From Vicugna vicugna (Eukaryota): a DNA stretch of 64,000 nt. Shown piece after piece: positions 1 through 64,000 of this stretch. Location of the stretch: positions 7,455,779 to 7,519,778 of the forward strand of contig MU058198.1 in the NCBI GenBank assembly GCA_013265495.1, in the 5' to 3' direction. The position numbers and the translations under genes are program-made. The notes below the pieces were generated by a model. That model had not been told where the DNA came from. It searched no databases and worked only from the letters and a program-made list of their open reading frames with translations. Position 1 is the first letter of the stretch, and each line of letters starts with the position of its first letter.

Positions 1-3477
<3,477 letters not shown>

Positions 3478-3559
3478 CTTGTCGCTCCTCTGTGCCGCAG
3501 GTCACCGCAGGCTCGGTCCTGCCTCGGTACTGGGACAGCCGCTTCTCGGACAGCGACTG

Positions 3560-4060
3560 CCAAGGCCTGGCCCTCTGTCGACGCTTCAGCCAATCTACGC
3601 TGCAGAGAGGTCGGGTGTAGCCAATCCGCTGGAGGCGTCTCCCTCCGTCTCAACGGTGACCGTTGCTAAGGGGGCTCTTGGAGGAGGGGAGAAAGCGTAA
3701 GGCGCTTGCCAATCAGTGAGAAGAGAATGCGCATGTGTAATAAAATGCGAGCCCCGCCCCTGTGGTTTCTTCGAATTTGCTAATCCGAGGCAGGCGCTGT
3801 CTTTAGGACTAGGGAGTGGAAGTGTGTTGTCGGTTACCATGGGAACTGTCCACTGGCCAATCACCGAGAGAAAGAGGAGTTGTTCAGAAAGAAACCAAAC
3901 GGAACCCGAGAGGCGGGACAAAGGGCGACCAATAGAAACAGGAAATGGAGACGACTTCGCCACATCCGGCACTGTCTCTGGCGCCTGCGCTCTATGCTGA
4001 GAAGGCCAGTGACGTCCGGTGAAGTCCAAGATGGCGGCGTTAGGTTGAACCTGCTGCCGG
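3560..4060. promoter_or_regulatory. Bidirectional CpG-rich promoter shared by CFAP119 and RNF40
   Basis: CCAAT at 3590, 3621, 3709, 3857, 3929; RFX X-box GTTACCATGGGAAC 3833-3846; NRF1-like TGCGCATGTG 3728-3737; CRE-like TGACGTC 4010-4016; YY1 motif CAAGATGGCGGC 4027-4038. Confidence 0.85.
4010..4059 (+). other. RNF40: RNF40 non-coding exon 1 (5' end approximate)
   Basis: Donor CCG|GTGAGG at 4060; matching acceptor TCTGCAG| before 4168, upstream of the ATG at 4240. Confidence 0.7.
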
Positions 4061-4239
4061 TGAGGGGCCCGGGGTCGGCGGGGCGGGGTCCAGCAGGTCT
4101 GTGTAGGGGAAGCTCGGGGCCGAGGAACTCTGGCTGCTTCCACATCTCTGCTCTCTGTCTTCTGCAGGTGACGGAAGTGCCCCCTACTCCTGCCTGACGT
4201 CCCTCGGGAGACCCTGCGCCGCTCCTCGCCGCCGCGGCC

Positions 4240-7200
4240 ATGTCTGGGCCCGGCAACAAACGCGCTGCCGGTGATGGGGGCTCCGGGCCCCCAGAGAAGA
4301 AGCTGAGCCGCGAGGAGAAGACCACAACCACACTCATAGAGCCCATTCGTCTTGGGGGCATCTCTTCCACGGTTCGTGGGCTCCTGACCCAGCCTTCACA
4401 ACTTGCCAGAACTCACATCTCTGTTCTCTGTCCACATCGTCCAGAGCCTTACTGCCAGTTCCCCAAATTTAGCAAGATCCCCCTTATAGAACACTTTTGA
4501 AGGAAACCGAAGGCACGATGTCTGCCTTCCCTTTGCAGATAAGAAAACAGGTCCCCAGAGAGTGTGTAACTTGTCTAAGGCTTCAGAATAAGAAAGAAGC
4601 AGAAACAGAATATGATCCTCCTTACAACCAAGATGGTTTCTCTGTGGGAGTGGGAGCCTCTTTAAATGCTGTTAGCAGTTAGCTGGGGATACTCCTCTCC
4701 TATCCATTCCATTTACTTTCCTCTGTCTCTGTGATTGGTTTCTTGGGCCCTGCTTGACCCTCTCCTCAGTCCCTCTGTTTCCTTGGTAGGAGGAGATGGA
4801 CCTGAAGGTTCTGCAGTTCAAGAACAAAAAACTAGCAGAGCGGTTGGAACAGAGACAGGCTTGTGAGGATGAACTCCGAGAAAGAATTGAGAAGCTGGAG
4901 AAGCGGCAGGCCACAGATGATGCCACACTCCTCATTGTCAATCGCTACTGGGCCCAGGTGGATGCCCCTCTACTTTCCAAGACCTGGCCTTGATTCAGCT
5001 GCCTAGCCTCAGATGCCTCCGCTAGGAAAGTAGTATCATGCTGGAAAGCACCAGAGGAATTCATAATATTTTTGGTGCTTTTTCCCTTCAGCTGGATGAA
5101 ACTGTGGAAGCCCTTCTCCGACACCATGAGAGCCAAGGGGAGCTGTCTTCAGGGACAGAGATGCCTGGGACCCAGGAGGGGCCGACACGTGATGAGACCC
5201 CTCTCACAGAGCCAGGGACATCGGAGCTGAGGGGTAGGGCCAGAGTCCTAGGATCTGGGAAGCTTAATTAAGTTCTGGGAAAATGGAAGCGCTGGGGAGG
5301 AGGGGACTTTGACATTAGGCTGCCCACCTGTGCGCGATTGTGCACGCACACATACACACACGCACCCGCTCACACACACATACAAATTCATATTTGGGCA
5401 GCAAAGTGCAGTGGGTAAGAACACAGGCTTTAGAATCTGAGTGCAGTTCGTGGTTTGACACTCTTAGTTCACAATGTTAAATGTTGACTATGCACTTGCC
5501 ACTGTTGTAGATTTGGAGGAGACAGATAATAAAAGAGAAATAATGCTCCTGCTGTTAGGGAGGAAGTGATTACAAACTAATGAGAATAAACTATAGGGAC
5601 TCCTGAATGGGAATTTGTGTGCAGTAGACTGAGCAGGATTAGTAAGGCAGAGAAGGCTTTCCTGAGGAGGTGAATTGGGAGCTCTCTGGCCTTGGGAAGC
5701 TTACTTTGCCTCCCTGAACCTCAGTTGCTTCATTTTTAAGATGGGGTAACACTGTAGGACAGACACTGGTTGTGTTGATTCAGTAAGCCATAGAGAGCTG
5801 AAGGGCTGGGTCTGGAACTTGGTGCAGAGTGGTGGTAACTGTGGCTGTTATCTTCATGAGGGTCTGTCCATCCCTCCCAGAGCCCCTGCCAATACAGCTG
5901 CGGCCCCCTCTCAGCGAACCAGCCTTGGCGTTTGTGGTGGCACTGGGCGCCAGCAGTAGTGAGGAGGTGGAGCTGCAGCTGCAGGGCCGAATGGAGTTCT
6001 CCAAGGCAGCTGTGTCCCGTGTCGTCGAGGCCTCAGATCGCCTACAGCGCCAGGTGGAGGAACTCTGTCAGCGAGTATACAGCCGAGGTTAGTGCTTTGT
6101 GCACCCACCCCAGAGGTGTCCGTCCCCATTGGCATCTTTATGGTACCTCCTCAGTCCCCCTGGCCCAAAGGCAGCCACAGTTCCCCAAGGAATAACTCAG
6201 CCATGTTCTCAGGGGAAGGGTTAGGTTGTAGATGGGAGCTCTCGCTTTGATTCCTGAAGCTGAAGTCTAGAGAGACAGATGGGAGGGGTTGTTGATGCTT
6301 GGGGTGCCTCCCCCATGTGGTTGGAGACCTCTTGGGAACACTTCGTGCAAATCTTGATGGATGTTGCTGATCCACAAGGCATAGCAGTAAGTGTCCTGGC
6401 TTTGTAGGCAGACATACTTCTCCTAGCCTTAGTGCTGTCAGTCCTTCCTGGGCATTCTGGGCAAATGGCTCTCCTCTCTGAGCTGTTTCCTCCTTTGTAC
6501 AGTGGGGATAAAGACTCCTGGCTTTGTCATGAAAAAAAGACAGCTGGATCACACTGGGCACATAGCAGACTCCAGAATGAGTTAGTACTTTGCCCCATTG
6601 CCCTGGACTTGGCTCTTACCTGAGCCCTGCCTTCCCAGGGGACAGTGAGCCCCCCGGTGAGGCGGCTCGGGCACGCACCCGGGAGCTGGGCCGTGAAAAC
6701 CGGCGGCTACAGGACTTGGCCACCCAGCTACAGGAGAAGCACCACCGCATCTCCCTGGAGGTGAGAGTTGGGCTTTTGCAGGGAAGGATTAGAAAGAACC
6801 AGGGCAGGGTTTGGATTAGGTGGGCACCCAAGGATCTCAGGGAGCCAAGTCCCTCGTCTAAGCATCTGTCTCCTTCATTGTCCCCAGTACTCTGAGCTAC
6901 AGGATAAAGTGACATCTGCAGAGACCAAAGTGCTGGAGATGGAGACAACGGTAGAGGACCTGCAATGGGACATTGAGAAGTTGCGCAAGCGTGAGCAAAA
7001 GCTCAATAAGCACCTGGCAGAGGCCTTGGAGCAGGTGGGCTCAGATGTTGGGTCAGATGGAGCCAGAGCAGGGTATTTGGGGCCCTCGCTTCGCCCTTCC
7101 ACACCCATGTGTCTGTCTCTTCTCTCCACAGCTCAACTCTGGCTATTATGTGTCTGGGAGCTCCTCTGGTTTCCAGGGGGGCCAGATAACACTCAGCATG

Positions 7201-10200
7201 CAGAAGGTGAGCAGTGGCTTTCTTCCCAGTCACTCCCACAACCTTTTCTCTAACCCATCATTGCAGTTCCCCTCAGAATTAAGGACAGACATCCAGCTGT
7301 GGTCTCTGAGGCCCTTCCCTGTCACTCACCCTGCTCTTTGTTTAATTCTTTCTTTGTATATCCAGCAAGTATTTGCTGAACACTTAGCACTGGATACTGT
7401 GCCAGGAAGCAGACATATTGGAGATAAGATAGTCAAAAGTCAAACTCTTCCTGAAGCTTAGGTTCTAGTTGGGGAACTGACAAGAACTAGATAAAATAGT
7501 ACATCAGTTGGCTAGAAGTACCAAAAAACAAAAAAACCCAAAAAGTTCCTCTAGAAAAGAGATGTCGGGGTATGTTGGATCAATTGGTATTCCCACCTGT
7601 GTAGTTGAGAAGGGACCCCACTGTCACTGTCTTGTTCCTGTTCCTGCTTTTGTTCTCTCACCTCTTGGTCGTTGCACATTTTCTTGGTGCTGTGGGGGTC
7701 ACTGTGCCTGGTTTCCCTTTACTCTGTTTGCTTTTCAGTTCTTCCAGGAAGGCTTCCCTGACCCTGTCAGTTCTAAGCATTGGTTCCCAGCACTGACCAT
7801 ACAGTATTGAGTTTTCTCCCACTTGCTCAGGAGCCCCTAGGGAAGTGCCTGGGCCTGGCTTGTCCCTGGGGTTTCAGAATACATCACTGTTCTACATAGG
7901 GGAGTTTGGGTGGGGCATATGGTGGAATGGAGGGAAGCATACTTCTTGGCCTGGCCTGCCTCCCATGGCCCTTCCCACTCCACAGTTTGAGATGCTGAAT
8001 GCAGAGTTGGAGGAAAACCAGGAATTGGCCAATAGCCGCATGGCAGAGCTGGAGAAGCTACAGGCTGAACTTCAAGGCGCTGTGCGGACCAATGAGCGCC
8101 TCAAGGTAAGCTTGCGTGGAGCTGGGGGGGCCCGGGCCCACGAAATGGAGCTGAGCTCTGAATGCTTTTGCTGATCACCTTTGGCATCTCTGCCCCAGGT
8201 GGCCCTGCGGAGCCTTCCTGAGGAGGTTGTACGGGAGACAGGGGAGTACCGAATGCTGCAGGCCCAGTTCTCACTGCTCTACAATGAGTCTCTGCAAGTG
8301 AAGACCCAGCTGGACGAGGCCCGGGGGCTGCTGTTAGCCACTAAGAATTCCCACCTGAGACACATTGAACACATGGAGGTATGGCCTTGGAACAGGGGTG
8401 GGGGCCAGAGGTAAGGGCCAGATCCTTAGGGTCCAGTTGTTCCTGGGCCAAGGGTATTGGAGGCCCTCTGTGCCTGCCTTAGGAATAAAGTCTTCCTAAG
8501 CCACTGAGGCCTAAAGTTGGGGGAGCCTGCTGCAGCTAAGGGGTTTGTGGGTCCTTATTGCCTCATCCCACAGAGCGACGAACTGGGGCTGCAGAAGAAG
8601 CTGCGCACAGAGGTTATCCAGCTGGAGGACACGCTGGCCCAGGTACGCAAGGAGTACGAGATGCTGCGCATCGAGTTTGAACAGAACCTGGCGGCCAACG
8701 AGCAGGCGGGTATGTGGTGAGGACAGGGTTGAGGTGGGGCCTTATCTGGGATTGCTGGGCCCTGGTGTGGCCAAATGCCTATCCAGATGCAAGAGGTTAA
8801 GTCTGTTCCTTTAACAGAGTCTCTTCTCCCTATGGAAAACAGGGACCACAGCACCTGGCTCAAAGACAGTGAGGGTTACAGCCGGCTGAGGTGGCAGATG
8901 GAGAACATGAGCTGTCAGCCATATCCATGGTTCTCTGGTCTTATGGTGCCTGTCTGAGATATTTGTTCGTTTTACAAAGATTTATTGAACACTGCCTATG
9001 AGCCAGGCTCAGTTCTAGGTTTTGGGATTACACAAGTGAACAAAACACAGAATCTCTGCTATTCTGGAGCATTGTGACAGTGGGGGAAGACAGGCAACAA
9101 AGGAGGGAAAAATAGAACATGTGTATCAGGTAATGACAAACATACTAAGGAAAATAAAGCAGGGAGGGAAGACAGGAAGTATTCGAAGGAAGGGGTTGCA
9201 GTTTTGAATGGGGAGGCCAGGGAAATGTGACTAAGAAGATATTTATTCAAAAAGCCAGAACAAGTGGACTAACCTACTTTTGTGAATGTACAGTTAGTTA
9301 CATGTTCCTTTGAGGGAAGTTTGGAAATTTTTCACAAAACTTGTTGTAGCAGAGATAACACACGTTGGCTGTATCGAGTTACTTTTAGGTGAATTTCCTT
9401 CAGTTACTTACTTTGATGAGATCATACTCCATATATAAGGCTTCAGTGTTCCTCTCCTGTATGTTGAGAGTGATGTCTCTGGTCCTGCCTCTTCCCCCGC
9501 TGAAGGGTTGGGCCCCTAACACAAGGGCCAGTCCAACCTCCGTTCCCCATCCTCCTCCAGGGCCCATCAACCGGGAGATGCGCCATCTGATTAGCAGCCT
9601 CCAAAACCACAACCACCAGCTAAAGGGGGATGCCCAGCGATACAAGCGGAAGCTGCGGGAAGTACAAGCTGAGATTGGCAAGGTGAGGAGGGTGCTGCCT
9701 GGGAAAAGCCACGGCTCGACCCCAGGGAGCAGCATCTCGCCTCAGTCCTGTTCTCTCTCTGCTTTGCAGCTCCGGGCCCAGGCCAGTGGCTCTACCCACT
9801 CCATTCCCAGCCTGGGCCACCCAGAGGACTCCAGCCTCAGTGCCCCAGCCCCAGGGAAAGAAGAGGGTGGGCCAGTCCCTGTTGGTGCTCCTGACGCCAG
9901 AAAGGAGACGGCTTCGGTGCCTGGCACCACCGTTACTACCTCCTCAGCAAAGAAGGAAGACCTGGTCCCCTCGGAGGAAGATGCCCAGGCCCTAACCCCC
10001 GGGGCCCAGGGCCCCTCCTCCCGGGGCCGAGAACCTGAGGCCAGGCCCAAGCGGGAGCTTCGGGAGCGGGAAGGGCCTGGCCTGGGACCCCCATCAGTAG
10101 CCTCAGCTCTGTCAAGGGCTGATCGGGAGAAGGCCAAGGTGGAGGAGGCCAAGAGAAAGGAATCAGAGCTCCTCAAAGGTCTCCGAGCAGAGCTCAAGTG

Positions 10201-13200
10201 AGGCCCTATTCCTTTCTCTTTCCCAGCCCTGCTGAGTGGCCTCCAACCCTGCTCACCAAAACCTTCCTCCTATGTCTCCCCTAGGAAGGCCCAGGAAAGT
10301 CAGAAGGAGATGAAGCTGTTGCTGGACATGTATAAGTCAGCGCCCAAGGAGCAGCGGGATAAGGTGCAGCTCATGGCAGCTGAACGCAAGGCCAAGGCTG
10401 AGGTGAGGGCAGGTAGGGCCTGTGGGACATGCAGAGAGGCTGCCTCAGGGGGTTCTAACTAGAGTATAGAGCCCTAGGTCAACAGGAAGCAGTGTTGAGG
10501 GCTCCCTCCTTTGGGTGATTATAGGTCGATGAGTTAAGGAGCCGCATCCGGGAATTGGAGGAGAGGGATCGGAGGGAGAGCAAGAAGATTGCAGATGAGG
10601 ATGCCCTGCGGCGCATTCGGCAGGCAGAGGAGCAGATAGAACACCTGCAGCGCAAGTTGGGTGCCACTAAGCAGGTGTGACCCTCTTTTGGTCCCCTTTC
10701 TTCTGAATGTTGGGATTCCCTAAACCTCTTGTTCTAGCAGATGGCCTCTGTCCACTCTGGTTCTGTGCTTAGCTGTGTTTTCCTGTGGTTTCCCCACGGT
10801 CATCCTGTCCATCTGCCACATTCTATCTTGTCCCTGCGCACTTGCTGCAGGAGGAGGAGGCTCTGCTGTCAGAGATGGATGTGACAGGCCAGGCTTTTGA
10901 GGACATGCAGGAGCAGAATGGGCGGCTCCTACAGCAGTTGCGGGAGAAGGATGATGCCAACTTTAAGCTGATGTCAGAGCGGATCAAGGCCAACCAGATT
11001 CATAAGCTATTGCGGGAGGAAAAGGATGAGCTGGGCGAGCAGGTTCTTGGCCTCAAGTCCCAGGTATGACTGTCCTGGGCTTCTAGGGTGCAGCCAGAGA
11101 GGTTGGGGCTCCCCAGCACTGAGTCCCCACTCCTGTCCTCAGGTGGATGCCCAGCTGCTAACTGTGCAGAAGCTGGAGGAAAAAGAGCGGGCCTTGCAGG
11201 GCAGCCTCGGGGGTGTGGAGAAGGAGCTGACGCTGCGCAGCCAGGCCCTGGAGCTCAACAAGAGGAAGGTGAGGCCAGACTTGAGGGGACAGCAAACTGA
11301 GATGCTGGCTCACAGCCTCACTTTCTGACTCTGCTTAGAGAACTTGAAGGAGGTGACCTGGGCTTAATCCCAAATCTGCTTCCTCTCAGCTCACATCTCA
11401 GACACTTAACTCTGTTCCGGACCCTATGTGGAGGACTTAACTGTGCTTGGTCACATTTCAGTCTCAATAACCTCACAGTAGTTTTTGTTATTGTTCACCT
11501 TTCACAGGTGAGGAAACTGAGTCTCAGAGAGGTAGCTGATTTGTTGAAGAAAGAGTAGAACTCGATTTGGGCCTGGGCTTCCTTGGCTCCACAACCCACA
11601 TCCTGACCACTACATTGATTACCTGTAAAATGGGGATGGTGGTCCCTGCCATGTAGTTGCATTAAGCCTAAGAAACGTTTAGCTCATGGTAGTTGTTCTT
11701 TTGAGGTGGGAGCAGAGTCAGTAATGACCTGTGTTGCCATCTTTATGATGTCAGTCTTCTAGCTCAGGGTAAAGTCTTAAGATTAATACCGATTTTCATC
11801 TTCTTGCCCCTGCTGAACTTTTTTCTTCTTCTCCATTTAATTCATTCATTTAAGCAGCATTAGTCATGCCCTCGTTATATACCAGGACCTCCTTGAGTGT
11901 TAGGGAGACCATGGGAGCAAGATAGTCCTGCTGGAAGTGGGAACTCCCAGTTTTAAGGGGCAGATAGCAAGCCAGTAATCCTGTAGATAAAAAGACGTTA
12001 TTATAGATCATAGCAAGTCTTAGGAAGGAGACTGAGGTGTGTGAAAGAAAAATAGGAGAGCCTCTCACAAGAGGTGGTGACATTTGAGCAGAGTCCTGGG
12101 GAAGTTGCAGGAAAAAAGTATGTGTCTTGGGGGAGTTGATGGGAGCAGAGAGAAGAGCCCTGAGCTCTTCAGGGGAACATTATGCAGGTGAGGAATGAGA
12201 GAGAATAGGAGGTGGTGAGGAATGAGACAGAATAGGAGGAGGTGAGGGTTGAGAGGTCAGGAGGCAGGACCAGTTCCAGTGAAGATATTGGAGTTGATTC
12301 CGAGAGCAGGAATCACTGGACATTTGACACAAGTGTCTTTGGACCGTGGCTCCACATGCCTGACTCCCCAGGCTCAGGCAAATGGTGGCCCTCCCTATTC
12401 CACCCACCTAGGCTGTGGAAGCGGCCCAGCTGGCCGAGGACCTGAAGGTGCAGCTGGAGCATGTGCAGACTCGGCTTCGAGAGATCCAGCCTTGCCTGGC
12501 AGAGAGCCGGGCTGCTCGTGAGAAAGAGAGCTTCAACCTCAAGAGGGCTCAGGTGGGTGAATGTCTAGAGGTGGAGGAGGCAGGCGGTTCAGATCGAGGA
12601 CCCTTTCACTCAGCCTAGCCCCTCTGCTGCCCTAGGAGGACATCTCACGGCTGCGGCGCAAGCTGGAGAAGCAGAGGAAGGTGGAGGTTTATGCAGATGC
12701 TGATGAAATTCTCCAGGAGGAGATCAAGGAGTACAAGGTGGGGCTGTGGGGCTGGGTTGTGCTCCATTGACCTGGGAATCTTAGAGAGGAATTTGGTGAG
12801 AGCTGCAGTGGGTAGGCTGGGGACCTTGGAAGTAAGGTAGGATAGCAAAAAGTGGGCAGAACCCATTGTAGAGAATCAAGACAACTGATGAAATAGGCTA
12901 TGCATATTGTGTGCCAGGCAAAGTGCCTGCCTAGGTGTGGGAGCGCTGGGAGCTAGACCTGGTCTCAGATCTCTTGAAACTGACAGTCTGTTGGAGAAGG
13001 AGCCAAGTAATTCTCTCATCTGAGTGATAAGCAGTGTGATGACAGAGGCCAGGGGGTTTGTGGGAACTCAGCGGAGGCCCTTAACAGCCCTGGGGGTCAG
13101 CAGGCTTCCTGGAAGGAATATCATCTAAAGGAAAACTGAAGAATGAGTCAGGGTTAGCTGTGAGGAATAGGGATGAGAGAGTTCCAGCAAAGGGAAAGGC

Positions 13201-14864
13201 AGGGGTGGTGGCCTCTAGTTGAGAGAAGTGTGCTGGAAGACAGAACTGGACAGTTAGAGTTGAAGGTCAGAATGTGGATTTTGTGGGCAGCAACAAGCCT
13301 GGAGGGGGTTAGGCAGTGTCAGATTCTGAAGAGTAAGGTAAGCCCTTTTGAGATACTTGACTTATCCTTAGGCAATGTGGAGACATCAAAGGGTTTTAAA
13401 CCAAATAGTGACATCTCAAGGATGTTGAGAATAAGGTGCCTGCAGGACTTTTTGAGAGGCCCTCTGGGAAGGCACTCAAAGCAGAAGGACTGATCTGGAG
13501 AAGGGTTTGGGGAATTGTCTGCATAGGCAGAGGTGGAAGCCACATGTAGTCACCCAGGAAGGGTCTGTGGTACGAGATGGAACAGAGGTCACTCCCCCTG
13601 AGGAACCTCAAAGCTTAAATGATGGGCAGAGGAAGAGAAGCCTGTGGTTCAGGGGGAAGGAGAGCGATCTATAGGGAGTTGATTGGGGAAGACTTTCAAG
13701 AAGGCAGGGCTGAGCTGAGTCTGAGCTGCCCAGAAGGCAAATGAAGCAAGTGATTAAAGATGCCTCTTGTATTTGGCAGTCTTGGTGGGAATGGATGTTG
13801 GGTGGAGGTGGACGTCAGATCACCTGGACTCTGGCCTACTGGAGTGAGGAGAGAGTGGAGGGTGTGTCAGAAAATAGACAACCTTTTGTAGCAGTTTGGC
13901 CTTGAAGAGACACAGGCAGCTGAAGGCATCCATGGGGAGAAGGGAAGGGTTTCTGAGAAGGGACAGAGTTTGGAGCCTGTCAAATGCTGATGGGTTCTGA
14001 GAGCTAGGGAAGAGGCAATGCTTGGAGAGAGTTGCTGAAGTGGTGGTCTGGGCTGGGATTTCAAACAGGGCAGAGGATGAATGTTGGGGAATGCTGAGTT
14101 GTGGGAATTTCCTGTCTGGAGTTGGAGGCAACTGGTGGCAGGTGGGAAGTTTTAGAATAGAGGAGATTTGTAAACCCTCAACAGAGAAAAATGAATCCAG
14201 GGACCCAAAGCTGGATCTCTGGGCAGTACCAGGGAGGGATCCAGTTGAGTGTTGAGAACAGCAGGGTTCTAGTGGCACTGCCATGCTGAGCTGTGACTTA
14301 GCAGGTGCGGGTGGGGAGAAGGTAGGCTGTTGGCTTAAGCCGGGATTGGGCTTTTGCCAGAGAAGGCCAGAGCAGCAAGAGATGGAACCACAGGGCAGAG
14401 GAGCTCAGGCTGGAGCCTGTGGGTCATTGACCTTAAGAGGGGACATCTGACCCCTGGCCATCACTGCCTGGGTTCAAGTCCAGACTGTGCTACTTCCTAG
14501 TTTCAAGACCTCAGCTTCTGAGCCTCAGTTTCCTCTGGAGAGTGTTCATCCTCACGTCCCAGGGTCATGGTGAGAGTTAGATGCATTCTGCTGTGTGGTG
14601 GGCTTATTCTGGACTGCCTCTTGCTGTCATCTTGGGATCTGGGCACTGTCAGGATTGTTCCCGAGCTGATGCCTTTGCCCGGCCCAGGCGCGGTTGACCT
14701 GCCCCTGCTGTAACACCCGCAAGAAGGATGCAGTCCTTACCAAGTGCTTCCACGTTTTCTGCTTCGAGTGTGTGCGGGGCCGCTATGAGGCCCGCCAGAG
14801 GAAGTGCCCCAAGTGCAACGCAGCCTTTGGTGCCCACGACTTCCACCGTGTCTACATCAGCTGA
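4240..14864 (+). CDS. RNF40: E3 ubiquitin-protein ligase BRE1B (H2B monoubiquitination), 1001 aa
   Basis: Coding exons 4240-4371, 4790-4957, 5092-5233, 5881-6087, 6639-6760, 6888-7034, 7132-7206, 7986-8105, 8199-8378, 8574-8709, 9561-9682, 9770-10197, 10285-10402, 10525-10674, 10851-11063, 11143-11268, 12412-12552, 12636-12737, 14688-14864. All GT-AG and phase-consistent; sum 3006 nt = 1001 aa + stop. Starts [14 protein letters not shown], ends in RING domain [41 protein letters not shown]...VYIS. Confidence 0.97.
12187..12247. repeat. Short 27-bp tandem duplication in an RNF40 intron
   Basis: GGTGAGGAATGAGA(G/C)AGAATAGGAGG(T/A) occurs twice, plus a partial third copy. Confidence 0.7.
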
Positions 14865-15922
14865 ACCTGTAACTCAGGGGACTTTGGAACACCCATGGAC
14901 CCTGGGGGCTGTGCCTCCAGTCCCTCCCCACCCCACACCCAGTGGCCCCCACTCTCCATTCCGGACCTTGTGGGCCTATCCCCTCCCCACGTAGTTGGTT
15001 CAGGGGCCCCAGTGCATGCTAGTGGGAGTGGGATCAGCCAAGCTCAGTTCCACCTTTTCCCCAAGGTCAGAGCTCCAGCCTAGGGAGCACTCACCCTGCA
15101 GGAAAGGTCTGCTGTGAGGGGCCCAGAGAGAGCACTCAGCTGAACTTCCTGGAAGCTGGCCCCAACTCTTCAACTGTCTCCACAGGCCCATCCCAGCCCT
15201 AAAGGAAATTCCCCGGGCTGTGACTTCTCACACAAGTGAAGGCTCACTATCTGCTTACCCACAAGTGAGGACCAGGGATGGGCTAGGTCCCCAGCTCACT
15301 GCCCTAAGACTGGGCCCTGGGGCCCAGGGAAACTTCCTTTACGTAGTGCTCCCCAAACCTGGGCAGAGCTTCCCTCCTGTGGAGTTCCTTGGGGGTTTTG
15401 GTCTGGTCTTGTGTGCTAAGAGCACCCTCTTGGTGAGGGCACCATCCTCTTCCTCTGGGAAGCTCTGAGGTTGCTGCAGTCACTTTGCCCTCATCTTGGG
15501 AGTGCTGAACCAAGATCATCGGTTTCTATTCTAATCAGACCCCTCTCAATCTCTACTTTGCTCCCAGGCCCACTTACACCCACCTCAATGCTTCCCAAGG
15601 TTCTGCTGGGTCCCTAACCCTGACCGTTTCATCCTGGTGGCCTTATTAACTGCAGTGGGGGCAAAACTTCCCAGGAGGGAAAGGGAAAGACTGGCTGCTG
15701 GGCCAACTTCCGATCATTCCAGGTAGAAGAGCTTCACCTAACACCCTGTCACTGAGCCTGTACCCACGATGCTTCCTGTGCTGCCTGCCCAAGCAAACTC
15801 CATGGGCTGTAAAGGCAGTACACAGGGACCTGGAAGGTGGAGCTGCTGAACAGGTGCAAGGGTCCACTCGGACCCACAGCCCCTGCTCTAGAAATGTCTT
15901 GTATAGGCTGTTAATTGTTATG

Positions 15923-15928
15923 AATAAA
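15923..15928 (+). terminator. Probable RNF40 polyadenylation signal
   Basis: AATAAA about 1.06 kb after the RNF40 stop codon. Confidence 0.75.
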
Positions 15929-16289
15929 CGCCCAACTCAGCCTATAGTCTTAGTAGCCAGGCTTCCTACCCTAAATGTGGTCCTGGATTTTGGCTGTTAA
16001 AACTTGTTCCCCGAGCTCCCCTGGCTGACATGTGAACCTGGAGGGCCTGCACAAATGAGATACCCTGGTCCTGCCCACCTCCAACGACTAGTTATGCTTA
16101 GACCTAACTGCCATCCGGTTTCTCGGACTGGGCCCTTGGGAGGGGCGTGTCTACAAGGAGAAAGTGTCGTGGTCTGTCCGCTGCAGCCCGCCGACCTCTC
16201 CTGTTCCCACGGGGAGGGGCTGACACTCCCTGCATCGCCACAACTGCGGGCCGCGGTCCTCACGGGCTCACCACGCTCCCCCCCCCCAC

Positions 16290-16360
16290 CGCAGTCATTG
16301 GCTACAGGGATGCTGGGAGCCTCGAGGCGCATCCTGGGAAATGTAGTCCCTTATTGGCAC
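16290..16360. promoter_or_regulatory. ZNF143/THAP11-type (SBS/ACTACA) promoter element with CCAAT boxes
   Basis: GCATCCTGGGAAATGTAGT at 16329-16347 (reverse complement ACTACATTTCCCAGGATGC); ATTGG at 16297 and 16353; in CpG-rich sequence. Confidence 0.7.
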
Positions 16361-16533
16361 CGGCTGACGAGATTCTCCGAGGTAAGACCCAAGTTCCCAG
16401 TTGTGCTGGTCAGAGGCAGGCTTGGACCCAGTCTATCCCCAACGGCTTTACCCGCCCCTTCCCCCCTCGGACGGACAGACAGGACATCTCAGCGGGTGAC
16501 TTCCTTCATTGCCATTTGTGCTGGCTGTTAGCC

Positions 16534-17016
16534 ATGTCCTCGAGAACCGTGTGTCGAATGGCGCTGTGGGTTCATCGCTCTGTCGGGTACGCGGGCGGAG
16601 CCTTCACCGAGGCTGCGCTGGGGCTCGCGCTCAGGCCGGTGCTGACCGGGCTTGGTGCCGAAACAGGAGCTGGAATTGGAGCCATGGCCACGGGAGCCGC
16701 TGCCGGCTTGTCAGCAGTCATGCCCTTGCGCACTCCCGCAGCATTATCGGCGGTAGCACCTTCGCGGGGGCTCGCGGCGTTGTCCGCCTTAGGGCCCCAC
16801 CTGGCGCCCAAAGTTTCGGAGGGTCCGCAGCAGCTGGACCAGGTCGGACTGGAGGCGGAGACTCGGGCTACGGTGACTTCCGGCGCAGGGCTGGCGGCAG
16901 TGGGCACGCTTGCTGAAGCTCTGGCCGCGGCGGGGGATGGCATCCGGCCGAGGAAGTGTCCGCGGCCCCGGGCAGTGGTAGTCAGGTTGGGTAAAACGCA
17001 GCGTATTGCATCATAG
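16534..17016 (+). CDS. Candidate uncharacterised 160-aa Ala/Gly/Leu-rich ORF, antisense to a decayed zinc-finger exon
   Basis: gccATG at 16534 directly after acceptor-like GCTGTTAG (AG 16530-16531); donor CGAG|GTAAG at 16382; TAG ending 17016; AATAAA 17208-17213. Coding status unproven. Confidence 0.3.
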   Translation: MSSRTVCRMALWVHRSVGYAGGAFTEAALGLALRPVLTGLGAETGAGIGAMATGAAAGLSAVMPLRTPAALSAVAPSRGLAALSALGPHLAPKVSEGPQQLDQVGLEAETRATVTSGAGLAAVGTLAEALAAAGDGIRPRKCPRPRAVVVRLGKTQRIAS

Positions 17017-17172
17017 AGATGCGGTCCGTCTCTGAGAGGAGTGCTGCGCCTGGAAGCCGGTCGGGGTCAGCCAATCCTCTGTGAGCACTGCCCTGTTTCC
17101 CAGGAGTCACCTTCACGTGGGCTCCTTAGTAATGCAAGTGACTGCATCACCTTCCCAAACATCTCTCCATAT
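16560..17172 (-). pseudogene. Decayed C2H2 zinc-finger exon (relic 1)
   Basis: Minus translation TLRF-TQPDY-H-CP-G-PRT-L; RPDAIPRRGQSF-SKRAH-C-RQ-P; SL-RLQSD-L-VQ-L-LRT-L. Keeps F-x5-L-x2-H-x3-H spacing, with several ligand codons one base from Cys/His; frameshifts and stops present. Confidence 0.6.
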
Positions 17173-19265
17173 CTAGAGGAGCTAAAAACTCGTGAGTTCC
17201 CACGCTTAATAAAGTAAGCATCGAACCATTTTCTCAAGCTGGAGCCCAAGAAAGTGCGATAAAGATCCCAGAATTTGAGTAGGAACATCAAGCACTGATG
17301 CTGCAGGAAGAGAGTAAACTCTCCATAAATCTTGGTTTGCAATTAGGCCGCCCAGTGCTGGGAAAATCTACTTTAGGGGCTGGTCAGGTCCCTCCATACA
17401 GGATGTTTGACCCCTTACAAACCCTTGTAGCCCTCCCTCAGTGGCTGTAATACCCTGGGCCCTTGGGATGGGCAGGCCAGAGGTCCTCCTGGACCAATGC
17501 TGACCTTGGTTGGCCTCTGAAGGTGAGCAGATACTGGCCTCAATGACAAAGGTACCTTTTCAGCCAGAATGAAGGCTGCTGTCTAACTGGTCACAGGGTT
17601 CAGTGGGGCATTTGAGGTTGACCACTCTCTTTAAAACTTCCCTTGGGTCCTGTAGTGCTACACTCCACTGGTTTTCCTCATATTATCTTCTGCTGGCCCT
17701 TTTTCTGCATCCACAAGCTTGATCGTCTCCTTTCTACTTCAGCTCTCTCCTTGGGTGTGTTTACCCAGGACCATGGCTACAGCTAGGATAATAAGGCCCA
17801 ACTCCTCCAGCACCACTTCTCTTTCTTGCGCTCCAGACCTGGTAAATAACCACCATTCATGGCTGGAGGTTAGGATCATGCCACTCTGCTTAAAAATCCC
17901 CCGATGGTGCCCTTTCCCCCAAGTTACTCAAACAAGATGCTCCACACTCTAGCCTGTGCTCTCTACCTTATCTCAATTCCTATCCCTCATTGCTCTAAGC
18001 CTACACCTAATTTATGCACCCTCTATCCCCCACTCCACCCTGGCCCCTACATACACTGTTTCCTGCTCCTGCAGCCTTCACCGTCAGATGACTTCCTCAG
18101 TTAGTTTCCCGACCCACTGCAGGCATCACATCTGGGTCCACAGCCCCTTCTGGTAAGTATGTACCAATGTGCTCCAGTGCTTATTCTTCCCCTGTAGCCC
18201 CCTCACTTTACTGATGACTCCTGTGCTGACGTCCCTCAGTGTCCCCAGGGCTGGAAACACAGGGAAGAGAGAACAGCCTTCCATACTCACCTCTATGTGA
18301 AAGGCAAGTCCCTCTTCTCTTCCCCACTTCTCCACCCCTTGCTTTCCAGATGGGGAAGGGGAAGGAGAGACAGTTGAGCCTGCCCTGGGAGCCTGGATCA
18401 GACAGGTAAAGGGAAGGTGGGGAGACAGCTTCCTGGCTGGGGCAGAAGGCCCCCAGCAGACTGAGGCAGAGGCAGGCAACAGGTTAGAGCAGGTGTTGAT
18501 CTCAAGCAGCCACTTAGAGGCCACAGCCAGATCTCGGCCCAAGAGATAGTGCTGAGGCAAGCCTGCATTGAGGATTCAGTGGAGCAACCCCGTCTGGCCC
18601 AGACAGTGAGGAGCCCAGGCCAGGCCCAGGCAGGCCCAGCGATGGGGGAGGACAGGCTTGGTCGGGTACAGAGCTTGCTCCTGGCCATTCTGGTTTCCCT
18701 CACCACCTTGCAGTAGATCTTAGGCAAATGGCTGCCCTTCTCTTAGCCTCACTCCCTCACACACTGGGGGCTCATGGGCTACATCCTGAGTGAGAACACA
18801 AGCCAGGTGTCCACCCACCTCTCCTCAGGGCCTAGGAGGCTCTGTTCTAAAGGAATGGTTAGGCCAGGTCCAGGGCCCAGGTGAACCAGGGGAAGTGGCC
18901 GCTAGCTTCTGGAGCTAGATCTTAGGCACTTTCCCTTGTGGCAGTCTGGGGAGGTGCAGGTGTTGAGGCACTAAGCCAGCCAGTGCCAGTCACCAGGCAG
19001 CCACCCAGAAGTAGGCACGTAATGCTGCTTGGCTCTGCCACCTGAGCACGTTTCTCCCTCTATCTCCCATGAGTACAGATTTTAAAATTCCATAAACCCT
19101 CAGGCTCCCACCAGCATCTGGGCACCTGGGGAAAGGGCTCCAAGTGTGGCCTCAGGCTGGGCTGTGCCTTTGAGGTGACACCTGGACGCTGCCCTGGGAG
19201 CGGACAGGCACTCTCAGCTTGCTTAAGGCTTGAAAGACAGAAAACACTTGGGAAATCTTATTCCC

Positions 19266-19271
19266 TTTATT
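19266..19271 (-). terminator. Probable distal polyadenylation signal of ZNF629 (3'UTR about 3.3 kb)
   Basis: TTTATT on plus = AATAAA on minus; a second candidate at 21332-21337. Confidence 0.55.
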
Positions 19272-22200
19272 CTCTTTAACTAATCAACATGACCACCGGT
19301 GACACAACACTGTTATTGACACACAACACTCAAAAGTGGGGCCTCTCTTCACTCCAGGGGGACAAGTCAGGTGAGTGGGGCTTCCCGAATGGGAGCAAAG
19401 AAGTCTGGGGGCTGCTCACCTCAGGGGCGAATGTCATGGGACCCCACCTCTTGTGGTGATGATTTCAAGTTTCCTCACCATTCAGGATTCATGCCCAGTT
19501 CTCTCGAGCTCTCATCTGACCTCCATATCCATAGCAGTTTCAAGTTTCACCCTAAGCTCAGATCAGTTTCTATTCTCCCCTCTGCTTTCACCAGTGACAC
19601 TGTGACCCTGTCTGTTGGGCTTCTCCACTGGGCACTTCTGAAGAGTTAGGCCTGCATGGACTTGGACAAGGGGGTTTGGCTACACTCTGCTTTCAAGACT
19701 CAGTTCCTGTGGGAAAGCGCCATGACCCCTGGGCCTTGGCCTGAGCTGGTCAAAGGGACTCTGGACACTGCCAGGTCTCCCACCTGCTCCCTGCTTAGTT
19801 CCTCCCAAGATGTAGCTCACTCTAGGAGGGAAGCAACTGGCTAAAGGAGTTCGGGGAGGTGGGCAACAGAGAACACGTCACACCCCCAGAGGTCTCCGAC
19901 TCTGCCCCTTTCCTTCCTATGAATCCCCAGACCCCAACTAATTGTGTCCACATTATCCATTCAGTACCGGAGCCAAGGCCCCTTGCCCTCACCCATCCCT
20001 ACAACATGCGGGCATCCTACTACGTATGCTACACTCTAGTCCTCAATAGGCCTATGGTCGGCCTTTGATCACAGTGACCACCTCCCCCCGGACTGGCCCC
20101 CGAGTCCCAAAGGCTGCTCTCTAGGACTCTTCTGGAAACAGATTCCTCAGACCTGTTTCCAAGGGGGTCTGTTTCTAGCTGTACAAGGGCTTTGTCTCTA
20201 CAACTGAAGTTTCTGCTATCGTGGAGGGGAAAAACCTGCTTAGAGAATGATCTCTTCTTCTGTCTCGGAAGGACCCCCTCCTTGGTTGACGCTGTCAGTA
20301 GAGGCAGGCAGGCTCCTTCTCCCCTCTCAGCGGTGCTTTCCAACCTGGCACTTGGGTGGGGTGGGGCTTTATGCTGATGTTAACAAGGGTCTCCCCACAG
20401 TCATCCAAGGCCTGACCTTTCCTTCTCCCCAGCAGGCCTAGGTTTTCCCTCCTACAGTGTTCTAGATTTTGATCTTTGAATTTGAGGGTCATCCCTCTGG
20501 GGACAGGATAGATGAAGGGCGAAGGACTTTTACCTTTTGAACTTTTAGGTAATGGAATTAGAGGTCTCTTCCACAGGTTTGTAGGAAGCTGGGCACTCGC
20601 TCCAGGGATGCAGCTCCCGAAGGGCCACCTCACCTGGCATCTCAGTTCTCTTACTCCAAGACCAGAGTGTATTCCTGGGGCCAGCGTGGGTTCAGTGGGC
20701 ACTTCCTTTGAACCCAGTACTGGATGGAGTCCTCTCCTTTAAGGGTCTCCAGGGTTAGGTGGGGTTCTTGTTACAGATGTTTCAAGAGTTTTCTCTCTTT
20801 AACCATCTTACAGGACAACAGTCTTCCCCCTGCCGCACACACTCCCAGTCACGTGAGCAGGCTTGGCTGGGTTAATGAAAGTACGTCACTGTGTGTGGTG
20901 TGAAGACAGGGGCCAGTCCTGGCCAGGGAGTGTTTCTCATCTTTCTGTTTCCCTCTAAAGGTTTCTGGCTAAGGAGAGGAGCCAAGTGGGTGGAATATGT
21001 CCCTTTCCAAGACCACAGTCGAACTGGGTTGTTACAGCCTCAGAGGGCTCAGGGTACCAGGGTGAGAAAGGTGGTCAGGCCTCCATATACTCTTCAGAGA
21101 CTCATGGTCCAGTCTGTTGGGTGTTTGGACACCCATCACTGCGTATAGGCTGGCTCATCCTGCCAGCAGCCTTGCTGACAGCTCAGATGAAGTGAGGTTG
21201 TTGGCTAATCAGAGCTCATTATTCTGTTGACTTGCTGTCCGTTGTAGCCAGAGAGAATCCACACGTGGCTCTCTTGACTTAGAAGTCTAGGGAGTATTTA
21301 ACCACACACAGGCCTTGAGTCTCTGAAGGACTTTATTCTTTGGAGGTCGACTAGCAGCGGTTCTCCCTCTCCGACTTGAGGACAGAATTTGAGGAAATGG
21401 GCTGCCACTGCAGGAAGACTGGTGGCAGTTAGATTTCAGGAGAAACCTCCTGACAGTGAGACCTGAGAATGTGCAGGAGGGACCCTCCATTCCTGGAGGC
21501 CTCTCAGAGTAGACCTCCCCAGCTGGGCTGGGGAGAAGGGAAGTCCTGCCTGGTGGGGGGTCGGGGAGAACCCTGGTGGCCTGAGCTGGGATCTGCTTGT
21601 ACTTGCAGTTTAACAAGCTACAGGGAGGACTGGGCAGCCTGGAGTTTGCTGGCTTCCATCTGAACAGCTTCTCCACCTTGGTTTGCTTTCCTCAAAGCAC
21701 TCTAACAAATCCCCCCACTCTTCCCTCCGAATTTCTGTGGTGGTTTCCTACTTTTCTTACACTTAAGGCTTGTATGCATCCCAAACTTTAGCCTTTAAAA
21801 AGGTTTAGCATTTTTTTCTTTCCCCATTTTTGGGTTCTTTCTGATCCGGAATTCCACGGGCCTCTTCCTCTAACACACATAATCGTCTAAGTCTGCCCTC
21901 CGACCACAAGAAGCCCCCAGTGCCAAGAGCTGGACTTTCTCTTAGTTCCTGGGTCATTTCTCTTCTGTGGGTCTGAGGGCTCCTCATCACTTATTTTATT
22001 CTCTTTGTTTTCTTCCTTTTCCCATTCCACCTAATTCCCACACTCCTCCCCAGCTGAGCATTTTCCTCAGTGTAACTGTCCAGGGTTCTGGGACACAGGC
22101 TCCCTCCCACACTCCAGGGGGAGAGAATGCTGTGGAGCAAGTTCGTGGGAGGTTCTTCTATACCTTCTAAGGGTCACTCCTCCCTAGTCAATGCTGTTGT

Positions 22201-22602
22201 CCTATTCCCTGCACTTCCCTGACCCTTTAGTTTCACAAGGATTTCAATACAGTTTTATAGGGTTGTCTAGAGACATATTGGGACCTCTTCCTACAATTAA
22301 TAGGGCTTTTATCCACTATGGTTTATAGGGTTTTTCTGCTACAGACTTAAAGGGCTTTTTTTTTTCCTACATATTTATAGGGTTTCTAACCCAACAGTTT
22401 TTCTCTACTACCTTATAAGAAGTGGTTCCCACCAACAATTTTAAAGGGTTTCTCATCACGGATGTAAAAGCGCTATTTTTACCCACAGTTCTTTATCCTC
22501 TTCTCTACAATCTGATAGGGTTTTCCTCCTTTCCCCACAGAATTTTTGGGGCGGTCCAGTGTTCCTCTCGGGAGAGAGAGGCCCCTGGTCTCCAGACCCA
22601 TT

Positions 22603-25364
<2,762 letters not shown>

Positions 25365-27399
25365 CCCAGAGCTCAGGATTGCCAGATGTTCAGGGACCTT
25401 GGGGGAGGAGAGAGACAGCACACAATAAGAGCTGACATCCTGCTTTCCTTTATTCCCCCAGCCCCACTCCTCCATCTGCGTGCCCCCCAGCCCTCATTCC
25501 TCCTTGCATGAACTTCAGTCTCCTACCTCCCCATTTTTCTGGGCATTCATTCTCACTGCGGCCCCCCTCCCCCTGGAGGCCTGATTCCTGCTCCAGATCT
25601 TAAGATCACAACTAAGCAAGTAGGTGAATTTAAGAGTGTAATTAAAAGCTCATCACTCATAACCCTTTGAACCCAGACTGGGGGCTGGAGAGGTGTCTGA
25701 CACCCACAAGGGGAAAGAGGCTCTCACCCCACCCCTCTGATGCCCAGAGGCTGGGAAGCCTGTTATTTTGCTAATCAGAGGAAGCTCATTAAGACTCTAA
25801 TTTTCCTCGTTAATGGGGCTGCTAATTGGGACCAATAAACTTTCCTTGTGAACAGAGAACTGAGACTGCCTGGAACACTTAAGGAGTTCAAAAAAAAAAA
25901 AGTAACCGCTCCGATTTCCCCGAGGGGACAGAGCCCTCCAAAAGACTGGGGCACTTTCCCGTTACCCAAGCACAGAAAGAAGGTCAGAAGTTGGGCGGAG
26001 GCAGTTTAAAGCTGTCAGGGGCTTCTGCAGAAACTACCTTGAGAGGAAAATGGAAAGGAAAAGAGAGAAGGGCTAAGTGTATGGAGACCACCTGGCAGCT
26101 GACGCAGTGCCTGCTGTGCTGTCCTCAGCAGCTCATCCAGTCCTCCCCACAATCCTGTGAGGTAGACCCAGGAATCAGGACGTCCATTGTACAGATTAGG
26201 GAATCAATGCCCAGGGAGATTTCTCCAAGGTCAAAGGCTAGGAGGTGGCAGAGTTAAGACCAGAAACACAAGGTTCTATGTCTGGCTTGTCCTAGCCTCT
26301 GAGAGAGAGAAAGAGAGCAATGACCTTGAGAGTCATGTGAAACCCATAAACGTGGGCAGCTGGGGAAAGCTCAGAGCCTGTTGGCCATGGGAATGGGAGG
26401 GAGAAATGCTTGGGACTAAGAGGTTGCCCTGGCTGTAAAAGGAGGCACTGGATCCTGACATTCTGCTTCTGTGAACTCGAAACAGAGAACTCCCCACTGG
26501 AGCCTTCCATTATCACTCCCATCCTGGTACCCCTTCTTCTAGCCCAGTTTTTGTTGCTGCCATATCCCATCCCTAACACATAATAAGTGCAAAGTAAATT
26601 TTGAATGAAAGATGAATGAATGAGATGCCGCTTGCTCTTAGAAAACCTGTTTGGTCCAATGCCTTTAAAGAGGGTGGCAGCAAAGGAGCAGCAGTTTAAA
26701 GTAAAACATAGCCAGCTGTCACTCCAAAAAGGGTGATATGATTCCAGGATGAGGGAACAGGGCCACAGGGGCTAAGTGCTAAGAGGAGAACTTCCCACAA
26801 CGTTTAGACCCTTAAGAGAGTCCCTGGGGAGGGTGTGGGCTTTGGGTGGCCAGGTGGGATGGACACTGTGTGTATGGGGGCAGTGGTGCAAGGAGACGCA
26901 TGAGGAGGCAGCTAGGTGGAAATCAAAGTGAAGCGGGAGCTAGCTGAACCCGGCCAAATAGCAAGGAGGAGAGATGGGAGTTAGATTTTAGGAAGTAAAT
27001 GAATTTCTTCATTTGCCGCAGCTCCCTAAGCTATGAGAATTCCCCACCCCCATCTGCAAGTGTCTTTGGGGAGGTGGAAGCCCGGACCTCCTCCCAGCTG
27101 GGGGGGTGCTTGACTCTTTAGAAGAGCCTTGCTGGGTTTGCTGAGGACAGGTAAGGGCTTAGGTACCTTTGATCATCTGGAGAAATTCAAACTCAGCAGT
27201 CGAGAGTAGAAGGGAAGGGGTTAATGAAGAAGCCAACACGCAATATGAAAGTGGGGAGACCCAGGGAAGCAAGAAGTGCTTGGGCCTGCACCGGCCTCGG
27301 ACCTCATGCCAGCCCCACTGCGGAGGGAGGGAGGGAAGAAGAGGAGGAGGCTGCCTCACAGAGAGGTGTGGAGATCGGCCCAGGGTGACCCTGACATGG

Positions 27400-28050
27400 A
27401 GGCGACTGCGGGAATGCAGCCACCCTAGCCCTGGCCCCCCGACACCCGCACCAGGCCAGACCCTGGACTTCTGCTCCAGCCAGTCCCCACGACCCTCCTT
27501 CCGGCTCCCAACCCAGTGCCCGGCATCCTCCCCTCCCCCACCCCCCCGGGGCCCCCAGGATTCCCGGCTCTCCCGCGGCGCCCCAGCCCCCCGGCCGAAT
27601 TCCCTCTTCCCAGAATGCTCACGCCCTCCCCTCCCCCACAGCCAGACCCTCGCGCTCTTCCCAGAATCCTCGGCCCTCGCGGCCCCTGCCCGGCCCCCAC
27701 CCCTACCCCGGGCGGCCCGCGGGCGGGGGAGGGGGCTCAGGCCCGGCCCGGCCCCCGCCTCCCGCGCCCCATTGTTCCCCGGCGGCCGTCCCGGGCGCCC
27801 CAGGCCACCCCCCGGGAACCCAGGCGTCCCCAACTCACGGCTCTGGGGTCTGGGAAAGGCCGGAAGGCAGAATCCAGCCCCAAGGGACTTAACCCCTTGA
27901 ATGCCCGGCCTCGGGGGGCGGGCGAGATGCCGAGGACTCTGGGGTCCTTCTCAAGGGGTGATCCCAGGCTGAGGACCCGGGGACCAGTTCAGGGTGACTG
28001 GGACGGAGCAGGAAGTGACCCCAGCTTCCCGGGCCCCTCTAGCCTGGAGT
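27400..28050 (-). promoter_or_regulatory. CpG island / promoter and non-coding first exon of ZNF629
   Basis: Very GC/CpG-rich; GC boxes; candidate minus-strand donor CC|GTGAGT (exon end 27839); exon 2 acceptor before 25397; ETS motif CAGGAAGTG near 28009. Confidence 0.7.
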
Positions 28051-30242
28051 CAGAGCATCAGCTCTATGGGATTTAACCCTTTGCCTCCCACAGCCTGGGA
28101 AAAAAAAGAGGACAGGGTAGCAGAGAGGTGGCTGAGACGACGCCCCTCTCTCCATCTCCAGTGGGAGCAGGTTTTCAGGGGGAACTCATATACCAGTGAG
28201 GGGGTCCGGATTTCTGGCCACCTTCCATCTCACAGGGGCTCCGCCTGCTGCTCCCGGAAAGCCCTATCTCTGATTTGGTGGCTGCTGGTCCCTCAGGGCC
28301 TGCCTTTGTTGGGACTCAGACCCAGGGATGGGGCTTGGACGCCTGGGCTGTGAGGTGGGAGCAGGGCCTGGCAGGGTGGACCTGGAGAGGGAACATCCTA
28401 CAGACTAAAAAATGGCTTAGGTGAAATAAGAAGTCACAGCAGCAAGACTTTGGGCTGAGGGGACCAGCAAAGCCAGGAAGGATTTGTGGTAGCCCATGCG
28501 GCCCCATCCTCACTGGGACATGTGTTCTGGCCCCTCTTCCCCACTTAGCTCCTCTCAGAGAAGGAAACTGAAGCCCCATGGTGGCAGGAGGGAGGAGGTA
28601 AGAACCTTTTCCAGGAGCTCCAGGGGAGTCCAGCTCAGAACCGGAGAAACCTTCAAAATCCTGGAAACACTAGTGACCTCCTGAGGCCCAGGTTATCTGG
28701 GCTCCCAGTTTTTATAGCCTTTATCTCTTTTCCTCCTCACTACAATCTATGAGTGATTTATCCCCATTTTACAGAGAGGAAACTAAGGTGTGAGAAGTAA
28801 GGTAACATGCTTAATTAAGGCCATGCCATTATTTCAGTTTAACACATTTGTGTACAGAAATGTATTATTTCTGGCACTGTGGGGAACATAAAGGTGGGAG
28901 GGGTCAGAGGTGAGCGGAAAAACAGGCTTTCTACCCTCAGGAACTCAAGAGGTTTGATTGTGTGTGTGTGAGATAAACACAAAGACATTACAGGAGAGTG
29001 TGAAAAGGACTATCCATCCTGAGATGGGAGGGAGGGAGGGGAGGAACAAACTGTCAGAAATTGTGAAAGGGGATGCAGCTGCTCTGGGCCTACATCTGGG
29101 GTTGAGAGAGAGTGGCCACCAGGAGAAGAGGCCCCACTGGGCCCCACTTCTGCTCACTTATCAGCACTGTCTCCTTCACCACCTTGGCTAGCTGCGTCTC
29201 TCCATCTTATCCCTGGCTTCCATCACCTTCGACCCCTCCCTCTCACCTCAGGGCCTTTGCTCCTCCTGGTCCCCCTTCCTCTGCTCTATTTATCACAGCA
29301 TGTATCACCCCTGATACCTCCTGCCCCTCCTGCACACACAGGCCATGAGGTCAGCACCGCTGGGGCAGGGGCTTGGCCTCTTGTGATCACTGCTGCCTCT
29401 GCAGTGCCCAGAGCAGTGACTGGCGTGTAGTAGGTGCCCAGTGCATGGAATGAAGTCATCTCCTGCCTCTTCCATCTGTTTCTGGATTCATCCCCGGGCT
29501 GGACAGACAGGGCAGAGTTGGGCAGAGCCTCCAGTGCCGGGCTCTGGCTGCACAATCACATTTGTCCGTGGACATCCCCACTCTCCCACCCCTCACCCTG
29601 AGAGACAGGTGAGAAGGAGGCCGACTTGGGGATCCAAGAGATTTGCAGGCAGCTCCCCTGCAGGCCCTCAAGGCTCTCTCCTGCCCTCCAAGGGCTGCAA
29701 AAACCTGACCTGCAGGCTCACAGAGGAGTTTAATTTGGCCTACAATTAAACTTCATATAAAACTCCAAATTTTGGAATATCCAAAGATGTGGCAGCATCA
29801 CCCAAATTTTCCCATGGCAACAACTGCCTGGTCAGTAGTTTCCTTCCTTAGAGGGGGCGCTGGTTTTCCAGTTTGTCACAGTCCCTGTCATTCCTATTGT
29901 GTCCCCGTCATTCCTATTGTGTCCCCAGCCATGAGGCTCAGAGGTGGTTTCAGTATATTAATCATCTTTCACTGTTGATGCTCCAACACGCATTCAACTG
30001 GAGCTATTAATTCTGTACCCCTTGGTCTGTGTCCCCCAGATTCAGAGTAACAAATAGGAGGATGATGTCCACTAGTGTTCCATTTATTATTTACTACGTG
30101 CCAGGCACTGTTTCAAGGGTTTACATGTAGTAACTCCATGAACCTTCACAACAACCCATGAAACCAGTATTATTACTATTTGAGGACCCAGGCTTGCTGC
30201 CTTTAGAGCCACCATGGCTCTTAACCATGACTCACTCAGATT

Positions 30243-30266
30243 GTGTGTGTGTGTGTGTGTGTGTGT
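30243..30266. repeat. (TG)n microsatellite
   Basis: Uninterrupted TG run. Confidence 0.9.
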
Positions 30267-33200
30267 CTGTCTGTCTAATTGTCTTTCTGTCTAGGATCAC
30301 AGGGTAAACCTCCCAGCCCTGCCATTCTCTCCTCGTCTTGCTCCAGGAGCTGCAGGGAGGAACTGGGAAGGGCAGGGCACTCCTGCCCAACCAAGCCATT
30401 CTCCAGAAAGTTTCTTGTGCCCAGCTCCTGGAGAGGCAACAGGTACCGTGAGTGTGGGCGACAGTGTTTTGTCTTGTGGCCTATAGTCAGCGGCACAGTG
30501 GCCAGGAAGGAGACCCTCCTGGCAGGGGAATTCCTAGAAAAATGAGGCTTGATTCCCTGCCTTTCATGGCCAACCCATTATCATGTTCTTCTTGGTCACA
30601 GCTCACCAGCCTTCCACACGGTCCCTTAATCCAGGCCCTTGTGTCCCAAGGCCCAGGTTGCTGTGAGAGCAGTTAAGTCCTGGAGGTAGACTCTGGTCCA
30701 AACCTTGCTGCATCCTCACTGCCATTGTGGCCTTGGGCAACTCACTTTGCCTCTTGGAGATTTGGCTTCCTCTTTAGAACAAGAATGAGCCTTGGCTCCT
30801 GAGGGACGGGAGGGCTAAATGAGATGATGCAAGAATTTAGAGCTGACCGTCTCTAGCCACCTCTGCCTCAGTTTTCCTCATCAGCGCGCAGCCCTCAGCC
30901 TGGTGGGCAGGAGAGCCAGGAGTCTGGAGACCCTGTCCTGAGTAATCTGGGAGGACCTGGGGCCACGACCAGACCCTCCAATCCTCCGTTCTATGGATAC
31001 TCTCAGGGTAGGATGCAGGGACTGAGAAGGTGAGGCTGGAGGAGGCCACTCACCTCACCGCCCCAGGCACCTTCTCACCAGGACAGCTGTCTAATCACAG
31101 TTCAGGAGGCTGCCACCAGGAAAGGATGGGGCCTTCTTCCCCAGAGATGTGCATGCCCACAATGTGTATTGAGAACTGTTATTCAGGAATATAGTCTTCA
31201 AATGTGGGACAAGAGGTGAATCCAGGGAGGGATCCACTTGGGAGGTCCCTTCTGCCTCTTTAGAGTCTGAGATTCCAGACTCAAGAACTGCTCCAGAACC
31301 GGCAGTGGCTCCCCAAGGCTTCTCAGGTCAAGTCCTTCCCTCCCAGTGCCTCCTGACCACCAGTGTTCCCTAAGGCTCAGAACCAAGTCCTTCCATTCCA
31401 TTCTCTTCCTCAAAATCTCCCACCCGATGTGGTCAGTTCAAATACTTAGCTGTTATTTTGCCCCCACCCTTGAGGCCTTGCTTTTTCTCTCCATTTGCCG
31501 AACAGACCCGTCTACTCTGCAGTCATCCCAGATTCACCAGCTTCATTTCCTTCCACGCTACCTAGTCATCCTGCACCTCAAGGCCGGGGGTGCCCTCCTC
31601 TGCACCCCTTAGCCAGTAGTTCCTCAGGCCTAGGGGCCCCTGTTGAGTCTGCCCACATCTTCCATCCCCCTGCCCCGGGCCACTGTAGCCCCCTCGTTCT
31701 CATTCCTGAATTATCGCAGTGACTTTCCAACAGCTTGTCCTGCCTCCAGCCCCCTTAGCTTCTCCCCACCCATTGGGTGCCCTGTGGGTCTTCCTGAAAG
31801 TCCCGCCGTGTTCGCCCTCAGAACAACTCCACTGTCCTCGTTCTCAGTAGAGAGGGTTTTTTTTTTTTAATTTTTGGAAATTACAGAACTTTTGTTTTTA
31901 TAAAGTTAACATACCTATGATTAAGTTTTTGAAGACCCACATGTATCACTGGGTAAATAAAATTAATGTATAGAAATATAAATGAAAAGAAACAAAAATC
32001 TATGTATACTGTTTTGGAACCAAATATTTGTGTGAACAGATGATCTGAAATAACTATAGTCACTCACCTTTCAGGGCCTTTCAGTAATCTCATCTGCAAA
32101 ATGACAGGGCAGCTCTGATGTTCTCTAGATGTAACTCTGACTCTACAAATAACTGGTGTATGTAAGTCTTGACTATTTGAAGGAGTTTACATAAGTGCCT
32201 GGAGACAAGAGCTGCTCCAGGGAGGACTCAGGATCGGGAGTAAGAGGGAGACTTAACTTTGTAAACTTTTGTTCTGTTTGATGATTTCTAATTTAGAAAA
32301 AAATAAAACCCAACACTTTCAATGTTAAATATTTAGAGTATATGGTTAGGAATGGAGATTTTGGGATTAAAACATGTTGATTTCCTTTTCAGGTTTGTCC
32401 TAACCCAAGACACATTAAGTCAGATTCAACTGATTTCCTACCCACATGTGACACATGGACTAACCTTCTGGAAAGGTCCCCATCAGCCCTGGGAACAAAT
32501 GCTCTACTGTGGCCTAAGCATGGGAAAGGAGGCTGAAGACAGACAGAGGAGAGTATTATATTGTCACACATATTAGAATACTTCTTTAAAAAATCAGCAA
32601 GCTCTCAAAACACTTGAAGCCTGATTGCACCACTGGCATACCCCAAGGAACCTAGATTTCTGCCTGTACAGCAGTGATGTTCAGAGGGCCTGGCCCCATC
32701 TGAAAGCAGCCTTTCTGCCTCCCTGCACAGCGCTCTCCTGGGTAATCCCCACCCTTACGCAGTGCCAAGTGCTCCACCCCTGCCCTCCCCCACCAAGAGT
32801 AAGGACCTTCCTGCTTCTGGGCCTTTCACCAAGCCCAGGTCCCCTCCATCACCTCTAGAACACTTCCCTCCTCCTGTCCACATAGGACTGTCTGCAAGGT
32901 CCTGGTCAAATGCTAGCCAATTTAAGTCTAGGTTCTTATATTAACTCACACTGAGTAACCATTTTATAACAGCTACTTTCATTCACGTTAAGGCATTTGT
33001 TCCTACTAAAACTTTTGAGAGGCCAGTATTAATCCTCTTTACACTCATGAGGGGATGGGACTTCAAACAAGTCAGCCACAGAGCAACTGTGAGGTCTTGG
33101 GATCTGGGGGTCTTGGATTTTCCAGCTCCAAGTCAGGGGCTTCCCTCCTTCAAAATCCAGCTAAATCTTATCTCTTCCTTCCCTGACTACAATGTCACCT

Positions 33201-33419
33201 ATGAAACTGCCCTCACCTTTGTCTGGGTCTGACCTCAGGGATTCCTAAGTTTTACTCACATCTTTGCCACATCTGGGTACCCACTGTACTGTTTATTTAA
33301 CACATTTCTTTTCAGTTTGACTCATTTTTCTTAACTGAAAGAAACATATCTGAGAAGGAAACTCAATGTCAGTATGGTAAACAGAAAACTGCTTGTTACA
33401 AATTATGAATCTAAAAATA

Positions 33420-34700
33420 AATACAATGTAAAATTAACTCAAAGTGGTTCAAAGTCCTAAATTTAACACCTAAAACCATAAAACTTTTAGAAGAAAACGT
33501 AAGTGTAAATCTTCATGACCTTGGATTTGGCAATGGTTGCTTAGATATGATACCAAAAATATGAGCAATGAAAGAAAAAACAGGTAAATTGGATTTAATC
33601 AGAAGTTAAAAATTTTGTACATCAAAGGAAGCTATCAAGAAGGTTGAAAACAACCCACAGAATGGGTGGAAACATTAGCAATCCATCTATCCGATAAGGG
33701 ACTTGTATCCAGAGTATAGGAAATACTATTACAATTCAACAATAAAGACAAATAACCCAATTTGAAAATGGTCAAAGAACTTGAATGGACATTTCTCCAA
33801 AGAAGATATCCAAATGGCCAAAAAACACATGAAAAGATGTTCAGTATTATGAGTTATTAGGGAAATGCAAATCAAAACCACAATGCGATGCCACTTCATT
33901 TCCACTAGGATGGTTATAATAATAATAATTTTTAAAAACCTGAAAATAACCAGTGTTGGTAAGGACGTGAAGAAATTGGAATCCTTGTAACATTGCTGGT
34001 AGAAACATAAAATGGTGTCGCCGCTGTGGAAAACAAGTTAGCTGTTCCTCAAAAAGTTAAACATAGAATTAACATCTGACCCAGAAATTCCAGGTATATG
34101 CCCAAAAGAAATGAAAACATACGTCCACAAAAAAAACTTGTACACAAATGCTCAAAGCAGCACTATTCGTAATAACCAAAAAGTGGTAACCACCTCAACG
34201 CCCATCAACTAATAAATGGATAAAATGCAATCTGTATGCATACAATGGACTATTATTCAGCTATAAAAGGAATGAAACATGCTAACTTGCTAAAACATGC
34301 TAAATAACTTGCTAAAACATGGATGAACCTTGAAAATATTACGCTAAGTGAAAGAAATCAGATATAAAAGGCTGCAGTATTTTATAATTCTGTTTATAGG
34401 AAGGAACCAGAATAGGCAAATACATAAGGACAGAAAGCACTAATTCAAAAAGATACAGGCACTCCTTTGCTCATTGTGGCAGTATTTACAAAGGCTCAGC
34501 AACAGATGAATGGATAAGGATGAGGTATACATATACAATGGAATACTACGCAAACACAAGAAGATGAAATATTGCCATTTGTGACAACATGGATGGACCT
34601 CGAGAGTTTATGCTAATCGAAGTAAATCAGACAGAGAAAAAACAAATATTGTATGATTTCACTTATATGTGGAATATAAAAAACAAACAAAAGACAAAAT
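33420..34700 (+). mobile_element. LINE-1 fragments (ORF2 3' end and 3'UTR)
   Basis: Typical L1 text such as GACATTTCTCCAAAGAAGATATCCAAATGGCC, GGAAATGCAAATCAAAACCACAATG, CATGGATGAACCTTGAAAA; degenerate. Confidence 0.85.
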
Positions 34701-35039
34701 AAATGATCGGGGGGAGAGTATCGCTCAGTGGTAGAGTGTAATGTATAAGAACAAAAAACTGAGGCAGTGTAAATATTCAGCAACAGGAAAATGAGCCAGC
34801 AAACTACGGCATATATAGTAAATACAGAAGGAACTGTATATACAGCTATTAAAATCAATGAAGCAAAACTTACAACTATGTTTTTTCTAAAAAGCTTAGG
34901 AAAGAATACAGAAAGCATATACAATAAAATGCAAAAATGGCTGAACTAGGAACAGATGAAAAACGAGTGATTTAATTTTTAAATGTTTTCTGTAGGATGG
35001 TTATACTACTTTTCTAGGGCAAAAAATATGTGTTGTTAT

Positions 35040-35445
35040 TTCTTGCCTTCTAACAGGCATGAGGTGATACCTCATTGTGGTTCTGATTTGCATTTCGCTA
35101 ATGATTAGTGATGTTGAACTTCTTTTCATGTGCCTCTTGGCCATCTGTATGTCTTCTTTGGAAAAATGTCTATTCAGCTCCTCTGCCCATTTTTAAAATC
35201 AAGTAGTTTGAGTTGTTGTTATTGCTGACTTGTATCAGTTCTTTATAGATTTTGGATATTAACCCCTTATCAGATATATCACTCACAAATATCTTCTTCT
35301 GTTCGGTAGGTTGTCTTTTCGTTGTGTTGGTGGTTTCCTTTGCTGTACACAAGCTTTTTAGTTTGATGTAGTCCCATGGGCTTATTTTTCCTTTTGTTTT
35401 CCTTGCCTGAGGAGTCATATCTGGAAAGATATTGCTAAGACCATC
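35040..35445 (-). mobile_element. LINE-1 ORF2 fragment
   Basis: Minus translation WDYIKLKSLCTAKETT...KRQPTE.KKIF..DISDKGLISKIYKELIQ is L1 ORF2 C-terminal sequence. Confidence 0.88.
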
Positions 35446-37339
35446 GTGACAGCCCCTAGACCAGAACCCGGCATGAGTGAGCACTGGGTCACTGTCAATC
35501 CCCATCCCTGTTTTCGTGGAATACATGCTTCTGGGCTCCTAGTGATCATCACTTTCCTTATGGGTGTCTTAGAGGTTGAGCTTTGTCAGGTTATCATCAC
35601 TTGACTAATGGCTTCTGACTGCTGAGAGGTTCTTCTTTTGCTTTGTAGGTTTGTTTATTTCCAAAAACAGGTTCCTAAGGAGAACTATGAAGCCAGAGAT
35701 ATGCAGCCTTCCCTAAGATTAATGGCCTCAGATACTAAAAAGACACCGTTAAGTTGGTACCATAAGGGGGGATGAGGGAATCTGGCAGTTGTGTTTGTTT
35801 CTTTATTTATACCCTGCTTGGTTTCAAAAAGGACTTGAGGCCTTACAACAGGTGCCTGGCATCTAGTAAGACTCATAGCTGCTAAATGCTGGCCCTTACT
35901 GCTGATAGTAGCGGTAGTAATAGAAATAACAAGAGAACAAATAAAATGGCAAAGGGAAAAGAAGGGTGCAAATGATGATTAAATATGAATCCAGGTTTGG
36001 GACACAATACATATGTATAAAGCTCTGTTTGCACAATTACTAAAAGTGGGTGACAGATTTGCTGAGCTTTCTAAAAGCCCGAGCAAACACTGGGTACATA
36101 AACTCAGTGAGGCTTAGGAGAAGAACGTTCTCCTGTGAGCCCTCATCTACATGACGTTTTGCAATGCCAAGCACCACGTCTTCAACTCATCCCCCAATTC
36201 TGGATCCAGTCCAACACAGAGACAGATGGGCAAACAAAGCCGGAATGGCCCATGATGTGAGCGTGGTTGCATCAATTCAGCCAGTCATGTTTTTAAAGCC
36301 ACTGTTACAAATTATACATCCCAGCTATAAACAATCCCAACAAGGGGATTCACTACAACAGGTAACCTTTGGCTTTTTGGTAGATACACAGTATCTCCTC
36401 CTTGCCAGCTCCAGGAGCCACTCACAAAGAATGAAACATGGTGGCCCTAGCAATACCCAGCTGGTAAGAAGATGATATTGTTTCAAGCTGTTAAAGCGGA
36501 TAGTATTTGGAGGTTTTGTTGTTTATCCGGTTTTTCACTCTTGAGATCTGATCACTAGATTTGAAACAAGACTGCCTTTTACAGGGGCAATCAAGCTGTT
36601 CTGGCTTCCAGCTGTTCAGTCTCCAGATCATCTGTCCAGCCTTCTTCCTTTTTTCTCGATGTCCAGAGCCTATAACCCCAGAGGGCTTGAGTTTGATCTT
36701 CTTCCTTCTATTTTAACTAGCAACTTTTGTGCCAAGCATTTTCCACATTTTGCCATAACTCTGGCAGGTGGCAACTGCTGTCCCTATCTTATGCTGTAGA
36801 AGTAGTTCAGAGATATATGAAGTACCTTGCCCAAGGTCACCTTGTTAGGTAAGAGCTGTGATTTAATGCAGCCTCGTAAGGCTCAATGTCTTTCCTCTTC
36901 TCCATACCATGCCATCTACTCACCAATCATCCATCTGAGGGTCTGATTGAGAATTCCGTCTGAGTTAAACGTCAAGATATCTGGCCTTTGATTGGTATTA
37001 ATACTATCTTTCCTTCCCCTTTTTTGAAAATTGTGATTTCATTTGTCTGTCTCCAGTCTTTTGTACCTTCTCTTAAAGGAGTCAGGTAGCTTGGAGATCA
37101 TTGGCAAATTTTCTCATTTTCTTTGTGCAAGTCAGATCAGGAGGTGTGACTTAGTTAAAAGCAGCATGATGCTTTCTTAAAATTTCACACCTCCAATATC
37201 AGGTTTCAATTTTCTCTTACCAGTGTTGGTCATAAAACAAACCTCTTAGAGCTGAAATGAAAAAAAATAGAAAAGCCCGCACTTATCTGTGCTACAATCA
37301 ACTTGATTTTTATAATCATGTTTTTAAATAAAATATATC

Positions 37340-37477
37340 TTTTTTGTTTGTTTTTGGTGGAGGAGGTAATTAGGTTCATTTTATTTGTTCTATTTTAATG
37401 GAGGTACTGGGGATTGAACCCAGGACCTCATGCATGCTAAGCACACACTCTACCACTGAGATATACTCTCCCCTCTT
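37340..37477 (-). mobile_element. tRNA-Ala-like SINE (camelid Vic-1-like) with target-site duplication
   Basis: Minus reads GGGGAGAGTATATCTCAGTGGTAGAGTGTGTGCTTAGCATGCATGAGGTCCTGGGTTCAATCCCCAGTACCTCC + A-rich tail; flanked by AAAATATA(T/C)CTTTTT repeats at about 37330 and 37478. A 5' fragment of the same head lies at 34709-34740 (+). Confidence 0.85.
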
Positions 37478-39629
37478 AAAATATACCTTTTTGTTGATTG
37501 AAAAAAAAAAAAACTAGCCTCTTAATGCAGTTAAAAACCATGAAACACTATTTTTAACCTAACAGACTTTCAAATATAAATGGTTTGATTATGTACTACG
37601 TGCAGAAATAGATACTCTCAAACATTATTGGTAAGAGTTACATCTGCATGCACTGCCTCTTTGGAAGAAGGAAAATTTGGCTACACTGAAGAAAATGCCC
37701 ACACTCTTTGACCCAACAATTCTATTTCTAGATCCTACAGGCTTGGTGACACGTGGACACAAAGATGTATGCACAATCCTATGCATTGAAATATTGTTTT
37801 TATAGCAAAAGACTACAAATAACCTACAGGTCCACCAATAGGGGAGCTGATTAAATAAATTATGGTGTAGCCATATAATGGACTACTCAGCTGCTGTGAA
37901 AAAAGTGACATAGCTATGTACAAACTGACACGAAACATTCTGAGGAAAACCAAGTATCCACAATGTGCTTTCATTTTTGTGTTTTTCTAAAAGGAGATGC
38001 TTGCATATGCATAAACTGTCCCTAGAAAGATACATAAGAAACTGGTAACATGCTCACCTCGGGAGATGATGATAAAGGATGAGGCAGGAGGGTGGCTTGC
38101 TTTGCACTTTTACCTTTTTATACTATTTGAATTTTTTTTCAAAATATGAAAAGAAGTGAAAAAGAAAAATGTAAAAGAAAGCTTGGGAAACATCGACCCT
38201 CTATTGTACGGACATGGTTTTCCTTCCTGGAGAAAGTGCGGATGATCTTTGAACCACCGTGGCCTCACACTCCTCTTCGTGCCTTGGGTACCTTAAGTGA
38301 GACGCTGGATGCCTTGTTCTGATTAGAGTCCTGACACTAAACCACTAACTTGTGGAGTGATCCCGGGAAAGCTTTCTCAGTGTTAAGGCACAGAAATGAC
38401 AAGAAGAACAATGTCTGACCCTCTCCAAGCTTAAACCAGGAAGAGGGAGCCACATGGCCAAAGACATGGGGGCGGGGAGAGATTTCGTGCCCACCAACTC
38501 TAGTCCTTCATCTCCCATCATCCCTCACCCCTTTTACTCACAGCTTCAAGGCCCACCCTCCACAGGCTGCTCTCTTGCATGACTAACTAGTTGCTAAATC
38601 CCCAGGGAATGACAGGAAGAAAGGACAGCCACCCACATTCTCCAAGCTTCAGCAACTCTAAGGACCTTTAATAGTACTAAGCACTGGAAACTGCCCAGAG
38701 GGACCCTGAAGAGTCAGAACTGGAAGAAATAGCCAGTAAGGCTGGCCTCTGAGGTTTCCACTGGGTGTGTGAAAGGTTGGGTTGGATGGTAATTGTTTTT
38801 GCACATAAAAACTTTTTAGTTTATCCTTAAAGCATATACTCAATGCCTTTCTCTCTTTGGATGTCTGCAATTTGCTTTTTTTCAAGGTCACAAGATCCTT
38901 TTCTTTAAGCCAGGATTGTGTCCATTCTGGGGCAGCACCTTTCATTATTGACTTTTATGCTGTTGGAGGAATTAGGTGATTTTGCACAGCCTCCTCAGCT
39001 CTGGACCAACTAGAAATCCACGTCTCTGACATCACTATGGGTTTTGATGCTTTAGTCTGGCATGCCCAGAAAAAGTTTTTAAAATCAGAGATGCAGTGTG
39101 GAGGAGAAGAATCAGGCGCCCTGGAATCAGAGGGCCTTGAGTTCAAATCAGACTTGGACTCAGTTACATAAAATGGGAAGAAGAATAATACCCCCTTCAC
39201 AGAATCGCCTTACCGCCATGGAGCTAAGGTCTGTAAGGAACCTAGGAAGAAGGCCCTCAATAAATAGCAGCTCTTACTATCATCTGTATCATGTTCCTTA
39301 TTCTCATGTCACAAAACTGACCCTCTACTAATAGCCCTTTTTCAAAAAGGTAGCAGTAAAATAATAATAGGAGGAGGAAGAAGAAGGGGAAGGACAAGGA
39401 GGAGGAGGAGGAGAAGAAGAAGTAGCGTTTATTGAGCAATTACTACGTGTCACACTCTTCTAAGTGTTGACATGTATTAATTCCTTGAATCCTTACAGCA
39501 AGCCTTTAAGCTAGACATGGTTATGCTTGCGGATAGGAAAGCCCAGGCTCAGAGAGGTGAGATAACTGACCTTAGCTGAGCTGGGATAGAAACCCAGGCG
39601 GCGGGGCTCTGCTCTCCTGATCTAGGCAC

Positions 39630-40200
39630 CAGAACCATCAAAACGTCCGCCAGAGCGAACACCAGACCCCTCCGCCTTTCTCGGGGAGCAAGTGAACCAA
39701 TTCCTCCCAAGGCCGAGTTCGCCTGCCGGGGCCGAAGGGGTTATTCCCACTGAGACGCCGGCGCCCCGGGCTCCTAGAGCGGCCGCGCTGGGGGCGGGAG
39801 GAAAATGCGCTTCCGGCGGGTGTCGGGACTCGGGAATCCGACGGACTGGCTCGGCGCTGGGGCGCTCGGGCCCCGCCTCGGCCTGGGCCTCCCGGCGTGG
39901 AGGATGTGCCGGGGACCCGCGGAGGGGCAGGGCTCCGCGAAGGGCCTCCCTGGCCCGTGGGCTCCAGAAAGCGGGGGCTGGGAGCTGGGGAGCGGAGGGC
40001 CGGGCCGCGCAGACCAGGGCCCCCGCGGGGGGTGCGGGGAGGGGCGCCTGTGAACTTGGCCGCCCGGGAGGCTTCTGGTCTCGCCCCAGCGGGCTGGTCC
40101 GGGGAGGCGAGAGGCGGCGGCCGTTTCTCCTGGAAGGGCCAGCCGCCCGGTCCCTCCCCGAGACCTCGAACCTTCCCGAGCCCGGGGTAAGAAAGCGCTC
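39630..40200 (-). pseudogene. CpG-rich decayed C2H2 zinc-finger exon (relic 2)
   Basis: Minus fragments AGARPEASRAAKF, AHGPGRPFA, GSAFSSRP...RRLSGNNPF, WCSLWRTF resemble HTGE(K/R)P(Y/F)xCxxCGKxF units; no intact finger. Confidence 0.45.
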
Positions 40201-43200
40201 GCTCGTTCCTCCCCCCTCCCAAGTACTGGCCCGTCCGCCTCCTTAATCCCCGCAACCGCCCCGAGAAGCAGGTGGTATCACTCCAACTTTGTAGACGACT
40301 TATTTATAAGGTCAGTTTATAAACGAGCTTGTCCCGGACTCTCAGTCGGCCAGGAGCAGAGCCAGGACCGTGGCGCGCTGGTTAGGACCAGGGGCTCATC
40401 ACCCGGTCACGGTTGGAGGGACGCCTCCAGCATCAGGCTAACTTCTCTAAACTCAGCAGGCCTAAAAACCAACCAGGTTGGCATTTCGTTTTCTGGCAAG
40501 AGAGCTGGTTCATTCTAAGTAAAGTTGGAACCCCAGTTACCTTTTCTATTGCCGTTCTCCTCTGCTTTCCTCATCTTACCATCTTTTAGTCTTTTCTTCC
40601 TTTCTTTCTCCAACCTGTCTTTCCACTCCCACTGCCACCGTCTTTTTTTTTTTTTTTTTGCCCCTTTTTTTTTTGCAAACCTGAGTAAAAAAAAAAATGC
40701 CACTTTTATTGTGGCAAACCTGAGTTAATTGCAGTAACCTTCAAACCTGACTGCTTCCCAAGTTACTTCACATGCCACACCTCGTCACTTTACTCCACAG
40801 GTCCCCAGACCCTGGCATCCAGCCACTCCCCTGTTCAAAGAACCTTTTTAGTCTAAATAACTAAAGCTGTTTAGAGGCTCAAGTTGAACCTCTAGAGCAT
40901 GACCATTCAAGGCCATTTGAAACTTCACTTTAGCCCAGCTTTCTAACCTGATCTCTCTTGGTTCCCTAAATAGAGGTTCTGGACTGATAGCTACAATTGG
41001 AAAATGTGTTCCAACTGGTAGGCACTTTCTTTTTAAAATTCAAATTGCTATTTACTTTCACAGTGGAAGATAACATTTTGTTAAAAAAAAACAACCCAGA
41101 TTTCTGGTTTTTGATTCATCAATAGAGCTGGAAACAGATGGCCCAGGTTCTTGCATCTAGCAACTGGTTTGAACTGAGCGGTGTCTGCCCCCTTTTAGAC
41201 AAGGCTGCTTCCTAGTCCACCTTAGTCCTGTCCACTCCCAGATCCTCCCTGTCTCTGAGTCTGAGGGTCAGCTCTTGTGCATGCACTAATGTTTTTCCTA
41301 GAATAGAGAAGCAGGCTTTTGGTTCCTGGGTCTCCATCAAAAGTGCCCAAATGGAAAGGAAACCCAGAGGGACATGTGCGTAGATACAACAGAGGGGAAG
41401 CTCCCAGCCTCCTTCACCCATTTCCTTTTCTTTCTTGGACCCCATTTCCATTTGAATTTCCCACTCAGGCCCTACAGGAACCCTCACATATGGCCAGATT
41501 AATGCCTCACAGCCTCTCAAATGAACCCGAGGACCGTATCTTTGCACTATCTTCTCTAGTGAGTAAATTCTACTCAGCTATGTCCATAGCTAGTCTCCTA
41601 GTCTGTGAAACCTTTCCTGACGACCGTCATCCAACCAACTCCGTCTGTCTCATCAGCATTTCTGGAGGCCAGGCGCTGGGTTAGACAGGTATGACCCAAC
41701 CACCGTCATGTTTCCCTCCTCTGGATTTCTATAGCTGTGCCTGAGTCAATGTCCTAGAAAACATCTTGCACATGGTAGGCAATCAATAACGATCAACTGG
41801 TAAATGGCCCAGTCACACATGTCTTGTTCCTCTAGTAGGACTATAGTATATTTGAGGGCAGGGTCTAAGTTGTATCTGTCTTTGCACTGCCCTAGCAACC
41901 GTGACAATGCCTGGCACATAGAAGACGCGTGGTAATGGCTAAGGAAATATATTCCAGACCAGCAATAAATACCGAGTTTCAATCCTGTCCCATGGCTGGA
42001 AGCAGCAGCCCCCCAACACCACCCCCCAGCCCCTGTGGCACAGAGGAGTGGAGGGGGAGCCCCAGGGAAGAGAGAGGGGAGGCTTACTCAGTCCTGAAAG
42101 CCAGAAGCACCTCTTGGACCCTCAACCTGGAGGCTCTGCTCAGGATTCAGCCAAAGCTACATCTAGGACAGAGCTGTATCTATGTGACCTTGTGAGCAAA
42201 ACCCAACCTGATTCTGATTCTGAATTCCAAGCTCTAGAATAACAACAATGGTTATTGTGTACCGAGGTGCTCTCTGAGCCAAGCACTGCCCGGTGCTTCA
42301 CACCCATGGCCTTCCAGCCTCACCAGCGCCGTGGAGTCAATACTGTGAGTATATTCTCTTTACAGACAGGCAAAAGCTCTAATGCCTGAGTAACTCGCTG
42401 AAGGCCACAGAGTAACAGGCTGAGCCAGGAGCTAAGTCCACGTGGGCTGATTCCAGGGCTCCTGAGTTTAGCCCTGTGCTCATTCCAAATATCTGAGGGT
42501 CTACTTATTACCAGAGAACTGCACACTTAAAAATGGTTAAGATAGTAAATTTTATGTTATGTGTATTTTAACTCAATTTTTTAAAGTGAAAAAAAATAGT
42601 AGGCTAAAGGAGGATTTGGCTGAACTCAGGGACTTGGTCGTCAGCTTTATTTGGGTTCTGGATTATATCATTTTCTCTCACATCCTTCTTTAACTCTCTA
42701 CCTAAGGAATAAAAACATATATCTTCAGAACCAGTAAACTCTTTAAAAGCCCCAAGAGAAAACTTCAGATTAAAAAAAAAATCAGACTAACAATGTAGCT
42801 TCAAACTCTTGAATAACAAGCCTGTATTCACAGGAGGAAGTCACAAGGGGGAGAGGTAGCTTTGCAAAGAAAGAGCCAAGAGGGGACGCTATCATGGACC
42901 GAACACCTACTGTGTGCCAGGGATTGACAGGCGCTTTCGTATTTGATCTCACTGCGTCCTTACAAATATGAAGGTATTATCATCCCATTGTGTGGGAGAG
43001 GGAAGTGAAGTTTTGAAATGTTACGTAATTTTGCAAACGTTAAACTGATACTGAGGGCTGGAGCTTAGGTCAGAAACCAATTCTGGTAGTCAGAAAGGTG
43101 TCTGGCATTCATTTCTTCTGTGTCTCTGGATAGAATGATCCAGTCAAGGAAACTAACTAGTCCCTCACTGCCCAAACATTCCAGATTTCTCTCTCCTTGT

Positions 43201-45539
43201 ACTCCTGAGTTTTTTCAGATCTGTTACGTTTACAAAAGAGTCTTTTAAGACTTTCCCTCTTCATTACAGAAGTGCCCCGCACACAGTAGGTTCATTCCTT
43301 TATTCATTCTGTTAATGTGTATGAATGTTTGCTCTGGGCTCTTCTGGGCATTATAGATGTGGCTATGAACAACACAGATAAAAAAGAAATGAAAAAATAA
43401 AAATTGCTGCCCTCCCAGAGGTTACATTCTAAGGAAGACAGATAATGAACAAAATCACAAAGTGGGGAAGGGGGCTGGAAGTGTTGGGGTCAGGGAAGGT
43501 AGTGAAGTTTTGGATCAGGAGGCAGGGGGCAGGGGACTTCTCTGAGAAGATAAACTTTTATGTAAAAGACTGACAGGAAGTAGATGTGTAACAGCTGCCC
43601 GTCTGCTGCTCCCTCCAAGAACTCTGTAAAGAAGATCATCTAGATGGAGGAGAGAGACTCTAACACTATCTGCCATCCTTAAAGTCTTCCAGGATGGGGG
43701 GAGGGGGATCACAAAAAGGGAAGTTGATTTTCCTTCTCAACATTCCTTTTTGTTCTGATTTTGCCCTAGACCGTTTCTCACTACTCCAATCTCCTCCAAG
43801 ACTCACCTCTATTCTATCTTGTCTATCCTTCCCTTCTTTATCACAATTTCATCCAGGGTGCCCAAGAAATGAGGGGGCACCTGAGGCAGGTGGGCAGGGG
43901 AACTATCATGCTTCCTACCATTCCTTGGAGCCCCGGCAGGTTGTGGAGGGGTGGCGGGAGCAGGAGGTGGGCAACACTGGGAGATTCAGGAAACATCTGC
44001 AGGGGCAGATGGCCCAGAACAGTGGCCCAGATCTAAGAGTAAGAGGATTAAACACACAGAACCCAGGGAAGAAACAAAGACACATGTTGGTTTGTTTTGG
44101 TTTTCGCTATGTCTCTCTTTTTCAGTATCTCTTTGGTTATAATAGCTTCACTGAGATAGAATTCACATACTGTACAGTCCACTTAAAGTGGACAATTCCG
44201 TGATTTTTAGTCTAATCAGAGAGTTGTGCAGCCATCACCATGATTTCAGAACATTTTCATCACTCCCTGAATAAACTTCATATCCATCAGGAGTCACTTC
44301 TTGTTTCCCCTCAATCACCCCCAGCCCCTCCACCTCCTGTTCCCCTCCCCAACTCTAGGTAACCACAAATGTACTTTCTGTCTCTCTAGATTTCCCTAGT
44401 CTGCCCCTTTTGTGTAAATGGCCCGTTTTGGTTTTGGTTTTAGTTGACTTTTTTCTTCTTTTTTTGGAAGGTGGGTGGGTGAACCACTGAAGAATATTAC
44501 AGAGGTAGGTTTGGAACATTAGAAGTTGAGAAGCTCTTCCAGGGAAAGGAAAAGCAGAAGAGGAAAATAACTTGCTTCAGTTTTATTTTTTATTGCTCTA
44601 TTTCTTCTTTGTAAGTCACCCCAAGTGTTGGAAGGAGACAAATCCTAAGCAAATGAAAGTGAGTACTACTACAAATTAAATCCTCTCTTTTATTTCTGTG
44701 AACAAGTTTTTTTGCCTGTTTTTATACATGTATGCCTCCTGTTTTGCCCACACTGTAAAATGTAAAGGAGCATGGAGTCAAGTCAGAAAACCTGGTTCTT
44801 CCTATTAGCAGCGTGACTCAGCTACTCTCAAAGTTCTCTCTTCAGAAATTAACAACATTGTAAATTGACTATACTTCAATTTAAAAAATTATCTCTTCTA
44901 TAAAATGCGGGGGTTAAAGAACAGAGGATTATTCCAGTCCCCTCTTCAGCGTCATCTCCTGAACTGCAGGCAATCAGCCTTTCTGGTATCTGTAAACATT
45001 CCTTTTTAATTTTTAGGCTCCATCCTAGACATTTCCTCCATTCCTGAAACTTCTGGGTACAGAAAGTAAGGAGGATGAGAAGATAGCAATGTGAATTGCT
45101 TACAAGTTGTGTAACAGGTCAAACATTTATGAAGAGCCTTTACACCTTACCTAGGCTGTTTCATAGCTAGGAAGGAACAACTGGAAGGGACCTTAGAGAA
45201 CATCTAGTCCAATCCCTTCACATCGGGACGAGGAAACAGAGCTAGAATTAGGATATAACTTTTCTAAGGCCAAACAGCAAGTGAGTGCCAGAGTCAGGGC
45301 CAGTTCTGGCTTTCCGATGCCAGATGCTTTCATTTACACTAGAGGAAGCCAAAACCCAGAGGAGCCAGAGACCTCCATGTAGAATAGAGCCTGTCAGTCG
45401 GGGCAGGCTCCTTGGAGGTCACCTAGAGTCCATTTCGTCTTTTAACAGAGGCTTAGAAGAGGTGTCGGCCCTGGATCCAGACCTCCGAACTCGCACTGCA
45501 TCCTGAATGAATGTGATTGCAAGGGTTCTTGGGGGCAGA

Positions 45540-46130
45540 GGCACCTATCCCAGCGTCGGGCCGGGGCGATTACTCGGGGCGGGGCTCAGGAGGCCCGGCC
45601 TTTAAGGTCCCTTCCTTAGGCAGGAGCCTTCTAGATCTCCTTATAGTCTGGCCGAAAGCAGCCTATAGTTAGGCGCGCTGCGCGAGTCCGGGCTGGGGTC
45701 GTGTCCCTGCAGCCACGAGCCAATCCCAGGACGCGCCTGGATAGGGGCGGGATGTCCGCTCCCCGCCCCGCCCATTTTCCCTCTCAGCTGCAGGGAAGCT
45801 GGGCGGTGACCTAGGCAACCGCCCGAGCATATTGCCCACCTGCCAAATTTGCCTCGTCCCGCCCCTCTCGGCACGACCAATCGGAAAGCGAAGTCCTTTA
45901 AGGGGCAAAAGGAAAAAAAGGACAGCGATTTTGATTGGTTGGTTGGGTGAGCCCCAGTACAATCATTGGCGTTACCCTCGGGCTGGGGATACGGACGTCG
46001 CTCAGGTTGGAACGGTGAGCCTGGGAGAGACACTTTCCAGAAGCTGAGCAGAAGAAGAGTTTTGGTGAACTGAAAATTCGGTGTTTCCAATTCAAAGCTA
46101 CTGCTGCTGTCGTAGGTGTGGGCGACTGTA
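45540..46130. promoter_or_regulatory. Orphan CpG-rich promoter (NF-Y + RFX + GC boxes)
   Basis: CCAAT 45720, 45877; ATTGG 45934, 45965; X-box-like GTGACCTAGGCAAC 45806-45819; several GGGGCGG/CCGCCCC; plus-strand donor ACG|GTGAGC at 46015. Confidence 0.65.
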
Positions 46131-48329
46131 GTGGGAGTCCAAGAACAACCGATATTGTTAGTTATACTTCTTGGTAGTTCTATCGCAAAGAATACAGACA
46201 TTTATTGTTTAAATTTAACATTTATTGAGTGCATGCCGTGTGCCAGGCACTATTTTAAGTGCTTGGGCTCAGTGAACAAAACAGATTCCTGCCTTCTTGG
46301 AGCTTGTGTTCTAACAAGGGGAGACCATGTATTACGTGATGTGTTAGAAAATGGGAGAAGGCAATGGAAACAAAAAATAGAGCAAGATTAGAGAGAGAGC
46401 AGGTGGCATCATTAAATAGGTGGCCAGGTTAAACACCAGTGCGAAAGTGGTATCTGAACAAATCACTGAAGGAGGCTAGAAGGTTAGGCAATGGACTATT
46501 TGGGAGAGCACGCCAGACAAGCGGGAACAGCTGACTGGTGTTACTGAAAAACAGCGAGAAGAGTGTGGCTGGAGCGTGTGAGTGAAGGGAGAACGGTGAG
46601 AAACGTTTGGGGAGAGAGGGAGTGCATATCTTACCGGGTCTTGTATGCTTGGCTTTTACTCTGAAACAGGGAGCCGTGGCAGGGTTTTTAGCAGAAGAGT
46701 GACATCATTTGACTTATATTTAAAATAACCCTTCTGGCTGCTGTGAAGAGACAGGGATAGAAGCAGGGAGGTCTGCTAAAAGGTAATTGCAATAATGTAT
46801 ATTTGGAGATAAGGGTAGTTTGGACCAGGGTGGTGGTGATGGAAGTCAGATTCTGGATATATTTTGAAGGCAGAGCCCACAGAATTTCTCACAAGATGGG
46901 ACATGGGAAATGAGGTAAAGGCAGAAATTAAGAATCACTAAGGATTTCTGCCTGAACAACTGAAAAAGTTGCCATCAATTGACATAAAAAAGGCTGGGGG
47001 TGGAGCAGGCTTGGAGTTGGGGGAAAACCAATATTTACAGGTGGAGTTTTTCAGTCCGAAGCAGACATGTGACCAGAACACATAATGAGGTTTGTTAACT
47101 TAGTCAAGGGTCCAGAAAGCTTCCTTTCACCTGTTAAGGGTGAAGCGTTACCCGGGTAATTCTCCAGTGAGTGATGAGGTCTTATCAGAATCACTTAGAA
47201 AATCTTTTCAGTCTAAACCACAGAGGCAATCTTTACTCCCCTGAATCTTGCTTATGGGGTGGGGGGTGGGGTGGTTGGGAGCAGTGCTATATGCAGTCAT
47301 TCCAGCAAGGAAGACTGAGGCTGATAAGACAGAGGGAGGGAATCTCCTCTCTAGTAAAGGGCTCATCTTGTGTAACAACTACTTCCCCCAGGTTGCAATT
47401 CTGCCATCAAGTGACAGGACCAGAGAGAAGCATCTTGTCCAGCTTCTAGACTTTTAATCACATTTTTATTTGAAAATAATATGGCAATGACATTAACAAG
47501 AGGCTTCTGGTTAAACGTGGTGGTCTACAGGCACTTTATTTATCTGACTTTTCTTGACCCTCCTTTAAAATGAAAGTAAAGGAATTTTCAAAGGTTTAAG
47601 TATACAAGAAAAAGAGAACTAGAACAGAGATGAGAGCAGATAAGAGATACAGTATTCTTTAAAACTTAAAAGCAAAGAACCCTTTCTGGTTAACATGGCA
47701 GGCTATTCACAGCAATCTACTCTCTGATAATAAAAATATGGAATAAAATAAAACAATAATAACAATAATGATAATTTAAAAAAAAAACTTCTTAAAAGTA
47801 CTGAAGAGCAAAGAAGGAATTTCCAGACCAAAATTTAGGTGAAAGTGTGAACCCAGAGAGGAACCTGAACACTGAAACTGCCTTTATCCTGAAAGCATTT
47901 GCCAAACCAGGTGAAACTGAGCAGGCTTCATAGAACAGAAATCCAAGCCCTGGGTTTGCCCAGTGGTTAAGAAAAGATGCCCCCGCTGTGATTGAACAGG
48001 TGTAAGCCCGGAGTAACCTGGCCCAGGCTCCTTGCCCGAGGGGATTGCAAAGTAGTTTCCTTGATGCTGAGCAAAGGAGGGGAGGAAACTATTTCAGAGA
48101 AGTTGTGATGACAAACCAGCCCTCGGGTGGATATGTAGCTCCAAATCACCTCATTTATGTGCTCAAAAACAAAAACATCAAGCTATAAATTTAAAGCAGC
48201 TATAGATTGGCTGTGTTTAGGTACTAGCAGAAGGAAATACAAAATCCCATCAGATGACAAAGCAAACTTGAATCAAATAGAACTTTCAGAAATTAAAAAT
48301 ATGGTAACTGAAATAAAAAAACTCAACAG

Positions 48330-49720
48330 AAGGGAACTTCTTCATCTGGTAAAAGACCTATACAGACAAATTATAGCCAAGATCATACTAAAAGGTAATA
48401 TATTGAATATTGATTACGAACAAGCCAAAGATGTCCACTTTCACCACTTCTGTTCAACATTGTGCTAGTGGTCCTACCTGGTGCCATAAGGCAATAAAAA
48501 GGAAAGGCGTTAAGTATCAGAAAGGAAGAAGTAAAATTGTCTCCGTTTGTAAGTGACATTGTTTATGAGGAATCTATAAAACAGCTGCTAGAACTAATGA
48601 ATGAATTGAGCTCTGTCTAGGATTCAAGGTCAATATAGAAAAATAAGTTGTATTTTTTCAGTTATAATTTTGGTGTATCATTAGCAACAACTGGAAAATA
48701 AAATTTAAAGGATTTCTATTTTCACTACCCTTATTCAAAAAAATGCTGTAAGTTGTAACTCATGCAACAGGGCAAGAAAATAAAAGGCATGCAGATCGTA
48801 AAGGGAAAAATAAAACAGTCACTACTTTCAGATAACGACTGTCTGCAGAGAAAATATCAAGGAATCTACCAAAAACTCCTGGAACTAATAAGTGATTTAA
48901 GCAAGTTCTTAGGATACAAGGTAAACATTAAAAGAAAATCTATTGTAGTTCTGTATACTAGCCATGAACATGTGGACACTTAAAAATATATACCATTTAT
49001 AATTCAAAAAAACAAAAATGAAATACTTAGGTATAAATCTAATAAAACATGTATAGGACTTGTATGATGAAAATAACACAACAATGATGAAAGTAAACAA
49101 ATATCTATGTAAATGGAGAGACTTACTGTGTTCATGGATCAGAAGACTCAACATAGCAAAATTATCAATTCTCTAAATTGATATACAAGTTTAAAGGCAG
49201 TCCTATCAAAGTCCCAGCAAGATTTATTGGAGATATAGACAAGATTGTTTTAAAATTTATACGAAAGGACCAAAGGAAAAGGCATATGTGAAAGGCAAAG
49301 GAATTAGAATAGCTAAAACAATTTTGAAAAAGAATAAAATGGAAGGAATACATTTACCAGATTTCAAGACCTTTTATATAGCTAGACCCACACAAATACT
49401 CCCAGCTGATTTTTAACAAAGGGGCAAAAGCAATTGAATGATGCTTTTCCAACAAATAGTGCTGGAGTATTTGGACATCCACAGGCAAAAACAAAACAAA
49501 ACAAGAAACAAACCACACACACACAAAAAACCCTTTTATAAAAATTAACTAAAAATGAATTGTAGACATAAGTGTTATAAAAACTATAAAACCTTTTTTT
49601 AAAGCATAGGAGAAAAATCTTCAAAATCTAGGGCGAGATAGAGTTTTTAGACTTGACACCAAAAGCATAATTTATAAAAGGAAACAATGATAACTTGAAC
49701 ATCAAAATTTTAAACTTTAA
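48330..49720 (+). mobile_element. Degenerate LINE-1 ORF2 fragments
   Basis: A-rich L1 ORF2-like text (KLLELISDLSKFLGYKVNI..KSI; TGTTCATGGATCAGAAGACTCAA) with many stops. Confidence 0.8.
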
Positions 49721-49917
49721 AAATTAGCTTTGAGATATAATTAACATACTATACAGTTCACCCATTAAAACTGCCTAGTTCAATGGGGAAGAGTTTTTTG
49801 CATATTACATTATTAACTTTAAAAATTGTGATAAATATATAAAACAAAATTTGCCACTTTAACATTTTTGAAATATGTAATTCAGTGACATGAATTATAC
49901 TCACAGTGTTGTGCTAG

Positions 49918-50502
49918 TAAGGTGGGAAGCCCTATAAAAAGACCGGCAGGACCACCACGCAGGGCCACTACTCTCCTGCCAGCACCATCCGGTTCCCTGG
50001 CCCAGAGCCTCTATCTCACTTTTTGTCTCTGAAACGGCTTATTTCCCCCCTAAAATTCTATTGGTTCCTTGAGCTCACTCCTGATTGGTTATTTCCTTCA
50101 TTCCTGATTGGTTATTTCCTTCATTCCTGATTGGTCCATTTCCCTAACTTCTCATTGGTCCATTTGTAGTACTTCATTTGCATGGAGCTCACTCCTCATT
50201 GATTGTTTTTCTCACTCCTGATTGGTTATTTTTCTCCCTCCTGATTGGTCCATTTCTACAAAGCTTGTTCCAAATTAGTCAATTTTTGTTATACTTTATT
50301 TGCATATGATGTTGCAAAGTGTAAACTGGTAGCCTACAAAAGCCTGTGTAAACCTACAGATGGGGTCCAGGTCTTTGAGTGTTAACTCTTCTGGCCCAGT
50401 TTGTGTAATAAACCTGAGCTTTCCGACTCCCTGAGCGCTGCTTGGTCTCTTGCCCAGATCCACGTTGCTGTCACAACTGAGTTGTAACACCGTTTTGCAA
50501 CA
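49918..50502 (+). mobile_element. Solo endogenous-retrovirus LTR (ERV1-like) inserted in an L1 fragment
   Basis: 4-bp TSD CTAG at 49914-49917 and 50503-50506; ends in ...TGCAACA; AATAAA 50407-50412; flanks rejoin as L1 3'-end text CACAGTGTTGTGC...CATCACCACT. Confidence 0.8.
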
Positions 50503-50506
50503 CTAG

Positions 50507-52340
50507 CATCACCACTACTTCCAAAACTTTTTCATCACTCCAGACAGAAACTTTGTGATCATTAAGTAATAACTCCTCATTTTTCCCTCCCCCTAGGTCA
50601 TGGTAACCTCTAATCTACTTTCTGTCTCAATGAATCTGCTTATTCTAGAACCTTATCCAAGTTGAATCATAAAACATTGTTCCTTTGTGTCTGGCTTATT
50701 TCACTTAGCATATTTTCAAGGTTCATCCAGGTTGTAGCAGGTATTAGAACTTCATTCCTTTCTATAGCTGAAAACTATTCCCTTGTGTGTATATACATTT
50801 GTTTATCCAATCATCCACTTTTTGACGATTGTGAATAATGCTGCAGTGAACATTGGCATACAAGTGTCTGTTCAAGTCCTTGCCTTCAGTTTGCCTGGAG
50901 TGCAATAGTTGGATCACATGGTAACTATGTTTACCTTTTTGAGGAGCTGCCAAACTGTTTTCCGTAGCTGCTGCATTATTTGTTAAGAATTATTTTATGG
51001 CATAACATATGATCTATCCTGGAGAATGTTCTATGTGTACTTGAGAATGAGTATTCTGCTGTTACTGTCTGGAGTGTTCTATGTATGTGCTTTAGGTCTA
51101 GATGGTTTATAGTAGTACAAGTTCTCAATTTTTTTATTCATCTTTTATCTTCTAGTTGTATTCATTATTGAAAGCAGGGTATTTGAAATTTCCAGCTATT
51201 ACTATAGAACTGCCTATTTCTCCCTTCACTCTTTCAATGTTTATTTGACATATTTTGAGGCTCCTCTGTTAGGTGTGTATATGTCTATAACTGTTACAAC
51301 TTGTTGTATTGAAACTTTAACCAATATATAATATCATTATCTCTTACTGCCTTTTTTGATTTAAAGTCTGTGTTTTCTGATAATAATAGAGCCAATCCAG
51401 CACCGTTTTGTTTACTATTTGCATATCATATTGAATATCTTTTTTCCATTATTTTACTTTCATCCAAAGTGAGTCCTTATTTTTAAAGGACTCTTTGTGT
51501 CCTAATATTTAAAGTGAGTCTCTTGCAGATAGCATATAGATGGATCCTGGTTTTGTTTTGTTTTTTTTAATCCAAGCTACTGATCTGTCTCTTATTGGGA
51601 AGGTTTAATCTTTTTACATTTAATGTGATTGCTGATAAAGAATAATTTACTTCTGCCATTTAGCTATTAGTTTTGTGTATCTTATATGTTTTTTTGTTCC
51701 TCAATTCTTCCGGACTCAAACTGGAACTTACCCCATCAGCTCCCCTGGGTCTGGACTTCTCAGCTTCTATAATTGCATGGGCCAGTTCCGTAGAAGAAAT
51801 CTGTTTATATCTGTATCTATCTGTCTCTCTAGCTATCTACCCTCTATTGTTTCTGTTTCTCTGGAGAACCCTGATTAATACCTCATTTTAACCCTTTTTA
51901 AGTGCACAATTCACTGGCGTGATATACATTCACAGTGTTTTGCAACCATCACCACTTATCCGTTTTGAAATTTTTTTTTATCATCTCAAACAGAAATCTG
52001 TACTCATTAAACAATAACTCCCTACCCACCTTCCCATTATCCCCTGGTAACTTCTATTCTACTTTCTATCTCTATGAATTTGCCTGTTCTGGGTACTTTA
52101 TATAAACAGAATCATTCAATATTTGTCTTTTTGTGTCTGGCTTACTTCATTTAGCCTAATGTTTTTAAGGTTCATCCACGTTGTAGCAGGTATTAGAATT
52201 TCCTTCCTTTTTAGGGCTGAATAATATTCCATTGTATGTATGTACCACATTTTGTTTATTCATTCATCTGTTGATGGACACTTGAGTTGTTTCCACCTTT
52301 TGGTTTGTGAATAGTGCTGCTGTGAACATGGCTGTACAAG
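50507..52340 (-). mobile_element. LINE-1 fragments (antisense) with a nested MLT2-like LTR piece at about 51710-51880
   Basis: Antisense L1 3'-end text (GTCTGGCTTATTTCACTTAGCAT, ATAATATTCCATTGTATG); TTCTGTTTCTCTGGAGAACCCTGATTAATAC is typical of an MLT2 end. Confidence 0.7.
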
Positions 52341-55300
52341 GAAGCCAGGCCTTTCTAACGTCACTGCTTGTTTCATCAAAAGAATGATGTGATGGGCATC
52401 TAGTATTTTGTTTATTTTTTTTCTGTCCATTACCCCTCCTTCCTTCTGGCCACAGCCCCTCCCTCACTAGGAATAGAAGAGGCTCTTACAGACTAGTACT
52501 ATTCAGGAGTCACTCCAGTTGTGCTAAACGACTCCTTTGCCCTAGTTGTGGCCATTTGGTCCCATGTTCAACAAGCCAGGAGCAGAGCTGAGGAGAGTGA
52601 GGTGGAGATGCTGTCTGCAGCCTTGTTTCCAGCTCTCTGGAAATACCGCTCACATGGAATAAAGCGGACACGAGTAAAAGCACAAAGAAAGTTGGGAAGA
52701 GAGTGTCCTGATTCCAGACGCCTCGATAGCCCAGGTGTACTGGTTTCCTCCTTCTGATTACTTAAGATATCCCAGCATCCTTCTGGCCACCCCACTTTTT
52801 GTCTAAGCTAGTACTTTTGGGGTTTGTGTCCCTGGCAACCAAAGGGACAAAAACTGGTGACTATTCTTTCCACATCAGAATTCCTCCTGTCAGGAGGGAG
52901 TGAAGCAGTTTATCTTAGGTCAGATTCTCCTGGAAGCTTAACCTGGGCCAGGGACTAAAGTGCCAGTGATTTATTAATTGTTCCCAGGGAAAACCTGCAA
53001 GGGAGTGAGCTAGGCAGGTTAGCAAGTGTGTGTAGCAAGTGTGTGAGCAGCTCTGGAGTAAAAATAACACCCTAGTTTTCCTCCTTTAGGTGAAGGAGCT
53101 GTCCTTACACACCAGTCAGTGGCTGTCAGCCCCCGCAGGGGAGGGAGGGTGTGGTGACATAAAAGTTCCCATGGGTAAAGTGAAGGTTGCAGGTGGAAGG
53201 TATTGGCAGGAAACACACAGAATCTGGCTCACAGCGTGGGTGAAAGGGTTCTGAGGATCTGAGGAGTGGACGCAGTGTTCCACAGAACATCTGGGGAAAG
53301 CGGGGTCCTCCCCATCTCCTCCCATCCTACCTGCCCTCTCCACCCCCAGGCCAAGTTGGCACGTGCCACTAACACACATATACCAGTGCCTGGGCTCACC
53401 CAGTGACCCCACCATCCAGACCAAAGTGTGTCACTGCATTTCCATACTGGAAGCTGTCGGCCTTTTTTCCCTTCCTGCTTTCCACAGCATCCTTTAATGT
53501 TCTGCACGAAGAAGCATTCTGTTTACCAAATGTATACTGGATAGAGAAAAAGAAAGGTTCCTCAGGACTTTTCTGCCTCCACAACAGAGGCCTCGAATGC
53601 CAGAAATTGTCAGCCACGAAACATAACAACGATGACAATAATGACTTCTGGCTTTACTGCGTGCTTAACCTCACTCTCTAAAAGGTGTACTTAACAGTGA
53701 AAGGATTTAATTTCCTTCGTGTTAAATAATCCATTTAACAAAAATCCATTCAATCAAATATTTAGGAATACCAGAAGAAACAGGAGAAACAGTTTTATTG
53801 GAAATATTCTAACACACTTTCTGAATAATCAAAAAATAAATAAGGATGTAGAAGATATGAACATATAAATTGTTTACCCTGAAAACAAATAGTGTACCTT
53901 CATTTCAAGTTTCATGAATGGTGACAAATTCAATAAATATTAAGCTACAGATGATATTTTGGTAAATTTTGAAAAGTGGACACTCTATAAGTCAGTCTCA
54001 GATCAAAATGCAATCCAGCTAACAATAATATAAAACACACCACCTAGAAATTGAAAAACATAAATAACATCTCAAATTACCCTTAGGACAAGAAGTAAAT
54101 CAAGAATAAAAAACAAACTATTTAGAAAACAATAATAAAAGGATACAAAGCCATCTGCAGAGGCAAAATGTAGTAACATTAAATGATTTTAGTGTCAAAG
54201 AGAGAGAAATAAAAGAATGAATGAAGCACGTGAGCTGAGATTTTGGAAGAGAGTATAAAACACTCCCCTACCCTCTAAACAGGAAAGGAAATATTTGAAA
54301 TGGAAAACAGAAAAAATAAATGCCCAGAAGCTTAAAAGTAGGAGAGACATGCCTTCCAGTCTGTGGACAGAGAAGCATGTCACCTTGTTCCCCATGAACT
54401 TGGTCCTCTACATGTCTCTGGTCCTCCCCCTTCTTCCTATCATGCTCTGTGAATTGCAGCTCATCTGCTCCCAGGGCCTGGGCTCCCTTCATCCCCTTTC
54501 TCTGTGTCGGCACCGCGTCTTGTATGCGCTATGCCTCTGTGGTGGCATCTACATGTGCCCTGCAATGAATTCTTCCTGCTTGTAACTCGCTTTCTACTAG
54601 ACACGAGGTCTTTGGGACACGAACCAAGTCCTGATGACTGTTGTATCCTCAGGGCCTGGGATGTGGTGGGTCTTAATGAACATGTGCTGAATGAAGGAAT
54701 GAGAGGATGGGCTGGAGCACTGATTCCTGAGTTGCATTTGGTCCTAAGTTGCTTCTGTCCCCACTGCCCAGCCACAGGTCCCCAGCCAATGTCACAAGGC
54801 CTGGAATGAATCATTCCAACAGTAAGAGAACTAACAAGGGAGGATCTGCCTATCGGGATATTAATGCAACCAATGACCACTGTTTTGACAATGTCAAAAA
54901 AATATGAGGTCTTAGGACTTTGATTTTTTTTCTTATTTCTTCTTTTCCACTGAATAATCAAATATTTCTTTTGTGAAATGGAAAACCATCCTCTCTACTC
55001 AAGGCCGGATTCAAACGTCAACTTCTCTGGGGATCTTCCGTGATTTCTCCAACTAGAAACAATCTTTTCCTGGGCTTTCCAGAGCATCTGCCCCTCCCTC
55101 TGGCCTCTTAACATTTCTGCATTTTGTTGTTTGCGTTTCCAAATGGGCTGCTGACACCCCCCAGGAGGCCTGGAGATCCCCTAGATAAGGAGAGGATGTA
55201 CTGGGACAGTTCATCCAGACTCAATCCAACTTCCCCCGCATGTGTGGTGGGGAGGGGACAACTTACAATGCGGTTGCCTGGGTAACAGGGACCACACTGA

Positions 55301-58300
55301 AAGCAAAGCATCCTGGGCAGAGGATCAGGGTTCCTGAACAATCTCCTGCAAACCTCAGAGAACATCCCCTGCACATTCACACCCACACTGCGTCTGGCTC
55401 TGACAAGGTCCCAGAAGCAAGTTGTGCAGCTCCAGCCGAAATGGGGCAGGGAGATGCGGGCTTGCTGTCACATTACCTGGGGCTGATGAGAGCAACTAAG
55501 GCAGATGTTTTGATCATCTTTCTTGTGCCCAGATGGACAAAGAGAGGGCATTCCGGGCAAGGGCTCCAGCTGCGCACTCTCCAGTGATGAGAGGCAAGCA
55601 GATTTTCTTCAGAAAGAACCATAGCATTAGCCACTGCCATGACCCTCCAGGTCATCCTCACTTGGCTCTCAGAACAATCCTTCTAAAACTCAAATCATTC
55701 CCTGTCACTCACTTCCCCTACTCAGAACCCTTCAGTGCTTCCCCAGAGCCTTCAGGATTTGGCCTGACATTCCAGGCCCCATGTGATCTGGTCCCCATAG
55801 ACCTGTTCATTGCCATCTCCTGCCACACACCTGTAGACCCCCAAATGGTTAGCTCCCTCAGGATTCTCCAGTCTGGTCCCTCTCTCTCCTTGCTCCAGAC
55901 TCTCCTCTTAGAGCATTTCATCCAGGTCCATGGGTTGGGAAATCATCTGTATGTAGCAACTTCTAAATTTTCTTCTGGTCTGGACTTCTCTCGCCAGCTC
56001 CAGACCAATATATCCAATTGTCTGCTTGACATCTCCACTCAAATGTCAAATACATCTCAAACTCAACTGTCTAAAACACCCTTCCCACCTGACCTCCTAC
56101 TCTGCTCGTCTCCACCACATTGGGAAACATCTCCACCAGCCACCTAGCCACTTCAGTCACTCCTGACTCCTCCTTCTCTGACCGTCACATAGTCACTCCC
56201 CAACTAAGTCCTGCTGATTCTACCACGTTTCCATGTCACAGCCCCAGTCTATGCCACCTCTTCCTCAGGGACAACACAAGGACTTCCCATCGGTCATATA
56301 TGCAATAGAATCATCCTACTCTATTGAAGGGCTAAAATCTAGGCTTCTAGTTTTAGGGTATTCCCACCGACCAATTTGGGGCAATCTGAGCACCAAAATA
56401 ATTAAGATTAATAATTATGAAATTATTGGGAAAATAATAGAAATCTCAAAATCCCTACTAGTAATAACTATTAAATAAGTAGGCAGAAGAATGTCGTGTG
56501 GAGGGAGTACTGGAGTTGAAGTCATCATTTTGTAACCTTCATGATAAAGGCTGATTTGATTGAGGCAAGAATCATGAACAGATGTTAAATCTCATCTATT
56601 TAATAACCTATGGAATAGGATATCTGCATGTTTGTAATATATCTCCCTGACTGCTATTGGTTACAAGGGAAAAATTTTAACTAGAAATTGGAGAAATCAG
56701 ACAAAATTTAAATCACTGAGACATTGTGTGCCTCTTGTTGTCACACTGAGAAGGATACAACATTTATGCAGTCTTCCAGCCAGGAATGCATGACCCATAT
56801 ATGGTAATGAAACAGCAGACAAAGCTCAAATGAGGAGGAACATTCTACTAAAGGGAGGACTGCATTTTCCCATTGTGTCAATGTCATAAAATACAAAGGC
56901 TAACTATTCCAGATTAAAGACTAAAGAGAAATGACAATTTAATGCAACACATCATTTCTAGCCTAGATTCTGGACTAGAGGAGAAAATACTACATAAAGG
57001 ATATCACTGACAATTGACAAAACGGATGGTAAATTAGATACCGTATTGCATCCATGTTAAATTTAGTGACGGGGATAACTGTACTGCACTGGGGTAGGAC
57101 ATACACACTAAATATTTAAGGGTAAAGGAACAGATTTATGCAACTTATTCTCAAATAGTTTCAGAATGAAAGTCACATGGATATACTAGAGAGAGAGAGA
57201 GACCAAGTAATTTTAACAGGTGAGTTTGGAGTAAAGGACATACAGATGCCCTTTGTACTTTTGTATAATTTCGAAATTATTTCCAAATAAAAAGTTAAAC
57301 CAAAAAGAATCCAGGCTCTTTACCATGGCCCACAAGGCACCTGCCGCCATCCCCAGCCAGCCAGTCCAGTCTTGTTTTGACCACATGCTGCAGCATATTC
57401 AACTCCACAGACACAAGCTGCCTTTCAGTTTTCCCAACATAACAAGTTCTTGCCCACCTCTGGGCCTTTGTGTGTGCACCTACTGTTGCCTCTATATGGA
57501 ATTCTCTTCCTTCAACTCCCTCTCAGGGATAAAGTGACTGTCACTTTCTCACTTTGATCAGTTTGATCCTCAAGTTGGCCTTTGATCCCCCCAACCCAAT
57601 ATAGATTTACTGTGTTCTTCCATAGCACCCTGAATGTTTCCTTTATGATACTTGTCACAGTTTGTAAGAGTTCGTATTTTGAGGGCTTGCTTAAGATCCA
57701 TCTTCTCTAGGAGCCCGGAAGCTCCCTGAAGCCAGGGATCCTATCCGTTTCATTCATGAAGGTGTCCTCCACCCCTACTACTAGACCTGACATACTGCCG
57801 GGCACTTAGTAGACAGTTGATTAAATGGTGAATTCCACCCTGTTGGAATTCCCCCAAACTGTTGGCAGCTCTCAGAGGAAACACCCCACAGTTCATCTCT
57901 AGCCCTAAGAACCGATTCAAGAGGCTTCATCTATGAAGGCTTCTGGGGCTCCCCACCACTGTACCAGTATTTAAAACTAGGAGGCCATGGGAAGGAGTGA
58001 GGGGAACTCAGGAGGAGAGGCATCTTAAGAGGGAGAGGATGAATTCAGCTGGGAGTCTGGAACCTCAGAGAGGGCATGTCAAGGAGGCAGTTGGCTGGAT
58101 CGGGCTAGTGCTCAGAGGGGCAGTCTGGTTTAGAAGGAGAGATGACTGGTAGCTGAAGTTGTGGACATTAAGATTTCTCACAGTCTTGTACAAAAGAAAA
58201 AGAGTCCAAGGATGGGGCCCAGGGGAACTGGACTTAAGGGCTAAGCAGAAAAAAACATCCCTGGAAGTAAAGAAACTGTCCAGAAAAGTAGGCGGAGTAT

Positions 58301-60729
58301 CAGTAGAGTTTTCACAGAAGGCAAGAGAGGAGGCCACTTTAGGCACGAAATCCCATACATCTGTGTTGCCTTCTTCCTTATTCAAGCTCAGCATCTGGGA
58401 CTCGGGGAGCTGAGGAAGCCTGGCGGAGGCTAAGGTCTTGGACTCTCTGAATCCTGACTCCACAACATCTAGGCTGTGCGATCTCAAGTGATGGACTTAG
58501 CTTTCCCAGACTCCAAGCCCTCATCTGCAGAATGGGAGTAGTGCTAGCATTTACTTCATGGGGCTGCTGTCAGGATTACACAAGATCATCTTTGGAAAGT
58601 CCTTTGATCCATGATTGGTCCACAGTCTAGGAGTGAATGAACATTATAAGTGCGTACACAGTGGGAGCAGGATGCACTGCCGGCTAATAGGATTGCTTCT
58701 TAAGTTCAGCCAATTATAGGGCTTCAGACAATAGTCAAATAGCCCCCTCACCACTTTCTATTACATGCCCCCTTCTCCTGATTCGATCTCTATTAAACAA
58801 ACCTATAGTGGGCAGGCTCTGTTTAATATTGTCCTTTCTCCAAAGCCACCTCCTGAAAATTGGCTTTCCCCCAAGTATGCCCCAAGTCAGATGATACTGA
58901 AGCTTGCCTACCTAACTGCATCTCAACCCTGTTTTCCAGGTAACCGTGGTGACGCTGCCTCCTCAACACAGCTACCTTCTGTGGATATAGGTAGGTATCC
59001 TCAGGCTCCTTACTTGGAGATACCACTGATGCTCGCCAGTAGCTTCTGACCATCTAACCTCCAGAAGAAAGAGAAGTGTGTGGATGACCATCTCCCAGCT
59101 TAGAAAGCTCTTCCACAGTATAACCTCCCTTTCATCCTCACAACTGCCCTGTGAGGTAGATATAGCAGATAATAACTACACTGGTCCACACGTATCAGGC
59201 ATTCACGATGGACCATGCTCTGTGTTCAGCACTTTCATAGGTGATCTCATTTAAACTCACCAAAATCCTATGAAATGGGCTCAGGCTTTCCATTTTACAG
59301 AAGAGAAAAATGGGGGCTCAGAGGGGTTAGACTTTGCCCCAGATCAAAGAGGTAGTAAGTAATAAATTCAGACCTCAGACTGACTCCAAAGCCACACTTT
59401 TAACCCTTCTTCAATATTGCCTCACAAAGCAAGTACATTTTTCCTCAGGTTATCATTCTGTCCTTTAAATTGAAGCCCAGAGAGGTAAAGTGACTTGCCC
59501 AAGGTCTCACAACCAGGAACTGGCCGAGCTGGAGTCCGTAATTGGATCTTCTGGCTCTGAGGCTCTTGAGACCATGAGGCTTCAGTGACTGGGTCTGACA
59601 ATACACTAGACAATTATTTCCGCAGCAGGTTTGCCGGGCCAACCCTGCTCAGCTCAGAACAATAATTCTCTGACAGTTTTCAGGAAATTTCTGTTTTTCT
59701 GAATCCCAAGAACCATCAGTCAAGAAATCGGGGAGAGAGGAAAAAGGATTGTAATTCTCCTGTGAGAGTTAATGCTTAACAATAAACAACCAGGCATTCC
59801 TGGTTTGAAGGAATCACTGATGTCAAGTAGAAAGCATGAGAAGGAAATGCTGACACATGGAGTCCAAGGTTAAGGTAGGCCTTTCTGGAACCTGGGATAG
59901 GCGCACATAGGAGAGAAGTGGTCATAATCTGATTAGTCTCTTTTGTAGCTGTTGCCATATTAGAAACATATTCATGGCCCTCCCTGCTGTTAACAGTGAG
60001 CCATTCTAACAAGTTAAAATAAATATTAATCTGTTTACATGTATATCTTATCCTATGACTGATGTTCCAAGAAATAAAAAGTTTTAGAAACAAGTCCTTC
60101 GATTGGCAATTTCAACACATGATTCTATGTAGTGCAGTTAATTTTGTTGAAGATTTAAACATTTTGTGATCTGAATACTACCCAATAATGTTCTCTGGTA
60201 TTTTCTCATTTCTGAATATTTGCTGTAGCCTACAGTTCTTTGTAACTACTACTACATATGTATTTCTTATTTATTAAAAAAAATAGAAAGTTATGAAAAA
60301 TACAGAATACCATGATTTCAGGAATTCCCAAGAGTTCCAATCTTTGAATCCCCAACTGTAGATTAATAACTGTTGGGAATTTAGAACTGGATGAAATTCC
60401 TAAGCAATTCAGTGGGATGGCAAACTGTGGAGAGGCCATCTTCCTTGGCCTCCAGGAAGGCTTCAAACAGGAGCTGGTCCTGGAGCAGAGCTTGGCTGGC
60501 CGACATCCCGCTAAAGGCAGAGGTCTGCAGTGTCACTTCAGGGAGCCAGGGGCTGAGCCGGCAGCGTTGGCCCTGGCATGGAATTTCTACGATGTCTCAA
60601 GTTTCTTCTCAATGGTTGGTGCAAATGTTCATTTTCATTTCAGGGGGGATCTGCTTGCTTTAGTATAAAAAGTGTTTCATACAATTATCACGGAAAAATG
60701 GATTGCTCTTCATTCGTGTACCAGCGGGC

Positions 60730-60950
60730 GGGCTGTGGAGTCAGGCAGGCAGACCTGGGTCTGAATGCTGATTCTGCCACATACTGGCTGTGTGACCTTG
60801 GGCTGGTCCCTTAACCTCTCTGAGACAGTTTTTCCTTCTGTAAAATGCTGATAATGAGAACACCAATGGCACAGAGATGCTGTGAAGACTGAATGAATCA
60901 TATAAATCACAAAGCCTGGCACAGAGTAAGCCCTCCACAAGTGGGAGACG
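60730..60950 (+). mobile_element. MIR SINE (one of many MIR/L2 remnants in the window)
   Basis: MIR core CTGTGTGACCTTGGGC...TTAACCTCTCTGAG...CTGTAAAATG and 3' part GCCTGGCACAGAGTAAG. Confidence 0.8.
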
Positions 60951-61715
60951 TGATGATTTCCTAGCACGACAGGCCCAGCAGTGGAGTGGGCAAGCACGAG
61001 CTTGCTTGCAGCCCTTGGAACCCCTCAGAGGGTCATTCGCCCCGGGCCTTCTCCAGCTGGGTCTGCTGGGGCGGCTCAGGGCTGTGCCACACGCTTCGGG
61101 TGCCCCCTCACCAGCCCGGGCCGCCTTCCCGGTTCCCACGCAGGCCCGCGGCGAGGCGGGCGCCAGGGTGGAAACGCTTCCCGCCCCCGTGGGCTCCCGG
61201 GGGAACTGGCGAGGCTGGCACCCTCAGGAAGCTCTTGCTGCAGGTCCTCCGGCGATCGACGGAACCCACCCGCGGGCCTAGCATCCGTGGGCCTGCGGGG
61301 AGGCGTTAGGTGGCGGGTGGGGTCGGGGTGGTGGGCGTGTGGCGCAGGGTCTCCGCGCAGGCGTGGCCCCCCCGGGCCTCCGCGCGAGGCTGCTGGAGGC
61401 CCGGCGCCGACTGCGCACTCCGAGGCCTCTGGCTGCGACGCGTCCTCAGGCGTCGGATGTGGTCCGATTGTGCCCGAAGCCCTCCCCATTCTTGGGGGTG
61501 CCGTTGAGCCCGCTCTGCGCGAGAGTCGGTGGCGAGCTAGCTGGGTGCTGGGACCTTAGGTTCGGGGCAGGCTGGGGCCGCTCGCCCGCGATGTTCCCGC
61601 GGCGGCTCTGGAGCTGGGAAGCCCTTTGCGCCCTCAGGGGCACGGGTGGGTGGCTGGCTGGATCTTGGGGCGGCCAAGGGAAGCCTAAGGGGCTCGCCTT
61701 CCCTGGGGAGCCGGC

Positions 61716-61916
61716 TCACCTCCCCTTTCCCTGGGGGATCGTCCGGGGAGCCCTCGGGGTCTTGCTTCCTCCGCCGGGAGCTCTGGGGTCCGGCGGCGCC
61801 GCCGAACTGGGCCGGGCGTGGGTGCGGAGGCCCCTCCTGGGAAGGAGCCGCCTGAGGGGCTCTGTTTTCAGGCCTTTCTCGTGGAGGGCTCTCCTTGTCA
61901 TCCTCACTCCCGAATC
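61716..61916 (-). CDS. BCL7C: Distal alternative last coding exon of BCL7C (BAF complex subunit), 66 aa + stop; upstream exons lie outside the window
   Basis: Acceptor TTCCTCCCCGCAG|GAT at 61916; peptide DSGVRMTRRALHEKGLKTEPLRRLLPRRGLRTHARPSS...RAPRTIPQGKGR* matches the recalled C-terminus of the long human BCL7C isoform; synteny RNF40-ZNF629-BCL7C; AATAAA on minus at 60275-60270. Confidence 0.78.
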   Translation of the reverse strand, partial: DSGVRMTRRALHEKGLKTEPLRRLLPRRGLRTHARPSSAAPPDPRAPGGGSKTPRAPRTIPQGKGR

Positions 61917-63004
61917 CTGCGGGGAGGAAAGAAGGATCTGTAGCGTATTTTCTTCTCCTCAGGCACATTAAGACTAGGAGGACCCTGCCTGGGGAGTCCT
62001 AAATGGGACAACTTGGTACAAAGTCTTTACCAACGACCAAGTGCGGTATTTCCGACAGCAGGCAGAGCTTGAGGCTGGGTCCCTTGGGAGCTCAGTGTCT
62101 GAAATTTGACAGAGCCGGGCAGCTCTACAGTTACTTGCAGTGTGATTTGAGGCAACTTACATAACTTCTTACAGTTTCAGTTCGTTCAGCTGTAAGGTGG
62201 GGGGAATAGTAGGGGAGCCACCGACCATCAAGAAACAGGGGGGCGGGGGGGGCACAGCAGCCTTATGTTTAGTTGGAAAGACCAGTATAAACCTGTACCT
62301 TACAGAAACCTTTTTCCAATTCTGTCACTGCCAAGGGTGGTCCAGGCCCCCTCTACTAACTCCATGTATAACTCTAGTGCCGAGTGTTGGTATCATATTA
62401 TTTACCATTAAAATAACCAGGAGTCCTAGGAGGGTAGCTGATTCCATTTCTTGAAGCAAGAAAAATCAGGATGGGTCTACAAGCATCCTGCTGAGGTATT
62501 GAGCACCCCCCCCCGAAATACAACAATTGATATGCTTAAGGGAAATGTCTGGGAAAGGCTGTGAGACCATAAGCTACCCAAAAGTGGAGTTAATAATGTA
62601 AAGAAAAAGTAGTTTTACTAAGAATAGATACATATGATATTGATGATTTTTATAGAGTGTTAATATATGGATATTTTGTTTCTTCTATTCTTCATCTATT
62701 TATAAGGCATAACTATGAACTTGTTTCTGTCTGTGCAAGGAGGAAGGATTAGACCTAAGGGAACTGAGTCCAGTGACCCTGGAAAAGCAACGTTACCATT
62801 ACTGGACAGCACTGATGAATACATATAGTAACCAGGTAAGAAACTGCAACACTTGTTCTGAAAGGACAATGTACCCATCTGTCCTGATGAGAACTAATTT
62901 AAACATACTTACTACCTCACCTCCTAAGAGATGACACATGGAGGAGCTTTAACAAACACTGATCAACAGTCCCCATCAAAAAGATCCCTAGATTTTATAA
63001 GGGA

Positions 63005-63940
63005 TTAATATTCAGAATATATAAAGAACTCCCACAATGTAACAACAATATAACAAACAACCCAGCTGAAAAATGGGCAAAGAATTGAAGAGACAGTTCT
63101 CCAAAGAACACAACACACATGATCCAGCAAGCATATGAAAAGATATTCAATATCACTAATTGTTAGGAAAATGCAAATCAAAACCACAAGGAGATGCCAC
63201 CTCACACTCATTAGGATGGCTACTATTAAACAAAAAATCACAAACAGAAAACAAATGTTGGTGAGGATGTGAAGAAATTGAAACCCATGTTCACTGTTGG
63301 TAGAAATGTAAAAGGTGCAGCTGCTATGGAAAATAGTATGATGGGCCCTCAGAAAAGACCCAGCAGTTCCTCTGCCGAGTATATATATCAAACATAATTG
63401 AAATCAGAGTGTCAAAAAATTTTTGAACAATTGAAATTATAGCAGAATTATTCACAATAGTCAAGGGATGGAAGCCACCCAAGTATCCATCAACAGCTGA
63501 AGTATCCATCAACAGATGAGGCTAAACAAAATGTGGTACATACACACAATGGCATATTATTCAGCCTTAAAAAGGAAGGAAATTCTGTCTGACACATGCT
63601 ACAACATGGATGAACCCTGAGGACCTTATCTTAAGTGAAATAAGCCAGTCACAAGACAACAAGTACTACGTGATTCCGCTTAAATGAGGTACCTAGAATA
63701 GTCAAATTCATGGAGACAGAAAGTGCAATGGTGTGTTGAGGTTGGGGGAGGGAGGAATGGGATTTACTGTTTAATGTATATATAGTTTTACTTTTGCAGG
63801 ATGAAAAGAGTTCTGGTGGTGGATGATGCCGATGGTTGTGCCACACTGTGAATATACTCAATGCCACTGAATTGTGCACTTAAAAATGATCAATAAGCTA
63901 AATTTTATCCTATGTGTATTTTACAACTGAAAAAAAAATT
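63005..63940 (+). mobile_element. LINE-1 3' fragment (ORF2 end + 3'UTR)
   Basis: AAAATGCAAATCAAAACCACAAGGAGATGCCACCTCACAC..., CTACAACATGGATGAACCCTGAGG..., ends in an A-rich tail. Confidence 0.88.
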
Positions 63941-64000
63941 CCCAGATTCTAAAGCACAGCCAGGTTTGAGATCCCCTGTCGGTAGAAGGGCAGGAAAGGG

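Follow-up and report, generated by a model that had tools for sequence, protein, structure and literature searches.

A likely non-coding RNA from a CpG island on a putative dead zinc-finger exon between RNF40 and ZNF629

Layout of the locus and its plus-strand RNA

The region lies in a 64,000-nucleotide stretch of vicuña DNA that was analysed as a whole (the window). On the plus strand, positions 14689..15945 carry the last exon of a gene that we take, from its RING-domain translation, to be RNF40, with a proximal AATAAA at 15923 and an approximate 3' end. On the minus strand, a gene with 19 fingers, presumably ZNF629, occupies 19245..28000 (ends approximate, minus-strand AATAAA at 19266). Between the two is a CpG island (16100..17150), in which 200-nt windows from 16100 to 17100 had a CpG o/e of 0.55-0.89 and a GC content of 0.60-0.69; the CpG o/e was about 0.5-0.9 across 16100-17300, and the region was found to be single-copy by a genome search. 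Motifs of promoter type were read from the sequence on the plus strand at 16297..16357, where two ATTGG boxes (16297 and 16353) flank, as the preliminary description of this locus had reported, a putative site at 16329-16349 that we assume to be of ZNF143 type. The letters of this site reappear in the translations of P0074, P0060 and P0076. Another putative motif, GTGACTTCCGG, presumably of ETS type, was read at 16875..16885 in the best-conserved block.

Two open reading frames with third codon positions in common overlap within the island on opposite strands. The plus-strand ORF of 160 codons (16534..17016) begins with gccATG at 16534, remains open to a TAG ending at 17016, and contains an internal ATG in strong context at 16684; it would lie in the antisense register of a zinc-finger relic. 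The minus-strand ORF of 123 codons (16572..16943), rich in Ala, Pro, Ser and Thr, would lie in the +1 frame of the same relic and is a candidate conserved small protein. The preliminary description had placed the plus ORF in the second exon of a de novo gene, behind a 150-nt intron at 16382..16531. The signals it listed were all found, including the donor AG|GTAAG at 16381/16382, the TTAG ending at 16531 and the AATAAA at 17208.

RNA evidence came from four of the 24 runs listed (X9, X11, X15 and X21). A contig of run X11 covers 16278-17213 at a depth of 89 and is joined on to 18350, and a contig of run X15, whose kind is not on record, covers 16208-17196; neither X9, the one run used among five listed as reproductive-system RNA, nor X21, with 2 partial reads elsewhere, had a contig at the locus. 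The contigs are unstranded and cannot show start sites, and the strand of the transcript was set by the splice joint. This joint, 17213>18350, has GT..AG on the plus strand, so that the strand of the plus ORF is transcribed; it was seen in a single contig, from one run of a related species. It cuts through the AATAAA, which overlaps the used donor (AATAAA|GTAAGC, 17208..17219), and splicing bypasses the signal that had been taken to set the sole 3' end, near 17230. A plus-strand transcript does exist, but the proposed junction 16381>16532 was absent in both runs covering it, where 16382..16531 was retained without any joint; contigs can drop rare forms.

Exon 1 as observed spans 16278..17213, unspliced across the proposed intron, with the contig end, which need not be the true start, as its 5' limit. 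Exon 2 (18350..18405) starts at the joint and would end before a donor at 18406. Eight loose letters of the contig match at 32393 behind a pyrimidine-rich acceptor, with a chance of about 0.003 (AG in place at 1 of 19 one-mismatch sites). This suggests a third exon starting at 32393..32403, so the RNA probably continues to 32393, antisense across ZNF629, all of which would be spanned by the preceding intron. In the spliced RNA, the stop of the plus ORF is 197 nt upstream of the 17213>18350 junction, and a stop well upstream of a junction is the layout of a nonsense-mediated-decay target.

The preliminary description had asked for a mouse transcript between Rnf40 and Zfp629, and one is annotated there. 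The mouse order is Rnf40, 1700120K04Rik (NR_027915.1, of the non-coding RefSeq class), Zfp629, according to the accessible part of PMC3295810. The mouse offset of 2953 bp corresponds to about 16292 in the window, a match by position. Expression of 1700120K04Rik in somatic tissue and B cells is reported in the accessible parts of PMC3295810 and PMC9451539, which do not give its function, strand or exons.

Ancestry of the island

Comparisons at the sequence level suggest that the island exon probably originated from a zinc-finger exon. Among the six ZNF629 frames, the plus profile was matched by the antisense frame only, with a score of 22.1 against a maximum of 15.1 in 60 column shuffles, and 2 of 100 block shuffles attained this score. 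With six independent GC-rich arrays the score was 19.1, attained by 0 of 100 block shuffles, and the minus profile matched the +1 frame only. Both the off-frame profiles and the codon bias were in the register that a finger exon would have, with modest scores (E 0.004-0.06), and the period-3 bias had p=1e-5 versus 0.02-0.85 in four control island stretches. Antisense frames of GC-rich arrays contain 0-1.8 stops per 100 codons. The LAEAL signature at 16909 recurs opposite ZNF629 at 23719, 24307 and 24727, as had been noticed before. The register and profile tests support the earlier proposal that the plus ORF occupies the stop-poor antisense register of a GC-rich C2H2 exon, and the sense frame is indeed broken, with stops at 16791, 16746 and 16713 in the minus-strand register. 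As an old exon is indicated by both the period-3 bias and the register tests, the plus ORF would at most be of new-frame origin.

The zinc-finger "array" of the preliminary description was not recovered. No C-x2-4-C-x12-H-x3-5-H motif was found in any frame here and no zf-C2H2 profile match in the sense frame, Pfam gave no match with three frames of the region (a set outside which the sense zinc-finger frame fell), and the ZNF629 DNA profile reached only E 0.6. The sense-frame protein HMM was at noise level (154 of 200 shuffles as high), a majority-adjusted reading of the sense register carried no finger signal, and the sense-frame peptide search retrieved no zinc-finger protein. Similarity of the DNA to arrays was above the codon-shuffle mean in 13 of 13 comparisons, but below a control CpG island in 13 of 13. 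Visual inspection yields two or three strongly degraded fingers at most; a moderately supported C2H2-like remnant, RPDAIPRRGQSFSKRAH ... LQSDLVQLLRT, at 16760..16950 on the minus strand lacks the Cys/His ligands and has stops downstream. Four GC-rich finger loci were tested as relatives of the relic. No parent was found in its own genome (best non-self match E 0.007, not a zinc-finger gene) or among longer proteins, and protein search found no intact ancestor or orthologue.

Two reading frames on opposite strands

Two metagenome scans yielded no DNA of other mammals and all homologues were retrieved as proteins, so the cross-species tests are protein-based throughout and the sample favours open frames. 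The plus ORF is, with good confidence, not a conserved protein. An ATG ORF of at least 160 codons appeared in 30 of 1000 dinucleotide shuffles on the plus strand and in 59 of 1000 on both strands, and three other CpG islands in the window also contain stop-free frames of 150-260 codons. A conserved 160-aa protein is not supported: of 12 homologue clusters that cover Met 16534, none has it in frame, and a frame switch occurred inside the ORF in 23 of 31; the idea of a targeting peptide was dropped because the N-terminus is not shared by the homologues. A frame change at 16564, deduced from the proteins, sets the lineage of the window apart from 7 other clusters and, as a lineage-specific enabling mutation, provides the only connection of the start to the conserved core. 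Close relatives within one cluster end in three different frames, and selection on a whole plus ORF with a common start and stop was not found among the homologue clusters. In the frame-identity comparison with its relatives, P0072 was more diverged overall. Judged from these patterns, the 160-codon ORF appears to be a lineage-specific shadow frame, because the antisense register is stop-poor and an upstream ATG was connected to it by the frame change particular to this lineage.

The minus ORF, which the preliminary description had overlooked, is better conserved than the plus ORF. Frame switches occurred at 1.4 per kb within 16575-16943 versus 11-13 per kb in the flanks, about 9x more rarely, and the unique in-frame and frameshift events numbered 27:12 inside this interval and 22:36 outside (p=0.004). 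The edges of the frameshift-poor zone coincide with the 123-codon ORF, whose Met was retained in 19 of 22 clusters and whose stop in 18 of 22. In the plus-query proteins, the minus start was kept wherever its letters could be tested (16 of 16), as was the stop (9 of 9), and their columns belong to a set of only 14, out of 134, that were kept in full. Stops inferred in the opposite frame were found in 0 of 20 proteins for the minus frame and in 5 of 21 for the plus frame (3 events), and 21 of 31 plus-found clusters had no frame switch inside the minus ORF. Start, stop and frame were common across orders in this biased sample. Wobble sites common to both ORFs diverged at 0.31 versus 0.15; this asymmetry was confined to the core, persisted at non-CpG sites (0.37 versus 0.15), and was absent from the flanks and from uniform simulations. 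The excess was due to sites where the window has A or T (0.61 versus 0.22; G/C sites 0.17 versus 0.13), and all wobble comparisons share the branch of the window.

First- versus second-position rates did not discriminate the strands, and substitutions in the core were hardly more conservative than neutral. No selection on the minus ORF was shown in the closest relative, its ATG context is weak, no minus-strand AATAAA occurs within 15000-17400, and no minus-strand RNA was seen in the unstranded contigs, the sole joint being on plus. We put the minus ORF as the source of constraint on 16575-16943 at slightly below an even chance; if any protein is conserved here, a minus-strand small protein is likelier than a plus-strand one.

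That neither strand encodes a protein seems to us unlikely, although much is consistent with it. The island and the lncRNA would then be real, and the ORFs would be open owing to stop-poor off-frames of a GC3-rich exon, 3n deletions through in-register slippage, slowing by promoter motifs, and the bias of an open-frame search. The scarcity of antisense stops in GC-rich arrays fits this, as do the 9 substitutions separating the window from organism A, of which 7 are non-silent in the minus frame, frameshifts inside the minus ORF in 10 of 31 clusters, the non-coding class of the mouse entry, and the AlphaFold2 models, in which neither ORF folds (pLDDT 41 and 57, pTM 0.12). The wobble asymmetry restricted to the core and the fit of the zone edges to the minus ORF argue against it. 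Among further searches, the ESM Atlas gave no usable match for the plus ORF and a best value of 0.77, below use, for the minus ORF; Pfam with 23 minus-frame proteins gave sporadic weak matches in 1-2 only; Rfam gave three sub-threshold matches in the window and none in the island; and a bacterial promoter scan, irrelevant here, was empty.

It is improbable that the observed RNA encodes a plus-strand microprotein from the internal ATG at 16684, with the minus ORF as the shadow. Plus-strand RNA is indeed present, and the wobble signal is also compatible with this frame. Of the 31 clusters, 16 have Met at 16684, 7 have a different residue and 8 do not align there, and third positions of the plus frame account for 6 of the 11 substitutions to organism A (P 0.07-0.20). 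However, the C-terminus lies in any of three frames across clusters, the inferred plus-frame stops fall in minus-found proteins, several ATGs precede 16684, the stop is placed well before the junction, and the wobble rate was tracked by minus-frame and not plus-frame fourfold degeneracy, in small numbers.

About as improbable is a reading in which the RNA is no independent transcript but a long continuation of the RNF40 3' end, reading through past the proximal poly(A) site. It is favoured by contigs that start before the promoter motifs, by a possible loss of RNF40 contigs to filtering, and by an annotated human RNF40 3' UTR that is presumably long enough to reach the AATAAA at 17208. The X15 contig, however, stops at 16208 with no piece toward 15945, and promoter-type motifs are present in the CpG island. 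The mouse gene is separate, and its strain differences (3.4, 2.0 and 2.4-fold) exceed those of Rnf40 (1.2, 1.3 and 1.4) in the accessible part of PMC3295810. The original model of a two-exon de novo gene encoding a functional 160-aa protein is very improbable: its signals are present, the nearest relative (P0001, 97% identity) also has an unbroken ORF, and the length of the ORF is attained in only 3% of shuffles, but the junction was unseen, the start is unique to the lineage and the poly(A) signal is bypassed.

Interpretation and comparison with known systems

The proposed gene is most likely a non-coding RNA from a CpG island on a long-dead zinc-finger exon: the RNA is spliced, has a syntenic counterpart and lacks a conserved ORF on its own strand. 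The fuller reading, a pseudogene-derived lncRNA with a shadow plus ORF and a minus-strand small-protein candidate, has in our estimate an even chance. According to it, a minus-strand GC-rich C2H2 exon would have died before these placental lineages split and persisted as a CpG island just beyond RNF40 and its proximal poly(A) site. The island, with its ZNF143-, NF-Y- and ETS-type sites, would start the plus-strand RNA, which retains the whole island as exon 1, splices at the donor over the AATAAA and then probably runs antisense through ZNF629, as the likely positional counterpart of 1700120K04Rik. The likeliest action would be in cis, by transcription over ZNF629 and its promoter, and splicing may compete with poly(A) use at 17208-17219. 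The frame-preserving constraint would most likely belong to the minus ORF, whose wobble positions coincide with those of the plus ORF and which would thereby help to keep the plus ORF open.

A more elaborate history is rather doubtful, namely that the +1 frame of the dead exon gave rise in early placentals to a new disordered protein of 123 residues, under purifying selection in many hoofed mammals, carnivores and bats and lost in some lineages, the tamarin among them, with the lncRNA overlapping it head-on and its own frame sharing the wobble positions. If true, a promoter, an lncRNA and a protein all derive from one dead exon, and translation may even occur on both strands. Uncharacterised homologue models exist for the minus frame (A0A8C3VS52 of peccary, A0A4X1TNN4 of pig, A0A7N5KNM5 of panda, L5KH24 of flying fox, and others) and for the plus frame (DAA15332.1 of cattle, CAI9173032.1 of reindeer, KAK2097896.1 of tamarin); they are unnamed predictions, possibly copied from one another, by pipelines that differ in the strand chosen. 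Upstream exons of such models (17519-17451, 21987-21949 and about 21495) were not accepted, and the splice sites checked for two were weak.

An lncRNA on a decayed exon is ordinary in kind. The present analysis gives a first structure for a locus known in mouse by a clone name only, with a retained "intron", a donor over a poly(A) signal and a probable antisense span of ZNF629. In the sources searched, mostly other than subscription papers, neither ORF nor the relic was described. The locus also carries a clear warning for de novo gene calls, in that an extended ORF accompanied by convincing signals can be a mere reflection of a frame on the other strand that uses the same third codon positions. 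Should the minus ORF be real, it would represent an old gene that emerged from a zinc-finger exon through a shift of frame and would be overlooked where the frame is broken.

Like mouse 1700120K04Rik, the RNA lies between RNF40 and ZNF629 at a matching offset, a likeness by position alone. The lncRNAs in the accessible part of PMC5577775 similarly arose where a coding gene had died and kept regulatory sequence, and the ORF, as for JPX, differs in length between mammals. Unlike those cases, the RNA here is antisense to the dead gene and so of a class that their plus-strand comparisons omit, no intact ancestor was found, and the locus is absent from the accessible part of their supplements. The shifted-frame proteins of the ZNF781 type (PMC12871928) and the frame-disrupted zinc-finger mRNAs (PMC2194788), as far as the accessible text of both goes, likewise have an annotated ORF in another frame over stop-interrupted fingers. 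The fingers are recognisable there, whereas they are almost erased here, and here the same codons carry open frames on both strands, with a start and stop common to several mammalian orders.

Plus-strand RNA across a CpG island between RNF40 and ZNF629

The window has mammalian content, and a CpG island of ~1 kb, single-copy in the genome, lies between two genes taken from their translations to be RNF40, whose exons end near 15945, and ZNF629, which runs from ~28000 down to ~19245 on the minus strand with 19 fingers. All motifs named for the island in the preliminary description were found at their positions by a sequence check. A plus-strand ATG ORF of at least 160 codons was present in 30 of 1000 dinucleotide shuffles (59 of 1000 for either strand), against which the length of the plus ORF (16534-17016) is mildly unusual, and stop-free frames of 150-260 codons also occur in the window's other CpG islands. 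The period-3 base bias of the island (p=1e-5, compared with 0.02-0.85 in four control island stretches) is strong, distinguishes it from the others and points to present or past coding. Separately, a strong G-over-C skew (0.30-0.37) was observed at 12001-14000, in the last introns of RNF40.

RNA evidence came from contigs or reads of four of 24 listed runs. In X11, an RNA run from a related organism, a single contig of depth 89 covered 16278-17213, retained the proposed intron (16382-16531), and was joined from 17213 to 18350 via a GT..AG joint. A single unspliced contig, 16208-17196, was obtained from X15, a run whose kind is not on record; X9 gave no contigs at the locus, and X21 only two partial reads elsewhere, which match the RNF40 3' UTR in part at 15600-15780 and then diverge. 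The proposed 16381>16532 joint appeared in none of the contigs examined, which drop rare forms and so could miss it, and the AATAAA put forward as a 3' end proved to be overlapped by a used splice donor (AATAAA/GTAAGC, 17208-17219), so that the donor is used over the poly(A) signal. Translations of the homologues P0060, P0068 and P0018 suggest that the signal and/or the donor is altered in some other lineages.

For the final 8 letters of the X11 contig, 19 near-matches exist, and the sole site with AG in place is at 32393, where they would follow a pyrimidine-rich acceptor (chance ~0.003); this implies an intron spanning ZNF629 in antisense. An A-rich stretch at 33300-34200, downstream of the putative third exon, resembles a LINE-1 fragment. 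Three X11 contigs of depth 3-6, located past exon 2 and short of the 3' end of ZNF629 (17804-19064), may represent pre-mRNA, read-through or DNA. The intron-retained RNA carries two ATGs upstream of 16534, and in the spliced RNA the plus ORF stop is followed, 197 nt downstream, by a junction. The retained leader (16310-16531, +) contains a 73-codon upstream ORF, changed in the related organism by a 1-nt deletion at 16461, and an ATG-TAG start-stop within the ZNF143-type site.

A mouse transcript was also sought between Rnf40 and Zfp629, and one is annotated there: supplement file 11 of PMC3295810 gives the order Rnf40, 1700120K04Rik (NR_027915.1), Zfp629. The offset of 1700120K04Rik from Zfp629 maps to ~16292 in the window. 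Its expression in B cells (PMC9451539) shows that testis is not the only tissue to express it.

Two overlapping frames across mammals

Searches with the plus ORF returned 14 clusters among 4452 candidates and then 25 representatives, 32 distinct overall, the named members being cattle, reindeer and tamarin; frameshift-aware alignments took in 31 homologues, the nearest relative excluded. An in-frame Met at 16534 was found in 0 of the 12 homologues spanning the site, and a frame switch at 16564 is common to seven homologues, which places the change in the window's own lineage. Frames are patchy: 23 of 31 homologues switch within the ORF, and members of a single cluster end in three different frames. 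Fold prediction gave no fold for the product. On this evidence the 160-aa product is no conserved protein, nor can its N-terminus be a conserved targeting peptide. The locus should not be filed as the de novo protein-coding gene first proposed. Met is present in 16/31 homologues at the position of an internal ATG, 16684, and 6 of 11 substitutions from the related organism fall at third positions (P 0.07-0.20).

On the opposite strand, the minus ORF (123 codons, 16943 to 16572) lies in frame +1 relative to the finger register, and a search in its frame, over 1944 candidates, returned 22 clusters. Predicted proteins occur in peccary, pig, goat, sheep, donkey, panda, bears, meerkat and two bats. 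Counted from the alignment, its Met at 16943 is common to 19/22 clusters and its stop at 16572 to 18/22. The two ORFs have the same third positions, and selection on one therefore keeps the other looking conserved. In plus-found proteins, frame switches number 1.4 per kb within 16575-16943 vs 11-13 per kb on either side, and unique in-frame to frameshift events 27:12 within this core vs 22:36 outside (p=0.004). Testable minus-start letters were kept in 16/16 cases and minus-stop letters in 9/9 in 16 such proteins, against a background of 14/134 fully kept columns. In six frameshifted segments, shared wobble sites differed at 74.5/240 vs 36.5/240 in the next class (flanks, 0.22 vs 0.27 and 0.21 vs 0.24; by unique sites, 49 vs 32 of 120, p=0.03), an excess borne by positions with A/T in the window, in comparisons that all share the window's branch. 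Minus-found proteins had inferred stops in the plus frame in 5/21 (three events) and in the minus frame in 0/20, which is not significant.

Above all, the homologue sample is skewed to open frames, the foremost objection to the minus ORF, and the comparisons rest on proteins rather than on other species' DNA. The interval is broken in 10/31 clusters, 7 of 9 substitutions from the related organism change residues, first vs second codon positions do not separate the strands, the ATG context is weak, no minus-strand AATAAA lies in 15000-17400, and fold prediction gave no fold. N-termini of minus-ORF database models from goat, panda, bear and pig map to short upstream stretches at 17519-17451, 21987-21949 and ~21495 (-), two of them being within the ZNF629 3' UTR; they hint either that read-through from ZNF629 is spliced in or that the introns are forced.

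Probable zinc-finger origin of the island sequence

The island sequence is probably a zinc-finger exon by origin. The region has no finger motifs and no Pfam matches, the ZNF629 DNA profile gave E 0.6, and a finger protein HMM on its sense register stayed at noise level. A profile of plus-ORF homologues matched the antisense frame alone among the six ZNF629 frames, with a score of 22.1 (60 column shuffles, mean 9.6, maximum 15.1; block shuffles equal in 2/100). With six other GC-rich arrays as an independent set the score was 19.1, reached by 0/100 block shuffles, and with a mixed set of 29 arrays 14.6, with 1/60 as high. Under an antisense zinc-finger model, the fit of the core codons is 54-85 bits better in the ORF register than in the other two, though a plain CpG-island model does at least as well. 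Read by eye, the sense register gives RPDAIPRRGQSFSKRAH and LQSDLVQLLRT, finger-like but without ligands. Local DNA alignment was non-specific, the reverse strand of a control island at 60900-62000 outscoring the relic against 13/13 arrays; that island also holds the top, non-significant finger-profile match (61242-61224), and may owe this to composition or to being a second relic.

Because decay is common to the homologues, the death of the exon would predate the split of their lineages. Stops are rare in the antisense frames of GC-rich arrays (0-1.8 per 100 codons where GC3 is 0.69 or higher), and the open frame is thus explicable without any selection. ZNF629 itself has an open antisense frame of 563 codons (23116-24807, +) and an open +1 frame of 213 codons (24210-24851, -); these are living equivalents of the relic's two frames, and the putative lncRNA intron crosses them.

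Proposed mechanism and comparison with known systems

Transcription would begin in the island via factors of the ZNF143, NF-Y and ETS types. Splicing may compete with cleavage at 17208-17219, antisense transcription across ZNF629 could act in cis, and the spliced RNA would undergo decay. The frame constraint may stem from a disordered small protein of the minus frame.

No account of either ORF was found in the literature searched. The searched part of the PMC4568590 supplements gave no match, and the locus is absent from the abstract, passages and supplements of PMC5577775; further comparison literature comprises PMC6158594, PMC2194788 and PMC7912685. The locus works similarly to the lncRNAs derived from lost genes in PMC5577775, but unlike them its RNA is antisense to the gene that died. 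Shifted-frame zinc-finger proteins such as ZNF781 (PMC12871928) are akin to the minus ORF.

Follow-up and report, generated by a model that had tools for sequence, protein, structure and literature searches.

Alternative last exons are known to have been captured from transposons, as in CSB-PGBD3, where a foreign exon brings its own acceptor and poly(A) site and supplies a second C-terminus. Tandem KRAB/C2H2 zinc-finger (ZNF) genes undergo birth and death, and their clusters hold KRAB-only remnants and broken finger exons next to intact genes; the remnants usually lose CpG and do nothing evident. In the rodent Peg3 domain, as described in passages of PMC4196374, Zim2, Zim3 and Zfp264 are barely recognisable ZNFs that lack an ORF and are still transcribed, and Zim3 overlaps Usp29 in antisense. 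These three are described as non-coding RNAs and have intact orthologues in other placentals. Duplicates once called pseudogenes have been found to be translated, with peptide support, in passages of PMC12679747; they keep the parent frame as separate genes, and BCL7C is absent from the main text of that paper. Human BCL7C isoform 2 (UniProt Q8WUZ0-2, 242 aa) uses the exon treated here and carries the same 66-aa tail (PMC6862534, in part), and has served as a construct (PMC11983133, in part).

We analysed a stretch of 64,000 nt from Vicugna vicugna (contig MU058198.1), hereafter the window, in which an earlier note had proposed that three CpG-rich patches around ZNF629 are lost paralogues of a local ZNF cluster. 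The proposal is partly confirmed, as two of the three patches hold up: patch 3, at an alternative last exon of BCL7C, appears to be a relic, patch 1, between RNF40 and ZNF629, is probably one, and patch 2 does not seem to be. Our overall reading, held at a probability of about 0.75, is that a ZNF629-type exon was captured by BCL7C out of frame, that patch 1 is a second relic and that patch 2 is an unrelated orphan island. Compared with CSB-PGBD3, the donor would be a dead host paralogue, and the original domain would have been lost through out-of-frame reading. Remnants adjoin intact genes here as in other ZNF clusters, but two of them stay CpG islands and one seems to be reused. Unlike Zim2, Zim3 and Zfp264, the relics have no intact placental orthologue that we could find, and patch 3 would yield coding sequence in an unrelated gene rather than RNA; Zim3 and Usp29 are the closest model for patch 1 and RNF40. 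The published passages on isoform 2 do not give the origin of its tail, to which we add a probable zinc-finger ancestry and a frame shift.

Table 1. Features of the window and their positions (position 1 is the first nucleotide of the window)
Feature	Position	Strand	Remarks
Patch 1, about three putative pseudo-fingers in one frame	16790..17010	-	ligands mostly lost; frame-locked profile 10.6 bits, 0/200 permutations
160-codon ORF, codon-for-codon antisense of the patch-1 finger frame	16534..17016	+	conserved DNA; putative protein
AATAAA past patch 1	17208..17213	+	either a distal 3' end for RNF40 or the terminus of a separate plus-strand RNA; sequence only; proximal signal at 15923
ZNF629 last coding exon, living paralogue	22603..25136	-	phase-1 acceptor at 25136; 19 intact fingers; named by homologues
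ZNF629 second exon, vestigial, KRAB-B-like	25292..25397	-	ends in phase 1; E 1.4e-6 in nhmmer against local KRAB-B exons
Patch 2, single-copy orphan CpG island	39500..40400		neither finger nor KRAB signal detected
AATAAA, probable 3' end of the BCL7C alternative exon	60270..60275	-	sequence only, ~1.65 kb from the acceptor; use inferred
Candidate frameshifted C2H2 finger relic, CpG-rich 3' UTR of the BCL7C alternative exon	61150..61650	-	tracebacks 61650-61405 and 61243-61169; CpG o/e 0.82
BCL7C alternative last exon, coding part	61716..61916	-	66 aa and stop; phase-0 acceptor at 61916

Finger signal in the three patches

Judged from its sequence, the local cluster is one that sheds members: upstream, three places hold broken KRAB exons and three hold broken finger exons. 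The patches named in the earlier note are CpG-rich at 16500-17200 (o/e 0.82), 39600-40200 (o/e 0.80) and 60900-61950 (o/e 0.71), but the third had been drawn too wide, from 60.4 to 61.9 kb, and 60400-60900 is not CpG-rich (9 CpG, o/e 0.29). The supporting argument that ligand codons lie one base from Cys or His was rejected because 20-27% of all triplets qualify, on either strand, in the patches and in the RNF40 promoter island.

Intact C2H2 motifs (C-x2-C-x12-H-x3-H) numbered 19 in ZNF629 and none in the three patches. The Pfam library gave no support, with no match in 15/15 patch frames, nor in 12/12 other proteins, of which 11 were orthologous ORFs and the twelfth was a patch-1 frame. Across the patches, regular expressions, tblastn and nhmmer with ZNF629 fingers returned sub-threshold matches only; the best nhmmer matches outside ZNF629 were at 61242 (E 0.51) and 16928 (E 0.6), and blastn gave E 0.012 at 61635. 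Each patch used as a DNA query against its own genome matched itself only. The finger evidence comes throughout from our own profiles, Pfam seeing nothing.

The finger DNA profile was built from 48 local fingers, with dinucleotide shuffles and codon-permuted profiles as nulls. Patch 3 (61916-61150, minus strand) scored 13.5 bits, a value reached by 0/400 shuffles and 0/300 permuted profiles. Patch 1 scored 3.2 bits (range 2-5 bits) with the frameshift-tolerant profile (4/400 and 4/300), and patch 2 scored -1.2 bits (69/400 and 169/300). Set against these nulls, the minus-strand signal with C2H2 spacing that had been claimed for every patch is clear at patch 3, weak at patch 1 and not seen at patch 2. 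Controls (32 island-strand rows) reached a maximum of 5.9 bits, and the plus strand of any patch gave no finger signal beyond 17/400 shuffles. The upstream 77.7 kb plus-strand control had a score close to that of patch 1, which is unexplained. Over a KRAB-A remnant, a finger score of 13 bits disappeared once a local background was applied.

Patch 3 resembles a ZNF629-type last exon

As the KRAB-A remnant shows, the profile rates GC-rich spots too highly where the surrounding window is AT-rich; we therefore scored the GC-even core of patch 3, 60900-61700, separately, and it kept 12.9 bits (0/400 and 0/300). The signal was reached by 0/500 shuffles in all nine parameter sets. In a blind frameshift-tolerant scan, patch 3 ranked 8th of 1,446 windows; permuted profiles attain its score about two times in each scan. 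The fingers begin 266 nt past the exon start, compared to 380 nt in ZNF629, and the profile comparison of the linker with bilby ZNF629 was weak (E 0.32).

A second signal lies at the exon start. The first 50 nt of patch 3 match the start of the ZNF629 last exon at 31/50 positions without gaps, the reciprocal best among 45,717 AG sites (runner-up 27), although the 50-nt length was selected once the match had been seen. None of 100,000 shuffles was as good, and the ZNF629 exon start was the best non-self match at all five lengths (36, 50, 60, 75 and 90 nt; ~40,500 AG sites). Four intact upstream paralogues reached at most 21/50 over the first four AG sites listed for each, which for ZNF689 probably do not include the true acceptor. 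Because the match includes the intron end, patch 3 would be a genomic copy and not a retro-copy. The acceptor of ZNF629 is in phase 1, and BCL7C uses the patch-3 copy in phase 0. On the sequence, acceptor and fingers are two independent lines of evidence, on the same strand and in the right order and spacing.

Searches for the rest of the lost gene were negative. No finger signal was found in 11 orthologous ORFs in the zinc-finger frame, most of which stop or change frame ahead of the fingers. The search for an intact paralogue of patch 3 found none, 11/11 protein-search matches being the same exon in other mammals; besides that exon, outgroup ZNF genes recovered by protein search were ZNF629 itself only, bilby included. 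No KRAB or exon-2 remains at E<5 turned up on the minus strand over the 36 kb that reach to the BCL7C promoter. Some zinc-finger-frame ORFs have spliced-looking upstream parts, but none of these corresponded to a lost ZNF exon, and one appears similar to a common repeat.

The resemblance could be entirely due to chance in GC-rich DNA, with the BCL7C alternative exon arising de novo from an orphan CpG island. The missing library match, the roughly two false windows per blind scan at the patch-3 level, the quarter of triplets lying one base from Cys or His and the late choice of 50 nt would all fit. Yet the acceptor match, best at every length and robust to the shuffles, does not depend on the finger score and sits immediately before the fingers on the same strand, and we regard chance as highly improbable. 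Patch 3 is very probably a decayed C2H2 terminal exon of a lost ZNF629-type paralogue.

BCL7C reads the exon in a different frame

The earlier note had taken patch 3 for an alternative BCL7C exon, and this is borne out by a phase-0 junction and a tail conserved in the BCL7C frame; we add that this frame differs from the ancestral one. The exon-5 donor of BCL7C is in phase 0 and fits the acceptor at 61916, as judged from database protein models rather than reads from V. vicugna. A protein search with the tail gave 15 matches among 376 candidates, 11 of them named BCL7C, and the isoform-2 tail is conserved across placentals in database protein models. Over 14 rows, 35/66 positions of the tail are invariant, compared to 8/66 in the zinc-finger frame. 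Identity to the patch-3 DNA of the window is 71-92% in the BCL7C frame and 55-79% in the zinc-finger frame, with 60/66 against 50/66 in deer and 56/65 against 43/65 in cricetid rodents; the species sets of the two comparisons differ, and the BCL7C models may be projections of one another. The Fisher p of 0.016 for deer was computed on 60/65 instead of 60/66 and is slightly optimistic. A metagenome scan for orthologous DNA of the exon yielded two weak partial loci among 131 candidates (44-47% matches), which were not used.

Read in phase 1, the coding part of the exon is the acidic linker with which a last exon of the ZNF629 type begins. As read by BCL7C, the 66-aa tail has 17 R+K and 4 D+E, whereas the canonical 41-aa tail has 2 R+K and 8 D+E. 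The known alternative ending of BCL7C appears to derive from a zinc-finger gene that died long ago, being its last exon read with the frame shifted. We found no earlier description of a zinc-finger origin for the tail in the literature searched. In the parts available, PMC6886504 does not name BCL7C in its text, and nine of its supplementary files (files 1 and 8 not among them) do not contain BCL7C, ZNF629 or RNF40; ZNF629 is absent from the portion of PMC3971581 covered, and passages of PMC3295810 place mouse 1700120K04Rik ~31 kb from Phkg2 with nothing further.

Patch 1 is a probable second relic

Patch 1 was reached by 2-14/500 shuffles over nine parameter sets. With the frame locked, it scored best of 12,366 rows once the upstream relics were left out; it ranked 1-3 of these with three training sets, with no hits in eight permuted scans each. 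Among 1,068 CpG-rich rows it ranked first. An antisense-residue model, chosen after the antisense ORF had been seen, scored 11-20 bits in 14/14 orthologues, exceeding the codon-permuted nulls 500/500. Patch 1 lies on the same strand as ZNF629 and has the codon alignment of ZNF629's own antisense ORF, and comparison of the two antisense profiles gave a weak match (E 0.006).

Patch 1 might instead be a GC-rich island in a long RNF40 3' UTR, with a Gly/Ala/Val-rich plus frame that mimics the antisense of fingers, leaving patch 3 as the only relic. This would account for the low frameshift-tolerant score, which is below one control row and leaves patch 1 outside the top 30 of 1,446 windows in the blind scan, and for permuted profiles having matched the frame-locked score five times in eight scans. 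It would also fit the post hoc choice of the model that gave the strongest result, and a signal of 11.8 bits in codon positions 2+3 compared to 1.1 bits in positions 1+2. The codon-permuted nulls keep composition, however, and were all exceeded; together with the ranks, the strand and the codon alignment, they make this explanation unlikely. We consider patch 1 a probable second relic of a zinc-finger exon.

The plus-strand ORF has 14 orthologous ORFs (51-97%), whose starts and ends vary and at least 2/14 of which have frameshifts in the core. Uniform decay reproduced its signature of selection in 1-5/400 simulations. Under GC-biased decay, its position asymmetry was reached by 3-18% of matched simulations in most settings (0/9, 5/153, 5/174, 5/57, 18/213, 5/76, 29/161, 7/100 and 1/15). 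A search of the ESM Atlas with the ORF gave no usable match, and a protein search of its own genome gave one extra match (E 9.2). Two pyrimidine-rich AG sites near patch 1 (17300 and 18250) showed no similarity to paralogue exon starts, and nhmmer with local KRAB-B exons found no KRAB or exon-2 remains upstream. A long RNF40 3' UTR that stops at the poly(A) signal at 17208 would account for patch 1 as well as the separate antisense transcription unit proposed earlier would. Six runs recorded as RNA share 0.35-0.37 of the words of 15500-17600, which is no evidence on transcription of patch 1.

Both relics may have given protein from non-ancestral frames, patch 3 from a shifted sense frame and patch 1 as a small, putative Ala/Gly/Leu-rich antisense protein. 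The first finger position would then be the wobble position of the antisense ORF, which agrees with the signal lying in positions 2+3 and not 1+2; we think this double origin quite unlikely.

Patch 2 as an orphan island

Patch 2 was reached by 14-434/500 shuffles over nine parameter sets. If all three patches were relics, patch 2 would have decayed below detection. One finger-like 66-nt traceback at 39950-39885, a z of 2.0 in the first Viterbi test and the best case of 14/500 would agree with this, but the plus strand scored as high, 8/9 parameter sets gave 27/500 or worse, the codon-level excess was at most 1.0 over 42 rows and nhmmer found no KRAB hit. On these grounds, it is improbable that patch 2 is a relic, and a little more so that all three are.

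CpG retention in dead exons

That CpG is kept in dead exons, as claimed earlier, was upheld for patches 1 (o/e 0.85) and 3 (0.82), compared to 0.08, 0.20 and 0.14 in three dead finger exons upstream. Because those three lost CpG, patches 1 and 3 show genuine retention, which is not the default. It may nevertheless be unrelated to co-option: the relics would have stayed unmethylated islands by their own sequence, and splicing to BCL7C would be later or incidental. Intact finger exons are already CpG islands (o/e 0.63-0.86), the CpG-rich 3' UTR part of patch 3 is under no coding constraint, and patch 2, like the island at 45.5 kb, persists without known use. Conversely, the other dead finger exons of the cluster lost CpG, and both CpG-keeping relics sit at likely transcript ends. 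We rate sequence-intrinsic retention a serious possibility, somewhat short of even; it is compatible with a relic origin, and only the causal direction changes.

Proposed origin and meaning

In the origin that we favour, a minus-strand ZNF cluster would once have reached beyond ZNF629, and a duplicated ZNF629-type last exon, with acceptor, acidic linker and fingers, would have lain on the strand of BCL7C, ~32 kb downstream of its exon 5. Loss of the upstream exons of this gene may have left its acceptor as the next site for BCL7C transcripts skipping the usual last exon. Because the exon-5 donor of BCL7C is in phase 0, whereas the zinc-finger exon had been made for phase 1, the linker would be read one base out of register, becoming the 66-aa basic tail, while the fingers would drop into the 3' UTR and decay. 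Selection would have shifted to the new frame before the Afrotheria/Boreoeutheria split. The likely effect is that an acidic disordered tail is swapped for a basic one on a nucleosome-binding SWI/SNF subunit. Patch 1 would have been kept as an unmethylated island, probably within a plus-strand RNA. We infer the order of events, their date, germline hypomethylation, tail function and patch-1 transcription.

On this reading, a tail that is placental-wide and de novo in appearance would have a traceable origin, in the dead exon of a transcription factor caught out of frame by a SWI/SNF subunit. The cluster, with dead finger exons that lose CpG and older-looking ones that keep it, offers a built-in comparison for CpG-island persistence. 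If both relics did give protein, CpG-island finger exons in GC-rich clusters would quite generally supply new coding sequence and orphan CpG islands. The locus also suggests that, among the orphan CpG islands found close to ZNF clusters, some may be gene fossils that have gone unrecognised, an idea open to a genome-wide scan.

Locus and finger signal in the CpG-rich patches

The 2.03 Gb assembly was analysed over the window plus 200 kb upstream and 34 kb downstream. RNF40 is on the plus strand (stop ~14877). ZNF629, named from its homologues, has 19 intact fingers and is encoded on the minus strand. BCL7C exons 1-5 lie on the minus strand, 32-35 kb past the acceptor at 61916. The names RNF40, ZNF768, ZNF764, ZNF688, ZNF689, ZNF785 and PRR14 are assumed from human synteny, as is that of CFAP119, whose end is part of the window.

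The earlier note proposed that three CpG-rich patches (patch 1, 16.5-17.2 kb; patch 2, 39.6-40.2 kb; patch 3, 60.4-61.9 kb) are dead minus-strand C2H2 exons of a cluster around ZNF629. The patches are CpG-rich (observed/expected, o/e, 0.71-0.82) except for 60400-60900 (0.29). None of the three contains an intact finger, and Pfam matched 0 of 15 patch frames. Ligand codons one base from Cys/His had been offered as evidence; they carry no weight, since about a quarter of triplets lie within one base of such codons in the patches and in a control promoter alike. The 19 ZNF629 fingers and 29 upstream ones, 48 in all, were combined into a circular, frameshift-tolerant DNA profile, whose scores were compared with those from dinucleotide shuffles and from profiles of permuted codon order. 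On the minus strand, patch 3 scored 13.5 bits (reached by 0/400 shuffles and 0/300 permuted profiles), patch 1 3.2 bits (4/400 and 4/300; 5.1 bits if extended to 17600) and patch 2 -1.2 bits (69/400 and 169/300). The claimed C2H2 signal, judged against shuffled sequence, is thus found in patch 3 and weakly in patch 1 and is missing from patch 2. This order was unchanged over nine parameter sets; the top scores of 32 control island-strand rows were 5.9 and 2.6 bits. When 1,446 windows were scanned blind, patch 3 came eighth, with a score that permuted profiles attain about two times in each scan; patch 1 was not within the top 30. The finger score by itself is therefore insufficient.

Patch 3 retains the start of a ZNF629-type last exon

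The 50 nt following the AG at 61916 were compared with the 50 nt following the phase-1 acceptor of the ZNF629 last exon (25136), and 31 were identical without gaps, a match attained by 0 of 100,000 shuffles. This pair was the top-scoring non-self match at lengths of 36, 50, 60, 75 and 90 nt (~40,500 AG-anchored sites) and the reciprocal best among 45,717 sites (next, 27). The phase-1 translations of the 61916 and 25136 starts are, in order, 16 letters not shown and FGSEDDKESPPRERPE. The patch-3 finger array, interrupted by frameshifts, begins 266 nt downstream of the exon start, compared to 380 nt in ZNF629. All three parts of a ZNF629-type last exon, its acceptor, linker and array, are therefore there in order, bearing out the proposal of a lost paralogue. 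A poly(A) signal lies further downstream at 60270; no surviving upstream KRAB or second exon was found for patch 3. Searching 1.84 billion representatives with the old, phase-1 frame returned 11 proteins, every one the same exon in other mammals and none with fingers. Some database models join the 61916 acceptor in this frame from different upstream exons; one such model, from red deer, is named 'proline-rich phosphoprotein-like'.

BCL7C reads the dead exon in a different frame

Exon 2 of ZNF629 has a phase-1 end. Exon 5 of BCL7C has the phase-0 end that the canonical last exon of BCL7C demands, so that splicing into 61916 shifts the reading of the linker by one base and yields a 66-aa ORF. 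Among 376 candidates this ORF had 15 homologues, 11 carrying the BCL7C name, in carnivores, ruminants, a bat, rodents and three afrotherians, and none in marsupials. It corresponds to the tail of human BCL7C isoform 2, as described in PMC6862534. The suggestion that patch 3 serves as an alternative BCL7C exon is thus upheld. Over this stretch of DNA, sequences read in the BCL7C frame were 71-92% identical to the window (13 of 15 homologues aligned) and those read in the old frame 55-79% (12 rows); of 66 positions, 35 were invariant in the former and 8 in the latter. The species sets differ, though deer (60/66 versus 50/66) and cricetid rodents (56/65 versus 43/65) agree in direction. In one Fukomys model, cardiotrophin-2 is fused to BCL7C and the protein terminates in the 66-aa tail.

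Patch 1 is probably a second relic

One minus frame at ~17010-16790 resembles three fingers in compressed form and contains GQSFSKRAH and SLRLQSDLVQ. A plus-strand ORF (16534-17016) is its codon-aligned antisense; ZNF629 likewise has a codon-aligned antisense ORF (23116-24804). Fourteen orthologous ORFs (51-97% identity; named cluster members from cattle and reindeer) indicate that the island is old and common to several mammals. Neither their starts nor their ends are conserved, and some shift frame. An antisense-residue model gave 18 bits for patch 1 (0/500) and 11-20 bits for all 14 orthologues (0-2/500); their majority row (19.2 bits) showed no clear gain. Patch 1 ranked first of 1,068 CpG-rich rows and, in the antisense-residue model, first to third of 12,366 rows over 298 kb, with no permuted hits in eight scans with each of three training sets. 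The plain frame-locked model placed it 10th-11th of the 12,366; rows from upstream relics came ahead of it, as did one control row when one of the training sets was used. The antisense model was picked after the ORF had been seen, and for this reason we regard a second relic besides patch 3 as probable, at odds of roughly three to one, with the weak frameshift-tolerant score speaking against it. The signal lies in codon positions 2+3, not 1+2, a hint that the antisense frame was once under selection; GC-biased decay can mimic this. A plus-strand AATAAA at 17208 implies that a predicted long RNF40 3' UTR would cross the relic in antisense.

Patch 2, single-copy in the genome, has neither finger signal nor KRAB match and is most reasonably regarded as an orphan island of the usual kind; the three-relic picture therefore contained one too many.

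CpG retention compared with upstream relics

The 200 kb upstream hold four intact finger exons, all minus-strand and each a CpG island, together with three additional KRAB-A/KRAB-B remnants and three broken finger exons.

Relics and other features of the locus
Feature	Coordinates	Strand	Observation
Broken KRAB-ZNF gene between second and third intact upstream genes	contig 7331500-7333450	minus	KRAB-A E 3.6e-6; KRAB-B E 3.4e-15; CpG-poor finger remnant, 26 bits
Second broken KRAB-ZNF gene	contig 7361900-7363250	minus	KRAB-A E 2.5e-7; KRAB-B E 2.9e-8; CpG-poor finger remnant, 12.8 bits
Broken CpG-poor finger exon	contig 7323900-7324650	plus	~70 bits; strand opposite to cluster
KRAB-A + KRAB-B remnant	contig 7341100-7341450	minus	KRAB-A E 3e-28; no finger exon found; presumably about where human ZNF785 sits
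Promoter island opposite KRAB remnant	upstream 77661-77799	plus	Finger-like score, 5.9 bits (0/100, 0/100); unexplained, taken as false positive
Short N-terminal ZNF629 exon	25397-25292	minus	Vestigial KRAB-B-like exon, E 1.4e-6
Weak similarity to ZNF629 linker region	31339-31217	minus	E 0.02-0.08; purine-rich, may be chance
AT-rich interval	35173-35538	minus	Frame presumably like end of LINE-1 ORF2
tRNA-like match	37399-37470	minus	44 bits; probably tRNA-derived SINE head
Fourth CpG island	45500-46063		CCAAT and GC boxes; absent from earlier note
Finger-like stretch in fourth island	46063-45955	minus	Weak; 7-41/500 shuffles
Orphan CpG island in long BCL7C intron	extended coordinates 86001-86500		No clear finger signal

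CpG o/e was 0.08, 0.20 and 0.14 in the broken upstream exons compared to 0.85 and 0.82 in the finger regions of patches 1 and 3. Two broken exons exceed patch 3 in finger score and one is about equal; patches 1 and 3 thus look at least as old and have kept their CpG all the same. Judged from sequence, this contrast supports lasting germline hypomethylation of both patches, with co-option, the cause proposed in the earlier note, as one candidate explanation.

Implications for BCL7C

The alternative BCL7C isoform is already known; the zinc-finger ancestry of its exon is the addition here. In the literature covered, beyond which lie most subscription papers and all annotation tracks, we found no statement of this origin or of the relics. 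Transposons are a known source of captured foreign last exons. Decayed zinc-finger genes giving rise to overlapping antisense RNAs are described for the Peg3 domain in PMC4196374. The BCL7C tail represents a real and apparently undescribed case in which the exon of a dead paralogue was captured out of frame. Its composition is basic (17 R+K, 4 D+E), that of the canonical tail acidic (2 R+K, 8 D+E). PMC11983133 describes the BCL7A N-terminus as binding the nucleosome acidic patch and its tail as disordered, with extra contacts possible. We infer that the basic tail may alter the contact of BCL7C with DNA or the nucleosome.

Follow-up and report, generated by a model that had tools for sequence, protein, structure and literature searches.

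The window analysed here, a 64,000-nucleotide stretch of a 2.0-Gb mammalian assembly, carries ZNF629 on its minus strand; the distal last exon of BCL7C shares that strand and lies 37 kb upstream of ZNF629. Exons 1–5 of BCL7C were found in 80 kb of flanking DNA, outside the window. The donor of exon 5 is in phase 0 (ELLEAE, then GT) and stands 32.4 kb from position 61916. The proximal last exon, 0.55 kb past exon 5, encodes a short tail of 41 amino acids and has its own AATAAA. Since proximal and distal terminal exons are both found in the genome, BCL7C has two alternative last exons. The last exon of ZNF629 begins at 25136 and is entered in phase 1; we take ZNF629 and ZNF768 to be C2H2 genes of the KRAB-less kind in this chromosomal cluster, with the name ZNF629 as given in the preliminary description of this DNA. 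The features of the distal exon, and of the gene used for comparison, are as follows.

61917–61945, minus strand: AG splice acceptor of the distal BCL7C exon with its polypyrimidine tract, aligned with the ZNF629 acceptor.
61716–61916, minus strand: protein-coding segment of the distal exon (66-residue tail and its TGA stop), joined in phase 0 to the exon-5 donor.
61884–61916, minus strand: 33-nt exon start, in register with the last-exon start of ZNF629 and, more weakly, ZNF768.
61540–61914, minus strand: phase-1 frame, open for 125 codons, a spacer of ~90 codons leading into the first candidate finger relic (same-frame mammalian ORFs).
60250–61715, minus strand: presumed 3' UTR of the long isoform, ~1.46 kb, its 5' half CpG-island-like.
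60270–60275, minus strand: AATAAA poly(A) signal, the sole AATAAA or ATTAAA from 61716 to 59000.
22603–25136, minus strand: ZNF629 last exon with 19 fingers, the comparison gene, 37 kb downstream of the distal exon.

Read in frame 0 from 61916 on the minus strand, the exon gives the 66-residue peptide DSGVRMTRR...PQGKGR, with a stop at 61718–61716. With two bases skipped, the phase-1 reading from the same position is FGSEDDKESPPRERPE and stays open for 125 codons, to 61540. Both translations are as the preliminary description had written them, and the exon end that it placed near 60250 agrees with the poly(A) signal at 60275–60270. Beyond the open stretch the exon is disabled in what would be its old zinc-finger frame, with four stops in 305 codons and frameshifting indels. 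Words of the stretch are present at 0.45–0.67 in seven RNA runs from three studies, as word counts and not as junction reads.

Our first question was whether the frame-0 peptide belongs to a known protein, as had been claimed. It matched 15 of 376 candidates, all of them the long tail of BCL7C, at 70–91% identity, and it is the annotated tail of the long isoform. The same tail is found in cluster listings, including human RefSeq NP_001273455.1 (242 aa), mouse NP_001334581.1 and many more. Across 44 distinct tail rows the identity to the window sequence is 71–94%, and 22 of the 66 columns are invariant among 43 tails and the window sequence. Carriers include rodents, primates, glires, laurasiatherians and afrotherians, that is, Boreoeutheria and Afrotheria; no xenarthran sequence was among the listed rows. 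The long tail was seen in none of 21 marsupial and monotreme BCL7C proteins (nine further members of the koala cluster were left out), 20 of which end in the short tail and one, a possum model, in an unrelated tail; this absence is judged from protein collections and is weaker than absence from genomes. Because the PPLKRI motif of the short tail is present in BCL7C proteins of lizard and lungfish, the short tail is the ancestral one. The distal-exon tail was thus probably fixed after the marsupial split and before the split of Boreoeutheria and Afrotheria. In public models the exon-5 donor is also joined to other captured ends, in human X1 (with a PF17906 match), sheep, possum and elephant, and among these only the 66-residue end is seen across placentals. 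Such variety fits a BCL7C donor that samples downstream acceptors.

The preliminary description had further proposed that the exon, entered in phase 1, starts like the last exon of ZNF629. The first 33 nt of the two exons are identical at 22 positions, ungapped and both directly after AG. Of the 22,265 AG-anchored 33-mers in 144 kb, no other non-self one matches as well (the next best has 19), and 2 of 200,000 shuffles reached 22, for a comparison picked after the fact. On the intron side, 22 of 40 positions are identical to the ZNF629 acceptor, in part from pyrimidine composition. The last exon of ZNF768 has a phase-1 start of the same type that aligns more poorly (score 10 vs. 35 for ZNF629); the paralogue comparison consisted of these two genes, with ZNF689, ZNF785, ZNF688, ZNF764, ZNF747, ZNF48 and ZNF771 left out. 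Same-frame translations of other mammals have 3–7 of 16 residues in common with the ZNF629 start. A consensus pattern made from both exon starts was circular and was excluded from the evidence. The similarity to ZNF629 fades past ~45 nt, beyond which the spacer is not alignable; without anchoring, local alignment over the initial 420 nt gave no significant score (34, vs. a shuffle mean of 26 and a maximum of 42 in 300). A direct duplicate of ZNF629 was rejected, as colinear likeness through the spacer was not found. We consider it probable that the acceptor at 61917–61945 was handed down from a zinc-finger gene. Since the point where the similarity sets in coincides with an intron acceptor, a tandem copy of an intron-containing gene is a likelier source than a retrocopy.

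The phase-1 frame runs uninterrupted from the acceptor into the first of a series of degenerate C2H2 repeats, which lie in the following order.

61576–61650, minus strand: candidate finger relic 1 with a frameshifted GERP-type linker (finger profile, alignment, linker pattern).
61507–61575, minus strand: candidate finger relic 2, with short deletions (finger profile and alignment).
61425–61506, minus strand: candidate finger relic 3 (GEGFGHN; a 1-nt deletion is followed by SDHIRRLRTRRSQRP, read in the zinc-finger frame).
61282–61424, minus strand: candidate finger relic 4, with a 29-nt deletion, and relic 5, both aligning weakly, 11.1 bits alone.
61169–61281, minus strand: candidate finger relic 6, from CSKSF to GKRF, in exact finger register and without indels, 21.5 bits.
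61030–61110, minus strand: possible extra relic (EACGTA), 13.2 bits alone, at the level of the nulls and not separable from chance.

Using a looping 84-nt profile built from the ZNF629 fingers, we found ~3 periods at 61639–61405 with 28.5 bits, while nulls had a mean of 14±2 and a maximum of 22.8, and none of 600 Markov sequences scored as high. An independent profile from the ten fingers of ZNF768 gave 24.6 bits (nulls 13.8±1.9, 0 of 150 as high; opposite strand 16.2). A second block, 61242–61169, is one finger in exact register, so GKRF is the TGEKPF-type linker that closes the CSKSF finger. In a scan with window-wide background, 3 of 554 other scan windows scored as high; this background gave composition artefacts, and a local one was adopted. 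A minus-strand rerun with the window-wide background was swamped by ZNF629 and was superseded by the local one. Against the local background of 118 kb, the top minus-strand peak fell in the distal exon for all three profiles (29.3, 24.3 and 32.4 bits; reversed controls at most 20.4). In the combined model, the ends of the three highest minus-strand peaks are at 61405, 61230 and 60928 (32.4, 22.9 and 20.0 bits; reversed controls at most 19.8), the last peak being at control level. A HOXD70 alignment joined 61650–61175 to six consecutive ZNF629 fingers with 277 of 437 positions identical (63%), at a score of 3192 compared with 1852±245 for nulls, none of 100 of which scored as high. The alignment with ZNF768 was weaker (2172, with 3 of 100 nulls as high), a difference that does not name the parent because ZNF629 has more fingers to match. 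Relic 1 was within the top three finger-start scores in 6 of 10 translations, and a linker pattern built on it had 11 matches vs. 0 in the control, one of them the first linker of ZNF629. At the position of relic 1, one mammalian same-frame record has CPGGGKSL.

The four finger relics named in the preliminary description, GEGFGHN (61487–61467), CSKSF (61242–61228), GKRF (61182–61171) and EACGTA (61097–61080), all on the minus strand, are present in the sequence and are jointly significant with the repeating 84-nt model, although not singly. GEGFGHN and CSKSF fall within candidate relics 3 and 6; GKRF proved to be a linker, and EACGTA is unsupported on its own. The strongest finger block, 61650–61500, lies upstream of these relics and was missing from that list.

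Could the finger likeness arise by chance, or by picking motifs after the fact, in a distal exon drawn from ordinary GC-rich DNA such as an orphan CpG island? Single-finger nhmmer searches did not find the relics significant one by one (E 0.79, 10 and 17), and five translations matched no Pfam family. Such failures are expected after old decay, and together with the missing intact relative (see below) they are also what an origin by chance predicts. Furthermore, the 18 CpG-island controls of the HOXD70 alignment reach up to 2639, an unexplained and unrelated plus-strand stretch at 62051–62144 attains 26.6, 18.0 and 25.2 bits (25–27 with two of the three models), and a looser SENEE-like acceptor pattern is common in itself (204 matches vs. 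147 in the control), so unspecific that its use was confined to locating ZNF768. Against this, an in-register acceptor and a periodic finger array coincide in one exon with the right strand, order and spacing, and two separately trained finger models agree. We regard a chance origin as very unlikely. Tandem decayed 84-nt C2H2 repeats with TGEKP-type linkers, a phase-1 acceptor at the homologous last-exon position, and disabling stops and frameshifts are what marks a zinc-finger pseudogene, and all of these were found. The acceptor match and the ~six finger periods support the earlier proposal that BCL7C took the acceptor of such a pseudogene, and from them we judge that the exon of the long tail is, with good confidence, the former last exon of a now-dead zinc-finger gene. 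On the two points where the preliminary description was most exposed, the peptide matches the annotated isoform, and the similarity of the exon to zinc-finger last exons is significant.

No living source was found. A protein search with the old frame gave no intact zinc-finger orthologue among 1578 candidates. HMMER with the old frame against 1.84 billion representatives returned 12 proteins, all of them readings of the orthologous exon in that frame, and none of the 12 (11 aligned; red deer and lemming among them) has intact fingers. When the genome was searched with the distal exon as DNA and as protein, the exon matched itself alone (best other E 0.16, 13 matches). A ZNF629- or ZNF768-like 5' exon was not found in the BCL7C intron, where just one 24-nt match occurred; decay or deletion could account for absent 5' exons or promoter. 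Nor was a KRAB relic found in 74 kb with a profile built from 14 KRAB loci, for which the best E was 0.19 (0.5 in the reversed control). An identity as a KRAB zinc-finger gene was rejected, no upstream KRAB-A exon having been found; a genome-wide KRAB search, in which 150 of 406 candidates were scored and none lay on this contig, has no bearing on the intron.

We then asked which of the two frames is under selection, using protein translations as a stand-in for codons. The first codon position of the old zinc-finger frame is the wobble position of the BCL7C frame. Across 11 old-frame mammalian translations, 54 distinct single-base changes fell at position 1 and 19 at position 2, with an opportunity of 174:195 (p = 2.9e-6), a skew derived from protein translations against one reference and not from DNA on a tree. 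In the BCL7C-frame tails the changes at positions 1 and 2 were 37:33 (p = 0.47, one mis-cut tail record included), with no excess at the old wobble. Substitutions thus concentrate at the wobble of the new frame, the pattern expected of exaptation, and codon conservation falls in the BCL7C frame; a comparison of the frames was what the preliminary description had called for. It is highly likely, on these translated sequences, that the selected frame is that of BCL7C, not the zinc-finger frame, and that the tail is a selected protein segment.

These counts bear on the idea that a small intronic gene still enters the exon in phase 1 and makes a finger-less acidic, proline-rich protein of 100–150 residues. 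The red-deer NCBI models XP_043770712/3 do join upstream exons to the old frame, there is an orphan CpG island 24 kb upstream, and the old frame is open for 94–189 codons in 10 of 11 records (125 here). Stops are found at ~1 of 15 stop-making sites, where ~5 would be expected, while silent changes to T occur at 10 of 29 harmless sites. However, the records were gathered for being open frames, and such sampling would by itself yield the deficit of stops. The frame ends differently in every record and stops at codon 63 in one, no clear counterpart of the deer 5' exons was seen in this DNA, and the old-frame identity of 55–80% is below that of the BCL7C frame, with changes that pile up at the BCL7C wobble. 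Continued coding in both frames therefore seems improbable.

In the model that we favor, an intron-containing C2H2 gene of the ZNF629 and ZNF768 type would once have stood between BCL7C and ZNF629 on the same strand. What survives of it would be the last exon, with its acceptor and spacer, six or more decayed fingers and a poly(A) signal. Transcripts that skip the proximal last exon would splice the phase-0 donor of exon 5 into the phase-1 acceptor, and because of this difference in phase the old spacer would be read one base out of its former frame. Translation would yield 66 residues and halt before the fingers, and the finger region would have turned into 3' UTR and then decayed. We put the probability of this whole explanation, the capture by BCL7C of a dead same-strand zinc-finger last exon read out of frame, at roughly 0.8. 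The same origin allows another order of events, in which the zinc-finger gene was still alive when read-through from BCL7C took over the exon; its later death would then have been aided by competition for the acceptor or by selection acting on the new frame. In a living gene the acceptor, the poly(A) signal and a spacer free of stops would all be maintained, and the phase-1 reading of the spacer still continues without a stop into finger 1. On the other side, protein searches found no lineage with both the long tail and intact fingers, and no 5' exons were found. We consider capture from a living gene possible but rather unlikely; this order is compatible with the zinc-finger origin, and the data here do not separate the two.

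What might the tail do? The short tail is acidic, with a net charge of −6, while the long tail, as the preliminary description's Arg-rich label anticipated, is strongly basic, with a net charge of +13 (13 Arg, 4 Lys). The isoform switch removes PPLKRIC, the ancient motif of the short tail, and the invariant cores of the long tail are RRLLP.RGL and PQGKGR. In the predicted structure of the long isoform the tail has a pLDDT of 46–61 and no fold except a 4-residue helix, so it is predicted to be disordered. BCL7C isoform 1 is UniProt Q8WUZ0-2, the form that, in the passages available from one study, served as recombinant BCL7C (PMC11983133). In those passages the long BCL7C binds nucleosomes like BCL7A and BCL7B (220 vs. 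220 and 170 nM), and residues 1–100 of BCL7A suffice for nucleosome binding (PMC11983133). Because the affinity equals that of BCL7A and BCL7B and BCL7A 1–100 suffices, the tail is unlikely to be a major element of nucleosome affinity, and the N-terminal arginine anchor would stay the chief nucleosome contact. BCL7C is a BAF member in excerpts that are silent on isoforms (PMC3307773). Localisation, linker-DNA or RNA contact and partner binding are possible roles, and we tentatively suggest that the Arg-rich tail is a putative basic localisation or nucleic-acid-contact segment that may tune BCL7C in BAF. A more speculative and rather doubtful proposal is that frameshifted capture gave placentals a selected isoform of a BAF subunit of their own, whose charge-reversing tail lends BAF a switchable property such as localisation or contact with DNA or RNA; in its boldest form, the old frame would still be translated from an intronic promoter.

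The origin proposed here would give a new conserved segment on a cancer-linked remodelling subunit a dated and traceable source, a dead neighbouring transcription-factor gene read in the wrong frame, which is neither a transposon nor a retrocopy. It argues for a functional 242-aa BCL7C isoform over splicing noise, and experiments with one or the other isoform compare oppositely charged tails. It also suggests a general screen, as zinc-finger clusters abound in dead last exons with good acceptors, which earlier retrocopy surveys omitted.

The dead exon resembles those of ZNF629 and ZNF768 in being a phase-1 last exon that starts G..SE.E/D.E and continues with a spacer and tandem GC-rich fingers, and in strand and neighbourhood. 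Unlike them, it has a spacer that is unalignable past 45 nt, broken fingers and no 5' exon that could be found. At CDKN2A (INK4a/ARF), one acceptor can be entered in either of two phases, so that unrelated peptides arise, and both frames are alive. The acceptor of the distal BCL7C exon would likewise have been entered in two phases, but there the old frame appears dead. Retrocopies also give host genes out-of-frame terminal exons, and the sections available from a survey of them describe C10ORF26/BCAP29 and RPL32/RPS29 (Baertsch et al., 2008; PMC2584115). As in those cases, BCL7C would have gained an alternative 3' exon derived from a dead copy of a gene, out of frame and with the remainder as 3' UTR; in contrast to them, the donor would be an intron-containing neighbour with its own acceptor, and the 66-residue tail is placental-wide and selected. 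By its account in those sections, the survey excluded zinc-finger genes and covered young primate events. In CSB-PGBD3, too, in the parts available from its description, a chromatin-remodelling gene has trapped a conserved alternative 3' terminal exon, used after exon 5 (Newman et al., 2008; PMC2268245). There, a transposon was joined in frame and its domain kept, whereas at BCL7C the old product would have been lost and a new frame taken. BCL7C isoform 1 (NP_001273455.1), with the same protein and exon as here, is annotated in human, mouse and many placentals. In the open-access literature, which most subscription papers and database notes lie outside, we found no account of the zinc-finger origin, the placental range or the selection pattern of the tail. 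The isoform annotation and the exaptation of out-of-frame terminal exons are thus already known, and the probable zinc-finger origin of the BCL7C tail would be the new element.

In public gene models, the exon-5 donor of BCL7C is spliced to several unrelated downstream ends (P0096, P0097, P0104, P0111 and P0171). One of these is that of the human X1 model, which has a PF17906 match, and another is the sheep tail, which resembles a Tigger transposase. The possum model joins a tail specific to possum to the same donor, and in the elephant model a cassette is inserted ahead of the long tail. Beside BCL7C in the Vicugna vicugna genome lie CTF1 and a cardiotrophin-2 coding sequence that appears to be open.

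Features in the window and in stretches of DNA outside it (L004, L005, L006 and L020)
Window 25270–25364, minus strand: short ZNF629 coding exon, with a counterpart in L020
Window 39551–40450: orphan CpG island
Window 45401–46150: orphan CpG island
L004, ~1900–2650: orphan CpG island
L005, ~30.3 kb past the window end: BCL7C exon-5 donor
L005–L006, ~38.8–42.8 kb past the window end: CTF1 and cardiotrophin-2 coding sequence

The old zinc-finger frame of the distal BCL7C exon (window 61540–61914, minus strand) is annotated in red-deer NCBI models (P0076 and P0088) as a separate proline-rich gene, whose two upstream exons differ from each other. A finger-profile peak on the plus strand at 62051–62144, which scores 26.6 bits against the ZNF629 profile and 18.0 against that of ZNF768, is probably due to chance; it lies in a sequence resembling a MIR-type repeat.

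Three orphan CpG islands lie between ZNF629 and BCL7C exon 5. No finger or KRAB signal was found in them; they carry ETS, SP1 or NFY-like motifs. The intronic orphan island could be the promoter of the dead zinc-finger gene, or that of a lncRNA.

ZNF629 and ZNF768 are built alike: in both, a short coding exon of the form ME...W..., which may be a worn KRAB-B exon, ends in phase 1 and is followed by a last exon that starts with an acidic SE.EEE stretch.
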